In this document: piece after piece, positions 1 to 49,910 of the stretch | Layout: the number at the start of each line of letters is the position of its first letter | How positions within the stretch are numbered: position 1 is the stretch's first letter | DNA from: Planctomycetales bacterium | Lineage (GTDB): Bacteria; Planctomycetota; Planctomycetia; Pirellulales; Pirellulaceae | Assembly (NCBI GenBank): GCA_020426955.1 | Contig: JAGQOZ010000001.1 | Coordinates: 1-49,910 of the forward strand | Length of the DNA: 49,910 bases | Direction of reading: 5' to 3' | Program-made: the position numbers and the translations under genes | Notes under the pieces: model-generated | What the model was told of the DNA's origin: nothing | Database searches by the model: none | What the model saw: only the letters and a program-made list of their open reading frames with translations

Positions 1-330
1 GACCTTGGTTCGCTGAGCCAGGCTGAAAACCTGAAAACCGCCACTGTCCGTGAGAATAGGGCCATTCCAGCCCATAAAGGCATGCAGCCCCCCTAATTCT
101 CGGACGATTTGTTCGCCGGGGCGCAATGCCAAATGATAGGTATTGGCCAAGACCATTTGCGCCGAGGTTTCGGCCACGTTTTGAATGGTCAGTCCTTTCA
201 CGGTTGCCAACGTACCAACCGGCATGAACGCTGGCATTTGGACGTCACCGTGTGGCGTAGAAAAGAGACTGACACGAGCTTTACAGTGCGAGTCAGTCCC
301 TAAGAGTTGAAACGAAAAAGGCGATGACAC
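1..330 (-). CDS. tgt: tRNA-guanine transglycosylase (queuine tRNA-ribosyltransferase), first 110 codons; the gene runs off the left edge
   Basis: Absent from the ORF track because no stop lies in the window. My minus-strand translation from GTG 330..328 reads (M)[109 protein letters not shown]. It carries the Tgt hallmarks FMPVGT, ANTYHL, GGLH-x-FM-x-W and [10 protein letters not shown]. The + ORF 109..303 is its antisense shadow. Confidence 0.85.
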
Positions 331-336
331 GACTTA

Positions 337-1662
337 TCAGTCACCACGCAATTTCAGGCCATGTTGCGTCAGTTTTTCGCGAACTTCGTTCAAACTGGTG
401 ACGCCAAAGTTTTTGCACTCCAGCATTTCATCGCCGGTTTTTCGCAGTAATTCGCCGATCGTGCTAATTCCTAGTCGAACCATACACTTTCTGGCTCGAA
501 CCGACAAATTCAGGTCGGAAATCGGACGTTCCAGAACGGCCTGTTCATCTGGCGAAAGGCTTTCATAGTCAATGGATGGCTCGGGCTCCGCTTTTTCATG
601 CGCGAACTGGCCTAATTCCAAGCCCTTGGACGTCAGCATCTCGCGAATTTCAACCAGTGAAGTTTCGCCAAAGTTTTTGCTGGAGAGCAATTCTTGTTCT
701 GTGCAGCGAGTCAGATCGCCCAGTGTCTTGACGCCCATTTTCTGCAAGCAGTTGCGACTACGGACGGACAATTCGAAGTCAGACACGGGAACACCCAAAA
801 CTTGCGACAGGCGATCGCGGCGTTTTTGAGCTTCTTCGTCATAGAACATGTCTCCCGAAGCTTGCGCGTCCAACAAAAACATGTGGGCTCGTTTGTTGCT
901 CGGGAAGCTTTCCAGAATTCGCTTGTAGCATTTCTGGGCACGGTCGTATTCTTCTCGCTCCTCATACAGCAATCCCAAGTTCAAGAGCGAACCGACGTGA
1001 GCCGGAAAACGAGCAGTCGCTCGCTGATAAAGCTCTAAAGCCAAATCATCATTGCCTCGGCGATCATTTTCCAACGCCAACCCGAATAATGCACCACTGT
1101 GTCGATCATCAATTTCGATCGCTCGTTCATAAAGCGCAATCACTTCTTCCGGATTGCCGCCTAAGGCAGCCACAATAGCACCTCGCTGATACAGGTATCC
1201 CGCCGTTTGTTCGATGGCGCCAGATAAATTATCCAAGGTTCGAAGGGCAGCTTCTGGGTCTGCAGAGTTTCGCTGTGCTTCAGCGATGCCCAGATCACAT
1301 TCGCCCACATCGTAACCTGCTCGTTTGGCTGATTCGAAACTTCCGATTGAGTCTTCAAATCTTTGCAATGAGATCTTTGACAGGCCCATATAGAAATGTG
1401 CAAGTGCACCGCCGTCGGCGGAAGCCAACGTCCCCAACGCTCGTTCATAGCGTCCTATCAAGTACTGACAGACGCCCAATCGAGCAGCCGAAGCAGGTGT
1501 ATGGTCTTCACGCTGCTCCAATTCGTTCACCGCATCGCGGAAAACAGACAGTTTAGTGGCGTCATCGCTAATGACATTTAAGATTTTTTGGATTTCAGCT
1601 GGTCCAAATGAACCATCGGAAACAACCGTGTCCCGAACGTCAAAATCGAGTAATTGCGACAT
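337..1662 (-). CDS. TPR-repeat protein with two tandem C-terminal RNA polymerase alpha-subunit CTD-like (helix-hairpin-helix) domains
   Basis: 441-aa ORF. The N-terminal ~280 aa read as TPR-like helical repeats (e.g. ALELYQRATARFPAHVGSLLNLGLLYEEREEYDRAQKCYKRILESFP). The C-terminus has two alpha-CTD signatures: LSVRSRNCLQKMGVKTLGDLTRCTEQELLSSKNFGETSLVEIREMLTSKGLELG (DNA 610..792) and LSVRARKCMVRLGISTIGELLRKTGDEMLECKNFGVTSLNEVREKLTQHGLKL (DNA 340..528). Its stop lies 6 nt upstream of the tgt start. Confidence 0.8.
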   Translation of the reverse strand: MSQLLDFDVRDTVVSDGSFGPAEIQKILNVISDDATKLSVFRDAVNELEQREDHTPASAARLGVCQYLIGRYERALGTLASADGGALAHFYMGLSKISLQRFEDSIGSFESAKRAGYDVGECDLGIAEAQRNSADPEAALRTLDNLSGAIEQTAGYLYQRGAIVAALGGNPEEVIALYERAIEIDDRHSGALFGLALENDRRGNDDLALELYQRATARFPAHVGSLLNLGLLYEEREEYDRAQKCYKRILESFPSNKRAHMFLLDAQASGDMFYDEEAQKRRDRLSQVLGVPVSDFELSVRSRNCLQKMGVKTLGDLTRCTEQELLSSKNFGETSLVEIREMLTSKGLELGQFAHEKAEPEPSIDYESLSPDEQAVLERPISDLNLSVRARKCMVRLGISTIGELLRKTGDEMLECKNFGVTSLNEVREKLTQHGLKLRGD

Positions 1663-1733
1663 TTGGAATCCGTTTCTCCATGAAAATACTCGGCGATCCG
1701 AGTGTTAGAACGGCAAGAACAACCAGAAAAAAA

Positions 1734-1807
1734 AGCCAGCGGCGGGAGTCGAACCCGCAACCCCCGCATTACGAATGCGGTGCTCTGCCAATTGAAGCTA
1801 CGCTGGC
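1734..1807 (-). tRNA. tRNA-Thr (anticodon CGU), 74 nt, 3' CCA not encoded
   Basis: The minus strand reads GCCAGCG-TA-GCTT-CAATTGGCA-GAGC-A-CCGCA-TTCGTAA-TGCGG-GGGTT-GCGGG-TTCGACT-CCCGC-CGCTGGC-T. This gives a 7-bp acceptor stem, a 4-bp D stem with one GU pair, a 5-bp anticodon stem, the loop TT-CGT-AA, a GTTCGA-type T loop and discriminator T. It is followed by a T8 run. Confidence 0.9.
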
Positions 1808-2412
1808 GAAACCCCAGAGAATAATGATTCTGGAACAGTTGTGTCAATTGCCCTTAAGACGCAAGAAGTAAGGTGGCGGTTTCCGTGAGATAATATGAGG
1901 ATTTTCCGCAATAAGGAAAGCTGTCGTGCCGAATCAGGCTACTTCTATCGGCCTCGTTTCTTCGGCTCCTGAACTTGGTTTGGCAGATTTTCATCGTTTT
2001 GGTGAAAAAAGTGCTTGCAATTCCTACAACCTGCGATAAAACTAGCGGCTGAGCTAAAAGTCCGATTGAAAAACTTTTTCGGACAAACAGTTGCACAATC
2101 AGAATTCCTGGTTAGTATGGCAATTGTTGGCTTCAAAACTGAAATTACCTTTTCTCCGCTTGGAGGGTCTACTGCACAAACTGAAATTGATTCGTCTGAC
2201 CGATGTTCGAAATCGGCGTATCAATTTAGAAGTGCGGTTGTCCCTATCTTCTGACGAGCTGCTTGCTCGTAATGATGCCCCGTTTAGAACACTCGAGGAC
2301 GTTCATCGTTTCTGATTTTCCTCGGCCAGTCTTGTATTCGGCTGGTTTTTCCGAGGTTGTTTGATTTGTCAATGACGTGCGTGTTCGTGCTTTGATTTAC
2401 GGGAGCTTTGAA

Positions 2413-3069
2413 ATGACAAGATTTAAGTTGGCAGTCACGTTGGCTGCTACCGTGCTGATGCTGAGCGGTGGCTCGTTGTCAGCTGCGGTTGTTCCGCTAT
2501 CGGATTTAGTGAATGGCCAAACCATTCAATCGGGCGATAAGGTATTTTCGAACTTCAAATACGTTGAAACGGGCGATATGCCGGCGGTTGGTGACGTTCA
2601 AGTCGAAACAGTTACCGATACAAATGGAAATTATGGTGTCCGATTTATCGGCGGTTTTATCGACACAGCGGGCGGAAGTTCTTCTGACGCGTTGATTACT
2701 TTTGACGTAAGCGTTGCAGCCGGTGCAAACCAAGCAATTTCCGGGGCGATCTTGGCTGCAAACCCAGCTGTTTTCAATGGCGAAGGCCTTGCATCGGTTA
2801 CGGAAACATTCTTGCCGACCATCGATGACGACAAGTTAGTTGTATACGACTTTGGTAATGGCGACGACAAATTGACTGATAGCACGACGTTTGCAAACAC
2901 TTACCAAACCTTAAGCGTCCAGAAGGATATTATCCTTCACGCGATGGGTGATAATGCAGCCGTAACCATGTCGTTTGTAGACCAATACTTCCCACAGGTT
3001 CCTGAACCGAATTCGTTGGGACTAATGACACTAGGACTCCTAGGTCTGCTGGCTCGTCGACGCCGATAG
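2413..3069 (+). CDS. PEP-CTERM sorting-domain secreted protein, function unknown
   Basis: ATG at 2413 follows GGGAG (2401..2405). The signal peptide is MTRFKLAVTLAATVLMLSGGSLSA. The C-terminus VPEPNSLGLMTLGLLGLLARRRR has the PEP motif, a TM helix and an Arg cluster. The ORF track starts at GTG 2377, which I consider less likely. Confidence 0.75.
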   Translation: MTRFKLAVTLAATVLMLSGGSLSAAVVPLSDLVNGQTIQSGDKVFSNFKYVETGDMPAVGDVQVETVTDTNGNYGVRFIGGFIDTAGGSSSDALITFDVSVAAGANQAISGAILAANPAVFNGEGLASVTETFLPTIDDDKLVVYDFGNGDDKLTDSTTFANTYQTLSVQKDIILHAMGDNAAVTMSFVDQYFPQVPEPNSLGLMTLGLLGLLARRRR

Positions 3070-3303
3070 AGTTCACGCAAGACTTTTGCCTCCGATAAAG
3101 GCATCACGCTAAGGGAGTAGTGTCGAGCAAGCACGGAAAACTCGTCATTCCAAAGTGGGAGTGGCGAGTTTTTTTGCGTTGAGTATTGCGAGTTTCTGGT
3201 TTGACCCGCGAAATCGGCTTTATTGAAAGCATGCTTTAGTCGAATCTGTCTCTTCGTCGAAAAGACCGAATGACATAATGGTCTTTCCGAAGGGAATTCT
3301 CGC

Positions 3304-3849
3304 GTGCTTCGAACACCCGCCTTTTTCGTTCTATTGCTGGGCATCGCTTTGAGCCTGTTATGGCTGCGCAAAGGCCCAGTTCCAGGCGCCGAGCCGCAGT
3401 TCGAATCGAAAATTTCGTTACGACAAACAGCGCCACCTAGGGTCGAAATCTCCGAAGCGGCTTTTCCTGGCGAATTTGCCGTCAATAAGAGAGTCCGTGA
3501 TCCTATGCCTGATTCACTAGATCACCGTGACTTTGGTAGCCACCGAATCAAAGTGCCTCAGCCAAGTCGAGTCGAAAACAGTGACAGCCGAATTGCTGCG
3601 AAAACGGTTGTCGAAGATGAACCGGCCGCTCAGACTGGTAATCCTAAGGCTCGTCTCGTCTCTGTCACTTCTGGGCGTTGGATCCGACATACGATCCGTG
3701 ACGGTGATACGCTGGAGCTATTAGCGCAAATTTATCTGAACACACCCCAGAAAAGCGACGAAATTTTTAATAGCAATCGAGATGTCCTGACGGACACTCA
3801 GACTCTGCCAATCGGAAGCGTGCTTCGCATTTACATTCATCCGAATTAG
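3304..3849 (+). CDS. membrane-anchored LysM domain protein
   Basis: GTG start preceded by AAGGGA. N-terminal TM FFVLLLGIALSLLWL. C-terminal LysM signature HTIRDGDTLELLAQIYLNTPQKSDEIFNSNRDVLTDTQTLPIGSVLRI. Confidence 0.7.
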   Translation: MLRTPAFFVLLLGIALSLLWLRKGPVPGAEPQFESKISLRQTAPPRVEISEAAFPGEFAVNKRVRDPMPDSLDHRDFGSHRIKVPQPSRVENSDSRIAAKTVVEDEPAAQTGNPKARLVSVTSGRWIRHTIRDGDTLELLAQIYLNTPQKSDEIFNSNRDVLTDTQTLPIGSVLRIYIHPN

Positions 3850-3999
3850 TACGTCCAGCGTCAGATTTTGTGATGTAAACGAGCGGGAATCGCGGCATTT
3901 CATCGTAGAATGACAGAGTACTTGCCGCCATTGATTCCGTTTAGTCAATAGTGGCCAGAAGGAGAAATTCGGTTTGTATTTAGGTATTTTATCGTGCAA

Positions 4000-5985
4000 A
4001 TGGGACGTCCGCAGATTGAACAGATTTATGACGGTTCATCCCCGCGTGGTGAAGTCTCGGCGTGGCTATGGAGCTTGGCTGCGCATTTGTCCTTGCTGAT
4101 TGCCTTCAGCCTCATAACAACAACCACGCTCCGATCAGTGGACAATATTCAGATTGTTGCACTTCCCGACGAGTCTGCAAAAATCGAAGTCGCGCCTCCT
4201 CCGGAATTAGCTTTCAGCGCGCTGCCGACAGAGGCGATTGGGGCAGACGGCGTTTCTGGAATCGAGAATGCATTTTCCGAAGCGGACGTGTTAAACGATC
4301 TTTCTCAAGTGGAGCAACCGGAGATCGAGGTGTTTGAGGTTGGCCAATTTGACGTTCCCAGCGTTGTCGAAATCTCGACCGGCATCAACTATAGCGAGCA
4401 ACGGGTGACCAAGGGAACGGCTGGGTTCGCCACAAAGAGCGCCTTAGGTGCAATTGATCGAATCACCGAAGAAATCCGTCTTTCCATGGAAGATCGCAAG
4501 ACGTTAGTGGTTTGGCTGTTCGATCAGTCGGCCAGTCTTCATCGACAACGGGCAGAAATACTGGACCGGTTTGATCGCATCTACCGCGAATTGGGCGTGG
4601 TGCAAGAACGCTATCGAACCAAACCCGATGAGAGTCCGCTGCTGACTTCGGTAGTTGCATTTGGGGAATCGGTTACATTTCCATTGGCCGATCCGTCCAG
4701 TAACGTTGATGAAATAAAGCACGCTGTACGTCAAATTCCGCAAGATGATTCTGGTGTCGAACTTGTCTTTAACGCCATTCAACATGCGATCGGCCGCTAC
4801 CGCCGGTATCGCGATACAGATCCCAGCACGCGCGAACCTGAGCGTAACGTAATGCTGATTGTTTTCACGGATTAAGCTGGTGAAGATCAAGAGTTAGCCG
4901 AACGCGTCATTCGCGCTTGTCAATCGAATGTAATGCCGGTCTATGTAGTGGGTGTCCCAGCTCCCTTCGGTCGTCAGGAAACATGGGTCAAGTGGGTCGA
5001 CCCCGATCCCAAATTCGATCAAACACCTCGCTGGGGACGCGTTAACCAGGGTCCTGAATCGTTGATGCCAGAACGCATACGACTTGTTTCTTCAGTAGAA
5101 GAAGATCTTACGAACCCCATGGATTCTGGCTTTGGCCCGTATTCGCTGACTCGGCTGTGCGTCAAAACGGGAGGGATATATTTCAACGTCCATCCCAATC
5201 GCAAAGTCGGCAGCAGAGTCAACCGAGCCCAGATTAGTTCGTTTTCTTCCCACTTATCCCACTTCTTTGATCCTCAAATCATGAAGATGTATCAGCCAGA
5301 ATATGTTTCGGCGCGCGAGTACGCGAAGCTGGTGAAATCGAATCAAGCAAGGCGTGCATTGGTAGAAGCCGCTCAGGTTTCCGCGGTAAGTCAATTTGAA
5401 TCGCCCGTTCTGCGGTTCGTAAAAACGGATGAAGCAGCGCTGAATACCGCTATGAGCCAAGCCCAGCGCGTCGCCGCCAGACTGGAGCCTCGGATTGATC
5501 AGCTGTATCAGATTCTGCGAACCGGTGAACAAGATCGCGACAAAGATCCGACGCCCCGGTGGCAAGCGGGCTATGACTTAGCGTACGGCCGAACGTTGGC
5601 AGCCAAAGTGCGAACGGAATCTTACAACGCCATGTTGGCGATGGGCAAACGAGGCATGGAGTTTAAGGACCAGCGAAACAATGTGTGGGTATTGGCTCCG
5701 GCCGATTCCATGGAGGCTGGCAGTCAGTACGAATCGATATCAAACAAGGCAAAGCTCTACTTGCAGCGAGTCATCCAGGAACATCCTGGGACACCGTGGG
5801 CATTGCTGGCCAGCCAAGAACTGAGTCATCCTCTGGGATGGAAATGGGACGAAGAATTCATTGACTTGGCACCTCGACCAACCATGGTTGCTGCAAATGA
5901 CAACGCCAATAACAACACGCCTCAAGACGAACAAGCTCGCATGCTGCCCAAGCCGCCACCTACGCGCCCGATTCCCAAGCTTTGA
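4000..5985 (+). pseudogene. vWA-domain membrane protein (~661 codons) interrupted by one in-frame TAA at 4873..4875; pseudogene, sequencing error or readthrough
   Basis: ORFs 3994..4875 and 4933..5985 are in the same frame (4933-3994 = 939 = 3x313). There is no other stop between them. The joined reading is ...RNVMLIVFTD*AGEDQELAERVIRACQSNVMPVYVVGVPAPFGRQE.... The upstream part has an N-terminal TM (WLWSLAAHLSLLIAFSLI) and a vWA MIDAS-type strand, LVVWLFDQSASL. The stop falls inside the vWA fold, after the VFTD strand. Confidence 0.7.
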
Positions 5986-6000
5986 TCAGACGCCGCGTGT

Positions 6001-6663
6001 TTACTGCGTCACAATAGTAGCATCGTAAGCGTAATCTTCTTTGCTGTCATATTCGTAGAAGTTTCTGGCGATACGTCCGGAAAGAATGGCCAAGAATCTG
6101 CGGCGAAAATCGTTTTCGCTGCTTTCGGAAACGGGCAGGCCAACATTCGCTGGAAATTGAATTTGCGGTGGAGTTGATTCGAATACAACCGCACCCTTTT
6201 GCGTCAAATCGTACGCCACAATCTCCACGTCCGCTCGGCCCTTGTACAGCGTTTTGCCGTCATAGAGTCGAAAGTTCTCCAGAACCACAGCCAGGACAAC
6301 GTCTGCATCGACACCCCTACCCACTTCCACAAAGTTGGCATAGTCCCAGTCATGTCGGTCAATCCAGTCGGATACTTCTTGTTGATCTACCACGTCAATC
6401 TTTTCCACATGCGCCTTTAGCAAATCACTGACTCGCTTGGCAATCTGAAACGATGCCGACGTAGGGCCAAAGGAATCGGCATTAGACACGCACACCACGG
6501 CCACTCGTTTACCAATGAACCCGTTATAGCTTGCCGGCATCAGATTTCCGTTGGCAGCATGTATCAAGTTAGCAATCAGCCCAATACAGCCGACGGACGG
6601 GGCAAGCAAAAGGACGGCGACGATGAACAAGACAATTCGGCGAATTCTATTGTGACGGGACAT
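6001..6663 (-). CDS. hypothetical lipoprotein or membrane-anchored protein
   Basis: ATG at 6663 follows GGAG. N-terminus MSRHNRIRRIVLFIVAVLLLAPSVGC is a basic n-region, a hydrophobic core and a Cys (lipobox-like). I recognised no domain. The ORF track extends to 6777, which I consider an upstream over-extension. Confidence 0.5.
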   Translation of the reverse strand: MSRHNRIRRIVLFIVAVLLLAPSVGCIGLIANLIHAANGNLMPASYNGFIGKRVAVVCVSNADSFGPTSASFQIAKRVSDLLKAHVEKIDVVDQQEVSDWIDRHDWDYANFVEVGRGVDADVVLAVVLENFRLYDGKTLYKGRADVEIVAYDLTQKGAVVFESTPPQIQFPANVGLPVSESSENDFRRRFLAILSGRIARNFYEYDSKEDYAYDATIVTQ

Positions 6664-6950
6664 CAATTTGGTCTCCAGCATCCGTTCGTGGCCACATGCA
6701 AGTTCTAGCGTTCCAGCCTTCGTGGTCAGAAAATCGTCGTAGAACGTGATAGACGGGGACGATAACCAATTAGTCAACCAAGAACAACCGGAATTTCTGC
6801 TGGTTCCACTTGGGAAGCAAGATGACTATCATGCTATCCGAAAGAACGGATCAAGCTTGGTGCGGATGCGAATTTGTGCTGTAATTCCGCTGCGTCCGTG
6901 ACTTCTGCCCTCGCGATAAATACAGTTCACACGATTTGAATGGAGCAAAA

Positions 6951-7949
6951 ATGAACTATCTAACCGACGAAAAAGTTGTCATTCTGGGTGCTGCAGGCGC
7001 TATTGGCTCGAACATGTTGCAAGCCGTCCTCACGATGGGACTCACTTCCAACGTTTGCGGGTACGACCCCTTTGCTAGCGGCATGGAAGGAACGGCCGAA
7101 GAAATCTATCACTGTGCGTTTCCGGGCGCTCGAGCAACCTGGACCAGCGATATTAACGAAGCGTTGTCCGGGGCCAAATACATCATTTCGTCTGGCGGAG
7201 CACCTCGCAAAGAGGGCATGACTCGAGAAGACTTGCTGAAGGGGAACGCAGAAATTGCCGCTCAGCTGGGTAAAGATATCAAAGCCAATTGCCCAGACCT
7301 TAAATTGGCCGTGGTGATTTTTAATCCGGCTGATATCACTGGCTTGACCGTTTTGGTTCATTCCGGATTGGCGCCCAGCAAAGTTGCCACTCTGGCCGCA
7401 CTGGATAGTACGCGTCTGCAAACGGCGCTCGCGCAGCATTTCAAAGTAGCTCAAGATGAAGTTACGGGCTGCCGAACGTATGGTGGTCATGGCGAACAGA
7501 TGGCCGTATTCGCAAGTACAGCCAAAGTGCAAGGCAAACCGCTTTTGGATTTGATTGGCACGGATGCATTGCCGCAAGCCAAATGGGACGAAATCAGACA
7601 GCACGTTTGTCAGGGCGGCAAACGGATTATTCAGCTACGAGGCCGAAGTTCGTTCCAGAGTCCTTCGCACCAATCGGTCTTGATGGTTCGCTCGGCCATT
7701 AGCGGCGAACCCTATCCATGGCCGGCCGGCGTTTACGTTAATTCGGGCGAATTCCAGCAAATCATGATGGCCATGGAAACCACCATCGGCAAGGATGGCG
7801 TTACATACAAGGTTCCCAGCGGAACCGATCAGGAAATGGCTGCTCTAAAGGAGTCGTACGGGCATTTGGCTAAGCTGCGAAACGAAGTGGTTGAGATGGG
7901 AATCTTGCCACCGCTGGATCAATGGTCCAGTGTCAATTCGAACCTATAA
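6951..7949 (+). CDS. mdh: malate dehydrogenase (LDH/MDH superfamily)
   Basis: Rossmann motif KVVILGAAGAIGSN. Substrate loop GGAPRKEGMTREDLL has Arg at the LDH Q102-equivalent position, which is typical of MDH. ATG 6951 follows GGAG. Confidence 0.75.
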   Translation: MNYLTDEKVVILGAAGAIGSNMLQAVLTMGLTSNVCGYDPFASGMEGTAEEIYHCAFPGARATWTSDINEALSGAKYIISSGGAPRKEGMTREDLLKGNAEIAAQLGKDIKANCPDLKLAVVIFNPADITGLTVLVHSGLAPSKVATLAALDSTRLQTALAQHFKVAQDEVTGCRTYGGHGEQMAVFASTAKVQGKPLLDLIGTDALPQAKWDEIRQHVCQGGKRIIQLRGRSSFQSPSHQSVLMVRSAISGEPYPWPAGVYVNSGEFQQIMMAMETTIGKDGVTYKVPSGTDQEMAALKESYGHLAKLRNEVVEMGILPPLDQWSSVNSNL

Positions 7950-8046
7950 GAAATCGTTCGAATCAACATTCGCTTTGGTCGGCACTCAACTTGTCGACCA
8001 AAGCGACATTGCCTCCGATTCGTTCGCAACGCAAGGGCAGGGCAGG

Positions 8047-9327
8047 ATGCCAACTCCACGACCAACGATCTGGGCAGTCTCTCGGCTATACGTCCCGAAT
8101 TTTTCTGGAGCGGCCATACAAGCTCAGCGACTTCTGTCCGGATTGGCTTGGCAAGGCTGGCAAGTTCACGTGCTGACCAGCGCAGACCTAGAAGCGTCGG
8201 GGCTTCAAAATCAAACGACCGAATTAGACGGCGTCTACATTCATTACATTCCCATTGTACGGCGACGTGAATGGCGGTGGTTACGTTTCAGTTCGTTCCT
8301 TCAAGACCGACTGCGCTATCTCAACCAGCTGTTAAGCGATATGTCCATGAACCGACGAATGGGCCGATACCTGCAGCAACACGCCGCACATGGCGACATT
8401 GTTCAGCTCTATTCCGTAGACGAATTTTCGCTGCTCTTGATCAGGGCCGCAAAGAAGCAAGGCCTGAACTCCATTATTCAGATGTCGCTGGTGGGAGCCG
8501 ATGATCCGTCCAGTTTTCGTCGCACCAAATGGAGCGTTCTCACTCGGCTGAAGCTACAAGCTTTCGCTGCCGCCGATTGGATTGTAGGTCTTTCGTCCGC
8601 ACTGACAACCAGTTGTCAGAAAGCAGGTTTTGACGAACGCAAAATCATGCGTATACCCAACGCCGTAGATGGTGAAGTGTTCCATCCCGTGCCCGATAAA
8701 CAAACGCTGCGCCGCGAATTGAACCTGTCTCCGGCCAATCGCTTTCTGATTTTTGTCGGTTCGGCATTGCATCGCAAAGGAATTGAAGTGGTGGTTCGTA
8801 CGTTCATTCAACTCGCTTCGTCTTTTTCCGATCTACAGCTGTTGATTGCCGGCATTCACGACTTTTCTGACACTGCCAGACACCCCGCTGAACGCCGGCA
8901 ACTGGTGGAAACACTACGAAAGGAAATCGCGACTGCCGGCTTGCAAGATCGAGTGCACTGGTTGGGAAATGTCAACAATGTGTCACAGTATTTGCAGGCC
9001 AGTGACCTGTTTTTTTTTCCAACTCGCCGAGAAGGTTTGCCCAACGCCATGGCCGAGGCAATGAGCTGCGGCCTACCGGTCATTGCGTCGCTATTACCCG
9101 GTATCACCACGGACCTCGTTCCGCATTCCGACGTGGGGGTATTGGTTAAAGGGCACGAAGTGGCCGACTACGTTGACACGATCACAGAATTGCTACGCTC
9201 GCCCGAAAGGCTTGAGCAAATGGGAACAGCCGCAGCCGAACGCATTCGATCCGAATATGCCGTGGACGTCATTGTCCAACAGTATGCGGACTTATATCGG
9301 CAAATCAGCGAACAATCCGGCAAATAG
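8047..9327 (+). CDS. glycosyltransferase family 4 (GT-B, retaining type)
   Basis: FVGSALHRKGIEVVV plus the E-x7-E region FFFPTRREGLPNAMAEAMSCGLPVIAS. I chose ATG 8047 (MPTPRPTIWAVSRLYVPNFSGAA) because the 7891 ORF start overlaps the mdh 3' end. Confidence 0.8.
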   Translation: MPTPRPTIWAVSRLYVPNFSGAAIQAQRLLSGLAWQGWQVHVLTSADLEASGLQNQTTELDGVYIHYIPIVRRREWRWLRFSSFLQDRLRYLNQLLSDMSMNRRMGRYLQQHAAHGDIVQLYSVDEFSLLLIRAAKKQGLNSIIQMSLVGADDPSSFRRTKWSVLTRLKLQAFAAADWIVGLSSALTTSCQKAGFDERKIMRIPNAVDGEVFHPVPDKQTLRRELNLSPANRFLIFVGSALHRKGIEVVVRTFIQLASSFSDLQLLIAGIHDFSDTARHPAERRQLVETLRKEIATAGLQDRVHWLGNVNNVSQYLQASDLFFFPTRREGLPNAMAEAMSCGLPVIASLLPGITTDLVPHSDVGVLVKGHEVADYVDTITELLRSPERLEQMGTAAAERIRSEYAVDVIVQQYADLYRQISEQSGK

Positions 9328-9351
9328 GCACTGAGGGCCTCAACGGAAACG

Positions 9352-10734
9352 CTATTGCGTTGACGATTCTGGTTCGTCCGAAATCTCGGGCAATGCGTCC
9401 GGCAGCTGTAGTCGTTGCTCGCGAAGTTTTCGATCAAAACGTTCGTTGCGGACCAGCACCCATCCGACCAGAAGCAACGAAATGACAAACGCGCTGCCCA
9501 CAAACAGCATCCAATTCGAGCCGGTCGCGGGTGCATTGCTGACCAGTTGCAACGACTTGCCGATCAGTAGCGGAGCTTTTTGGAATCGACGTTCGCCGGC
9601 GGGAGCTTGATTCTCCAATAGTTGATTTCGGAACGCCCAAAGCTTGAAGTACGTACCAGCCACCTGCACGTCAGTACGAATATCAGGCCCCGCTTTCATT
9701 TCGGCCGGTAGTTCCGTCAAACAAAAAACAAATGGATAGGTCTGATATTCGACTTCCACATTCTGCACTGGGTCTTTCAGCAGCAAGCGGGTGGGCAACG
9801 GAACAAACACCTCGACTTCAAAGTAATGATCCAAACCGTACATGGCGCGGATGTCGGCATCTTGAATTTCAATTCGGACGCAACGTCTCGCCACACCCTG
9901 GATGGTATAGAGTTTTCCAACCTGCTGACGAGCGTTCTTGAGGAGTTCGGCAATTTGAAAGCGGTTAACTTCGGACGGAACGGCCTCTTGCCACTGTTGG
10001 TTCGGCAACGATCTGACGGTATGCAACATTTGATAAAACAGAGTTCGGTCGGCGGGCGTCAACGGGTCTCCGTGCCGAAGCTGGTGTACCAAATTAACAT
10101 CGACGTTCCAGCGACCAAGACGAATTAGGGCGTCGCCAAGCGAAGGAGATTCCGCTGCGTTCTGCGGATGCCACGCCATGGAATCAGTCAACCAGACAGT
10201 CGCTGATTGCGTGTCTCCGACTTTCAGAAACATGGCCGTCGTGCTGACCGTGAGACTGAGTGGTGAGTTTTCCGCAGTCGGCCAATCGCGAGGAATCGAT
10301 TTAGAGATCACTGTAGCGGTTCGATCTTCCGGCAAGGCAAGCTGCAACAAGAACACGTTTTCCATTTGAAATCGATCGGCCTCTTCGTTACTTAAGGCAA
10401 CTTTTTGGATCGAAGTCACGGTGCCGCGAATGGAAAACAATGCGGCTCGAAGCGTTTCCGGAGTTTCACTCAATTCGTCCCACGAAATACGCGTATGCAC
10501 AAAGCGGTACATGCCCGCCTTACGCAGGTCGTCAAACGCGAACAGAATTCGGTAAACCGTCTCCCATTCGTCATCTGAAATCGCTTGTCCGTCCTGCAGA
10601 AACTGAAAATAGCTTTCGTCGACACCTCGGACCGCTAGCAATTCTCGAGACGCAGCCAACGCATCAGAATCTTGCCCGTGCGCGTTTGACGCTGATAGAA
10701 ACAGCAAGATGATCCATGCATATCGAAATATCAT
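9352..10734 (-). CDS. hypothetical exported protein with a C-terminal TM anchor
   Basis: Signal peptide MIFRYAWIILLFLSASNAHGQ from ATG 10734. C-terminal TM WMLFVGSAFVISLLLVGWVLV followed by a charged tail. It starts 5 nt after the stop of the upstream gene. No recognisable domain. Confidence 0.55.
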   Translation of the reverse strand: MIFRYAWIILLFLSASNAHGQDSDALAASRELLAVRGVDESYFQFLQDGQAISDDEWETVYRILFAFDDLRKAGMYRFVHTRISWDELSETPETLRAALFSIRGTVTSIQKVALSNEEADRFQMENVFLLQLALPEDRTATVISKSIPRDWPTAENSPLSLTVSTTAMFLKVGDTQSATVWLTDSMAWHPQNAAESPSLGDALIRLGRWNVDVNLVHQLRHGDPLTPADRTLFYQMLHTVRSLPNQQWQEAVPSEVNRFQIAELLKNARQQVGKLYTIQGVARRCVRIEIQDADIRAMYGLDHYFEVEVFVPLPTRLLLKDPVQNVEVEYQTYPFVFCLTELPAEMKAGPDIRTDVQVAGTYFKLWAFRNQLLENQAPAGERRFQKAPLLIGKSLQLVSNAPATGSNWMLFVGSAFVISLLLVGWVLVRNERFDRKLREQRLQLPDALPEISDEPESSTQ

Positions 10735-10739
10735 GCCGG

Positions 10740-11666
10740 TTAGCCTCGCTTGAAAACCCACACCACAACGATCAGAGCAATGGTCGCGCTTGCGACTAAC
10801 ATGCCCAACACAGTTGTTCGACTTGGCAACTCGCGTCCCGCCACAGACGGATTTTGCTGCGACTGCATTGTTTTGGCCAGCAGCACTGGTGCCAAGATCA
10901 TTTCCTCCTGCGCTTGGTAGGGCCATCGTTTATAGCAGACTCCAAAGCAGGTTACGGGAACTTGCATTTCTACGGCCGGCGTCAAACCGTCCGGCAAATC
11001 AAGGCAGTACACTACCACGGGCGAATTCGTCGCTCCTTCTGGCTTGATCCAGCATTGCCAATAGCGATCGATGCCCATTTGATTCTGCGTCGCCTGCTTT
11101 TCTACAATTCGTCTCAACGAACCATGTATTTCCACCACTTGGCCTCGCAGTTCGGCCGTTTGTTGAAACAGTTGGGCGAATCCAATTCGGCCTACTGAAT
11201 TCGCCTGCACTTCTGCTTCCGAAGTCCGCTTCAAGCATTCCAGCACATAAAACCAAGGCTCGGCCTCGCGAGCTTGAAAGACCGTGTCGTCTTGGATTTC
11301 CGTCAAACGCGTGGCGTCAATCAACGGCGAAGCGCTTCCATCGCGGTTTTCTGCGTTGGCGGGCGTGCCTGCGATGGGCAAGACCAGCGGAGTGGTGAAA
11401 CTATCGGCGTTGGACGCCTCCGTAGTTGCGGGGCCAGCTTGGTCCGGAGCTCGAGTGTCAACGTTTTGATCAACCGGCGCGGTTTCCGTCGGCGTCAATT
11501 GCCAAAGCCAGCGCCAATTGGCTGGTTTGGCGGCTTCGGACATCAGAATGAAGATCAGCATTAGCGATCCGACCAAGACGAACAGCCGCATCTGCACGGA
11601 CCTAGATGCGTAGTTTGGCGGGCGGTGGCGAATATTCTTGGTGGGTGAATTCGGCTTTCTGCTCAT
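10740..11666 (-). CDS. hypothetical bitopic membrane protein (TM helices at the N- and C-termini)
   Basis: ATG 11666 (MSRKPNSPTKNIRHRPPNYASRSVQ). TM1 MRLFVLVGSLMLIFILM, a ~230-aa middle domain, and C-terminal TM VLGMLVASATIALIVVVWVF. No recognisable domain. Confidence 0.55.
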   Translation of the reverse strand: MSRKPNSPTKNIRHRPPNYASRSVQMRLFVLVGSLMLIFILMSEAAKPANWRWLWQLTPTETAPVDQNVDTRAPDQAGPATTEASNADSFTTPLVLPIAGTPANAENRDGSASPLIDATRLTEIQDDTVFQAREAEPWFYVLECLKRTSEAEVQANSVGRIGFAQLFQQTAELRGQVVEIHGSLRRIVEKQATQNQMGIDRYWQCWIKPEGATNSPVVVYCLDLPDGLTPAVEMQVPVTCFGVCYKRWPYQAQEEMILAPVLLAKTMQSQQNPSVAGRELPSRTTVLGMLVASATIALIVVVWVFKRG

Positions 11667-12021
11667 CGTGGCCTGCAATCTGGGCGGGAAAGCCCGGCTG
11701 GTATTTCGGCAACCTGAAATGCATACAAACGGAAACGACCTATCGCCGAACGACGTTTCGCTCAGCGAAATATTCGCTTCAGTCGTTATTTTCCGCGAAT
11801 TTCATCTGTTCGGGACGACGTTCCGCGCGACTCGTTCAATGTTTAATTGCCCAAATCTAGAATATCAAATACATTGAAATCCATGGGATTCTTTGCGATG
11901 GGCAGTTCCGGAACCTGTTTGTCGCTCCCTCGGATGAGCCGTCACCCCGTGATGGAACTCGTCTACTTTTCCAAGTATTCAGCAGATTCACAAGCACGGG
12001 AAGTGCGGGTGGCCAAAAACC

Positions 12022-15000
12022 ATGAGCAACACGCCTAGCCGCAGGATAGCCATCATCATTTTTGTGGGGATGACGTCTCTGCTGTCTGCCGATGATTCTG
12101 TGCCTGTGAAATTCTTGGAAGGACTGCGCGAACGAGGCTATTTTGATACGGCCATTGATTATTTGGACCGCATGCAAAGTGATACTCGTGTTTCACGAGA
12201 TTTCAAAAAGTCAATTCGTTACCAGCAAGGCCTGATCTTGCTGGAAGAGTTGCAGACGATTCGCGACTTTAAAGGCCGAGAGGAACAGCTGAACGTCGCT
12301 CAGGAACGGTTCGAACAATTCGAATCAGAACAGCCCGATCACGCCTACGTTCCGTTGTCGCGAACCAAACGAGGCAACATTTTGGTGGAACGAGCCAAAT
12401 TGCGATTGGCCAAATCGAATCTTCCGGGCACCATCGAACCAACCAAGAACGAATTGCAATCCGAGGCGGTTCAGCTATTTCAATCCGCTCAGGAGATCTT
12501 CCTGGCCAATCAGAAACAGCTCGCCAGCCGCTTGCAAGAGATCGGCTCCGATGTTGGCAACGATGCCGCATTGTTGGATGAACGAGACAAATTGCGGTGG
12601 GATTACGTGACGGTCCGGCAAAACATTGCCATGACCTATTTTGAAACCGCCGATGCCTTAAGTGCAGAAAAAGAGAAAAAGGAAATGCTCGGTAAGGCGG
12701 AAAAGGAGTTTGCCGAAGTTGCCGACAAATATTCCCGTTTCGCCGGCGGCACAACCGCCAAGCTATATCGCGGCATCTGCCTGAAACAGCTCGGAAAACT
12801 CAAAGAAGCCGTCGCGGAATTCAAGGATTTGACTGATACTCCCGACAAGAAGGATCCATTTCTACGAGACATTGTCACGCAAGCGGTTCGGCACACCTTG
12901 GAATGCTGGATCGACCCGTCCATGGCTTATTTTGATGCGGCAATCGAAATGGGTAATCAATGGCTGGACCAGCAGATGCCGCACGAACGCCAGAATTCAG
13001 AGTGGCTGGGAATGCAGCTGCAATTGGCGAAAGTTTACAAAGCCAAGGCCGACGCGGAAGGCAAAAACGCAAGCGAACTCACCGCACAAGCTCGTAAGAA
13101 CGCTTTGGTAGTAGCTCGTTTCCCCAGCCAATGGCAAGTTTCTGCTCGAGACTTTCTGGCCACGTTATCCGGAGCCGATGCAAATGCCACTACGGCCGAT
13201 TCGATACTGGAAAATATCAAGACGTACCAAGAAGCCATCGACGCGCTCAAACCGATTCAATCGGAGCACAAACTAGCTACCGCAACCATTCGCCTGTTGA
13301 CGAACCGTTTACCGACAGTGTCCGATCCGCAAGCTCGCTCCGACATGCAGCAAAAAATCGAAGAGGCCGAAGCCACGGTAGTTCGCGTGCAACCCGAGTG
13401 CGCCAAACTGCTGCGAATGGCGTTGATGCTGGCCGACCCGGAAACACCGGCGGAGAATCTGAATCAACTGCGTCGCGAACTTTGCTACTTTTATTACCTG
13501 GAAGAACAGTATTACGACGCAGTTGTTCTGGGTGAGTTTTTGACTCGGTATTATCCCACGACGACAGGCGCGGCGACGGCGGGCAAAATTGCACTCGCTT
13601 CGCTGGTCAAGCTTTACGAATTGGAGCCGGCCAATTCGCAGGAGATTCAAGGTCGAATTCTGGCATTGGCCACGTTGGTTCGAAATCAGTGGCCCGGCGA
13701 ACCCGAAGCGGCCGACGCCTTGAGCCTGCTGATCAATTTTTCCGTGACGTCGGGCAATATTGATGCGGCTGAAAAATACTTGGCCGAAATCGAATCTGAT
13801 TCGCCGCAAGTGGCCGATTCGCAATTGATTGTAGGCCAAGCATTGTGGAAAGAATTTACCGAAAAGGCTCGGCCGTTCGAAGGACAAACGATTCCGCCAA
13901 ATTTGACCGGAATTCGGCAGCGTGCGTTACGCTGGCTACAGAAGGGCATTGCCGGGCGAAGAGAAGCCGGTCCCAACGCTCAATCGCTGGTCGCTGTGCT
14001 GGCGGTTGCCAAGCACCATATTGACCAAGGTGAATTCGATGCGGCTATTCAATTGCTGGATGATTCGCAGGCCGGGCCGCACACGCTGGCCAAGTCGAAT
14101 TCACCGTTAATTGATTCTCCGCTGGTGGCGCAAAACGCGTTTGCCATGGCTATTCAAGCTTATGTTGGCATGATGGCCGGCAGTGACAATCCCAAGTCAC
14201 TGATTGACAAGACGCTTCAGTCACTGGACGGGTTAAGTAAGTACTTAGGAGACACGCCAGATGGTCGCAAGGCTTTGGTTAGCGAATATGTACGGCTGGC
14301 TCAGACGCTGAAAGCACAAATTCAAAATGCGCAACCGGCCAAACAACGTCCGCTGACCAAAGCGTTTGAAATGTTGCTGGAACGAGCTGCCGAATCAGCC
14401 AAAGATCCGGCGATTTTAGGCTGGGTGGGCGAATCCTATTCTGGACTGGGGACGGCATTGCGAAACACGGACGGTTCGCTTACTTCGGAAGGACAAGCCT
14501 ATTCCAAGAAAGCGCTCGACATTTTTTCGCGACTGCTAGATGAGGCAGGCAAGCCAGACGCCGATGTTCCAGAAAACTACGTTCCAGCGTTACAACTTCG
14601 CATGGCTTCCACCTTGAGTGATATCGGGGATTACCAAAAATCAGCCGACGCGTTTTATGAAATACTCAAGTTCAAAGAGTCTCAAGTTCACGTACAGATT
14701 GCCGCAGCCAAGAATTATCAAGCCTGGGGAGAAGCCGGGAACGCCGACGCCTATTTGAAAGCCATGAGTGGCGATCATCTCATTCCCAACGCTCGTCGTA
14801 ATCTCGTTTGGGGTTGGGGGCGACTGAGTCAACTACTAGGACGAAACAAACAGTACCGAGAGCTTTTCCATGAAGCTCGCTTCAATCTTGGAGTTTGCCG
14901 ATATCGCTATGCTCTGACGCAGACCGGCGAAAAACAACGTTCGTCTATGCAAAAGGCCAAACAAGATTTGATTCTGACATCACGGCTGTATCCCGACCTG

Positions 15001-15090
15001 GGCGGAGCCACTCAGAAAGAAAAATATTCTCAGCTGCTGCAGAGCGTCCAACGAGCACTCGGTGAATCGCCCACTGGATTTGGAAAGTAG
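12022..15090 (+). CDS. large (1022 aa) exported all-helical TPR-like repeat protein
   Basis: Signal peptide MSNTPSRRIAIIIFVGMTSLLSADD, then a long uninterrupted ORF rich in A/L/E/K/Q helical-repeat sequence. It is the first gene of a co-directional five-gene cluster ending in ExbB and two ExbD genes. Confidence 0.7.
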   Translation: MSNTPSRRIAIIIFVGMTSLLSADDSVPVKFLEGLRERGYFDTAIDYLDRMQSDTRVSRDFKKSIRYQQGLILLEELQTIRDFKGREEQLNVAQERFEQFESEQPDHAYVPLSRTKRGNILVERAKLRLAKSNLPGTIEPTKNELQSEAVQLFQSAQEIFLANQKQLASRLQEIGSDVGNDAALLDERDKLRWDYVTVRQNIAMTYFETADALSAEKEKKEMLGKAEKEFAEVADKYSRFAGGTTAKLYRGICLKQLGKLKEAVAEFKDLTDTPDKKDPFLRDIVTQAVRHTLECWIDPSMAYFDAAIEMGNQWLDQQMPHERQNSEWLGMQLQLAKVYKAKADAEGKNASELTAQARKNALVVARFPSQWQVSARDFLATLSGADANATTADSILENIKTYQEAIDALKPIQSEHKLATATIRLLTNRLPTVSDPQARSDMQQKIEEAEATVVRVQPECAKLLRMALMLADPETPAENLNQLRRELCYFYYLEEQYYDAVVLGEFLTRYYPTTTGAATAGKIALASLVKLYELEPANSQEIQGRILALATLVRNQWPGEPEAADALSLLINFSVTSGNIDAAEKYLAEIESDSPQVADSQLIVGQALWKEFTEKARPFEGQTIPPNLTGIRQRALRWLQKGIAGRREAGPNAQSLVAVLAVAKHHIDQGEFDAAIQLLDDSQAGPHTLAKSNSPLIDSPLVAQNAFAMAIQAYVGMMAGSDNPKSLIDKTLQSLDGLSKYLGDTPDGRKALVSEYVRLAQTLKAQIQNAQPAKQRPLTKAFEMLLERAAESAKDPAILGWVGESYSGLGTALRNTDGSLTSEGQAYSKKALDIFSRLLDEAGKPDADVPENYVPALQLRMASTLSDIGDYQKSADAFYEILKFKESQVHVQIAAAKNYQAWGEAGNADAYLKAMSGDHLIPNARRNLVWGWGRLSQLLGRNKQYRELFHEARFNLGVCRYRYALTQTGEKQRSSMQKAKQDLILTSRLYPDLGGATQKEKYSQLLQSVQRALGESPTGFGK

Positions 15091-15107
15091 GAATGACAGG
15101 AGCCACC

Positions 15108-16148
15108 ATGAAAACGATTCCGCAAACGTTTGTCCTGCTGTTTTGCGTGACATTCGCCACCAATAGCGGACTTGCACAAGATTCAATCTTGCTAAACCGG
15201 TCGGGACGAGGTTCGACGATTCTGGGCCGTATTACAGAAACGTCAAAAACGGATATTACGGTGGATGTTTCTGGCGATCCACAAAAAGTAGCGGCCAATG
15301 AAATCAAACGATTAAATCTGGCCAGCGAGCCTGGCGGCCTGCGTAGTGCAAGAAACTCGGTGCTGGCCGGTCAATTCGAACAAGCCATGGATTCGTTGGA
15401 AAACATTCGGGGTGAACGTTCCACCAGCGGGATCATCAAAGCGGAGATTGCGTTTTACCGAGCGTTTTGCCGAGCCCAAGTTGCGTTGCGAGGTAGCGGA
15501 GACGCTAAAGATGCGGCGCGAGAATTAGTCGAATTTTTGCGAGAAAACCGCGAAAGTTTCCATTACTACGAAGCGGTTGAAGCATTGGGGCAACTGGCTT
15601 TAGCCACCGGAGAGTACGAAGCGGCTGTTCGCTATTACGATGAATTAGCCAAAGCACCGTGGCCGGAATATCAGCTGAAGGCTCGTTCGCTGCAGGCGCA
15701 AGCTCTACGAGCGGACCGGAAACCGCAAGAAGCGTTACAACGGTTCGACGAAGTCTTGTCATCGTCGATTAATGACGCCCAGGCAGCTCGGCAAAAGGCC
15801 ATTGCCTCGGCCGGAAAGGCGGCTTGCCTAGCGGAACTCGGCAAAACCGACGAAGCTATTCAACTGGCCGAGCAGATTATGGCGTCCAACGATCCTACCG
15901 ATGCGGATCTGTTCGCGCCGTGCTACATTGCCCTGGGAACGGCATATCGCAAATCCGGCAAAACACTTGACGCCGCGCTTGCGTATCTGCATGTCGATAT
16001 AATCTATTTTGCAGAACGAGACGCCCATGCCGAGGCCCTGTTCTATCTCAGCGATTTATGGACCGAACTAAAACACCCCAACCGAGCGCTCGAGGCCAAA
16101 ACGATGTTGCGAAGTCGTTATGGCGGCACGGTGTGGGCAAAAATGTAA
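15108..16148 (+). CDS. exported TPR-repeat protein
   Basis: ATG 15108 follows AGGAG. Signal peptide MKTIPQTFVLLFCVTFATNSGLAQ. TPR-like units such as AIQLAEQIMASNDPTDADLFAPCYIALGTAYRKSGKTLDAALAYL. Confidence 0.7.
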   Translation: MKTIPQTFVLLFCVTFATNSGLAQDSILLNRSGRGSTILGRITETSKTDITVDVSGDPQKVAANEIKRLNLASEPGGLRSARNSVLAGQFEQAMDSLENIRGERSTSGIIKAEIAFYRAFCRAQVALRGSGDAKDAARELVEFLRENRESFHYYEAVEALGQLALATGEYEAAVRYYDELAKAPWPEYQLKARSLQAQALRADRKPQEALQRFDEVLSSSINDAQAARQKAIASAGKAACLAELGKTDEAIQLAEQIMASNDPTDADLFAPCYIALGTAYRKSGKTLDAALAYLHVDIIYFAERDAHAEALFYLSDLWTELKHPNRALEAKTMLRSRYGGTVWAKM

Positions 16149-16194
16149 TCGAATCAACCTAACTTTCAACGACCGATTTTTGCGGAGCGCTCCC

Positions 16195-17016
16195 ATGAGG
16201 CTTTTTTCTAACATCCAACTTCAACAAACCGGCATTTGGACCTTGATTGCCGTGCTAGCCTGCACGTACGTGGCCATCGAATGGACCATGCCCAGAACGG
16301 CGGTAGCTCAAGACGCCGAGGACGCAGAACCGGTCGGCAACGCGCCCGCAAACCCACAGAGCAACGCGGCTGACTCCGTACCCGCCAATACGAACTATCT
16401 GAAATGGGCCTATTCGGCTTTGGGACCAGGTTATTCGCTGGTGTTTCTGTCGCTTTCGCTTACTATGGTCGCGCTGTTTGTGATGAATCTGATCACCGCC
16501 AGACGAGAAAACGTGTGTCCCATGGCCTTGCTGGAAGGGTTTGAAGCTCATCTGAATGAACGGCAGTATCAAGAAGCTTACGAATTGGCCAAAGGTGACG
16601 AATCCTTCTTGGGCCAAGTCCTGTCTGCCGGTCTAGCGAAGCTGCAGTCGGGTTATTCGCACGCCATTGAAGCGATGCAGGAAGTGGGCGAAGAAGAAAA
16701 CATGAAGCTGGAACACCGGCTGAGTTACATGCAATTGATCGGTACCATTAGCCCGATGATCGGCTTGTTCGGAACCGTTCATGGGATGATCAGTTCGTTC
16801 CAAGTCATCGCCGTCGGCGGTAGCACTCCCAAAGCGACTGAACTGGCCGAAGGTATCTCGACCGCTCTGTTCACCACGCTGCTGGGACTCCTGATCGCTA
16901 TTCCAGCCATTGCGGCGTACAACATTCTTCGCAATCGAATCGCACGCCTTGTCCTAGAAGTCGGCATTCTCAGCGAAGGTTTAATGAGCCGCTTTGAAAG
17001 CTTGGACAAGAAATAG
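16195..17016 (+). CDS. MotA/TolQ/ExbB-family proton channel protein
   Basis: LIGTISPMIGLFGTVHGMISSF and EGISTALFTTLLGLLIAIPAIAAYNILRNR are the family core. ATG 16195 (MRLFSNIQL...) gives a signal-like N-terminus and an acidic periplasmic extension. Confidence 0.85.
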   Translation: MRLFSNIQLQQTGIWTLIAVLACTYVAIEWTMPRTAVAQDAEDAEPVGNAPANPQSNAADSVPANTNYLKWAYSALGPGYSLVFLSLSLTMVALFVMNLITARRENVCPMALLEGFEAHLNERQYQEAYELAKGDESFLGQVLSAGLAKLQSGYSHAIEAMQEVGEEENMKLEHRLSYMQLIGTISPMIGLFGTVHGMISSFQVIAVGGSTPKATELAEGISTALFTTLLGLLIAIPAIAAYNILRNRIARLVLEVGILSEGLMSRFESLDKK

Positions 17017-17036
17017 GACGAACCGGGAGACTGACC

Positions 17037-17474
17037 ATGCGAATTCGCAGCCGTTCATCCAAAGGCGCCGAAGGAGATTTGACGCCCATGATCGACATGA
17101 CATTCCAGTTGATCGCCTTTTTCATGGTGCTGATCAACTTTACGGAAGCCGATCAAAACGAAAAAATCACCCTTCCGACCAGCGTTCTGGCCAAGCCGCC
17201 CGAAGTCCCTTTCGAACACCCAATCTTTGTGCAGCTGCAAGATAATGGACGAGTGATCTTTGGCACGGACGATGTACCGATTTCTGCCATCAAAAAGTAT
17301 CTGGGGCGGGAAGTTAATTACTTGCGTTATGCCGAGAAATCCCCCAGCGATGCGACGGTTATCATTCGAGCCGACTCCGATGCTCCCACCGGAGACGTGC
17401 AGCAGGTTATTCAAATGTGCCAAGAACTGAAGTTTGATCGGTTCGCACTGCGAGCCAAAGAAGAAGTCAATTGA
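17037..17474 (+). CDS. ExbD/TolR-family biopolymer transport protein (copy 1)
   Basis: GGGAG RBS. DLTPMIDMTFQLIAFFMVLI is the signature TM with the conserved Asp. Periplasmic domain with VIIRADSDAPTGDVQQVIQMCQE. Confidence 0.85.
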   Translation: MRIRSRSSKGAEGDLTPMIDMTFQLIAFFMVLINFTEADQNEKITLPTSVLAKPPEVPFEHPIFVQLQDNGRVIFGTDDVPISAIKKYLGREVNYLRYAEKSPSDATVIIRADSDAPTGDVQQVIQMCQELKFDRFALRAKEEVN

Positions 17475-17507
17475 TGACCGTCCCATTTCACCAACGGGCA
17501 AGCTCAG

Positions 17508-18023
17508 ATGAGAATTAGAAATACTCGGAAACTGGAAGAAGAACAAATTGAATTGCAAATGACGCCGATGATCGACATCGTGTTTCAGTTGTTGGTTTTC
17601 TTTGTCATGACTTTTAAGGTCGTGGCGCAAGAAGGCGATTTCAATATCAAAATGCCTCTGGCCAGTGAATCGACCGGCATTCCCGAAGATCAACCGCTAC
17701 CGCCTATGCGCTTAGTGCTTCGCTCGGACGACGAAGGGAATCTTGCCGGAATTTCCCTGAACGATCAACCGTTTACGAACTTTCGCGAAGTGAACGAATA
17801 CGTACGCTCGTTGATCGGCGATAGCTCGGGCCCCAATGGCGACGCGTTTCGCGATAGCGCCGAAATTGAAATCGACAGCGATTACTTGTTGAAATACTCC
17901 AACGTAATTGCTGCCGTTACCGCAGTCACTGGCTATGTGGATCAAAACGACAAGGTGGTCAAGTTGGTCGAAAAAATCAAATTCGCGCCGCCCAAACCCG
18001 CACCCGCTCAGCAAGCTCAATAG
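17508..18023 (+). CDS. ExbD/TolR-family biopolymer transport protein (copy 2)
   Basis: QMTPMIDIVFQLLVFFVMTF signature TM with the conserved Asp, followed by a periplasmic domain and a Pro/Ala/Gln tail. Confidence 0.8.
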   Translation: MRIRNTRKLEEEQIELQMTPMIDIVFQLLVFFVMTFKVVAQEGDFNIKMPLASESTGIPEDQPLPPMRLVLRSDDEGNLAGISLNDQPFTNFREVNEYVRSLIGDSSGPNGDAFRDSAEIEIDSDYLLKYSNVIAAVTAVTGYVDQNDKVVKLVEKIKFAPPKPAPAQQAQ

Positions 18024-18068
18024 GTTGCATTCCCGCTTCGAAAAAGCGTTGCCACGCTGCAAAACTAG

Positions 18069-19361
18069 CTAATACGTCAGCGCCTTGTCGGAAATGTCTT
18101 TGCGACACCACGCTCCGTCCCAGCGAATGCAGCGTACTGCCTTATAAGCCTGCAACTTGGCGGCGGAAATGGAATCTCCCATTGCTGTTACGCCCAGCAC
18201 GCGTCCGCCGGCGGTGACAATTCGGCCGTCCGAATCGCGTTTGGTACCGGCGTGAAAAACCTTGACGTCGGGCATCGCGGCCGCTTCACGAAGGCCTCGA
18301 ATGACGTGCCCTTTTTCGTACGAACCAGGATAGCCTTCGCTGGCCATCACTACGCATACCGATGGACGAGGATCCCATTCCAGTGAACCAATTTCGTCTA
18401 ATCGGCCGTCCACCGTCGCTTCGATAATGTCCATCAAATCCGTCTTCAACCGCATCAATAATGGCTGACATTCGGGATCGCCAAAACGCACGTTGTATTC
18501 CAGGACCTTGGGGCCTTGATTGGTCATGATTAGCCCGGCGTACAAGACGCCTGTGAACGGATGCCGGCCACGCTTCAACGCATGAACCGTGGGCACTAAG
18601 ACTTGTTCCTGTATGAATGACATTACTTTGTCATCCACCAGCTTGGTCGGGCAATAGGCTCCCATGCCTCCAGTGTTAGGACCTTGATCTCCATCGTACG
18701 CAGGCTTGTGATCTTGCGCCGGCGACAGGGTAACGATGGTTTGTCCGTCCGTAATGGCAATCACGCTTGCTTCGTCGCCGTCTAGACGCTCTTCAATGAC
18801 GATCTGAGCGCCGGCCGTACCAAATTCATTGCCAGACAGCCGATCAATCGCCTGCATAGCCTGTGCACGTTTGGAGCAGACGATCACGCCCTTACCCGCC
18901 GCCAGACCGTCTGCTTTGACCACTACGGGCACATCTTCAGTGTCGCTGGGATAGCGATCAGCAATAAACCGCTTGGCACTATCTGCGCTACGAAAAACCT
19001 GGTAGTCGGCCGTCGGCACATCCGCCTGACGCAACAGATTCTTGCAAAAGACTTTGCTCGCCTCTAACTGCGCTGCCGATTTGGACGGTCCAAAGATACG
19101 CAGTTTTTCGGTTCGAAACGCATCGACAATTCCAAGCGAAAGCGGAGCTTCCGGGCCGACCACCGTCAGTTCGACCTGATTTTGTCGGCAAAATTTGACA
19201 AGCGAAGCAAAATCGGCCGGGTCAATTGCCACATTTTCCGCATCTTCTTGTGTACCCGCGTTTCCGGGGGCCACGAAAACTCGGTCCACTCGGCTACTCT
19301 GCTTCAGCTTCCATGCCAAGGCATGCTCTCGACCGCCATTTCCCACAACCAATACGTTCAT
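18069..19361 (-). CDS. purD: phosphoribosylamine--glycine ligase
   Basis: MNVLVVGNGGREHALAWKL N-terminus and ATP-grasp core (VVVKADGLAAGKGV, GPNTGGMGAY, LYAGLMxT-like). I chose the second ATG of ATGATG (19361) because of the spacing from GAGGGA. Confidence 0.9.
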   Translation of the reverse strand: MNVLVVGNGGREHALAWKLKQSSRVDRVFVAPGNAGTQEDAENVAIDPADFASLVKFCRQNQVELTVVGPEAPLSLGIVDAFRTEKLRIFGPSKSAAQLEASKVFCKNLLRQADVPTADYQVFRSADSAKRFIADRYPSDTEDVPVVVKADGLAAGKGVIVCSKRAQAMQAIDRLSGNEFGTAGAQIVIEERLDGDEASVIAITDGQTIVTLSPAQDHKPAYDGDQGPNTGGMGAYCPTKLVDDKVMSFIQEQVLVPTVHALKRGRHPFTGVLYAGLIMTNQGPKVLEYNVRFGDPECQPLLMRLKTDLMDIIEATVDGRLDEIGSLEWDPRPSVCVVMASEGYPGSYEKGHVIRGLREAAAMPDVKVFHAGTKRDSDGRIVTAGGRVLGVTAMGDSISAAKLQAYKAVRCIRWDGAWCRKDISDKALTY

Positions 19362-19723
19362 CATTTCCCTCGAAACTGTACAGAACGTTCGCAATTCCAA
19401 TCGAAACATGAAGAGAAGACTTCGGCTGTGATTCTAAGGACCACAGCTCCATCTCAACACCCGGCATTGCCAATTGTCTAAAACATCCGGCCAGCCGCCA
19501 ATCAAATCACGCCGGGGTCTAATGCAAAAACTCGGTCCGGATTTCGTTTGTCACGGCCTGTTAACCGCGTGCCGATTTCGCAATACTATTTGACTTGATT
19601 CGGCAGCAGTTCATCGGTCGCGACGTGAGCAATTTAGAACAAAGATATCCCAAATTGACTACAACCAACTTGCCTAGCATCATTGCTCGCGTCGATCGAA
19701 ACCAGATTTACGGCAATGTCGGG

Positions 19724-19751
19724 TTGACAAGAATTTGTACAAGGCTAAAAC
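19724..19751 (+). promoter_or_regulatory. candidate sigma70-type promoter for the respiratory cluster (TTGACA-N16-TAAAAC)
   Basis: TTGACA at 19724..19729, a 16-nt spacer, then TAAAAC at 19746..19751, about 160 nt upstream of the Rieske start. This is a pattern match only. Planctomycete promoter consensus is poorly known. Confidence 0.3.
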
Positions 19752-19764
19752 TTTGAAGAGACTT

Positions 19765-19780
19765 TGTGAAAAATGTCACA
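19765..19780. promoter_or_regulatory. perfect CRP/FNR-family-type palindrome TGTGA-N6-TCACA
   Basis: The sequence cttTGTGAaaaatgTCACAagg has 6-bp perfect arms, TTGTGA/TCACAA. It is centred ~137 nt upstream of the Rieske ATG, in the 548-bp divergent purD/Rieske intergenic region. Confidence 0.35.
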
Positions 19781-19909
19781 AGGATCGGAAAACTCTACCG
19801 ATAAGTGCTTATCGTTAACGATGCCAACGAGTTGCGTTCATTTTTTTCGAGTTGGCAAGACAAGTTGATCACTTGGAATAGGCGTTAGACGCCACGCGAG
19901 AAGTTACGT

Positions 19910-21031
19910 ATGGCTGACAAAGATAAAATGTCCATCCAGGACATTCTGGCCGCCTGCCGTGGGGACGGTGGCGGAACACCAGACGCTGCAAAAGCGAACG
20001 ATGAATCATCCGGCGCAGAAGCGGCGAAGCCCGCAGCGACACCGGCAAAACCTGCGGGTCAAGCAAAGCCTGCGGGTCAAATGAGTGTCGAAGATATTCT
20101 GGCGGCGGCACGAGGGGGTTCTTCTGCGGCATCCGGATCTGGTCAAGAGGCCGGTACCAGCAAGCCGGTAGCGTCGAACAAAAGTCCGGGCGAAATGAGC
20201 GTTTCGGATATTTTGGCGGCGGCACGAGGTGACGGCGGTGGTGCTGCGAAGCCAGCTTCTTCATCTGCCAAGAAGGCCGCGCCGAAACCAGCTGCTGCGG
20301 CAGGCGACAAAACAGCGCCTAAAGCCAGCGCGCCGGTTCGAACTGGCCCCATGGATACGTCCAGTATTCTGGCGGCTGCCAGGGGTGGTGCGAAGCCGGG
20401 ACCTATTTCCAAGGCGGAAGCGGCAGCCCAGGGTAAACCGACCGCGCCAAAGTTGACCGCGCCACCGATGCCGCAAAAACCTGCTTACGCGTCCCCGAAA
20501 GCAAAACCTTCTAAGGCCACAGAAACTCGCCGAGGATTCTTTTCGGTTTTCCTCGGTTCGTTCTTAGCTGTTGGCTTCACGACGCTCTCGCTTACCAATC
20601 TCTTGTGGGTATTGGGATTAGCTCGCTTTTTCTTCCCCAATATTTTGATCGAACCGCCCAGTCGGTTCAAAGTTGGGTTTCCCAGCGATTTTCCGCCAGG
20701 TGCTGTGGCAACCAAATTCAAAGCCCAGTTTGGCGTCTGGGTAACCAATGTTGAATGGGACGGACAGCGACAGCTTGTTGCACTCAAGACCGTATGTACG
20801 CATCTAGGCTGCACGCCCAACTGGCTGGAGGCAGAACAAAAATTCAAATGCCCGTGCCACGGAAGTGGTTTTTACATTGACGGAGTCAACTTTGAAGGCC
20901 CGGCACCTCGTCCGTTGGAACGCTATGCCATTCGAGTTGCCGACGATGGGCAGTTGGAGATCGATAAAAGCAAGACGTTCCAGCAGGAGCTAGGACAGTG
21001 GTCCGATACGGCTTGCTACGTACCGGTGTAG
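19910..21031 (+). CDS. Rieske [2Fe-2S] subunit of a cytochrome bc/b6f-type complex, with a ~205-aa N-terminal low-complexity repeat extension
   Basis: Cluster-binding boxes CTHLGCTPNW and CPCHGSGF. Tat motif plus anchor ETRRGFFSVFLGSFLAVGFTTL. The N-terminus has four copies of the MS-x-x-DILAAARG module in an Ala/Pro/Lys-rich context. Confidence 0.9.
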   Translation: MADKDKMSIQDILAACRGDGGGTPDAAKANDESSGAEAAKPAATPAKPAGQAKPAGQMSVEDILAAARGGSSAASGSGQEAGTSKPVASNKSPGEMSVSDILAAARGDGGGAAKPASSSAKKAAPKPAAAAGDKTAPKASAPVRTGPMDTSSILAAARGGAKPGPISKAEAAAQGKPTAPKLTAPPMPQKPAYASPKAKPSKATETRRGFFSVFLGSFLAVGFTTLSLTNLLWVLGLARFFFPNILIEPPSRFKVGFPSDFPPGAVATKFKAQFGVWVTNVEWDGQRQLVALKTVCTHLGCTPNWLEAEQKFKCPCHGSGFYIDGVNFEGPAPRPLERYAIRVADDGQLEIDKSKTFQQELGQWSDTACYVPV

Positions 21032-21087
21032 GTCGACCGTTCGACCGATTCGTTTTTGATCGTTCATAAAGCTACAGAGTTTTTAAG

Positions 21088-21864
21088 ATGGCTTCACTTG
21101 GCGAAGTAATTCGTAATTCGCAGATTTGGAAGAGTATTTTTCGGCACCCAATGCCGGTGGATCGAAGAAATCGAATTGTGGTCATGTTGACCAACTTCTT
21201 CCTTCACCTTCATCCGGTGTCGATCAAAAAGCAGGGAATTGCGCTTAGTTACACTTGGTGCATGGGCGGGGTAACGTTTTTCTTGTTTCTGGTGGAAACG
21301 GTGACTGGCGTGCTGCTGATGTTCTATTATCGTCCAACTTTGGAATGGGCGTACACGGACATTCTGGCGTTACGAGACGTCACGTCGTTGGGCATTCTGC
21401 GCGAAATTCACCGCTGGGGCGCCCATGCAATGGTGATTGCGGTTTGGCTGCACATGTATCGAGTCTTCCTGACGGGCAGTTATAAGCCACCTCGTGAATT
21501 CAATTGGGTCATTGGTGTTGTCCTCCTGCTTTTGACGCTATTGCTCTCGTTTACCGGTTATTTGCTCCCCTGGGACCAACTGGCCATCTGGGCCATCACC
21601 GTCGGTTCCAATATGGCACGAGCAACCCCGTTTCTCGGTTCCGAAGGTCCTGGTGCCGCACTTCTGAATGTGGGCGGTATCGATATGATCACCATGGGAT
21701 CGGACGCTCGCTACGGACTGTTAGCCGCTCGATTTGTGGGCGAAGAAACGCTCAACCGATTCTACATCCTGCATTGCATCGCTATTCCGTTGGTGGTTGC
21801 GTTGCTGCTTGCCATCCATTTTTGGCGAGTGCGTAAGGATGGTGGTATTAGCGGTCCCCTGTAA
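21088..21864 (+). CDS. cytochrome b, N-terminal (b6-like, 4-TM, haem-binding) subunit
   Basis: [60 protein letters not shown] has the conserved His pairs and the PWDQ motif of cytochrome b/b6. Confidence 0.9.
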
Positions 21865-21934
21865 TTGTTTTTTCCGAAACTCATTCACTTGGTCCGACGA
21901 GCGGATTCAGTAGGTTCTCAAAGAAGAGACTCTT

Positions 21935-23281
21935 ATGCACGGAAACGAAGATCAATTTCTCCGAGGAATATCGGGCTTCCTGGGCAGCTACTTTCTTTGT
22001 CTGGCGGCCATGAATGCCATTGCTGCTTTTTATTGCTGGAAGCGATTGGGAAAGTCCAATCTGAGCCTACTTTGGTTGGCATTCTCGGGCGTATTCTTGA
22101 TCATGGCGCCGTTCGGATACGCGGGTGCCAATGGCACGCCTCAGTTGATGAAGTGGATTGGTGTACCGGAAACATTCCGTAACTTCGTCGATTCGCAACT
22201 GGCCAATGCCGTGGCCTATACGTTGGGAACGACCATTACGTTGATCGTGCTGTTTGTCTTTCGTAAGTTCTTTGTCAAACCTGTGATCGCGTGGTTGATG
22301 CTGAACGGAGCCTTGGCGTTCATGGGAATGTCGATGATCGATCCGGAATTCGCATCGATTGTTGGCAAGCCTGACAACGTTCCTATTGTGATGATGGTGT
22401 TCCTACTGGGATTCTTTACTTGGCTGGCAACGTACCGCGCTGTTCAGAACGATGAACGGAAGGAACAAGGCCTGGAATCGCTGGAAGCAGTGGACAACGA
22501 AAAGATTTTGGTGTGGCCTGACTTGGTATACACCGAAATGATTTGCATGGTAGCACTGACTGCCTTCTTGATTCTCTGGGCTATTGGATTGCAGGCCCCA
22601 TTGGAGGAACCGGGCAGTTTGGTCAAGACACCTAACCCATCGAAAGCGCCGTGGTATTTCCTTGGGCTACAGGAGATGTTGGTGTACTTCGATCCGTGGA
22701 TGGCAGGTGTGGTTCTACCGAGCTTAGTTGTTGCTGGGTTGATGGCCATTCCGTTTTTGGATTTCAACAAGGCCGGAAATGGTTATTACACCATTAACGA
22801 ACGAAAGTTCGCGTACCTGATTTTTCAATTTGGCTTTCTCGAATTGTGGGTGACGTTGATCATCCTGGGGACGTTTCTACGTGGCCCCAACTGGAATTTT
22901 TTCGGCCCTTACGAAATCTGGGACGTCCATAAAGTTGAAGCACAAAACAACGTCGACCTGTCTCGCATGTTTTGGGAAGGTTTGCTGCAACGCCAAATGC
23001 CCATGCCATCGACCGAAGCATCGACGCTCTCCCAACTGGGAACGATCCTCGTTCGCGAATCGCCTGGCATTCTTTTGACCATCGCCTATTTTGTGCTGAC
23101 CCCTCCATTATTAGCCATGACGTTACTGAAACGGTTTTATGTCCGAATGGGCTTGATTCGTTTCATGGTGATGTCCAATCTGTTGTTGTTTATGGTCTTG
23201 CTTCCCATCAAGATGGTTTTGCGTTGGACCATTACGCTCAAATACATCATTAGTATCCCTGAATATTTCCTGAATCTTTAG
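21935..23281 (+). CDS. cytochrome b C-terminal / b6f subunit-IV-like protein, expanded to ~10 TM helices
   Basis: PNPSKAPWYFLGLQEMLVYF matches the PEWYF-type Qo-site motif of subunit IV and the cytochrome b C-terminus. It is flanked by about 5 extra N-terminal and 2-3 extra C-terminal hydrophobic helices. Confidence 0.8.
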   Translation: MHGNEDQFLRGISGFLGSYFLCLAAMNAIAAFYCWKRLGKSNLSLLWLAFSGVFLIMAPFGYAGANGTPQLMKWIGVPETFRNFVDSQLANAVAYTLGTTITLIVLFVFRKFFVKPVIAWLMLNGALAFMGMSMIDPEFASIVGKPDNVPIVMMVFLLGFFTWLATYRAVQNDERKEQGLESLEAVDNEKILVWPDLVYTEMICMVALTAFLILWAIGLQAPLEEPGSLVKTPNPSKAPWYFLGLQEMLVYFDPWMAGVVLPSLVVAGLMAIPFLDFNKAGNGYYTINERKFAYLIFQFGFLELWVTLIILGTFLRGPNWNFFGPYEIWDVHKVEAQNNVDLSRMFWEGLLQRQMPMPSTEASTLSQLGTILVRESPGILLTIAYFVLTPPLLAMTLLKRFYVRMGLIRFMVMSNLLLFMVLLPIKMVLRWTITLKYIISIPEYFLNL

Positions 23282-23334
23282 TCGGTGATTTCGCGTCTGT
23301 TAGCATTAAGGATGTGAGTCGGAGGCTTTATTAA

Positions 23335-26300
23335 ATGCCAGCTAGTGAAAAAACTTGGCGAGATCAACGTACATTGCACGTTGTGTTCGGTTGCACGGGT
23401 GTCGTGCTCTTGATTGCGACGATTTGGATGTTCGCAAAGGATCATTCTCGTGAATGGAAAACCTACCAACGTTTGAATCGAGAAATCGAGACTCGTTTGA
23501 CGTCGTGGCGACTGGAGGCTGACGAATCCGACGACAAACGGTTGCAGTTGTCTGAACTAGACGACAAGCTTCAACTAGCCCTGGCGACGCCGCCTGCGCA
23601 GCCTCTGTTCTCTGAGTTCGTTGCGGCCTTAGACGAATCAGACGCAGACCTGAAATCCGCATTGGAGAGTCAATACCAAGAACTTAAGGCGGCCAGCGGT
23701 GCCGATTCCGCCGAAGGCAAGCCCAGCGAACAAGCATTGAAATTGCGCAAGGATTTGTTCAATGAAATGGATCGCGTAGTCAGCAATGCTAAGTTTCGCG
23801 AGGCTCGGGCGCTTGGCCTGCGAAAATTCAAATCCGCTGATTACGATGAGCAACGCGCCAACTATGATTTGGGCGTTCGCGACGCCGTGATGGACGCCGA
23901 ACTGAACCAACTGATGGAAAAGGCATTCCAGGAACGCAATGACCGTGACGAATTGACGTTGGAGTACCAGGACGCCACCGCCTATCGCGTGAAACTGCAG
24001 GGCTTGTTGCGTTCGATGCAGGATGATGAATCGGCCGTTCGAAAGCAGATTGACGATGTCCAATTAGAATACAACCGACTGAAAACATCGCTGGAAGAAC
24101 GTGACGCGACGTACTTCACTAGCACCTTCCCTTTCTTGGGAAAACGAGTTTTAGAATTGCCGATTTTCGACGCATTCAATTCGCCATTGAAGGTCCAAAA
24201 CTTATGGACGGATGGCCTGACTCAGCCAATGGGAAGTTTTCGTCAGGTACGGCGATTTGATCGCTGTACTACTTGTCATCAGAACGTGGAAAAAACAGCA
24301 CCTGGTTCCGCTGTCAAGCCCGCCTACGAACATCAGCATATTACACGCTTGACGTTGAAAACCCCGCAGTCCGCGCCTGCGGGTGATGCAACTCTGGTCG
24401 ACGTCTACGGCCTTCAATTCGCTGCTCGCGGCTTGGTCGAATTCGATGACGTAACCGTTAAGAACGTACTGCCAGAATCACTGGCAGCGACGGCTCGAGC
24501 ACAATCGGCTGATCAATCGAATGGCATCCAGGTTGGAGATATCATTGTTCGCATTTCTGGGAACGAGATCTTCTCGGAAGAACAGGCCACGCGATTGCTT
24601 TTGACGGATTTTGAACCCGGGCAACCGTTGACAGTTGAGGTGCTGCGAGGCTTGCCGCATCCTTTTGCCAGCCATCCTCGGTTGGACCTTTTCGTCGGTT
24701 CGCTTAGCCCTCATAAGCTGTCTGTTTTTGGCTGCACTGTCTGCCACGAAGGACAAGGCTCGGCTACCGACTTCAAATGGGTTTCGCATTCACCCAGCAA
24801 TCCTCGTCAAGAAGAACAATGGATCGATAAATACGGTTGGTTTAACAACCATCACTGGATCTACCCCATGTTTCCGGCTCGTTTTGCGGAAAGCGCTTGT
24901 TTGAAGTGTCACCACAGCGTGGTTGAATTGCGTCCCAGTGAACGATTCCCCGAAGCGCCGGCACCCAAGCTAATGGCAGGCTATGACCTCATTACGTCGT
25001 ACGGTTGCTTCGGCTGCCATGAAATCAATGGCTACAATGGTCCCGCGTCCATTGGCCCCGACATGCGACTGGAGCCCAATTATTTTGCTGCGGCTGCGGC
25101 GGTAAAAACGGATCCTGCTTTCGCCGCTTTGGATCAGGAAAAACAGGATTGGATCCAAACGCTGGTTCAACACCCTGAACAGACTTCGGTCCGACGTAAG
25201 CTTCGTGAATTCATCAAGACGGATGCAGCTTCGGACACACCGTTGTTGACGACCACCTCTCACAAGATGGCGTCCGTTCTGGATGACGTCGAGTCGCCTG
25301 GGACGATGCGAAAGGTCGGGCCTAGCCTGCGTCACATTGGGGCTAAAAATGGCAAGACGTTTTTATACGACTGGATTCGCGACCCATCGCATTTCCGTCC
25401 ATCGACCAAAATGCCTCGTTTTTTCGGCCACTGGGATCACTTGAACGAAGAAGAACGCGCTGTTTCAGAACGTTTCGAACCGATCGAAATTCTAGGGACC
25501 GTTCAGTTCCTGTTAACAATGAGTCAATCGTATGAAGCGGAAACACCGTCGGTCGAAATCAGCGACGATCCCGAGATGATTGAACGAGGGAAGCTGGCGT
25601 TTGAGACGCGAGGTTGCTTGGCGTGCCATCAGCACGACGACTTTCCGTATGCTCAGGCCACCAAAGCACCAGACCTTACGGGCATCGGCAACAAGTTTGC
25701 CATGGATGACAATCCAGACGCAAAGTTGTGGCTGTACAATTGGCTCAAAAATCCGTCTAACTATCACCCTAGAACCAGCATGCCCGACCTGATCTTGGAA
25801 CCTATCCAGGATACTGACGGAAACACGACCGATCCCGCAGCCGATATCGCGGCATATCTGCTTTCATCCACCACGGATTGGCAAGTTGCAGAAGCGACCG
25901 AAAAGGGGCTCAATGTTGACGAAGCGGCACTGAATGACTTGGTCTTAGAGCATCTTAAGTCCAAGATTTTCATTCGCGACGCTGAACAAGCAATCAGCAA
26001 TGGACGCATTCCAGATGAAGTGGCCGCAACGCTTTCTGGTGCGGAGCTGCAGTTGGTCGGTGACCAATTGGATACTCAGAAGAAGCTGATGTATATCGGC
26101 GAGAAGACTATTGGAAAATTCGGTTGCTATGCTTGCCATGACATTCCCGGCTTTGAAGATGCAAAACCGATTGGTGCGGCGCTCGCAGATTGGGGCCGCA
26201 AGGAACCGTCCAAAATTGCGTTCGAACATATTGTGGAATACCTCCATGAAGGACAGCATGGGCACGGTGCTCATGTGTCCGATGGCGAAGCAGATCACGA

Positions 26301-27840
26301 CGAAGAACATTCTGCGGAAGAACATTCCGATGCTGGCAACGTTCCCCCGGACGGCGAGTTTGACGAATCGTACTACGTTCAAAAACTTCAAGAGCACGAT
26401 CGAACTGGTTTTGTTTGGCAGAAACTTAAGGAGCCTCGTAGTTACGACTATCAAAAGGCCGAATTGAAAGATTCCTACAACGACCGTTTGCGAATGCCAC
26501 AGTTCCCGTTCGATCCAGAAGAACGAGAAGCGGTTGTGACGTTTGTATTGGGTTTGGTTGCCGATCCGCCAGCTCATCAATTCGTCTATCATCCCAATGA
26601 ACGGCAAGCGGCGATGATCGCGGGTAGCAAGGCCATTGAAAAATACAACTGTAAAGGTTGCCATCTCTTCGAATCTGAAAAGTGGGAATTGCAGTTTGAA
26701 AAAGGTGCTATTCCGCCTCAGTCCCCAGACTTGGCAACCATGTTTCCTTTCATGCAAGTTTCCGTGCCAAGTGCCGAGTTAAACGCGTCAGCAGAAGCCG
26801 ATTCGTTCACCAATTTGGTAACGGCTCATATCAAGGGCATGCCTAGATTAAACAACGATGGTAACTTTGCCGTGTTTGATTATGACGGCACGCCTTTATC
26901 GGAGCTGGATGAAGAGGATATTGCCGAAACCAATCCCGACGATTATTTATATCCGTTCGATATTTGGGAACCGAGTTTGATCGATGGAAGTGTCTTCCAG
27001 CCTGGCCTGTCACCACTAGAAATTCCGGCCCAGCAAATTGTCAATAAACGATCTTCCGTGGGAGGTGATTTGACGCATTGGCTGCGGCCTCGTGCGTTAG
27101 AGATTGAGCGAGAAAGGAATTCAGGTGCAGAAGCCGCTCAGGTCTGGGGTTGGCTGCCGCCGCCGCTGATCGGCGAAGGTAATAAGGTGCAAGCAGCTTG
27201 GTTGCACGACTTCCTGCTGGAGCCCTATGCCATTCGCCCCGGTGTGTTTATGCGAATGCCCAAATTCAACATGTCGTCCGACGAAGCAACCGCCATTGTC
27301 CACTACTTTGCAGCTCGAGATAACGCGAATTATCCTTACGAATTCGAGGAAGCGACCGATACGAATCGGTTGAATCGCTTGAACCAGGAATATGTTTCTG
27401 CCTCGGGTGAATCCGAAAACGCTGACAAATCGTCGAACGTTCGCTTCGAACACGCGATGAATATTGTCGTTGACAAGAACTACTGTGTAACTTGCCATTA
27501 CGTCGGGGATTTCGATCCGAAACGAGGTGACCGGTCGACTGGACCAAACCTTGCAGACGTCGAGAAGCGGCTTCGTCCCGATTACGTAAAACGTTGGGTT
27601 GCCAACCCGGCTCAGATATTGCCTTACACTCCAATGCCGGTGAATATTAAGTTTGACACCAACGCCGAAAACCTGGGCGGAGTAAGCCAAGATCTCTATC
27701 ATGGTACTAGCCTGGAGCAGTTGGATGCATTGGTCGATTTGCTGATGAATTTTAGTCAATACACGCAATCCAAGACTTCGATTTCGGATATGGTTCCGTC
27801 TACAGAAGCGAGCGAGAATCCGGACGGAGAATCCGAGTAA
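23335..27840 (+). CDS. membrane-anchored octahaem c-type cytochrome (1501 aa) with coiled-coil and PDZ-like regions
   Basis: GGAGG RBS. N-terminal TM VVFGCTGVVLLIATIWMF. Eight CxxCH motifs: CTTCH, CTVCH, CLKCH, CFGCH, CLACH, CYACH, CKGCH and CVTCH. PDZ-like stretch GIQVGDIIVRISGNEIFSEEQATRLLL...LTVEVLRG. Confidence 0.9.
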   Translation: MPASEKTWRDQRTLHVVFGCTGVVLLIATIWMFAKDHSREWKTYQRLNREIETRLTSWRLEADESDDKRLQLSELDDKLQLALATPPAQPLFSEFVAALDESDADLKSALESQYQELKAASGADSAEGKPSEQALKLRKDLFNEMDRVVSNAKFREARALGLRKFKSADYDEQRANYDLGVRDAVMDAELNQLMEKAFQERNDRDELTLEYQDATAYRVKLQGLLRSMQDDESAVRKQIDDVQLEYNRLKTSLEERDATYFTSTFPFLGKRVLELPIFDAFNSPLKVQNLWTDGLTQPMGSFRQVRRFDRCTTCHQNVEKTAPGSAVKPAYEHQHITRLTLKTPQSAPAGDATLVDVYGLQFAARGLVEFDDVTVKNVLPESLAATARAQSADQSNGIQVGDIIVRISGNEIFSEEQATRLLLTDFEPGQPLTVEVLRGLPHPFASHPRLDLFVGSLSPHKLSVFGCTVCHEGQGSATDFKWVSHSPSNPRQEEQWIDKYGWFNNHHWIYPMFPARFAESACLKCHHSVVELRPSERFPEAPAPKLMAGYDLITSYGCFGCHEINGYNGPASIGPDMRLEPNYFAAAAAVKTDPAFAALDQEKQDWIQTLVQHPEQTSVRRKLREFIKTDAASDTPLLTTTSHKMASVLDDVESPGTMRKVGPSLRHIGAKNGKTFLYDWIRDPSHFRPSTKMPRFFGHWDHLNEEERAVSERFEPIEILGTVQFLLTMSQSYEAETPSVEISDDPEMIERGKLAFETRGCLACHQHDDFPYAQATKAPDLTGIGNKFAMDDNPDAKLWLYNWLKNPSNYHPRTSMPDLILEPIQDTDGNTTDPAADIAAYLLSSTTDWQVAEATEKGLNVDEAALNDLVLEHLKSKIFIRDAEQAISNGRIPDEVAATLSGAELQLVGDQLDTQKKLMYIGEKTIGKFGCYACHDIPGFEDAKPIGAALADWGRKEPSKIAFEHIVEYLHEGQHGHGAHVSDGEADHDEEHSAEEHSDAGNVPPDGEFDESYYVQKLQEHDRTGFVWQKLKEPRSYDYQKAELKDSYNDRLRMPQFPFDPEEREAVVTFVLGLVADPPAHQFVYHPNERQAAMIAGSKAIEKYNCKGCHLFESEKWELQFEKGAIPPQSPDLATMFPFMQVSVPSAELNASAEADSFTNLVTAHIKGMPRLNNDGNFAVFDYDGTPLSELDEEDIAETNPDDYLYPFDIWEPSLIDGSVFQPGLSPLEIPAQQIVNKRSSVGGDLTHWLRPRALEIERERNSGAEAAQVWGWLPPPLIGEGNKVQAAWLHDFLLEPYAIRPGVFMRMPKFNMSSDEATAIVHYFAARDNANYPYEFEEATDTNRLNRLNQEYVSASGESENADKSSNVRFEHAMNIVVDKNYCVTCHYVGDFDPKRGDRSTGPNLADVEKRLRPDYVKRWVANPAQILPYTPMPVNIKFDTNAENLGGVSQDLYHGTSLEQLDALVDLLMNFSQYTQSKTSISDMVPSTEASENPDGESE

Positions 27841-27932
27841 CGTTACAATTACTAGTCCAGCCAAGACGCTGGGAATTTGATCACGGCGAAAGCACCGACG
27901 GACCCGTTGTTTTTGCCAGAGAGGAGAATTCG

Positions 27933-28703
27933 ATGCAAAAGATTTTATTAACAGTTACCTTGAGCCTAATGCTTGTAAGCGGTGCTTCTGCCCAAAAATG
28001 GGGCACAATCAAGGGTCGCTTTGTTCTTGACGGAGATGCGCCATCGGCATCCAAAATCACCGTTACCAAAGATGTGGCAGTCTGTGGCGCCAATCCATTG
28101 TTTGAAGAGACTTTGGTTGTCAATGAAGAAAACAAAGGCATTCGAGACATCATGGTGTACTTGAATTTGGGACGGAATGACAAACTGAAGGCGCATCCGG
28201 ATTACGAAGAAGCCGTCAAGAAACCGGTTGTCATGGACAATGTAGGGTGCCGATTTGAACCGCACGTTGTGATTCTTCAAGTGGGCCAGACGCTCGAAAT
28301 TGGCAACAAGGACCCGATTGCTCATAATGCCAAGGTCGACACATCTTCTAACCCTCCGATCAATCCAATTATTCAGGCCAATTCAAAGGTCGAGCAGGTT
28401 TACAAGAAGGCGGAACGTCGTCCAGCAAACGTTAGTTGTTCGATCCACCCGTGGATGACGGGGCGAGTGATGATTCTGGAACATCCCTATTCCGCAGTGA
28501 GTGACGCTGACGGCAACTTCGAAATCAAGAACCTGCCCGTCGGAAAATGGGAGTTCCAGTTCTACCACGAAACGGGATATGTCGAAGAAGCCAACATGGA
28601 CGGCAAAAAGGTCAGCATGAAACGCGGACGTTTAGAGCTGGAAGTGAAGGAAGGCGAAACCGATCTCGGCGAGCTTCTTGTGAAACCGGCGGAATTGAAG
28701 TAA
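27933..28703 (+). CDS. exported MauL-like cupredoxin (putative type-1 copper) protein with a C-terminal carboxypeptidase-regulatory-like beta-sandwich
   Basis: Signal peptide MQKILLTVTLSLMLVSGASAQ. Candidate Cu ligands are His in NKDPIAHNAKV and C-x2-H-x2-M in VSCSIHPWMTG. The tail DGNFEIKNLPVGKWEFQFYHE fits the pattern I recall for 'methylamine utilisation protein'/MauL-type cupredoxins. Confidence 0.6.
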   Translation: MQKILLTVTLSLMLVSGASAQKWGTIKGRFVLDGDAPSASKITVTKDVAVCGANPLFEETLVVNEENKGIRDIMVYLNLGRNDKLKAHPDYEEAVKKPVVMDNVGCRFEPHVVILQVGQTLEIGNKDPIAHNAKVDTSSNPPINPIIQANSKVEQVYKKAERRPANVSCSIHPWMTGRVMILEHPYSAVSDADGNFEIKNLPVGKWEFQFYHETGYVEEANMDGKKVSMKRGRLELEVKEGETDLGELLVKPAELK

Positions 28704-28734
28704 GCATTGATCCGTGAAACCAGGAGCCCGTTTG

Positions 28735-29619
28735 ATGTTGAAGCGATTTTGGATGATATGCACCTTGCTGCCACTTGCGTTCTTTGCAGGTTGCAGTGGA
28801 TCGCCAGAAGCCGACTTTGTCCAAGTGAATTCGGCTGCCGTAGAAGAGCTTCGTACGAAGCTGGCATCCAGCGGCTCCGGTACGGAAACTGACCAACAAG
28901 AAGAAGCTGGCCCATCCGGCTATGCAACGCTTAAGGGCCGATTTGCACTGGACGGTTCGCCACCGCCTCAAATCAAATTGGATATTTCCAAAGATCCGGC
29001 GATTTGCGCACCGGGTGGCAAGGATGTATTTGCCAACGACGTCGCCGTGGGCCCCAATGGAGGTTTGGCGAACATCGTCATTTTTGCCAATGGTGTCAAT
29101 GAAGATTGGGTGCATGATTCAGCGAAGCCGGGACGCACGGATGAAGTCATTTTTGACCAAAAAGAATGTGTCTTTTTGACCCACGTCGTTGGCATTCAAA
29201 CTGGACAGCCGATGACGGTTCTGAACAGCGATCCGGTTGCTCACAACTTGAAGGTTTCCACAACATTCAATCAAACCATTCCGGAAGGCAAGAGTGTTCC
29301 GTTTGTGGCTTCAAAAGAGCTGAATTCGCCGGAAAAAATGTCGTGTAGTATTCACCCTTGGATGACGGCGTATTTATTAGTTCGCAACGATGGATACTTT
29401 GCCGTTACGGCAGAGGACGGATCGTTTGAAATACCGAATCTGCCGGCAGGAGTCGAACTAGAATTTCGAGTTTGGCACGAACGGTTAAACGGTATCAAAG
29501 GTGATCTTCAAGTGAACGGTTCTGCAGAGACGTGGAAGAAGGGCCGCTTCGAAATGACCCTAGAGCCATCGCAGGACCAAGAGCTGAATGTTGTGCTACC
29601 TGCAGCCATGTTTAACTAG
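28735..29619 (+). CDS. MauL-like cupredoxin lipoprotein, paralogue of the preceding gene
   Basis: ATG 28735 follows GGAG. Lipobox LLPLAFFAGC. Same blocks as the neighbour: NSDPVAHNLKV, MSCSIHPWMTA and DGSFEIPNLPAGVELEFRVWHE. Confidence 0.6.
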   Translation: MLKRFWMICTLLPLAFFAGCSGSPEADFVQVNSAAVEELRTKLASSGSGTETDQQEEAGPSGYATLKGRFALDGSPPPQIKLDISKDPAICAPGGKDVFANDVAVGPNGGLANIVIFANGVNEDWVHDSAKPGRTDEVIFDQKECVFLTHVVGIQTGQPMTVLNSDPVAHNLKVSTTFNQTIPEGKSVPFVASKELNSPEKMSCSIHPWMTAYLLVRNDGYFAVTAEDGSFEIPNLPAGVELEFRVWHERLNGIKGDLQVNGSAETWKKGRFEMTLEPSQDQELNVVLPAAMFN

Positions 29620-29638
29620 TTTAGGCGAATCAAATCCA

Positions 29639-30874
29639 ATGAAACGATTACGTATTTTTTGGGCACTCCTCTCTATGCCTATGATTGGCTTGGTGACTGG
29701 TTGCGGTACCGAATCACCCGACTTTCGCGTGAACAATGTTTACATGGAGAAGATCTCGCGAGAGCTAGATGTTAAGTTCGCCGGTCAACGACAGGAAGAT
29801 GTCTATACGGCCTTGACCGCTATGTTCGGCACGCCGGATTTGCCTGTGGTAACGGGTGGCGAAGATGCGGGTGTTTCCGATGTGTTGAGCGTCGAGAACC
29901 TGCACTTGGCGGCGGGGCCAGTAATCAAGGATTACGAGGCCGGTAAGGGATTGTACCGACAGCATTGTGCGCATTGCCACGGTGTTACCGGTGACGGTTA
30001 CGGCCCTACAGCTAAGTTCCTCAATCCGTATCCTCGTGATTTCCGCATGGGGACCTTCAAATTCAAGTCGACACCCGTAGGTTATCGGCCGACAGACGAC
30101 GATCTGACTCGGATTGTTCGCAACGGAATCAACGGGACGGCCATGCCATCGTTTAAGGAAATGTTGGATTCCGGTCAAATTGATGCAATCGTGGATTACG
30201 TCAAATATTTGGCTCTACGAGGTCAGACGGAACGCAGCCTGATCAGTCTAAGTGGCGATTACGGCTACGAAACGCCGGAGGAAACCACCGAAACGCAAGC
30301 TGAGCTGCTCAGTAAGGAAGTATTGGTGGACGAAATCCTGGGGGCGATTGTCGAAGAGTGGACGTCGGCAAGTGAGACGGCCACCGAAGCAGAAGGACGT
30401 GATCCGGTTTATGATTTCTCCAGCCCCGAATTCGATCAGAGCGAATTAGACGAATCGATTGCTCGTGGTCAACAACTTTACTATGGCGCTGGAGCTTGCG
30501 TGACATGTCACGGCCCAACGCAGTTGGGTGATGGGCAGACGACGGACTACGATAATTGGACGAAGGATTTCTTTGGCGAGGCCGCCAAGGTAGCAGACGC
30601 GGAATTGTTGGATGCCTATCTAACTGCTGGCGGTTTGCCACCTCGTAACATCATTCCTCGCAATTTGCGTCAGGGCGTTTATCGCGGTGGTCGTCGCCCG
30701 ATTGATATTTATTGGCGAGTGAAAAATGGAATTGACGGGACTCCGATGCCCGCCGCATCGAGTCAGCTGACCGACGATGACGTCTGGGACATTGTGAATT
30801 TTGTGCTGTCAGTTCCGTACCAGTCGCTGAGTCAACCAGCGGACATGCCTGAATTCGTACGCGACCGCAATTAA
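29639..30874 (+). CDS. dihaem c-type cytochrome lipoprotein
   Basis: ATG 29639. MKRLRIFWALLSMPMIGLVTGC is a lipoprotein signal. Two class-I-like cytochrome c modules have CAHCHG ... GTAMPSF and CVTCHG ... GTPMPAA (CxxCH plus a distal Met). Confidence 0.85.
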   Translation: MKRLRIFWALLSMPMIGLVTGCGTESPDFRVNNVYMEKISRELDVKFAGQRQEDVYTALTAMFGTPDLPVVTGGEDAGVSDVLSVENLHLAAGPVIKDYEAGKGLYRQHCAHCHGVTGDGYGPTAKFLNPYPRDFRMGTFKFKSTPVGYRPTDDDLTRIVRNGINGTAMPSFKEMLDSGQIDAIVDYVKYLALRGQTERSLISLSGDYGYETPEETTETQAELLSKEVLVDEILGAIVEEWTSASETATEAEGRDPVYDFSSPEFDQSELDESIARGQQLYYGAGACVTCHGPTQLGDGQTTDYDNWTKDFFGEAAKVADAELLDAYLTAGGLPPRNIIPRNLRQGVYRGGRRPIDIYWRVKNGIDGTPMPAASSQLTDDDVWDIVNFVLSVPYQSLSQPADMPEFVRDRN

Positions 30875-30922
30875 CTGGAATTGGCCACCTCAGCGTATTC
30901 GTGATCAGTATCGAGGAAAACT

Positions 30923-31768
30923 ATGGGACGATTTTGGAGTCTACTTTTTCTGGCAGTTCCAGTGTTGGGAGTCGGTGTATTTGCCGCGGCCATGATGACC
31001 GATTCTTGGCCATTGCATAACCATTGGCTGCCTCGCGACGTTTCCGAAAAAGGTTATGTCATTGACAATCTGTTCAATACGATTTTGTATTTGACGGGTG
31101 TTATTTTTGTTGGTACCAGTTTGGCCTTGTTCTGGTTCCTTTGGAAGTACGATGGCGAAAAGAATTTGGGGCCTGTTCGGTTCTTACATGGTAGCCACAC
31201 TCTGGAAGTGGTTTGGTCTATTATTCCAGCTGCCACATTACTTTTTATTGCCATCTACCAGATGAATGCTTGGGCAGATGCAAAGATCGATCGACCGGGC
31301 ACTCGATTGGCCGGTGCGGACGGCCGTATGAATACAGAAGACGATCTGGTCGAATTCCAATTGCCAATTGCGCAGGTCACGGGTCGACAATTTGAGTGGC
31401 GTATTCGCTACGCTGGTCGAGACGGTGTGGTCGGCACATCGGACGACGTGCATACCGTCAATGATCTGCATCTGCCGGTAGACGAAGAAGTCGTTTTGCA
31501 GATTAAGAGCGATGACGTCTTGCACAGTTTTTTCCTGCCGAATTGCCGATTAAAGCAAGACGTAGTTCCAGGGATGAAGCAGATGGTTTGGTTCAAACCA
31601 AAGGAAGTCGGTTCGTTTGATATTGTCTGTGCCGAACTATGTGGTTGGGGTCATTACAAGATGAAGGGGCGTATGACTATTCAGTCTCGCAAAGACTTTG
31701 ATCAATGGCTAACAGATCAAGAGCGTATCCAACAAGAATCATCTTTCGCCCTAAGCGAAGAGGAATAA
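30923..31768 (+). CDS. ctaC: cytochrome c oxidase subunit II (CuA; no fused cytochrome c domain)
   Basis: GAGGA RBS. Two N-terminal TMs. CuA site HSFFLP ... CAELCGWGHYKM. Confidence 0.9.
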   Translation: MGRFWSLLFLAVPVLGVGVFAAAMMTDSWPLHNHWLPRDVSEKGYVIDNLFNTILYLTGVIFVGTSLALFWFLWKYDGEKNLGPVRFLHGSHTLEVVWSIIPAATLLFIAIYQMNAWADAKIDRPGTRLAGADGRMNTEDDLVEFQLPIAQVTGRQFEWRIRYAGRDGVVGTSDDVHTVNDLHLPVDEEVVLQIKSDDVLHSFFLPNCRLKQDVVPGMKQMVWFKPKEVGSFDIVCAELCGWGHYKMKGRMTIQSRKDFDQWLTDQERIQQESSFALSEEE

Positions 31769-31771
31769 ACA

Positions 31772-33565
31772 ATGAGCAGCATAACGGCCGGTTCGCACGC
31801 ACATGAACATGAGTCCTCGGCGACTCATGCCTCGTTCATTTCGACCTACGTATTTTCGCGTGACCACAAAATCATTGGACTGCAGTTTTTGTTTTCTACA
31901 TTGCTCTGGTTCTTTGTTGGCGGACTGTTGGCGTTGGGGATTCGGTGGCAACTTGCCTATCCGTGGACGAACATGCCGATTATCGGCAAGATGTTATTTC
32001 CAGGCGAAGGAGGCCAGATTTCTCCCGAATTCTACACAACGCTATTCACCATGCACGCAACGGTGATGATCTTTTTTGTGATCATTCCGATCCTTGCGGG
32101 AGCGTTTGGGAATTACCTGATTCCCCTGATGATCGGTGCGGATGACATGGCTTTTCCCACGCTGAACATGCTTAGTTATTGGTTTATGTGGCCCGCGTTT
32201 TTCTTGATTGGTGCAAGTTTCTTCACTGCCCCTTATGGAGCAGGCGGAGGCTGGACGTCGTACCCGCCGCTTTCGGTTGTCAATGAAGCGGCGCCGGGAA
32301 GTGCAAGTGCGCAGACGCTGTGGTTGCTTGGCATTACGTTTGTGGGGATTTCGTCGATGATGGGTTCCGTCAACTACATGACGACCATCATCCAGATGCG
32401 AGCTCCTGGTATGACGATGTTTCGATTACCACTGACTATTTGGGGCATGTTTATTACGGCGATCTTGCAAGCGTTTGCCTTGCCTGTTCTGACTGCGGCT
32501 GGCTTTATGCAGGTCATGGACCGCTTGTTGGGGACGGGATTCTTTTTGCCAGAGGGCCTTATCGTAAACAATTCGATTCCGGCCAGTGGCGGCGGGCAGC
32601 CTTTGTTGTGGCAGCATCTGTTCTGGTTTTATTCGCACCCAGCGGTCTACATTATGATCCTTCCCGCGATGGGAATGGTTTCGGACATTATCAGCTGTTT
32701 TGCTCGGAAGCCGATTTTTGGTTACAAGCCGATGGTCTACTCGATTTCCGGAATTGCCGGGCTTGGCTTTATCGTTTGGGGACACCACATGTTCGTTTCG
32801 GGGATGAATCCCGTGCTGGGCATGACCTTTATGGTTTCCACAATGATGATTGCTCTTCCTAGTGCGGTGAAAGTGTTTAACTGGCTAGGAACGATTTGGG
32901 GTGGCAAGATCGAGTTTACAACTCCAATGTTGTTTTCGTTGTCATTCGTGTCGATGTTCATTATTGGTGGCTTGTCTGGAATCTTCATGGCGGCCACTCC
33001 TGTGGATATCTTCATTCACGATACCTACTTCATTGTTGCGCACTTCCACTACGTTCTCTTTGGCGGTACGGCGATGGCAGTATTTGGCGCCATCTATTTT
33101 TGGTATCCCAAGATGTTTGGCCGTATGATGAACGAGCAGTTGGGTAAGGTGCACTTCTTCCTCACATTCATCTTCCTGAACGGAACGTTTTTCACGATGC
33201 ATGTATTGGGAGCCGTAGGATTTCCTCGCCGACTTGCAGATCCCTATCACTATGATACGTTTCAGCACCTGATGCCAATGAATCGGTTTATGACTTGGTG
33301 TGCGATAGGCATGGTGGCAACCCAAGTTATCTTTGCGTTTAACTTCATCAGCAGTCTGTTCTTCGGAAAGCCCGTGGGCCGTAATCCTTGGGGATGCAAC
33401 AGTTTGGAATGGAGTGCTCCAAGTCCTCCGGGACATGGAAACTTTGACTTCCAGCCTGTTGTTTATCGAGGCCCCTATGAATATGGTCATCCCGATGCAA
33501 CGAAGAACCACTATCCGCAAATTGAACCGCCTCCTGAAAACCCGACCGAAGTGCCCGAGCACTAA
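31772..33565 (+). CDS. ctaD: cytochrome c oxidase subunit I (haem-copper oxidase, A-type)
   Basis: WFYSHPAVYIMILPAMG, WGHHMFVSG and VAHFHYVLFGG are canonical haem a/a3-CuB ligand regions. It starts 3 nt after ctaC. Confidence 0.95.
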   Translation: MSSITAGSHAHEHESSATHASFISTYVFSRDHKIIGLQFLFSTLLWFFVGGLLALGIRWQLAYPWTNMPIIGKMLFPGEGGQISPEFYTTLFTMHATVMIFFVIIPILAGAFGNYLIPLMIGADDMAFPTLNMLSYWFMWPAFFLIGASFFTAPYGAGGGWTSYPPLSVVNEAAPGSASAQTLWLLGITFVGISSMMGSVNYMTTIIQMRAPGMTMFRLPLTIWGMFITAILQAFALPVLTAAGFMQVMDRLLGTGFFLPEGLIVNNSIPASGGGQPLLWQHLFWFYSHPAVYIMILPAMGMVSDIISCFARKPIFGYKPMVYSISGIAGLGFIVWGHHMFVSGMNPVLGMTFMVSTMMIALPSAVKVFNWLGTIWGGKIEFTTPMLFSLSFVSMFIIGGLSGIFMAATPVDIFIHDTYFIVAHFHYVLFGGTAMAVFGAIYFWYPKMFGRMMNEQLGKVHFFLTFIFLNGTFFTMHVLGAVGFPRRLADPYHYDTFQHLMPMNRFMTWCAIGMVATQVIFAFNFISSLFFGKPVGRNPWGCNSLEWSAPSPPGHGNFDFQPVVYRGPYEYGHPDATKNHYPQIEPPPENPTEVPEH

Positions 33566-33574
33566 AGCCCATAG

Positions 33575-34591
33575 ATGTCCAACCGTAGAACGAGTAACGC
33601 TGTAGCCTCCGTATGGACTCGCCGTCTGGCGATCGGCTTGGCCTGCGCTACGTTTCCTTTGATTTGGGTGGGGGGGATGGTAACTACCTATGACGCGGGA
33701 ATGGCGGTACCAGACTGGCCGTCTACGTATGGTTACAATTTATTCTTGTATCCTTGGTCCACTTGGTGGAGTGGTCCATTCGACTTATTTATTGAGCACG
33801 GGCATCGTCTATTGGGAGCAGCCGTGGGCATGATTGCGATTGCTGCTGCGATTTCCGCATTCGTGAATCATGATTCCCGTCTGATTAAAACGTGTGCCAT
33901 CGGCTGTTTGATTGCAGTGATCGCACAGGGTGGACTGGGCGGGCTTCGAGTTGTTTTGAACGACACCACGGTGGCTCGGTTGCACAGTTGTACGGGACAG
34001 CTGTTTTTCTGCGGAACGGTGGGCCTGGTGGCCGTAACTTCGAATTGGTGGACTGCCAATCCTTCACGTGAAGAATTGGTGTCCAGAAGTCCGCTGACCG
34101 GCCTTTTCGGTCTAACGATGTGCATGATGTATCTACAATTTGTGCTTGGTTCGTTCGTTCGTCACATTGACCACTCGACAACTCCCGGCCAGTTTCAGCT
34201 CATCGCGTACGCTCACGTTTTGTTGGCGATGGCAATTGTCCTTCGCGTGACCTGGGTCTTTCTCTGTGGAATGAAGTCCACACAAGCTTGGGCGAAATAT
34301 GCTTCTTCCGCTTTACTGGCGTTGACGTTAGTACAAATCGGACTGGGTCTTGCTACCTGGACCGTTAACTACGGCTGGCCCACGTTCTTGCCGGAATACG
34401 CTGGATTCGCAGGATTTCTGGTGCGAGCCCAGAGTTTGGCAAAAGGTATAGTCGTAACCGGTCATGTTGCCACGGGGTCACTTTTGGTGGCAACCAGTTT
34501 CTGGAGCTGGCTACGTTCATACCATTGTGTCGCAGACGAAACGTCTGCCATCAGCGTGTCAATCAAACGATCAACGGGGGCAGTAGCTTGA
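33575..34591 (+). CDS. ctaA: haem A synthase (COX15/CtaA family)
   Basis: MAVPDWPSTYGYNLFLYPW, IEHGHRLLG and later His-containing helices (HVLLAM, TGHVATG). About 8 TM segments. Confidence 0.85.
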   Translation: MSNRRTSNAVASVWTRRLAIGLACATFPLIWVGGMVTTYDAGMAVPDWPSTYGYNLFLYPWSTWWSGPFDLFIEHGHRLLGAAVGMIAIAAAISAFVNHDSRLIKTCAIGCLIAVIAQGGLGGLRVVLNDTTVARLHSCTGQLFFCGTVGLVAVTSNWWTANPSREELVSRSPLTGLFGLTMCMMYLQFVLGSFVRHIDHSTTPGQFQLIAYAHVLLAMAIVLRVTWVFLCGMKSTQAWAKYASSALLALTLVQIGLGLATWTVNYGWPTFLPEYAGFAGFLVRAQSLAKGIVVTGHVATGSLLVATSFWSWLRSYHCVADETSAISVSIKRSTGAVA

Positions 34592-34602
34592 GCACTTCGT
34601 TG

Positions 34603-35505
34603 ATGTCTGTTGACCAGGAAGCCACCGTCACGAGCTCGCGGATGGCAGACTATGTGGAGCTGACCAAGCCTAAGATTTTAGTGCTGGTGTTAGTGACCGT
34701 TAGTCTCGCCACAGTCATCGGTGCTGGTTCGAACCTGGTGCTCTGGACTTGGCTGCATGCGTTGATTGGAACGACATTGGTCGCGTCGAGTGCCAGTATG
34801 CTAAACCAATTGTTCGAAGTCAGTACTGACGCTCGAATGCCACGTACCAGCAAGCGTCCACTGCCGATGGGGCGTTTGATGCGATGGGAAGTGCTTGGTT
34901 TAGCAACACTGACGGTTTGCATTGGTATGCCGTATTTGTGGTTTAATGTTGGCTTGGCCGCTGCGTTTTGGGCGTTTGCCACCTGGAGCCTGTACGCGTT
35001 TGTCTACACTCCGGCAAAGACCAGAACGTCCTGGAACACGGCCATTGGTGCCATTCCAGGAGCGTTGCCTGTACTGATCGGCTGGTCTGCGGCGGGACGA
35101 ACACTGGATTTCACCGGGGCAATGGTCTTTGCCATCATGTTTTGCTGGCAGTTTCCTCATTTCATGGCCATCGCATGGCTATACCGACAACATTACCAAG
35201 CGGCCGATGTGAAAATGTTGACCGTTACCGATCCGACAGGAAAGTCTGCAGGACGCCTGGCAATCGGAATGGCGGTAGCAACATTACTGGCGGCGGTCGC
35301 TGCGGGCGGCACAATTACCAGTTCCATCGGACTATTCGGATACGTCGCGGTGTCAATGGCATTAGGCGTATACCAGCTTTACCTGTCCATTCAATTTTCG
35401 AAGAATCTAAACGAAGGTGCGGCTCGTTCGCTGCTTCGATTTTCACTTGTGTATTTGCCACTGCAACTTGCCAGTTTGACTTTGGCCAGTGTGATAGTGA
35501 TCTAG
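34603..35505 (+). CDS. ctaB: protohaem IX farnesyltransferase (haem O synthase)
   Basis: YVELTKPKILVLVLVT, the UbiA-type motifs NQLFEVSTDARMPRTSKRPLP, and FCWQFPHFMAIAWLYRQHY. ATG 34603 lies 11 nt after the ctaA stop. Confidence 0.9.
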   Translation: MSVDQEATVTSSRMADYVELTKPKILVLVLVTVSLATVIGAGSNLVLWTWLHALIGTTLVASSASMLNQLFEVSTDARMPRTSKRPLPMGRLMRWEVLGLATLTVCIGMPYLWFNVGLAAAFWAFATWSLYAFVYTPAKTRTSWNTAIGAIPGALPVLIGWSAAGRTLDFTGAMVFAIMFCWQFPHFMAIAWLYRQHYQAADVKMLTVTDPTGKSAGRLAIGMAVATLLAAVAAGGTITSSIGLFGYVAVSMALGVYQLYLSIQFSKNLNEGAARSLLRFSLVYLPLQLASLTLASVIVI

Positions 35506-35526
35506 TCAAAGGAATTGAAAACCAAA

Positions 35527-36717
35527 ATGTCTCACGATACCGACCAACACGATCATGGGCATGTGCATTTGGAATATCAGCCTGCATTGCCGCTACCCAA
35601 CGGCAAGCTCTGCCTTTGGTTATTTCTTTCCACGGAAATCATGTTTTTTGCCGGACTAATCGGAACGTATATCGTCTTGCGTTTTGGTGCTCCTGCTTGG
35701 CCCGCTCCGGCTGACGTGCATTTGAGCGAACCGATTGGTGCGTTCAACACGTTTGTGCTGATTTGCTCCAGCGTTTCCATTGTCCTTTGCCTGGAAGCCG
35801 CCAAAGCGAACAAAACGGGACAAGCCAAACTAATGCTGTGGATCACGTTTGCTTTGGGAAGTTTGTTCCTGGGAGTAAAAGCGTATGAGTACAGCGCCAA
35901 GTTTGCTCATGGCATCTATCCGAAGCGGCCTCGTAGTTTGCTTTATGAAAAAGCGGATGTCACCTATGCGGCTGCGGTCCGTAAAACATTAATGGACCGA
36001 CGGATTGCGTTGGAGAACGAAAAGTCACATCTCCAGGAGAACGAACAGGACATTCCTGCGCATTTGGACGAAGAGATTAGCCAAGCTTCCATGTTGGAAT
36101 CGGGGCTTGCCACTTGGACCGAACGCAGAGTAGCGCAAGCCGATTCACCTGCCATGCAACAGCAGTTATTGGACGGCCTTGCCAATTCCATCTACGCGGG
36201 TCATGGCGGCGGTCCCAGTTCGGAAGTGATTGATCAGGAACTTGCGGAGTTGGCGACGCAAGAATCTGAAGTCGAACAACAGTTGCGGGATCTGTCAAAG
36301 GAGCAGTTGGAGCTGGAAGAGAAGACAGCAGCGGGTGAAGATCATTCCGAGCGATTGGCCGAGATTACTTCGCTCAGCACTTCGTTGCCCAATGACAAGG
36401 CGCTGATTGCGGATCGGGTTGGGACTTTGGAGTTACTCAAGAATGCCGAGCACGGACTGAACGAGTATTTTCATGAAGAGGGAAGTTCGCTCATTCTTCC
36501 GATGCGAATTCCGGGTGGAAACATGTGGGCCAGTACCTACTTTTTGTTGACTGGTTTCCACGCAATCCACGTGATTGTCGGGTTGATTCTGTTTGGTTTG
36601 ATCTTGGGAAAAACACTGGATAAGTCGAAGGCCAACTTTATCGAAAACACGGGCCTTTACTGGCACTTTGTGGACCTCGTCTGGATTTTCCTGTTTCCGT
36701 TGTTGTACTTGTTCTAA
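35527..36717 (+). CDS. ctaE: cytochrome c oxidase subunit III with a ~200-aa soluble insertion
   Basis: [28 protein letters not shown] and then, after the insertion, [23 protein letters not shown] and [20 protein letters not shown] are subunit III hallmarks. His-rich N-terminus [14 protein letters not shown]. Confidence 0.85.
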
Positions 36718-36759
36718 TTTGAACTGAATCGAAACCAATCCTTTTATGGGACTTCAATA

Positions 36760-37182
36760 ATGTCAGATCATCACGCACACGACGACCATTCCCACGGTGG
36801 CACCGGCACTTACCTGACCGTGTTCGGGTGCCTTGTGGCTTTAACCGCAACGTCTGTCATTCTCGCTCAATCAAGCTTGATGGACAGCAGTCCCGGTGTG
36901 GCTTGGGCTGGCATGATGGCCGTGTCGTGTGGCAAAGCCATGCTGGTGATCATGTTCTTCATGCATTTGAAATGGGAAGCCAACTGGAAATACGTGTTGA
37001 CCATTCCTGCCATGATGATGTCAGTGTTCTTGGTTTGCATGTTGGTTCCCGATGTTGGGCGACGACAACGCATGTATTCGGAGGAACGCTGGACCTTTGC
37101 TGCTCAACCGGCACCAGAACATCACGGCGCGGACGGCGATACGCATTCCGGCCACAGTTCGGACGCCGATCATTCCCATTAA
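36760..37182 (+). CDS. ctaF: cytochrome c oxidase subunit IV (prokaryotic COX4_pro-type) with His/Asp-rich termini
   Basis: YLTVFGCLVALTATSVILA and KAMLVIMFFMHLKWE are the family core, with 3 TMs. Termini are MSDHHAHDDHSHGG and PEHHGADGDTHSGHSSDADHSH. Confidence 0.7.
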   Translation: MSDHHAHDDHSHGGTGTYLTVFGCLVALTATSVILAQSSLMDSSPGVAWAGMMAVSCGKAMLVIMFFMHLKWEANWKYVLTIPAMMMSVFLVCMLVPDVGRRQRMYSEERWTFAAQPAPEHHGADGDTHSGHSSDADHSH

Positions 37183-37202
37183 TTCGCGAGTTTACTGATC
37201 CA

Positions 37203-38123
37203 ATGTCTGTCATGGTGAATGTTGATTCACTTTCACACCGCTATGGTGAACGACAGGCATTGTCCAATTTGACTCTGTCGGTTCCGGACGGTGAAATTTT
37301 TGCGGTCCTAGGCCCCAACGGCGGCGGCAAAACCACGTTTTTTCGGCTGCTTTCTACATTGATGCCCATCCAGTCGGGGCGAATTCAGGTTGCCAACCTG
37401 GACGTGACTGCGCAAACACATCTGGTTCGCCAGCGAATTGGTGTCGTGTTTCAGTCGCCCAGCTTGGACAAAAAGCTTACCGTTTTGGAAAACCTGCGTC
37501 ATCAAGCGTCGCTGTATGGAATTCGAGGCCAATTACTGCGTCACCGAGAAGCCGAATTAATGCGAAGTCTGGGCATTACGGATCGAGCCAACGAGCGAAC
37601 TGAAAAACTCTCCGGCGGACTTCGCCGTCGCGTCGAATTGGCCAAGGGATTGCTGCATCATCCGCAGTTGCTGATTCTGGACGAACCGAGTACTGGATTG
37701 GATCCCGGCGTACGAGCTGATTTGTGGAACTACTTGGGAAAACTCCGGAACGAAGCCGGTGTCACTATCCTGTTCACGACACATCTTTTGGAAGAGGCGG
37801 AACGAGCGGATCGGATCGCCATTTTTCACCAAGGATGCCTTGTTGCGAATGATTCACCGGAGAATCTGCGAGCTTCCGTTGGCGGAGATTCCATTCAAAT
37901 TGAATGCACCGAACCGCAACAACTGGGCGAGTGTATTGCCGCCCAATTTGGTCTTCAGCCGCAAGTTATTGATTCGACCATTCGCTTGGAAGTTCCCAAT
38001 GGCCATCGCTTGGTTAGTGAGCTGATGCAACAATTTGGCAAACGAATCCATGCCATTCGTCTTGGAAAACCTTCGTTGGAAGATGTTTTTATTTCCAAGA
38101 CGGGACACCATTTTTGGGAATAA
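37203..38123 (+). CDS. ABC transporter ATP-binding protein (ABC-2 / NosF/CcmA-like subfamily)
   Basis: Walker A GPNGGGKTT, signature LSGGLRRR, Walker B LLILDEPSTGLD, H-loop TTHLLEE. ATG 37203. The longer ORF from 36828 overlaps ctaF out of frame. Confidence 0.9.
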   Translation: MSVMVNVDSLSHRYGERQALSNLTLSVPDGEIFAVLGPNGGGKTTFFRLLSTLMPIQSGRIQVANLDVTAQTHLVRQRIGVVFQSPSLDKKLTVLENLRHQASLYGIRGQLLRHREAELMRSLGITDRANERTEKLSGGLRRRVELAKGLLHHPQLLILDEPSTGLDPGVRADLWNYLGKLRNEAGVTILFTTHLLEEAERADRIAIFHQGCLVANDSPENLRASVGGDSIQIECTEPQQLGECIAAQFGLQPQVIDSTIRLEVPNGHRLVSELMQQFGKRIHAIRLGKPSLEDVFISKTGHHFWE

Positions 38124-38142
38124 CAAAAGACGCGGAACTGTC

Positions 38143-38970
38143 ATGTCTTCATCCTACCCATCCGGTCAACTTGCTATCGCCAGTCCATGGCGTGTTGCCT
38201 TTCAGTTGGCAAAACGCGAGATTGTTCGATTCTTTCGGCAAAAAAACCGTGTTGTCGGCGCAGTCGGACAGCCCGTCTTGTTTTGGCTGCTGTTTGGAAC
38301 TGGATTGAATCAGAGTTTTCAAATGCAAGGACAGTCGTTTAGCGAATATTATGTGCCTGGCACCATTGTACTGATCCTGTTGTTCACCGCTATTTTCTCC
38401 ACCATTTCCATTATCGAAGATCGCAATGAAGGCTTCTTGCAATCGGTCTTGGTAGCGCCAATTCCAACGTGGTCAATGGTCTTGGGAAAGGTGCTGGGCG
38501 GCACGCTGATTGCATTAATCCAAGCAATCCTGTTTCTTGCGCTTTCGCTGTTGCTGGTTTCCCAGATTTCCGTCGTGGGCATCGCCCTTTCGATTGTGTA
38601 CATGACCTTGATTGCTATCGGCTTGACATGCTTGGGTTTTGTTCTGGCTTGGAAACTAGATTCCACTCAGGGGTTTCACGCCATCATGAGCGTGCTGCTA
38701 ATGCCTATGTGGCTGCTATCCGGCGCATTTTTTCCGATTCCCGACGTGCAGACTCAGCTTACGATGGGCGAAAAGATCTTGCGAATCGTCATGCTATTGA
38801 ATCCCACCACATACGCGGTGGCTGGACTACGACGTGTATTCATCGAACAATCCAATGCATGGATGCCCAGTGTCACGCTTTGCTGGACCGTGACAATTTT
38901 ATTCGGGTCAATCATGTTTGCAGCGGCAACCGCAATTGCTCGAACTCGCACCGCAGGAGATTTAAAATGA
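38143..38970 (+). CDS. ABC-2 type transporter permease
   Basis: ATG 38143. About 6 TM helices. REIVRFFRQKNRVVGAVGQPVLFWLLFG and IIEDRNEGFLQSVLVAP are typical ABC-2 permease blocks. Confidence 0.8.
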   Translation: MSSSYPSGQLAIASPWRVAFQLAKREIVRFFRQKNRVVGAVGQPVLFWLLFGTGLNQSFQMQGQSFSEYYVPGTIVLILLFTAIFSTISIIEDRNEGFLQSVLVAPIPTWSMVLGKVLGGTLIALIQAILFLALSLLLVSQISVVGIALSIVYMTLIAIGLTCLGFVLAWKLDSTQGFHAIMSVLLMPMWLLSGAFFPIPDVQTQLTMGEKILRIVMLLNPTTYAVAGLRRVFIEQSNAWMPSVTLCWTVTILFGSIMFAAATAIARTRTAGDLK

Positions 38971-39692
38971 AGAGTTTCCAATTCTGGTTGACGGCCGCAT
39001 GTGGTTTGACGTTTTTACTCTTATCCGGTTGCAATCGTTCGCCCATCACAGAAGGGGGCAGCATATCCGTTCCTGACGATGAATACGTCCCGCCAGAGGG
39101 GATCCTGACGGAGTTCCAACTGACCGATCAGCAAGGAAAGCCCTTTGATTCCAAATCCTTGCAGGGGCAAGTTTGGATTGGCAGTGTCTTCTTTTCAAAA
39201 TGCCCGACGTCTTGTTTTCAACAAAACGTTCGTGTGGGCAACGTGCAACGGCAGTTTCAAGACCAAGGCCTGAAAGTCATTAGCGTTACGTGCGACCCCA
39301 AGACGGATACGCCCGGTGCACTTTGGGAATACGCAAAGAAATTCGATGCCAACCCGGACGTTTGGTACTTCTTGACCGATCAACATTTCGAATATCTCAA
39401 GAAGGTAGCCAATGATATTCTTCGGCTACCGATGCAAGAATACACGCATTCTGATCAAGTCGTTTTGTTTGACCGAAAAGGAGAAATCTACGGTACGTAT
39501 GCCGTACTGCAGCCAAAACAGGCGCTGCAGCTAAAAAAGGATATCGCCAAACTACTTGGTCAAAGCGAAGCCGAACCGGACGTAGATTCGGAATTTGAAG
39601 GTTTCAATGCCGAGGACGCTGGGCCGGCGGTCGAAACGGACGAATCCGAATCGGGTGACGCCGCTGATGCCAATAGCGATACAGGAGCGTAA
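38967..39692 (+). CDS. SCO1/SenC-family copper chaperone (thioredoxin fold) lipoprotein with an acidic tail
   Basis: ATGA overlap with the permease stop. Lipobox LLLSGC. The C-x3-C motif FFSKCPTSC and downstream His (EYTHSDQVVLFD) match SCO Cu ligands. The C-terminal tail is D/E-rich. Confidence 0.8.
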   Translation: MKSFQFWLTAACGLTFLLLSGCNRSPITEGGSISVPDDEYVPPEGILTEFQLTDQQGKPFDSKSLQGQVWIGSVFFSKCPTSCFQQNVRVGNVQRQFQDQGLKVISVTCDPKTDTPGALWEYAKKFDANPDVWYFLTDQHFEYLKKVANDILRLPMQEYTHSDQVVLFDRKGEIYGTYAVLQPKQALQLKKDIAKLLGQSEAEPDVDSEFEGFNAEDAGPAVETDESESGDAADANSDTGA

Positions 39693-39695
39693 TTC

Positions 39696-40142
39696 GTGTC
39701 CGAAGAATTCGTTCGCCAATTCCCGCATGTCAACGCGTCTCTAAACCTGTTATCAACCATCCTGTTGATCGTAGGTTACCGCCAAATTCGGCGAGGCAAC
39801 GAACGTCAACACAAACAGACGATGCTGGCTTGCTTTGGCGTGTCAGTGCTGTTTTTAGTCTGTTACCTGATCTATCATTCATACCATCTGACCACAAAAT
39901 TTCCGGACTATCCTCCGGCTGTTGTCCGATACATCTACTTGGGAATCCTAGCTACGCATGTCATCTTGGCAGCGGCAGTTCCGTTCCTAGCCGTGGCCAC
40001 CATCTACCTGGGCCTAAAAGATAAACGGACGGCGCATCGGCGAGTTGCCAAGTTCACTTTCCCAATCTGGCTGTATGTTTCCATCACCGGAGTTGTCGTC
40101 TATTTAATGCTGTATCAACTGTTTCCCGTTCAAGGCGGATAG
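39696..40142 (+). CDS. DUF420 membrane protein (CtaM-like oxidase accessory factor)
   Basis: FPHVNASLNLLSTILLIVGYRQIRRGNERQHKQTMLACFGVSVLFLVCYLIYH fits the DUF420 pattern. 4 TMs. GTG start 3 nt after the SCO stop. Confidence 0.75.
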   Translation: MSEEFVRQFPHVNASLNLLSTILLIVGYRQIRRGNERQHKQTMLACFGVSVLFLVCYLIYHSYHLTTKFPDYPPAVVRYIYLGILATHVILAAAVPFLAVATIYLGLKDKRTAHRRVAKFTFPIWLYVSITGVVVYLMLYQLFPVQGG

Positions 40143-40191
40143 CCTATACTTCATGGGTTGTCATTTTTTGCGCCAGAGAGTGAGATTGGAC

Positions 40192-40479
40192 ATGTTTGAT
40201 TGTCGCCCTGCCGTCCATCGCCAACTATTTTCAATCGTATTTGTCTTGGCGATTGCCTCGGGAGTATCCGCATGTCCTAATTGCAAGAATGCAATAGCGG
40301 AGAATGGCGGCAACTTGATCCAAGGATATTTCTGGAGCATTTGCTTCATGATGTCCATGCCGTTTATCATCCTTGGAAGCCTGAGCGGCTATTTTTACCT
40401 GCAGGTCTTGAAGGCTCGCAAAGACCCAGCGTCCACGTTCACGGTTTCCGTCAAAGCCGCTGAAAAGACGTCCGTTTAG
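40192..40479 (+). CDS. small (95 aa) membrane protein with an exposed CPNC (CxxC) motif
   Basis: MFDCRPAVHRQLFSIVFVLAIASGVSACPNCKNAIA is a signal/anchor followed immediately by CxxC. A second TM is FWSICFMMSMPFIILGSLSGYFYL. It is the last + strand gene of the cluster. Confidence 0.5.
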   Translation: MFDCRPAVHRQLFSIVFVLAIASGVSACPNCKNAIAENGGNLIQGYFWSICFMMSMPFIILGSLSGYFYLQVLKARKDPASTFTVSVKAAEKTSV

Positions 40480-40513
40480 ATCGATGAAAAGCTCGGTCGC
40501 TGTTCCATTCGGT

Positions 40514-40744
40514 TCACAGCATTTCTGGTTCTGACTCGGACTCCACGTCTACTTCAAATACTTCGCCTTCAAAGCGAACCACGTCACCCACAACCAGCTT
40601 ACGCCGCCGCCGAACCTCCACCTCGTCATTCACAAGCACCTGCCCAGCTTGGATCGCTTGCTTGGCCTGACCGCCGGTGGCAAACAGGCCGCAGAGTTTC
40701 AGAAACTGGTCCAGTCGAATGGAATTCTCTGTTTTATCATTCAT
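40514..40744 (-). CDS. S4-domain RNA-binding protein (YbcJ-like, ribosome-associated)
   Basis: IRLDQFLKLCGLFATGGQAKQAIQAGQVLVNDEVEVRRRRKLVVGDVVRFEGEVFEV aligns with what I remember of E. coli YbcJ (LCDLLKLEGWSESGAQAKIAIAEGQVKVDGAVETRKRCKIVAGQTV). Confidence 0.75.
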   Translation of the reverse strand: MNDKTENSIRLDQFLKLCGLFATGGQAKQAIQAGQVLVNDEVEVRRRRKLVVGDVVRFEGEVFEVDVESESEPEML

Positions 40745-43454
40745 GGGTTACTCGCAGTCGCTGCCTGTCATCCTGCATAGCACTGGCCCAATCGGCGACC
40801 TCTGACGGCGACACTTTCTTGCCGGCGGCCGAATAACTGCCGTCTTGGAAAGCAATCACAAAATCGGACGAATCAAATTCTCCATCACAATTCCAATCGC
40901 CAGAACTCCACTTCGAATTACTCGCAATTCCATCCTCGTATTCACCAAGGGAAAACACGGCAACCAAGTCACCGGAATTAAAAACGCCGTCCAGATTCAC
41001 GTCTCCCACACCGCCACTCTGCAGGACATCTATCAACAGATAATCCAGGTCCAACTGGTCGACCACGGCATCTTGATTCAAGTCAAATTGCAGCGCCGGC
41101 TTGTTGGACTGCATAGCGTTACACAGTTCATCCACGTCCGCCACATTCACGGCGCCATCTTGATTGACATCGCCTGGTTCGAATCCCAAATCCTGATACC
41201 TAATAGAGAATTCGTAGCCGGGTATCGTTGTTCCCACGTCAGCAAACACGCGAATGTAAACTACTTGCCCCGGCTCCGTCGACACAGTCCATTCCGCCAG
41301 ACCTTCTGCTGAAGGAATGGAGTGAAGTAATTCGTTTTGATCGTTGAAAACTTCAAACGCGATGCTCCCTTCGTTCGCGTGAGAAGTCAGTGACAAGGCC
41401 ACGTCACTGGTTCGCTGAGATGTCCACCGAAACCAGTCGTCGTTGCGACTGCTGTGAATGGTCATGTCGGCAAGTGTTATGTCGTCGGTTCCTAAATCGA
41501 ACGCATCAGAAAAAGAATCATTGTTTTCGTAGGGATCGGCGGGGATGGACTGGTTGCGCACCAGCGTGTATCGACCTGTTGTTCCGTTGACCCCAGTTAC
41601 TTCCAGGTAAACCACCTGATCACGTTCTGCGGTCCACTCAATCCGAGACGCAAATCCAGCTCCCGAATCGTCGTTTTCAGCCAGTACGTGATAACCGTCT
41701 TCGTCAAACAAACGCAGGTAGCTGTCCGAAAGCGATGTCAGCCGAGTCAGAAACGTATAACTAACACCAGCATATACGGGAAGCTGAAACCAGTCTGGCT
41801 CGGCGGCCGTATTGATTTCGGCCAGAGTCGTTCCCGACTCCACCAGTGCTGCATCGGCAATACCATTACCAACGTCGTCGACCGTGCTGTATTTGGAAAC
41901 GTTCAGACGAAAACTTCCGGTGCTGCCAAGCAGGCCGGAAACTTGAAAGTAGACGGTTTGATTCGTAGGAGCTTGCCAAATCAAACGAGACGCGTAGCTG
42001 GAACCCACGTCGTCGTTGTCACCCAGTTTCGTCGTGCCGTCGGGAGCGAACATTCGCAACACCGAATCTCCCAGCGACGTCAAAACCGTTTGAATTCGAT
42101 ACGTTGTACCGGCTTCGGGTGTAAAGGCGAACCAATCTGTGTCTCGGCCTGAATTGATCACCCCGTTCGTCGTGCCTGTTTCTATCGAAGTAGCCGTGCT
42201 GGCTTCGCTGCCGTGATCATCTCCAACGATGGTGACTCGCTGAGTTACATTGCGTATCCGCCCCGTACCGTCGTCGGCGTCGCGATAGACAAATGCCACC
42301 GAATTCCCGCCTTCGGCTTCTACAATTCCATTGCCGTTGGTGCCCGATCCACTGGCAAGCAACACCGTTCCCCGAAACCGCCCGGGGGACGTTTCAGGCA
42401 ATTCAATGGTTTCGCGATCCCCTCCTGATCCATTCACATCCAACTGTACGCTTCCCTGTCCCGCCAGGTCCAAGTCATTTACCTGAACCGTAACAGAATC
42501 GTAGGCCAACAACGTGGCACTCTCCAACAGCAGGACACCGGTGCTCGATGGCTCGACCACTGACTCAATCCAACTGGCATAAGAAGAAACGCGAGTATAC
42601 ACGCCGGGCTTGTTTGGTTCGCCACAGCCAATGCCCCAGCTGGTGATCCCTGCTAAGACATAGTCACCTTCGTCATTGAGCACCACCAACGGACCGCCAC
42701 TGTCACCTTGACAGCTGTCCTTCCCAGTCGAACCGGCAGCAAGCATCGAAGCGGACACTTCGCCTGCCAACCAATTCACTTGATTCGCTACGGAGTTGGA
42801 GATGATCGGGACTTCCACGTCGTACAATTCGGGTGGCGACGTGTCATTTTCCGTTGCTCCCCAACCGGCGGTTCGCGCCATGATGCCGGGTGCCGTTAAC
42901 GAAGTTTGATTGGTTCGAACAAAATCGAACGGTGTACTCGAAGAAGGTTCAGTCAAAAACAGAATGGCGATATCGCCGCTATTGGTAACTGGATTCCAAT
43001 TTCGATGGATAAAGATCGAATCAACCGGCAAGACTTCTCCGTCATTGGTTCGCAGATCATACCGTCCTGAAATCACTTTCATGGTATCCGGCGTTTCCGC
43101 CTCCACGCAATGCGCGGCGGTCACCACGACATCCGGCGCAATGAGTGTTCCGCCACAGAAATGGTCCTCGGACAGATGCGTCAGCGCCACAATGCCAGGC
43201 CACTGGTTTGCGTCCGCCTTACCACCACCCACAATCTTAAGAACTCGACCGTCACTTGCGTTAGCAACAGGAGCAATATCTTGAACGGAATCCATCCAGG
43301 CTGGCGGCCATAGCTGCGCGACGTCGGCCGCAAGAAGTTGACGAGACTCCAATTCTTCCAACTTGACGAACCGCTTGCTGGGCATAATGTGTTTCAATCG
43401 ATTGTCCTTTGCGAAAACAGCCATTTCAGGCGCCGAAGCAGAATCTGATGCCAT
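40737..43454 (-). CDS. secreted trypsin-like (S1 family) serine protease with three PPC domains and C-terminal dockerin-type repeats
   Basis: IVGGGKADANQWPGIVAL, TAAHC (His), GDIAILFL (Asp) and GKDSCQGDSGGPLV (Ser). Three bacterial pre-peptidase C-terminal motifs: DTDWFAFTPEAGTTYRI, EPDWFQLPVYAGVSYTF and NDDWFRWTSQRTSDVAL. Ca-binding dockerin-like repeats: GDVNQDGAVNVADVDEL, DLNQDAVVDQLDLDYL, GDVNLDGVFNSGDLVAVF and GDWNCDGEFDSSDFVIAF. An alternative start is ATG 43385. Confidence 0.85.
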   Translation of the reverse strand: MASDSASAPEMAVFAKDNRLKHIMPSKRFVKLEELESRQLLAADVAQLWPPAWMDSVQDIAPVANASDGRVLKIVGGGKADANQWPGIVALTHLSEDHFCGGTLIAPDVVVTAAHCVEAETPDTMKVISGRYDLRTNDGEVLPVDSIFIHRNWNPVTNSGDIAILFLTEPSSSTPFDFVRTNQTSLTAPGIMARTAGWGATENDTSPPELYDVEVPIISNSVANQVNWLAGEVSASMLAAGSTGKDSCQGDSGGPLVVLNDEGDYVLAGITSWGIGCGEPNKPGVYTRVSSYASWIESVVEPSSTGVLLLESATLLAYDSVTVQVNDLDLAGQGSVQLDVNGSGGDRETIELPETSPGRFRGTVLLASGSGTNGNGIVEAEGGNSVAFVYRDADDGTGRIRNVTQRVTIVGDDHGSEASTATSIETGTTNGVINSGRDTDWFAFTPEAGTTYRIQTVLTSLGDSVLRMFAPDGTTKLGDNDDVGSSYASRLIWQAPTNQTVYFQVSGLLGSTGSFRLNVSKYSTVDDVGNGIADAALVESGTTLAEINTAAEPDWFQLPVYAGVSYTFLTRLTSLSDSYLRLFDEDGYHVLAENDDSGAGFASRIEWTAERDQVVYLEVTGVNGTTGRYTLVRNQSIPADPYENNDSFSDAFDLGTDDITLADMTIHSSRNDDWFRWTSQRTSDVALSLTSHANEGSIAFEVFNDQNELLHSIPSAEGLAEWTVSTEPGQVVYIRVFADVGTTIPGYEFSIRYQDLGFEPGDVNQDGAVNVADVDELCNAMQSNKPALQFDLNQDAVVDQLDLDYLLIDVLQSGGVGDVNLDGVFNSGDLVAVFSLGEYEDGIASNSKWSSGDWNCDGEFDSSDFVIAFQDGSYSAAGKKVSPSEVADWASAMQDDRQRLRVTHE

Positions 43455-43507
43455 TATTATTGCAGAAGGCCGAAAATTCCGACATTGGAAACTTTGAAGT
43501 TGCGCAA

Positions 43508-43611
43508 TTGCGTTTTCCGGGCGGATTCTCTTAGCCCGAAGCGTCAGTTTTGACGTTGTGCATTTGGGTTTTCCGGCGGGATTTCCTAGCCCGACGCGTT
43601 AGCGCGCGTCA
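43508..43611. repeat. intergenic tandem repeat, two ~40-nt imperfect copies with a 56-nt period
   Basis: Copy A, 43508..43547: ttgcgttttccgggcggattctcttagcccgaagcgtcag. Copy B, 43564..43602: ttgggttttccggcgggatttcctagcccgacgcgttag, followed by a further gcgtcag at 43605..43611. The block is bracketed by the 10-bp inverted repeat gaagttgcgc (43496..43505) / gcgcaacttc (43669..43678). Confidence 0.6.
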
Positions 43612-44022
43612 GCGAGGGACCATAAAAACACTCAATTTCACCTCACGTACGGGGCGAGCTATGAAAAAGCGCAACTTCGCAACTGGCAAGATATAAGTTC
43701 CTAACAAAAGGCAATCAATGTTTGCCTGACTTAACAGCTCAGGCATTCAGATGATTACGCCTTGCCAAGATCTTCTTCTTCCACCGAAACGCATGGCCCC
43801 TAAATACGGATTCCAACCAGATTCTGCGACTGGTTATACCTAGGCTAATCTAAGTCTCCACGACTCCAACAACATGCTTCGCTGCTGTGATGTCGAGTTG
43901 TTTCTGGCTACACCGCGACTGATACGCGAGCAACTTTTGCAACTGTTTTTCGAACAAGCTCAACCGCATCCAAGGCATCGCCTAAATGTGACGGCATCAA
44001 GCTATTCACGAATTTGGACATT

Positions 44023-44241
44023 TCATTCCGATGCCGTTTCAGGAATGGATTTACTGATCACAAATGTCGAAGCCATCATTCCCGCGAAAAGTGGCAAAGC
44101 GAAGCACAGCAAATCGAGAAATTTGGCAGGCCCCGAGGACAGCGATTCGGCGACTAACGGCAAAATGAATGACGCGATTATCGCTGTCGCCCATACGCCT
44201 GCATTGGTTGCGATTAGCTTATTCTTTTGAGATGAAGTCAC
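44023..44241 (-). CDS. small (72 aa) two-TM membrane protein, hypothetical
   Basis: Two clear hydrophobic helices, LIATNAGVWATAIIASFILPLVA and FLDLLCFALPLFAGMMASTFVI. It competes with antisense ORF 43874..44230, which has no recognisable features. Confidence 0.4.
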   Translation of the reverse strand: MTSSQKNKLIATNAGVWATAIIASFILPLVAESLSSGPAKFLDLLCFALPLFAGMMASTFVISKSIPETASE

Positions 44242-44468
44242 AATTTCGATTCCTGCTTATCTTTGCTGCCGGGTGGTCGGCGTCTTTTGAAGTTGTGTTT
44301 TGGGCAGCCCAAAACATACGTTACGAAAAATGGAATGTTTCTGCGGCTCCTGAGGCCGATCGATGCCTAGCAGCCGCAAAACGTTAAACGAAAAAGTATC
44401 AACGCTAATCAAGTGAAGTGGTTTAGTTCAACGCTAGGGTTGACCGGGCAGCGGGCATCCACCAATGG

Positions 44469-45311
44469 TTATCGTTCAGTGTTCCCTGCTACTCCGGTCG
44501 AACCGGTGGTTAGATGACCTTTGCGGTGAATGCTCCGTCGGAAGCCCGACAGAACAACCACGATGCCAACCAACCAAGAACACTGGGCTGGAGGTTCCGG
44601 CACGGCCACGATGGATGTGACCGTGCCAATCCAGTGTTGATAGCTAATGGGTCTTGCGTCCCCACCCGCAACTGGGACAACTTGGCTGAATTCCAGTTTA
44701 ACGCTCTCGAATGAAGAGGGATCAATTCGCGTCGGTAGTGAGTCGTCCGACAGGTTCACACCGGTGGTATCGATGAGGCGTAGGGATAGGAGATACTCCG
44801 TGGAAAAACTGAGTGTGCTTTCTGACTGCGAAAACGGAAACGACACAGGAGGCTCCCAGGAAGGAACCGTGATTTCTCGAAACCAAGAAAGATGACTCCT
44901 AAGTCGCAGCTCATCTCCTGACAGTAACGGCGATCCGTTGAAATAGTCCAATCCAGTATCGTTGAACACCTGCCACTGAGGTGTGAGAGGATTCACCGAA
45001 AAACCCAACCCCGGCACATCAATGGAAACCTCAATTGCGTCACTGCTATAGACGCCCCGATAATCGGCACCTGTTTGCTCGTCCGACACAGAGACACCCA
45101 AATCATCAGGCCATGACACCGCTAGGGTGAACGTTTTTCCGATCAGCTCGCTTGGCGACCATGGTGCGGACCAAGAATCGACGGTTCGGGACGTGGGCGC
45201 AAACTCGCCTTTGAAAATATATCCTGCGGAATGCGCATCGATTGGGAAAAGAACGCCCAAGTCAACTGCGAATACACAGGCTGCAAACACACAAAAGTTT
45301 GACTGCAGCAT
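44469..45311 (-). CDS. exported PEP-CTERM-like protein with an extended C-terminal tail
   Basis: AAGGAG RBS 7 nt upstream of ATG 45311. Signal peptide MLQSNFCVFAACVFAVDLGVLFPIDAHSAG. Near the C-terminus, VAVPEPPAQCSWLVGIVVVLSGFRRS has a PEP-like motif, a TM and RR, followed by about 20 extra residues. Confidence 0.6.
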   Translation of the reverse strand: MLQSNFCVFAACVFAVDLGVLFPIDAHSAGYIFKGEFAPTSRTVDSWSAPWSPSELIGKTFTLAVSWPDDLGVSVSDEQTGADYRGVYSSDAIEVSIDVPGLGFSVNPLTPQWQVFNDTGLDYFNGSPLLSGDELRLRSHLSWFREITVPSWEPPVSFPFSQSESTLSFSTEYLLSLRLIDTTGVNLSDDSLPTRIDPSSFESVKLEFSQVVPVAGGDARPISYQHWIGTVTSIVAVPEPPAQCSWLVGIVVVLSGFRRSIHRKGHLTTGSTGVAGNTER

Positions 45312-45769
45312 CGCTGTTCTCCTTCAACCGAAATCAAGTTTGCCGCCGTGCCACACCAGAGATCGACAGGTTCCAGTCGGTGCCAATCTCGACGGCAGGA
45401 TGGGCCTCCTAAATACGAATATTAAACTATTCCACTAGTAGCGTAGCGAAACGGCGGGATAGTTTGTCCGTTGAGCCGAGACGCTTCGCTGGGGCGATAT
45501 GCCGATTTAATTGATGCGGCCGCCCGAACAGGTGTTAATTCTACCGCAAAGATCTGGCGTGCAGCAAGTTAGTTTTGCGGATGCCATCGAGACTCGCGGC
45601 GGGGTAGGCCCGATTGCTCGCAATCGTTCGGTATCTGGTTGTCGTTGTTCGATGCCGTGAACGCCCATGTTCGACACGAGCACAGATGGCGTGTTGGGCA
45701 ATCGTCTTTGGCTAGAACATCTGGTGCTCGCCTGAGATCAAGCGTAATTGTTCGAATGATACATTGAAA

Positions 45770-46894
45770 TTAGTTGGAATCTTCAAATTGGCCATCTTCC
45801 AGCAGCCAGCCCTTGCGTTTGAAATAGTACAGCAGACCGACCGCGACGACGGCCATGCCTCCCAGCACGCTGAAATAGCCGAAGCGCCATTGCGTCTCGG
45901 GCATATTCCAAGGTGAACGTGTGTCAAAATTCATGCCGTACAGGCCCGTGATAAAGCTGAGCGGTATGAACAGCGTCGAAATAATGGTCAAAACTTTCAT
46001 CACGTCGTTCATGCGATAGCTGACAATCGACAGATAGAAGTCGCGCAGATCTGAACACATTTCCCAGTAGATGTCCATCATATCCATCAACTGGATCACG
46101 TGATCATAGCAATCGCGAATATACAATTGCGTATCGGAGCGAACGAATTCCGACGCGTTTCTAGACAGCGACAACATGGCTTCTCGATGAGGTCGAATGG
46201 ACCTGCGCATGACCAGCAATTCGTTGCGAACATCGTGAATTTTAGTCATCACGTGTTGAGATCTAGAAGTTGAAATCTGCACGTCCAAGTCTTCGATTCG
46301 TTCTGCAAATTGATCGACAATGGGGAAGTAGGAATCGATCACCAAATCCAAAATGCAATACGCCAGATAATCGGCACCTTGGCTGCGAATCTTGCCAGCA
46401 TTTTCGCGGATTCGCTGCCGGATCGCTTGAAACGAATCGTCCGGTCGCTCTTGCAGCGTAATCAGCCAGCCGTTGCCAATGAACAGGCTCACTTGTTCCG
46501 ATTGCCCCGGTTCGCTAGGCAATGGCAAGCGAACGACGACAAACAAATAGTCATCATATGTCTCCACTTTCGCTCGTTGATGCACATTCACGACATCTTC
46601 AATTGACAGCGGATGAATCTCAAATTGCGCTGCAAAATCAGTCAATGCTTGCCCGCTGGCGATCGCGCGAACATCAATCCAAGTGATCTGATTCGAAGAA
46701 AGGTGTGTTCGAAAATCGACCACTTGGTCAACTTGTTTTTCGGTCACTACATCCGAATTAAAGCACGTCACGTGGAAATCGTTATGAAGTGCCGGAGCCG
46801 GCGCCATCGAAACAACGCCGGGCGGCGCACCGTGGGAAGTGCGTCGTTTAAAACGAGGACGTTTTTTGATCTTTCGCTTGAAGCGGCTCGACAT
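45770..46894 (-). CDS. corA: CorA-family magnesium/cobalt transporter
   Basis: C-terminal ITGLYGMNFD (GMN motif) between two TM helices, after a long cytoplasmic domain. I prefer ATG 46894. The ORF could also begin at TTG 46912. Confidence 0.85.
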   Translation of the reverse strand: MSSRFKRKIKKRPRFKRRTSHGAPPGVVSMAPAPALHNDFHVTCFNSDVVTEKQVDQVVDFRTHLSSNQITWIDVRAIASGQALTDFAAQFEIHPLSIEDVVNVHQRAKVETYDDYLFVVVRLPLPSEPGQSEQVSLFIGNGWLITLQERPDDSFQAIRQRIRENAGKIRSQGADYLAYCILDLVIDSYFPIVDQFAERIEDLDVQISTSRSQHVMTKIHDVRNELLVMRRSIRPHREAMLSLSRNASEFVRSDTQLYIRDCYDHVIQLMDMMDIYWEMCSDLRDFYLSIVSYRMNDVMKVLTIISTLFIPLSFITGLYGMNFDTRSPWNMPETQWRFGYFSVLGGMAVVAVGLLYYFKRKGWLLEDGQFEDSN

Positions 46895-46918
46895 GACAAA
46901 CCGTTCTGGCAAGGAGCG

Positions 46919-47299
46919 TTAGTTTTTGGTTTGAGCTTCCGTTTCCTGCAGCTTGCGCGGATCGACCAGAAAATCAAAGCCCAGCCACATACTACGAGCG
47001 CGACGATAATACAGCAGTGGGAACACTACCGCAAAAGCCAACAGGCCCCATAACACTTGCTGCGAATCATATCGCCACTTGAAAACCAGCAACGGATAGG
47101 CAATCGAAATAATCAGCGCCGTGAGCCCGTAGTTGAAATAGATGGCCCCCAAGTAAAACCCGGTTTCTCGTTCATAAACCAAACCGCATTCAGGACACTT
47201 TTTGAACATGCGAAACCAGGTTTCGTACAATTTGCCCTTGCCACACCGAGGGCAACGTAACGAAATCGCTCGACGAAACAACGTCGGAAAGTTACTCAT
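46919..47299 (-). CDS. DUF983-family zinc-ribbon membrane protein
   Basis: CPRCGKGKLYETWFRMFKKCPECGLVYERETGFYLGAIYFNYGLTALIISIAYPLLV is a C-x2-C ... C-x2-C ribbon followed by TM helices. Its stop lies 6 nt (TTG start) to 24 nt (ATG start) upstream of corA. Confidence 0.65.
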   Translation of the reverse strand: MSNFPTLFRRAISLRCPRCGKGKLYETWFRMFKKCPECGLVYERETGFYLGAIYFNYGLTALIISIAYPLLVFKWRYDSQQVLWGLLAFAVVFPLLYYRRARSMWLGFDFLVDPRKLQETEAQTKN

Positions 47300-47500
47300 C
47301 GCTTCTTACTCGAATTCAGTTTTCTACCACCATTCAAAATTCGGCCTGACACAGATTCTAAAGCAATTGGCCAACGGCCACTAGGTAACGTAGCCGGCGA
47401 CAAACGCAACCTTCGATATGTCAATATGTCGATCTTATCCATTGTGTATTATGCGGTACGGTGAATTGGCAAACCGCCTCCGTTGTCGTACCATGTGAAC

Positions 47501-47689
47501 ATGAAAATGCTTGGAAAATTACTGCAAGTCTTCGCGTTATGCCTTCTGCCGTTGGCCATATTATTAGAGCTGATGGGGCTGCTGGGGCGAGACGAACTTG
47601 CACATATGTTGCTGATGATGGTAATGGGTATGGCAGCATTTGGCATGGGCCGAATCCTGGAGGGATTTGGGACGGACGCTAAGCAATGA
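47501..47689 (+). CDS. small (62 aa) two-TM membrane protein, hypothetical
   Basis: MKMLGKLLQVFALCLLPLAILLELMGLLG and MLLMMVMGMAAFGMGRIL are hydrophobic helices. It lies just upstream of, and co-directional with, the beta-propeller gene. No family recognised. Confidence 0.35.
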   Translation: MKMLGKLLQVFALCLLPLAILLELMGLLGRDELAHMLLMMVMGMAAFGMGRILEGFGTDAKQ

Positions 47690-47711
47690 AGCTGAGACAC
47701 GGAACAAACGA

Positions 47712-49886
47712 ATGACGCGGTTGATGCGAATTGCAATCTGGTGGTTCGCAAGCACGTTGTTGGCAGTGCCAGTCTTCGCCGAACCGCCCGCTAGCGCCTC
47801 TATTGACCAAGTGGATGGCCGCGACCAGACCGATCTGGAGCGATTGCACGAATTGATTACTTCAGGCAAGACGGACGCGGCCAGTGTGCTGTATGCCCAA
47901 TTGATCGTTCGATCTGGTGATCGCATGGTGGGAACGGGCTCAACGAACGGTGGCGAGCGATTCGTGCCTTTGCGAGCAGCGTTGTCGCGTCAGCTCTTGA
48001 CGGATCCAGCAGCGGAAAGCGTAGTTCAAGAAATTCGGCGAAGTGGTGATTCCGCAGCGAACGCTCGATGGGCGGAAATCATGGATTCGCAACGAACTCC
48101 GCAAATCGATCGACCGGCTTTGCTGGCCGAATTCATTCGCCAGCATCCGTTAGCTTCGGCTTGGGACGATGCATTGTTGGCCGCGATTGACTTGGCGATT
48201 TCGCAAGCGGATAGTTTACGAGCCGATCGACTCATCCAGTTGGCGTTGGATTGGAATCGCCTTCAAGTGTCGGTTCGCATTTCTGATCGGTCAGCCGAAA
48301 TAGCGGCTCGTTCCATCCTGCTGACTTTGCTTAATGGACAGACAGAGGTTGCGAAGATGCGTTTTCAAACGTTTGCACAGCAGTGGCCGGATGCTCGAGC
48401 ACCCTTTGCGGGGACGGACGGTTTGTTATTGGATCAGCTGAGTCGATTGATCGACGCCGCGGACGCATGGCCGCAGCAATTGCCGACCATTGCCGGCAAC
48501 ACCGTTTCCGTTGAAACGGCGAGCGACGTTCCGGACTGGCGACAACAGACTACCTTGCGTCTGCTGTGGCGACACCCGTCGCCCTCGCCATTTCAGCGCA
48601 CTGCGTTGAGCCTGGCCATGGACAATCTGATCGAAATAGGAGTCGGTGAATCACGAGAATCACCCTTGTCTGTTCTCCCGACGGTGCACCAAGGCAACGT
48701 TTTTTTTCACGATGGATTGACGTTGCGAGCGTTACAATTGGCGGACGGCCGAGCACTCGCGTGGGCATCCGATGACGGAGTGATCTATGCGTTGCCAGAA
48801 GCGGGCAGAAGTGAAATTCGTCCATTGGAGGCTGCCGGAGTCGCTCGGTTTTCGCTGGCGGTTCGAAACGAACGCCTGGTCGCTCGGATGGGAAATCCAG
48901 TGTCGTTTCAAGCCAACTCGATCACCGGTGTGGAAATCCCGAGCCGAATTGTCGAATTGGATTTGGCCGCTGAAGGCAAGCTTGCGTATTCGCCTATTGC
49001 ACCTTGGGACGACTCGTTTGCTTTTTTGGGAACGCCCGTCATTGATGGCGAATTTGCTTATGTGGCGTTACAGCAAAGTGGCGGCGTGCCGTCATTGTGG
49101 TTGGCGGCGTATGCGGAAGATCGTTTGTTGTGGAAGTCGCAGATTTGTTCCGGGCATTCCTATTTTTCGGCGAGGACCAACGAGATTTCGCATCGCACGG
49201 TTACGCTAGTCGATCAAACGCTGTTCGTCTGTTCTGATACGGGCATCATTGCGGCGTTGGATGCAAATGACGGACAAATGCTGTGGATGCATCGCTATGT
49301 TCGATCTGAAGTGCAACCGGTAAATCTAGTCGAACGACCTTGGCACAGTGAACGCAACTTGACCGCTCCGCTGTATCATCAAGGGCGTTTGTTTGTCGCG
49401 CCGGCAGATCTTGACGGCATCTTGGCGTTGGACGCAGCGACAGGGCGATTCCTGTGGCAGACCAAAACTCCGAAGGGAACTCTGGATGCAGTTCATTTGT
49501 TGGGTGCCACCCATTCCTTGCTGATGGCCAGTGGGCGACGTCTGTGGTGGATTAACTCCGCGACCGGCGGCCCGGCCTTGATGATCAAAACGGATGCCGG
49601 ACAAACCAATCCGTGGCCCACCAGCTTGATGTCAGAAACATCCGCGTGGGGCAAGGGCGTTGTTTTGGGGGACGAGTTATTGTGGACTGTGCGGACGGAT
49701 CGAGGTGACTTTTTGCAGGTTTGGGACTGTTCGCTGGCAACGCCATTGCAGCAAATTTCATTAACCGATTTTGGCGTTCAAGCGGGACATTTGCTGGTCT
49801 GGGAAGACTTTCTGTTGGTTGCTTCGGCCCAAGAACTGGTTTGCTTTCAAGTCTTAGCGGATCGAACTGGTCTAGACACAAAATAG
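47712..49886 (+). CDS. exported protein with an N-terminal helical region and a C-terminal PQQ-like (BamB-type) beta-propeller
   Basis: Signal peptide MTRLMRIAIWWFASTLLAVPVFAEP from ATG 47712. PQQ-type blade motifs GIIAALDANDGQMLWMH, GILALDAATGRFLWQT and DGVIYAL. Confidence 0.7.
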   Translation: MTRLMRIAIWWFASTLLAVPVFAEPPASASIDQVDGRDQTDLERLHELITSGKTDAASVLYAQLIVRSGDRMVGTGSTNGGERFVPLRAALSRQLLTDPAAESVVQEIRRSGDSAANARWAEIMDSQRTPQIDRPALLAEFIRQHPLASAWDDALLAAIDLAISQADSLRADRLIQLALDWNRLQVSVRISDRSAEIAARSILLTLLNGQTEVAKMRFQTFAQQWPDARAPFAGTDGLLLDQLSRLIDAADAWPQQLPTIAGNTVSVETASDVPDWRQQTTLRLLWRHPSPSPFQRTALSLAMDNLIEIGVGESRESPLSVLPTVHQGNVFFHDGLTLRALQLADGRALAWASDDGVIYALPEAGRSEIRPLEAAGVARFSLAVRNERLVARMGNPVSFQANSITGVEIPSRIVELDLAAEGKLAYSPIAPWDDSFAFLGTPVIDGEFAYVALQQSGGVPSLWLAAYAEDRLLWKSQICSGHSYFSARTNEISHRTVTLVDQTLFVCSDTGIIAALDANDGQMLWMHRYVRSEVQPVNLVERPWHSERNLTAPLYHQGRLFVAPADLDGILALDAATGRFLWQTKTPKGTLDAVHLLGATHSLLMASGRRLWWINSATGGPALMIKTDAGQTNPWPTSLMSETSAWGKGVVLGDELLWTVRTDRGDFLQVWDCSLATPLQQISLTDFGVQAGHLLVWEDFLLVASAQELVCFQVLADRTGLDTK

Positions 49887-49910
49887 TAGTCGATGTGTTA
49901 AGATAGTTCT

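Follow-up and report, generated by a model that had tools for sequence, protein, structure and literature searches.

An 18-gene planctomycete cluster that probably encodes a dedicated quinol-to-oxygen respiratory branch

The window, a 49,910-nt stretch of DNA from a Pirellulaceae planctomycete, contains 18 consecutive plus-strand open reading frames (ORFs) that span positions 19910-40479. An earlier note on this DNA had described 18 plus-strand genes with junctions of -4 to 92 nt, and the ORF listing reproduces every value: with the start codons chosen there, the junctions measure 56, 70, 53, 92, 31, 19, 48, 3, 9, 11, 21, 42, 20, 19, -4, 3, and 49 nt. The flanking genes are unrelated and on the minus strand: purD (18069-19409) on the Rieske side and, beyond the last gene, an S4-domain ORF (40514-40744) and a trypsin/dockerin protease (40737-43454). 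The 500-nt divergent intergenic region between purD and the Rieske gene (19410-19909, plus strand) is, we infer, likely the cluster's promoter region; a single weak sigma-70-like match there (19655-19683) is not above chance level. The start choices agree with independent gene calls, both by NCBI in the nearest relative, a Pirellulaceae MAG with a 93%-identical octahaem protein (372, 258, 448, 256, 294, 411, 281, 338, 306, and 275 aa), and in metagenomes (SCO1, 241 aa; DUF420, 148 aa; mini-protein, 95 aa). Family searches, cofactor motifs and an AlphaFold2 cupredoxin model bore out the gene assignments of the earlier note, apart from two details discussed below. Pfam and NCBIfam support covers the Rieske, N-terminal cytochrome b, C-terminal cytochrome b/subunit IV, c-type cytochrome, COX2, COX1, CtaA, CtaB, COX3, COX4_pro, ABC_tran, ABC2_membrane, SCO1, and DUF420 families.

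The first three genes encode the subunits of a bc-type complex. The 373-aa Rieske 2Fe-2S subunit (19910-21031; Pfam Rieske, 36.9 bits) begins with an Ala/Pro/Lys-rich extension of ~205 aa that carries four S-V-x-D-ILAAARG repeats, followed by a twin-arginine motif (ETRRGFF) and one transmembrane (TM) helix (residues 210-228). The boxes CTHLGC and CPCHGSGF are present in all 66 homologues and the repeat motif in 57 of them. Next is a 258-aa cytochrome b6-type subunit (21088-21864; Pfam Cytochrome_B, 137 bits), which scored 259 bits against NCBIfam ExtP and 182 bits against cytochrome b6, both under cut-off. Its haem ligand pairs, with spacing read off the sequence, are H-x13-H and H-x14-H, and its WCMGG, a CxGG motif for haem c_i/c_n, occurs in 70 of 74 homologues. 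The third product is an enlarged subunit-IV-like protein of 448 aa (21935-23281; Pfam Cytochrom_B_C, 23.8 bits; PDB match to b6f subunit 4, E = 4e-4), with ~10 predicted TM helices and the subunit IV core at residues ~195-310. Its Qo motif is APWY (APWYF in 77/78 homologues) and its C terminus, IPEYFLNF, is conserved; hydrophobic C termini are a conserved feature of both the Rieske and the subunit-IV-like proteins.

The carriers follow. The largest is a 1501-aa octahaem c-type cytochrome (23335-27840; eight CxxCH motifs; Pfam Cytochrom_C), which carries an N-terminal TM anchor, a charged, helical, coiled-coil-like segment of ~220 aa, and, between its first and second haems, a PDZ domain (Pfam score under threshold). 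All 74 intact homologues have exactly eight CxxCH motifs, of which seven are invariant and one nearly so. We found no sequence relative in the PDB. When residues 296-1495 were modeled with AlphaFold2 (pLDDT 72.5), the only Foldseek matches were PDZ domains (TMt <= 0.78).

Two adjacent genes encode predicted copper proteins that have no Pfam or NCBIfam match above threshold. Cupredoxin 1 (27933-28703; 256 aa; AlphaFold2 pLDDT 94) has a Sec signal peptide, a type-1 copper domain and a C-terminal beta-sandwich. In Foldseek it matched amicyanin (TMt 0.69, rmsd ~2 Å), and its C-x2-H-x2-M loop is amicyanin-like. The ligands H131, C169, H172, and M175 do not vary among 40 sequences, and the type-1 copper loop is found in 66/66 homologues. 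As 63 of the 66 have a plain Sec signal and lack a lipobox, cupredoxin 1 is probably a soluble periplasmic protein. Cupredoxin 2 (28735-29619; 294 aa), 33% identical to cupredoxin 1 with all ligands kept, has a lipobox (FFAGC; present in at least 32 of 59 homologues) and a linker, then the same type-1 copper and beta-sandwich domains; C..H..M occurs in 59/59 homologues. The model, the Foldseek match and the invariant His/Cys/His/Met ligands confirmed both products as predicted type-1 copper cupredoxins. The earlier label "MauL-like" was not supported by any NCBIfam match; only some source records carry the names "methylamine utilization protein" or "plastocyanin." The next gene (29639-30874) encodes a 411-aa lipoprotein (lipobox LVTGC, in at least 36 of 55 homologues) with two class-I cytochrome c domains (Pfam Cytochrome_CBB3 twice, 85.6 bits; top PDB match 6h5l_B, E = 1.3e-30). 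This dihaem cytochrome c has two CxxCH motifs in 55/55 homologues. The gene order agrees with the claim that the nonstandard carriers sit between the bc-type and oxidase genes.

Six genes for a haem-copper oxidase and haem A synthesis come next. CtaC, subunit II (30923-31768; 281 aa; Pfam COX2_TM and COX2; NCBIfam CoxB, 141 bits), has no cytochrome c domain, as the earlier note had stated, and all 51 homologues have the CuA motif C-x-E-x-C-x3-H-x2-M. In CtaD, subunit I (31772-33565; 597 aa; Pfam COX1, 507 bits), and in 48/48 homologues, YSHPAV replaces GHPEV, which we take to mark the A2 subtype of the Pereira/Teixeira classification. The nearest PDB relatives of CtaD are actinobacterial CtaD chains (E ~1e-126). 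CtaA, the haem A synthase (33575-34591; 338 aa; Pfam COX15-CtaA, 56.3 bits), and CtaB, the haem O synthase (34603-35505; 300 aa; NCBIfam cyoE_ctaB, 220 bits against a cut-off of 210.3; Pfam UbiA), are followed by CtaE, a subunit III of the short 5-TM type (35527-36717; Pfam COX3 in two stretches; NCBIfam actinobacterial CtaE/CyoC-like). A charged insertion of ~200 aa between TM3 and TM4 of CtaE, 117-300 aa long in 35 homologues, is predicted by analogy with CyoC to face the periplasm. CtaF, subunit IV (36760-37182; 140 aa), matched Pfam COX4_pro (52.6 bits) and, over cut-off, NCBIfam caa3_sub_IV (38.5 bits).

The last five genes had been described as a Cu-delivery module, a term that holds securely for one of them, the 241-aa SCO1/SenC copper chaperone (38967-39692; CPTSC motif; Pfam SCO1-SenC, 62.5 bits; 241 aa also by an independent call). 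The two genes that precede it encode a predicted generic DrrAB-like ABC-2 exporter, with an ATPase (37203-38123) and a permease (38143-38970) that matched Pfam ABC_tran, DrrA1-3_C, and ABC2_membrane and scored under cut-off for NCBIfam drrA and drrB. This pair follows ctaF in seven related loci and is missing from other relatives, where SCO1 comes directly after ctaF or ctaE. The 148-aa DUF420 protein (39696-40142; Pfam DUF420, 150.7 bits) is the CtaM-type oxidase assembly membrane protein; CtaM has a late, unassigned role in oxidase assembly (PMC9145763). The final ORF (40192-40479) encodes a mini-protein of 95 aa that has two TM helices, bears a periplasmic A-C-P-x-C-K motif, and falls in no family described so far: neither Pfam nor NCBIfam gave a match. 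Four metagenome contigs carry a gene call for it, again of 95 aa; its position and motif are kept in five related loci, and its own family comprises 795 representatives at E <= 1e-3.

We compared the cluster with 80 related loci from Pirellulales and Planctomycetales (octahaem identity 40-93%), judging colinearity over the extent that each locus reaches. In 80/80, the order Rieske, cytochrome b6, subunit-IV-like, octahaem c, two cupredoxins, dihaem c, CtaC, D, A, B, E, and F is colinear and on one strand; the arrangement is therefore not due to chance, and the conservation of gene order that had been proposed as a check, including the cupredoxin pair, holds. The order ABC pair, SCO1, CtaM, and mini-protein is repeated in two metagenome contigs. 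Relatives of the octahaem protein are encoded in at least 566 species genomes. In relatives the cluster always has a linked oxidase and never a linked substrate dehydrogenase. Genes for CtaA, CtaB, SCO1, and CtaM commonly cluster with oxidase structural genes, for example in the Bacillus cta clusters, and both Actinobacteria and Sulfolobus (soxM) have oxidase genes that adjoin those for Rieske and cytochrome b proteins. The assertion that such genes occupy separate operons in most bacteria was overstated, as oxidase genes often cluster with assembly genes, including that for CtaM in ctaCDEFM of B. firmus (PMC9145763). In the literature searched we found no paper describing the present layout or its biochemistry, in keeping with the earlier note.

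A trimmed form of the cluster, without dihaem c, is present in Candidatus Omnitrophica. There, the counterpart of cupredoxin 2 is fused N-terminally to COX2 (494-497 aa; CDVHPWM plus CSQFCGLGHYRM; ~68 protein clusters). This Rosetta-stone fusion argues that cupredoxin 2 may feed CuA directly. The direct line of bc complex, octahaem, cupredoxin, and COX2 is retained. Since the Omnitrophica version lacks both the octahaem PDZ domain and the CtaE insertion (CtaE is 193 aa), neither is essential to the system.

We consider it probable that the cluster is one dedicated menaquinol-to-O2 aerobic respiratory branch, encoded with its own assembly factors. Menaquinol would be oxidized at the APWY Qo site of a split, b6-type Rieske/cytochrome b complex with an extra covalent haem c_i. 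The Rieske cluster would pass the high-potential electron to the membrane-anchored octahaem c, substituting for cytochrome c1/f, and from there it would move to the cupredoxins, with cupredoxin 1 as a soluble periplasmic shuttle and lipid-anchored cupredoxin 2 docking on subunit II. The lipid-anchored dihaem c may be an accessory or parallel link. Electrons would enter CuA of the A2-type oxidase CtaCDEF, which would reduce O2. CtaA and CtaB would make haem A, SCO1 would load CuA, CtaM and the CxxC mini-protein may act late in oxidase assembly, and the ABC-2 exporter may have a supporting role of some kind. Sulfocyanin, halocyanin, and plastocyanin are precedents for a mixed haem/copper wire. 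Counting from the Rieske cluster to CuA gives 12 redox centers, a number far beyond what plain electron transfer requires; the octahaem protein may therefore have another role, such as electron hub or store, which may count against this reading. As Planctomycetes also encode other bc complexes, ACIII, and other oxidases (PMC6995999), the cluster is possibly not the main branch.

Could the wire instead be hard-wired, with the octahaem protein, cupredoxins, and dihaem c as fixed subunits of a stable, obligate III-IV supercomplex? The membrane anchor of the octahaem protein, the two lipoproteins, the cupredoxin-COX2 fusion and the strict colinearity would all fit, as would conserved candidate tethers (the PDZ domain, the hydrophobic Rieske and subunit-IV-like C termini, and the large periplasmic helical segments of octahaem c and CtaE); moreover, the nearest solved CtaD relatives belong to an actinobacterial obligate supercomplex. 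We nonetheless regard it as unlikely. Cupredoxin 1 is probably an unattached periplasmic protein, so it is not obvious that every link of the wire is fixed; within clades, the length of the CtaE insertion does not track that of the N-terminal octahaem segment (rho 0.06); two of the tethers are missing from the Omnitrophica version; and conserved gene order by itself never proves that the products associate physically.

A branched or reverse chain, modeled on Acidithiobacillus ferrooxidans (rus and petI operons), seems improbable. Here, a periplasmic or extracellular donor would reduce the octahaem protein or cupredoxins; some electrons would run downhill to the oxidase, others uphill by way of the APWY-type bc complex to reach the quinone pool. 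Lineages that carry the cluster near-universally are known as aerobic chemo-organotrophs, which fits poorly with such a chain, as does the direct line kept in Omnitrophica, and no locus examined has a donor-oxidizing enzyme or outer-membrane cytochrome in or beside the cluster. On the other side, cupredoxin, dihaem c, aa3 oxidase, and bc complex resemble the iron-oxidizer set, eight haems could act as an entry hub, and Kao and Hunte placed APWY-type cytochromes b in an uncharacterized clade for which reverse operation was suggested (PMC4122944).

Junctions in relatives are short (medians 8-84 nt) with one exception. This is the gap between the octahaem and cupredoxin 1 genes: it is the longest of the present cluster (92 nt), has a median length of 162 nt in relatives (>150 nt in 40/74), and could hold an internal promoter, making two transcription units possible in a cluster that would otherwise be cotranscribed. 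Weak terminator-like hairpins at 21031-21046, 27896-27909, and 40138-40162 are no commoner than in shuffled sequence, and no junction has one that is conserved (<= 18% of loci). Although this longer junction and the hairpins could suggest that the bc complex, the carriers, and the oxidase with its assembly genes form independent operons that lie side by side with no dedicated link in function, such an arrangement is highly improbable given the chance-level, nonconserved hairpins, an order and strand kept in every locus across at least two orders, a trimmed form in another phylum, and the fusion that links carrier genes with the oxidase. Read as a dedicated respiratory branch, the cluster would place a full quinol-to-oxygen pathway in one conserved gene block, its two main enzymes joined by an eight-haem protein and two blue-copper proteins.

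Eighteen consecutive plus-strand ORFs span positions 19910-40479 of the window. When we used the same start codons, the junctions proved to have exactly the lengths listed in the earlier note: 56, 70, 53, 92, 31, 19, 48, 3, 9, 11, 21, 42, 20, 19, -4, 3, and 49 nt. The chosen starts match independent gene calls. NCBI calls in GCA_041399205.1, a Pirellulaceae bacterium MAG whose octahaem cytochrome is 93% identical, give proteins of 372, 258, 448, 256, 294, 411, 281, 338, 306, and 275 aa, and in four metagenome contigs the last three genes encode 241, 148, and 95 aa. Searches of Pfam and NCBIfam upheld the gene identities first assigned by reading the translations, namely Rieske, cytochrome b(N), cytochrome b(C)/subunit IV, and c-type cytochromes, as well as COX2, COX1, CtaA, CtaB, COX3, COX4_pro, ABC-2, SCO1, and DUF420. 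On the 5′ side, a 500-nt divergent region separates the cluster from purD on the minus strand. On the 3′ side, the minus strand carries a small S4-domain ORF and then a trypsin/dockerin protease.

This protease (40737-43454, minus strand) is a 905-aa secreted-type protein in which dockerin repeats accompany a trypsin domain and a PPC pre-peptidase domain. Upstream of the cluster, the plus strand (12022-18023) carries genes for a MotA/ExbB-family and an ExbD-family protein along with two TPR proteins of 1022 and 351 aa. They form a Ton/Tol-like module for energy transduction that has no relation to the respiratory genes. Rfam and tRNA scans gave no match within the cluster; their sole match in the window was a tRNA-Thr (CGT) at 1734-1807 on the minus strand.

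The first three genes encode a Rieske protein, a cytochrome b, and a separate subunit IV. The Rieske protein matches its Pfam family and contains both cluster-binding boxes, CTHLGC and CPCHGS, as do all 66 homologues. The boxes are preceded by a twin-arginine motif, and the single transmembrane (TM) helix forms a membrane anchor. Ahead of the twin-arginine motif lies a cytoplasmic Ala/Pro/Lys/Gly-rich N-terminal extension of ~205 aa (residues 1-205, 19910-20530), within which the 12-residue motif (M)S(V/I)x(D)ILAA(A/C)RG occurs four times. One to four copies of this motif are found in 57 of the 66 Planctomycete homologues, and a Tat or Fe-S maturation chaperone might dock on the extension.

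Cytochrome b (Pfam Cytochrome_B, 137 bits) has two bis-His haem sites, H-x13-H and H-x14-H, read from the translation. It also contains WCMGG, a sequence present in 70 of 74 homologues that corresponds to CxGG, whose cysteine is the signature of the covalent haem ci/cn of b6-type complexes (PMC5600118). The 448-aa SU-IV-like protein (21935-23281) has ~10 TM helices, and its core gives a weak but specific match to cytochrome b(C)/subunit IV, both to Cytochrom_B_C and to subunit 4 of b6f complexes in the PDB. At the Qo site, the canonical PEWY/PDWY is replaced by APWY in the window and in 77 of 78 homologues, which assigns the complex to the 'APWY clade' described by Kao and Hunte. In their account no member of this clade had been characterised, and reverse operation was suggested (PMC4122944).

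The fourth gene (23335-27840) encodes a 1501-aa cytochrome consisting of one N-terminal TM helix, a charged helical segment of ~220 aa, a PDZ-like domain, and eight CxxCH motifs, the exact number also found in each of the 74 intact homologues. A profile of this octahaem cytochrome gave only marginal matches to PDB sequences (E ~0.006), with no meaningful relative of solved structure. When an AlphaFold2 model of residues 296-1495 (pLDDT 72.5) was compared with the PDB using Foldseek, only PDZ domains were matched. Thus, no known multihaem architecture can be assigned to this protein. The PDZ domain lies between haem motifs 1 and 2 (residues ~335-440, 24330-24650). The C termini of two neighboring proteins are hydrophobic and strongly conserved: the Rieske consensus is ...DPASFVxV (DTACYVPV in the window, 21008-21031), and the SU-IV-like protein ends in ...IPEYFLNF/L (23258-23281). 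That these tails are PDZ ligands is speculation. The SU-IV tail is equally conserved in Candidatus Omnitrophica, where the octahaem protein has no PDZ domain, and there is no co-occurrence signal.

The two genes that follow, for Cup1 (27933-28703, 256 aa) and Cup2 (28735-29619, 294 aa), had been called cupredoxins. Neither protein has a cupredoxin match in Pfam or NCBIfam, the only hit being a below-threshold CarboxypepD_reg match on the C-terminal domain. An AlphaFold2 model built from 40 homologues (pLDDT 94) supports the call, as its N-terminal domain superposes on amicyanin (Foldseek TMt 0.69, rmsd ~2 Å, probability 1.0), with plastocyanin and CuA domains among the other matches. His131, Cys169, His172, and Met175 are invariant in the 40 sequences, Cup2 included, with the amicyanin spacing C-x2-H-x2-M, and the C..H..M loop is present in 66 of 66 Cup1 and 59 of 59 Cup2 homologues. 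By modeled fold and ligand set, both proteins are putative type-1 (blue) copper cupredoxins of the amicyanin/plastocyanin class. The copper domain is followed by a C-terminal β-sandwich of ~75 residues.

The carriers differ in how they are held. Cup1 has a plain cleavable Sec signal and, in 63 of 66 homologues, no lipobox, whereas lipoboxes are found on Cup2 and on the dihaem cytochrome c in the window and most relatives. The membrane-anchored carriers are the octahaem protein, Cup2, and the dihaem cytochrome. In one Planctomycetaceae MAG (locus L021, 15130-17543), three tandem cupredoxin paralogues, rather than two, lie between the octahaem and dihaem c genes.

The second half of the cluster encodes the oxidase. 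Subunit I matches Pfam COX1 (507 bits) and NCBIfam CtaD_CoxA (616 bits, under the strict cut-off of 671). Its helix VI motif, in the window and in 48 of 48 homologues, is YSHPAV instead of the glutamate-containing GHPEV. YSHPxV in helix VI is the signature of the A2 subtype of A-family haem-copper oxidases. Subunit II has a complete CuA site, which reads CAELCGWGHYKM in the window, and 51 of 51 homologues carry the motif; this binuclear center sets cytochrome-c-oxidase-like enzymes apart from quinol oxidases. Family searches also bore out the claim that CtaC lacks a fused cytochrome c domain. By its motifs, then, the enzyme is classed as a CuA-containing, cytochrome-c-oxidase-like member of the A2 subtype of the A family. 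As family searches place both ctaA and ctaB (the latter over the NCBIfam cut-off) within the cluster, the predicted cofactor is haem A ('aa3').

The COX3 match of CtaE is interrupted by an insertion of ~200 aa. This charged, Leu/Glu-rich segment (residues ~135-330, 35930-36520) lies between TM3 and TM4, is probably periplasmic, and is present in all Planctomycete relatives, where it measures 117-300 aa. Its length co-varies with that of the octahaem helical segment (rho 0.68 overall), but this reflects a split between two clades, as rho is 0.06 within the variable clade, and we rejected it as a hint of contact.

The distal genes encode a DrrAB-like ABC-2 exporter (by Pfam and NCBIfam), SCO1, CtaM (DUF420; 39696-40142), and a 95-aa mini-protein (40192-40479). 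In Firmicutes, SCO1 and CtaM are oxidase assembly factors, and CtaM is needed at a late step for active aa3/caa3 oxidases (PMC9145763). The mini-protein has two TM helices; its A-C-P-x-C-K motif and second TM helix are kept in relatives. Its family, which has no name, comprises about 795 representatives. The mini-protein always lies directly after DUF420/CtaM and is a candidate for a new oxidase assembly or copper-handling factor.

The earlier note had proposed synteny in relatives as a check on the cluster. The protein collection contains at least 882 octahaem homologues, and at least 566 species-representative genomes encode one. We examined the best 80 loci (octahaem identity 40-93%), which are labeled Pirellulaceae, Pirellulales, Planctomycetaceae, Planctomycetales, Planctomycetia, Blastopirellula, Anatilimnocola sp. 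NA78, and Planctomicrobium piriforme. Up to the end of each contig or flank, every one of the 80 has these genes on one strand in the order Rieske, b6, SU-IV-like, octahaem, cupredoxin, cupredoxin, dihaem c, CtaC, CtaD, CtaA, CtaB, CtaE, CtaF, the cupredoxin pair included. An apparent absence of the second cupredoxin in two loci was spurious: L021 has three paralogues and L054 has two. The cofactor motifs are essentially universal among the relatives. CtaF is followed there directly by either the ABC pair or SCO1. A metagenome scan with a CtaE profile for the distal genes returned mostly short contigs and unrelated oxidases, the informative contigs being L081, L086, L130, and a few others; L081 and L086 contain the full distal order of CtaF, ABC ATPase, permease, SCO1, DUF420, and mini-protein.

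Four MAG contigs labeled Candidatus Kuenenia (L033, L039, L069, and L070, two of them as 'K. stuttgartiensis') also contain the aerobic bc-cupredoxin-aa3 cluster, with octahaem identities of 42-44%. Either these taxonomic labels are wrong, or anammox relatives carry an aa3 oxidase cluster.

Junctions in the relatives have medians of 8-84 nt, except for that after the octahaem gene, whose median is 162 nt. A scan of every junction for a hairpin plus T-run in up to 80 relatives revealed no conserved terminator-like hairpin (18% at most), and matches to terminator-like or promoter-like consensus sequences in the window were no more frequent than in shuffled sequence. Together, these two results argue against internal terminators. 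The cluster thus has the features of an operon, in that its genes share one strand, a conserved order, and short junctions free of internal terminators, with the caveat of the 162-nt median after the octahaem gene in relatives.

We found a trimmed form of the cluster in Candidatus Omnitrophica. Here, a 204-aa Rieske protein that lacks the N-terminal extension is followed by b6 and an SU-IV-like protein, with APWY, and by an octahaem protein of ~950 aa that has the TM helix, helical segment, and eight haems of its Planctomycete counterparts but no PDZ domain. Next come a cupredoxin and a 494-497-aa protein in which a second cupredoxin and its β-sandwich are fused N-terminally to COX2, so that a single chain contains both a type-1 copper loop, CDVHPWM, and the CuA motif CSQFCGLGHYRM. 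The remaining genes encode COX1, CtaA, CtaB, a short COX3 without the CtaE insertion, a small subunit, an epimerase-like protein, SCO1, DUF420, and the mini-protein, and a few bases separate each gene from the next. Full-length fusions occur in ~68 protein clusters, several of which are annotated as Omnitrophica subunit II. In two Omnitrophica loci (L165/L166, 18580-21485), a second module encoding a multihaem cytochrome, a Rieske protein, and an unsplit cytochrome b lies directly downstream on the same strand.

The fusion is the copper counterpart of the arrangement in caa3 oxidases, where subunit II carries a cytochrome c domain. As the strongest evidence here, it leads us to infer that Cup2-type cupredoxins may donate electrons directly to CuA. 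Since the dihaem cytochrome and the ABC pair are missing from the Omnitrophica form, both are accessory. At least one cupredoxin is present in each variant.

The closest known systems are the actinobacterial bcc-aa3, Sulfolobus SoxM, Firmicute b6c/caa3, and the halocyanin and plastocyanin chains. In its predicted products, the cluster shares with actinobacterial bcc-aa3 (QcrCAB plus CtaCDEF, in Mycobacterium and Corynebacterium) a menaquinol Rieske/cytochrome b complex, a multihaem c subunit that stands in place of c1 and would feed CuA, and an aa3-type oxidase whose CuA subunit has no fused cytochrome c; the actinobacterial qcr and cta genes likewise adjoin. The closest CtaD chains in the PDB come from this supercomplex, and CtaE is of the short actinobacterial/CyoC type. 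However, in the present system, cytochrome b is split (b6 plus SU-IV, with CxGG), the motif is APWY rather than PDWY, and the c subunit has eight haems rather than two, with an added PDZ domain and coiled-coil-like segment. Between the two modules come two cupredoxins and a separate dihaem c; the oxidase is of the A2 type, and haem A synthesis and SCO1/CtaM share the co-directional cluster. Moreover, the actinobacterial system has no soluble carrier, all its intermediates being membrane-bound, and Cup1 has the features of one. This and the noncanonical Qo motif leave the cluster among systems that pair a Rieske/cytochrome b complex with a haem-copper oxidase but outside any that has been named.

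The SoxM supercomplex of Sulfolobus acidocaldarius (soxEFGHIM) is likewise encoded in one cluster, where genes for a Rieske protein and cytochrome b, for subunit II with CuA, and for a haem-copper subunit I are joined by that for sulfocyanin, a blue copper protein that forms the internal link (PMC3509893, PMC4122944). It is the clearest precedent for a copper link from a bc-type module to an oxidase, although SoxM is archaeal, has no c-type haems, uses caldariellaquinone, fuses subunits I and III, and has no octahaem protein, dihaem c, or assembly genes in its cluster. Firmicute b6c (QcrABC) and caa3, with the ctaA/ctaB-ctaCDEF(G/M) cluster, share the split b6/SU-IV with CxGG haem ci, the use of menaquinol predicted here, and haem A synthesis genes beside the oxidase genes. 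Unlike the present cluster, the Bacillus qcr and cta loci are separate, cupredoxins and the octahaem protein are absent, and a monohaem cytochrome c is fused to SU-IV and another to subunit II.

In cyanobacteria, b6f-plastocyanin/c6-oxidase chains also use a small blue copper carrier, to which a cytochrome c can run in parallel. Similarly, halocyanin carries electrons from a haloarchaeal Rieske/b6-type complex towards a haem-copper oxidase, with cytochrome c as a possible parallel carrier (PMC3509893). Neither system has its carrier genes placed within a long cluster between those for the bc complex and the oxidase, neither has a multihaem subunit, and their cupredoxins lack the extra β-sandwich domain. 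The rus and petI operons of Acidithiobacillus ferrooxidans encode a cupredoxin (rusticyanin), dihaem c4, aa3 oxidase, and bc complex, but they are separate, an outer-membrane cytochrome takes in electrons from Fe(II), and the bc complex works in the uphill direction; the entry module is absent here. Finally, the R/b-2 and R/b-3 complexes of anammox Kuenenia, from the same phylum, have a cytochrome b of the b6 type, with CxGG, and their operons also encode multihaem c subunits (PMC5600118), but they are tied to NAD(P) oxidoreductase or HAO-like subunits and anaerobic metabolism, with no O2 reductase or cupredoxins. The 18-gene array differs from all of these in combining an APWY b6 complex, an octahaem/PDZ protein, two extra-domain cupredoxins, a dihaem lipoprotein, and an A2 oxidase.

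The best-supported reading of the cluster is a forward branch from menaquinol to O2. Planctomycetes use menaquinone. Quinol would be oxidised at the APWY Qo site of the b6-type complex, and the Rieske cluster would pass electrons to the membrane-anchored octahaem protein, encoded where genes for cytochrome c1/f usually sit. From there, electrons could flow to soluble Cup1 and tethered Cup2, with the dihaem cytochrome in series or in parallel, before entering CuA and moving on to haem a and a3-CuB. The same cluster would provide for haem A synthesis, CuA loading, and late assembly. We infer the direction of electron flow, the order of the carriers, and co-transcription of the genes.

The gene set and gene order described in the earlier note stand, and its interpretation is borne out in part. 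Its proposal of one quinol-to-O2 supercomplex is plausible also for a stable one; the membrane anchors, the cupredoxin-COX2 fusion, the PDZ domain, and the conserved C-terminal tails favor it, and a soluble Cup1 argues against a wholly hard-wired path. We think it rather unlikely, if worth stating, that the APWY b6 complex is tethered to the A2 oxidase by the 1500-residue octahaem protein, with the PDZ domain clamping the conserved Rieske or SU-IV-like tail and blue-copper domains, not cytochrome c, contacting CuA. If true, this would be a haem/copper wire of twelve centres, to which no PDB structure is related, and a respiratory supercomplex architecture unseen before, and it would settle the role of the APWY clade as forward, O2-linked quinol oxidation. 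A reverse or branched chain of the Acidithiobacillus type, in which a cupredoxin and dihaem c likewise accompany bc complex and oxidase, is unlikely, since in none of the loci does an electron-entry enzyme lie beside the cluster. Nor are these simply unrelated operons that happen to adjoin, a reading excluded by the synteny and the cupredoxin-COX2 fusion.

Searches of full-text literature found no description of the cluster and no biochemical or structural work on it, although an earlier mention, for example in ten Brink et al., 2013, is possible. Planctomycete cytochromes b feature in evolutionary surveys, but the cluster does not. Planctomycete genome papers go no further than naming 'cytochrome bc1 complexes' and 'cytochrome c oxidases' (PMC6995999, PMC5673643). 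The Thermogutta genome paper reports that no cytochrome c or plastocyanin joining complexes III and IV was found (PMC5673643), a statement indicating that cupredoxins of the Cup1/Cup2 type escape routine annotation.

Pirellulales and Planctomycetales are abundant aerobic degraders of oceans, lakes, and soils whose respiratory chains have so far been listed from genome annotation only. The cluster appears to be a conserved core of the chain in these orders, with parts that appear to lack characterised counterparts: the APWY bc complex, an eight-haem, PDZ-containing putative replacement for c1, and cupredoxins that would replace cytochrome c as the CuA donor. [quoted passage not shown] With it, hundreds of 'hypothetical proteins' in public genomes can be better annotated. 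Overall, this respiratory module is well conserved and under-annotated, and several of its components are uncharacterised.

Follow-up and report, generated by a model that had tools for sequence, protein, structure and literature searches.

Which role do two adjacent genes for exported copper-protein-like products play when they stand between a cytochrome c with eight haems and another with two? This question is raised by the 49,910-nucleotide stretch of Planctomycetales DNA analysed here (contig JAGQOZ010000001.1, referred to as the window), in which the genes that we call cupA and cupB lie within a cluster for a Rieske/cytochrome b complex and an aa3-type oxidase. To our knowledge, the respiratory chain of Planctomycetota has barely been studied; we know of blue copper carriers between bc complexes and oxidases in archaea, cyanobacteria and acidophiles, and of none in Planctomycetota.

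The cup genes are embedded in a compact respiratory cluster

The features of the locus are listed in Table 1. A gap of 92 nt separates the stop of the octahaem cytochrome c gene (27840) from the ATG of cupA, cupA and cupB are 10 nt apart, and about 19 nt lie between the cupB stop and the probable ATG of the dihaem cytochrome c gene (29639). These spacings and the haem-motif counts agree with the position given for the pair in an earlier sequence-only reading, 92 nt after the octahaem c and ahead of the dihaem c and coxII. The CuA motif of CoxII is CAELCGWGHYKM, and a Sco protein is encoded further downstream in the window (38469-39692). For cupB, the ATG at 28735 is a more likely start than the GTG at 28714; the closest orthologue (P0241, 294 aa) has its annotated start at the position corresponding to this ATG. 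A scan of 27700-29800 for promoters and terminators yielded counts no higher than those obtained with shuffled sequence.

Table 1. Features of the cup locus and of the surrounding respiratory cluster (positions in the window)
Feature	Position	Strand	Basis
Rieske protein, cytochrome b (N-terminal part), extended cytochrome b C-terminal subunit	19910..23281	+	Pfam; conserved synteny
Membrane-anchored octahaem cytochrome c, 1501 aa, 8 CxxCH	23335..27840	+	Pfam, motif count
cupA, exported soluble cupredoxin + beta-sandwich protein, 256 aa	27933..28703	+	ORF; cupB paralogue
cupA type-I signal peptide MQKILLTVTLSLMLVSGASA, cleavage before QKWG (ASA|QK)	27933..27992	+	Sequence reading
cupA invariant Cys pair, Cys51 (28083-28085) and Cys106 (28248-28250)	28083..28250	+	
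cupA cupredoxin core, about aa 96-182, with candidate type-1 Cu ligands	28218..28478	+	
cupA candidate Cu ligands His131, Cys169, His172, Met175	28323-28325, 28437-28439, 28446-28448, 28455-28457	+	
cupA C-terminal prealbumin/CarboxypepD_reg-like beta-sandwich, aa 183-250	28479..28682	+	
cupB, lipoprotein paralogue, 301 aa from GTG 28714	28714..29619	+	ORF
cupB signal peptide and lipobox LAFFAG-C, lipidated Cys27 at 28792-28794	28714..28794	+	Sequence reading
cupB tether, about 40 residues, from lipid anchor to folded domain	28795..28917	+	
cupB Cys pair, Cys98 (29005-29007) and Cys152 (29167-29169), and candidate Cu ligands	29005..29364	+	
cupB candidate Cu ligands His177, Cys211, His214, Met217	29242-29244, 29344-29346, 29353-29355, 29362-29364	+	
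Dihaem cytochrome c lipoprotein, 2 CxxCH, lipobox LVTGC, probable start ATG 29639	29588..30874	+	PF13442, PF00034, two stretches each
coxII (CuA, without haem c domain), coxI, ctaA, ctaB, coxIII	30923..36717	+	Pfam; CuA motif

CupA and CupB are paralogues that form a conserved soluble/lipoprotein pair

CupA and CupB share 36% identity over 227 residues (BLASTP, E 1e-42), a similarity far beyond chance, and each of the collinear blocks listed in the sequence-only reading was recovered in both proteins by direct inspection, BLASTP and alignment. These blocks are KGRF(V/A)LDG, DP(I/V)AHN, CSIHPWM and DG(N/S)FEI.NLP.G...(Y/W)HE, together with those that contain the Cys pair, KDVAVCG/NVGCRFEPHV in CupA and KDPAICA/QKECVFLTHV in CupB. 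Both open reading frames are also as originally described, one beginning with a signal peptide and the other with a lipobox. In the AF2 model of CupA (pLDDT 93.0), residues 2-13, in the signal peptide region, are modelled as a helix with low pLDDT. The hydrophobic signal sequence of CupB ends in ...LLPLAFFAG-C, read from the sequence as a lipobox of the pattern [LVI][ASTVI][GAS]C, and its Gly26 and Cys27 are invariant in an alignment of 30 B-like orthologues. A strict lipobox pattern matches 50 of the 55 B-like copies; of the five that it misses, four have (L/A/V)PGC or GGC on inspection by eye, and one (L007) has no visible lipobox. The tether that follows was modelled with low confidence (pLDDT 54-82, against 88.7 for the CupB model) and includes one short helix at residues 40-52, and the corresponding linker of the orthologues is variable and of low complexity.

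Across Pirellulales, cupA and cupB belong to two orthologous clades. The A-like gene is the first after the octahaem c in at least 50 loci, and its products carry a signal peptide and no lipobox; the B-like gene, which encodes the lipoprotein, occupies the final position ahead of the dihaem c in 52 of its 55 copies. The pair of clades is old and stable, and the division into one soluble and one lipid-anchored copy, proposed for this locus from its sequence, is conserved across the order.

Both proteins have a cupredoxin fold with the ligand set of a type-1 copper site

The AF2 models of CupA and CupB are confident, and both display a Greek-key cupredoxin fold. Foldseek matched them to amicyanin, plastocyanin and 5fc9 with probability 1.00 and target-normalised TM scores of 0.67-0.70; the best PDB matches were amicyanin, which provided the top matches of CupB, the Nitrosopumilus cupredoxin 5fc9, the extra cupredoxin region of Thermus NirK (6hbe) and CuA domains. 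CupA and amicyanin superpose with a TM score of 0.69 and an rmsd of about 2.0 Å over 87-88 columns. A full-length match to CupA or CupB was not found in the PDB by Foldseek. At the level of primary structure, no Pfam family, whether of cupredoxins or of another kind, scored above threshold for either protein or for the isolated core, no NCBIfam family did so (the amicyanin model TIGR02657 scored 13 bits against a cut-off of 110), and a PDB sequence search gave marginal matches only. A search of a viral structure library returned generic blue-copper matches only.

The canonical ligand arrangement His...Cys-xn-His-xm-Met is present in both sequences. In a HMMER alignment, His131, Cys169, His172 and Met175 of CupA pair with His53, Cys92, His95 and Met98 of amicyanin, and the spacing of the C-x2-H-x2-M loop is identical in the Cup proteins and amicyanin. 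The four CupA ligands are invariant in an alignment of 28 sequences (A1: cupA, cupB and 26 homologues), and over 143 domain copies from 80 loci/genomes the equivalents of Cys169 and His172 were kept in all, and those of His131 and Met175 in 141. In CupB, Cys98, Cys152, His177, Cys211, His214 and Met217 are all invariant among the 30 aligned B-like proteins. The fold and this residue-for-residue correspondence bear out the proposal that the pair are cupredoxins with an H...C-x2-H-x2-M type-1 ligand set. Superposition of the model on amicyanin at about 2 Å rmsd implies that the four residues would converge on one copper site, and the Cup proteins would be expected to bind copper as type-1 (blue) copper proteins.

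The cupredoxin core is combined with a Cys pair and a C-terminal beta-sandwich

Equivalents of Cys51 and Cys106 were found in all 143 domain copies, and among the divergent family members inspected the two residues were mostly kept or lost together, domain 2 of P0479 being the exception. They probably form a structural disulfide that ties the N-terminal segment to the cupredoxin core. The C-terminal region of CupA contains seven strands in the AF2 model, and PF13715 and PF13620 match it below threshold, starting at profile position 19-20. When residues 22-46 were spliced onto residues 177-256, the PF13620 score increased from 20.3 to 25.3 bits and the coverage reached profile position 11. The strand at residues 23-32 is probably the first strand of the C-terminal sandwich; if it is supplied in this way, the cupredoxin is nested inside the sandwich, an arrangement for which the gain in score is suggestive. 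The CarboxypepD_reg profile check put forward in the sequence-only reading gave a divided answer: a sandwich of that kind is present, and the Pfam scores in CupA and CupB stay below threshold.

The combination of a cupredoxin core and a CarboxypepD_reg-like sandwich, present in CupA and CupB, marks an uncharacterised family in which an amicyanin-like cupredoxin is joined to a prealbumin-like sandwich. More than 1183 homologues of CupA were found, and the family comprises 15,827 clusters at 50% identity with E <= 0.001. Its members are annotated almost wholly as hypothetical; a few are named 'methylamine utilization protein' by NCBI.

The cup genes are linked to genes for cytochromes c in related loci

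Of 69 evaluable loci, 53 have the octahaem c gene directly in front of the cup genes; the dihaem c gene follows them directly in 59 of 70, and coxI is found within 5 kb in 37 of 54. Since the linkage to both cytochromes exceeds that to coxI, the family looks tied to cytochrome c partners and not directly to CuA. The complete order, octahaem c, two cup genes, dihaem c and cox, was observed in 30 of the 47 fully evaluable loci, and 2 further loci of this set contain three cup copies. The co-occurrence with the bc/cox cluster that the sequence-only reading had asked to be examined across genomes is thus a conserved one. In nine of the 47 loci there is a paralogue that belongs to no respiratory cluster, which means that the family is not exclusively respiratory; some of these paralogues sit with genes for hemerythrin, globin, c-di-GMP (GGDEF/HD-GYP) or universal stress (Usp) proteins. 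The copy number varies between 1 and 3, and some clusters (L031, L042, L047, L056, L071) have only one cup gene and lack coxI/II.

In four metagenome-assembled genomes (L028, L034, L048, L050), the octahaem c open reading frame is extended by a Pro/Ala linker and a complete Cup domain whose ligands are intact; this domain constitutes a third copy at the C-terminus of the cytochrome. The fused proteins have 8 CxxCH motifs and 1808-1863 aa where complete, the L028 copy being cut at the contig start. P0368 is a further octahaem c-Cup fusion, and P0372 joins a Cup domain to a monohaem cytochrome c. From these fusions to c-type cytochromes, the idea that the Cup proteins are electron shuttles gains independent support.

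A second kind of oxidase is also involved. In three loci (L086, L062, L091), lipoprotein Cup paralogues are encoded divergently beside a homologous dihaem c gene that heads a cbb3 oxidase operon, and these operons include a P-type ATPase (copper) gene. The dihaem c of the window and the CcoP-like dihaem c of the cbb3 loci are 29-39% identical over nearly the full length, with 41-52% in short partial matches. The rhizobial homologues are divergently paired with a SCO gene near a cbb3-type oxidase.

Proposed role of CupA and CupB

The reading that we favor, with a probability of roughly 0.6, is that CupA and CupB are periplasmic type-1 copper electron carriers in the Rieske/cytochrome b-octahaem c-aa3 path of Pirellulales. 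The octahaem c is their probable electron donor, and the dihaem c lipoprotein is probably their electron acceptor or partner. Electrons would pass from menaquinol to the Rieske center, the octahaem c, the Cup copper center or centers, the dihaem c lipoprotein and finally the CuA of the aa3 oxidase. CupA would act as a diffusible carrier, and CupB would be held at the membrane surface by its lipid anchor and the tether of about 40 residues, as membrane-tethered cytochromes c are elsewhere. We infer the direction and order of this flow, as well as the status of the two proteins as stable subunits or as mobile shuttles. The A/B pair, the cytochrome fusions and the pairing with a dihaem c at two kinds of oxidase lead to a testable hypothesis on the electron route that leads from an octahaem bc complex to its oxidase.

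A bolder version, which we put forward tentatively, is that CupA, CupB and, in some genomes, the fused third copy are fixed subunits of a bc-aa3 supercomplex, forming a mixed haem-copper wire in which electrons would run through eight haems, one or two type-1 coppers and two haems to CuA. The nested cupredoxin module would be a dedicated partner of dihaem cytochromes, of the c4/CcoP-like type, for aa3 and cbb3 oxidases alike. If this were true, no diffusible carrier would be needed, and the family, with its roughly 16,000 sequence clusters, would make up a class of respiratory copper subunits that is both new and widespread. No relevant paper came up in a literature search on planctomycete bc/aa3 supercomplexes that contain copper proteins.

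The cluster already places ten haems c between the Rieske center and CuA, and the octahaem and dihaem cytochromes could in principle join the bc complex to CuA without a copper protein; the Cup proteins might thus be a side branch that exchanges electrons between these cytochromes and other redox enzymes of the periplasm (dehydrogenases, reductases of nitrite or NO, or further oxidases, for example), while the main bc-to-aa3 path runs from haem to haem. The varying copy number, the clusters that have a single cup gene and lack coxI/II, and the paralogues at cbb3 operons and in unrelated neighborhoods fit such a role. We nevertheless consider it unlikely, given that the location between two cytochromes c is strongly conserved, that the two-clade pair is old and stable, that a carrier for distant enzymes would hardly be expected to be tethered or fused, and that a candidate partner enzyme was not found nearby in the window.

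The proximity to oxidases of both the A and C types brings up a function in copper handling, in which the Cup proteins would deliver or buffer copper for the assembly of CuA/CuB or stabilize the oxidase, as proposed for AcoP. The SCO gene beside the rhizobial homologues and the P-type ATPase gene of the cbb3 operons flanked by planctomycete paralogues point in this direction, and the Foldseek matches include a copper chaperone with a cupredoxin fold, CupA of S. pneumoniae (4f2e). In their ligands and loop, however, the Cup proteins correspond to a buried type-1 redox site and not to a Cys/Met Cu(I) chaperone site, and the window already encodes a Sco protein. The fusions to octahaem and monohaem cytochromes c fit electron transfer and not metallation, and the linkage to cytochromes c is tighter than that to coxI, so that we regard this function as quite improbable.

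It is even harder to sustain that the pair are redox- or O2-linked sensing or regulatory modules that report the periplasmic redox state. Such a role is suggested by the neighbors of the paralogues outside the cluster (hemerythrin, globin, GGDEF/HD-GYP and Usp genes), by the Caballeronia homologue, which lies within a truncated-haemoglobin/EAL operon, and by relatives fused to Ser/Thr kinase or BlaR1-like sensors; some relatives located in sensor proteins have lost the ligands. These contexts, however, belong to other paralogues, several with degenerate ligands, whereas CupA and CupB are part of a tight structural respiratory operon (gaps of 10-92 nt) with no regulator nearby.

The sequence-only reading had also labeled the pair as MauL-like, a designation that we have abandoned. 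MauL is needed for an active methylamine dehydrogenase. Our reference was a Methylobacterium protein encoded at L088:11402-11746, an unannotated open reading frame between mauG and mauM that was reached through amicyanin in plasmids. It shares with the Cup proteins export, the cupredoxin domain and the motifs VGDT..., IAHN and C-x-IHP, but it is a 114-aa single cupredoxin domain with the loop C-x2-H-x4-M and has neither the N-terminal segment nor the Cys pair nor the beta-sandwich, whereas CupA (256 aa) and CupB (301 aa) each consist of three structural parts. Its similarity to CupA is marginal, both by BLASTP (E 0.002 over 66 residues) and by hhalign (E 0.025, probability 1.9%), and no better than the similarity to amicyanin. 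A protein database search with the Caballeronia 'methylamine utilization protein' returned close Burkholderiaceae relatives only and no genuine MauL. Considering this architecture, this weak similarity and a gene context in which neither the window ORFs scanned nor the 80 related loci contain methylamine dehydrogenase or mau genes, the idea that the Cup proteins are genuine MauL-type proteins and serve the maturation of a quinoprotein amine dehydrogenase is rejected as close to refuted, in spite of the NCBI name of a few family members and the IAHN and C-x-IHP motifs in common. The database name is hereby corrected, as it points to an unrelated pathway.

Comparison with known systems

The closest structural counterpart is the amicyanin of Paracoccus (1aaj, 2gb2, 1sfd), which resembles the Cup proteins in its cupredoxin core (amicyanin-normalised TM 0.67-0.69, rmsd about 2 Å for CupA), in its ligand set, with ligands that correspond one to one, and in its short C-x2-H-P-x-M loop. 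It differs in being a 105-aa single domain that serves methylamine dehydrogenase, with an identity of 12-20%, whereas the Cup proteins have the extra N-terminal segment with the Cys pair and the prealbumin-like sandwich and are encoded in a bc-aa3 operon.

Proteobacterial relatives, detected by tblastn with E values from 7e-19 to 5e-4, include WP_244850623 of Caballeronia and WKL33421 of S. meliloti pSymA, which have the same cupredoxin + CarboxypepD_reg architecture, keep the four ligands and show identities of 24-30% in the alignment. PF13620 scores above threshold in these Caballeronia/rhizobial members. The rhizobial forms also keep the Cys pair, whereas the Caballeronia form lacks the N-terminal elaboration; none of the proteobacterial members occurs in a bc-octahaem c-aa3 operon or as a soluble + lipoprotein pair. 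The names carried by these relatives are 'methylamine utilization protein', 'plastocyanin' and 'carboxypeptidase regulatory-like domain protein'.

Among respiratory and photosynthetic carriers, auracyanins A and B, which accompany alternative complex III, are two blue copper carriers that differ in how they are anchored, and the membrane-tethered cytochromes c (c_y, c552) combine a lipid or helix anchor with a flexible tether. Their folds or partners are unlike those of the Cup proteins, the auracyanins working with ACIII and reaction centers and c_y being a haem protein. The function proposed here resembles that of sulfocyanin (SoxE, in the Sulfolobus SoxM supercomplex) and halocyanin (Natronomonas), which pass electrons to archaeal oxidases (PMC3062577). 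These are archaeal, single-domain, membrane-anchored proteins that replace cytochromes c, whereas the Cup proteins sit between multihaem cytochromes c.

AcoP of Acidithiobacillus ferrooxidans has His/Cys/His/Met ligands as well, and in the rus operon its gene is flanked by cyc1 and coxB. This cupredoxin, part of an iron-oxidising respiratory chain that includes the dihaem cytochrome c4, forms complexes with c4 and is reduced by it (PMC5982212). AcoP differs from CupA and CupB in its single domain with a green copper site, in its acidophile iron-oxidation chain, where its role is debated, and in being present as one copy, and the gene order is also unlike that of AcoP, since the Cup cupredoxins precede the dihaem cytochrome c.

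Organization of the cup genes and their neighbourhood

The sequence-only reading had described cupA and cupB, the two adjacent genes for cupredoxin-like proteins, as paralogues set in a respiratory cluster. All the shared blocks that it listed were found in both CupA and CupB, and BLASTP confirmed their paralogy (36% identity over 227 residues, E 1e-42). The targeting signals also read as proposed, since CupA begins with a classical signal peptide (…SGASA-QKWG) and CupB with a hydrophobic stretch that ends in the lipobox LAFFAG-C, and the respiratory neighbours were present in the order and with the haem counts claimed. The gaps are short, 92 nt between the upstream cytochrome (octahaem c) and cupA, 10 nt between the cup genes and ~19 nt between cupB and the downstream cytochrome (dihaem c), and promoter-like and terminator-like sites around the cup genes were not more frequent than in shuffled sequence. 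From these results, the cluster reads as one operon.

Coordinates of the features discussed (in the window, or in related genome loci where an L-number is given)
Feature	Position	Strand	Remarks
Rieske protein	19910-21031	+
Motif MS(I/V)xDILAA(A/C)RG, four copies	19928-20390		in Rieske extension
Cytochrome b, first part	starts 21088	+
Cytochrome b, C-terminal subunit	21935-23281	+	448 aa
Octahaem c, membrane-anchored	23335-27840	+	1501 aa; exactly eight CxxCH motifs
cupA	27933-28703	+	ORF, 256 aa
cupB	28714-29619	+	ORF, 301 aa from GTG start; annotated start of closest orthologue corresponds to ATG at 28735
Dihaem c lipoprotein	~29639-30874	+
coxII, then coxI, ctaA, ctaB, coxIII	downstream of dihaem c	+	coxII with CuA motif, without haem c domain
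coxIII	35515-36717	+	400 aa
ABC ATPase, ABC-2 permease, SCO1/SenC copper chaperone	36828-39692		directly 3' of coxIII
SCO ORF	38469-39692		overlaps permease ORF
Secreted trypsin-like protease	40737-43454	-	large; PPC and dockerin domains
PQQ_2 beta-propeller protein	47640-49886	+
Octahaem c-Cup fusions	L028:118-2451; L034:4263-9725; L048:4304-9895; L050:4476-9902
Cup paralogue plus adjoining cbb3 operon	L086:5124-10924; L062:769-6208; L091:3135-8945
Out-of-cluster Cup variant	L055:10001-10780; L078:9989-10768		CSIHSWE
Cup homologue with globin and c-di-GMP genes	L084:8178-14550; L082:5563-9866		planctomycete; Caballeronia plasmid
mauL ORF	L088:11402-11746		Methylobacterium sp. DM1 plasmid pLVM1

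Other proteins of the window had features of their own. The Rieske protein carries a ~200-aa N-terminal extension ahead of an RRGFF Tat-like signal and a membrane helix, which is unusual for a Rieske subunit. The C-terminal subunit of cytochrome b is far longer than b6f subunit IV, and CoxIII contains a ~200-aa hydrophilic insertion, with the Pfam COX3 match in two separate stretches. Given the overlap with the permease ORF, the true SCO start probably lies later than 38469. A gene similar to that of the beta-propeller protein follows the second cup gene of a related locus (L077).

A cupredoxin probably nested in a sandwich

The CarboxypepD_reg resemblance envisaged earlier was borne out in part: Pfam returned only CarboxypepD_reg-like matches, at the C-terminus of CupA and CupB, all of them below its threshold. 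NCBIfam returned only amicyanin (E 0.1), and both proteins are unrecognised by these curated libraries. A sequence search of the PDB gave marginal matches to a type-1 copper protein of Nitrosopumilus (5fc9) and to amicyanin; in these alignments, His131, Cys169, His172 and Met175 of CupA coincide exactly with His53, Cys92, His95 and Met98 of amicyanin. AlphaFold models built on homologue alignments were confident (pLDDT of 93.0 for CupA and 88.7 for CupB), and Foldseek matched them in the PDB to amicyanin, plastocyanin, 5fc9, the extra cupredoxin region of a Thermus NirK and CuA domains, all with a probability of 1.00 (CupA against amicyanin: TM-score ~0.69 relative to the target, rmsd ~2 Å). 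The claim of a cupredoxin with H...C-x2-H-x2-M as candidate ligands was thus upheld by the ligand alignment and the Foldseek matches.

These matches cover only the central ~90 residues, and no full-length match was found among the solved structures. The N-terminal strand of CupA (aa 23-32) and its last 70 residues resemble the two halves of a prealbumin/CarboxypepD_reg sandwich, and splicing both halves together modestly raised the Pfam score, from 20.3 to 25.3 bits. We infer that the cupredoxin is inserted between the two sandwich halves, and the whole unit is referred to as the Cup domain.

Conservation and synteny of the Cup family

More than 1183 homologues of CupA and 1486 of CupB were present in a 90%-clustered database; those with an organism name come nearly always from Pirellulales or another planctomycete, and they are named 'hypothetical protein', sometimes 'plastocyanin' and rarely 'methylamine utilization protein'. 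Searched with a profile, 1.84 billion representatives clustered at 50% identity gave 15,827 proteins at E ≤ 0.001, of which 2,560 reached E ≤ 1e-30. Among 143 Cup domains, taken from the window and 80 genome loci, Cys51, Cys106, Cys169 and His172 are kept without exception (143/143), and His131 and Met175 in 141. Both exceptions belong to paralogues outside the cluster, in which Asn and Glu take these positions; this variant, found near multihaem c and cytochrome b561 genes, may represent a different kind of metal site. No variation was seen in the lipobox Gly-Cys, the Cys pair or the four candidate ligands among 30 orthologues of CupB. Cys51 and Cys106, which do not form a CxxC motif, are mostly kept or lost jointly in the divergent relatives inspected, with one exception (domain 2 of P0479, from the representative sequence library); the pair is most likely a structural disulfide.

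A scan of one genome per species yielded 549 relatives, and the best 80 loci, nearly all from Planctomycetota, were analysed using the window's own proteins as synteny probes. The gene directly upstream of the cup gene(s) encodes octahaem c in 53 of the 69 loci that could be evaluated, the one directly downstream encodes dihaem c in 59 of 70, and coxI is found within 5 kb in 37 of 54. Flanking sequence was sufficient on either side in 47 loci, and 30 of these show the order octahaem c, two cup genes, dihaem c and cox. The same order with three cup copies was found in two loci, a single cup gene between octahaem c and dihaem c with cox not nearby in three, a single cup gene with dihaem c only in three, and an isolated paralogue in nine. 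Two deep clades emerged in the family from a neighbour-joining tree and from reciprocal BLAST: A-like members come first after octahaem c and have a signal peptide, and B-like members come last before dihaem c and are lipoproteins with a 40-60-residue tether. These position-specific clades indicate that the pair is ancient and stably kept in the operon, rather than the product of a recent tandem duplication.

Association of Cup domains with cytochromes

In four different MAGs, the octahaem c ORF extends, via a linker rich in Pro and Ala, into an entire Cup domain that has all its ligands. The complete fused ORFs have 1808-1863 aa and 8 CxxCH (that of L028 is truncated by the start of its contig), and separate cupA and cupB genes come after them. 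Two library proteins are also fusions, P0368 of the same kind and P0372 with a membrane-anchored monohaem c. Of the sequence-level signs of a direct partnership between Cup domains and c-type cytochromes, these fusions are the strongest.

Lipoprotein paralogues of the A-like clade adjoin cbb3 oxidase operons divergently in three loci. A CcoP-like dihaem c comes first in these operons, followed by an unknown ~205-aa protein, CcoN, CcoO and a P-type ATPase, and it shares 29-39% identity with the dihaem c of the window over near-full-length matches. Rhizobial homologues (24-30% identity), which retain the ligands and the Cys pair, are divergent to a SCO gene and close to a cbb3-type oxidase.

Proposed role of CupA and CupB

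Fold, ligands, targeting signals, synteny and fusions together suggest, with a probability of roughly 0.6, that CupA and CupB carry electrons by means of type-1 copper and act between the Rieske/cytochrome b complex and the aa3 oxidase. Electrons would pass from octahaem c to CupA/CupB, and from these through the dihaem c lipoprotein to CuA; CupA would diffuse freely, and CupB would be held at the membrane by its lipid anchor and flexible tether. Copper binding, the potentials, and the direction and order of transfer are predicted here, as is the status of the two proteins as subunits or shuttles. It is possible, if doubtful, that the Cup proteins form a haem-copper wire within a supercomplex as fixed subunits, and that they serve c4/CcoP-like cytochromes generally as a partner module. 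That they are side-branch carriers instead of an obligatory link seems unlikely. A function in copper delivery or oxidase stabilisation, which the Sco and P-type ATPase neighbours of homologues favour, is less probable still; it fits poorly with the type-1 ligand set, with the fusions to cytochromes and with a Sco gene that the window itself already encodes.

Other paralogues adjoin hemerythrin, globin, GGDEF/HD-GYP or Usp genes, a Caballeronia homologue belongs to a truncated-haemoglobin/EAL operon, and some distant relatives without ligands are parts of BlaR1-like or kinase proteins. From these settings and the ligand-less sensor relatives, the family is broader than respiration; a redox-sensing role of the Cup proteins is very improbable, and cupA and cupB belong to the respiratory core of the family. 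The association of a Cup homologue with globin or truncated haemoglobin and c-di-GMP enzymes (GGDEF, HD-GYP or EAL) recurs in two distant phyla, the planctomycete locus also having two hemerythrin genes. The library proteins P0372, P0462, P0361, P0363, P0468 and P0479 include a fusion of Ser/Thr kinase, TPR, Cu,Zn-SOD-like and Cup domains, a BlaR1/M56-like protein in which ankyrin repeats accompany two Cup domains devoid of ligands, and Cup domains in tandem that have lost part of their ligands.

Comparison with MauL and other copper proteins

A genuine MauL was located on a Methylobacterium plasmid through amicyanin, as the ORF between mauG and mauM, which the gene table of the record omits. 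It is a single cupredoxin of 114 aa with the motifs DIAHN and CWIHPIIRM, and lacks the Cys pair and the sandwich that CupA and CupB both have. Its similarity to CupA was marginal (BLASTP E 0.002 over 66 residues; hhalign probability 1.9%) and no better than that of CupA to amicyanin. With this different architecture, and no methylamine dehydrogenase genes in the window or related loci, the earlier 'MauL-like' label was abandoned, and a true MauL function can be practically discarded. The architecture of CupA and CupB is shared by proteobacterial proteins that NCBI names 'methylamine utilization protein'; these are uncharacterised and lie outside mau clusters, and no function should be inferred from their name.

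We found no literature on CupA/CupB-type proteins, nor on copper carriers encoded in bc-aa3 operons of planctomycetes. The new elements are the probably nested architecture, the conserved pair of soluble protein and lipoprotein, the octahaem c-Cup fusion, and the occurrence together with dihaem cytochromes beside two oxidase types. A blue copper electron carrier between complexes III and IV is of an already known kind: electrons reach archaeal oxidases via sulfocyanin, in the SoxM supercomplex, and via halocyanin (PMC3062577), and AcoP forms a complex with a dihaem cytochrome c4, which reduces it (PMC5982212). These proteins represent precedents for the electron-carrier role proposed for CupA and CupB.
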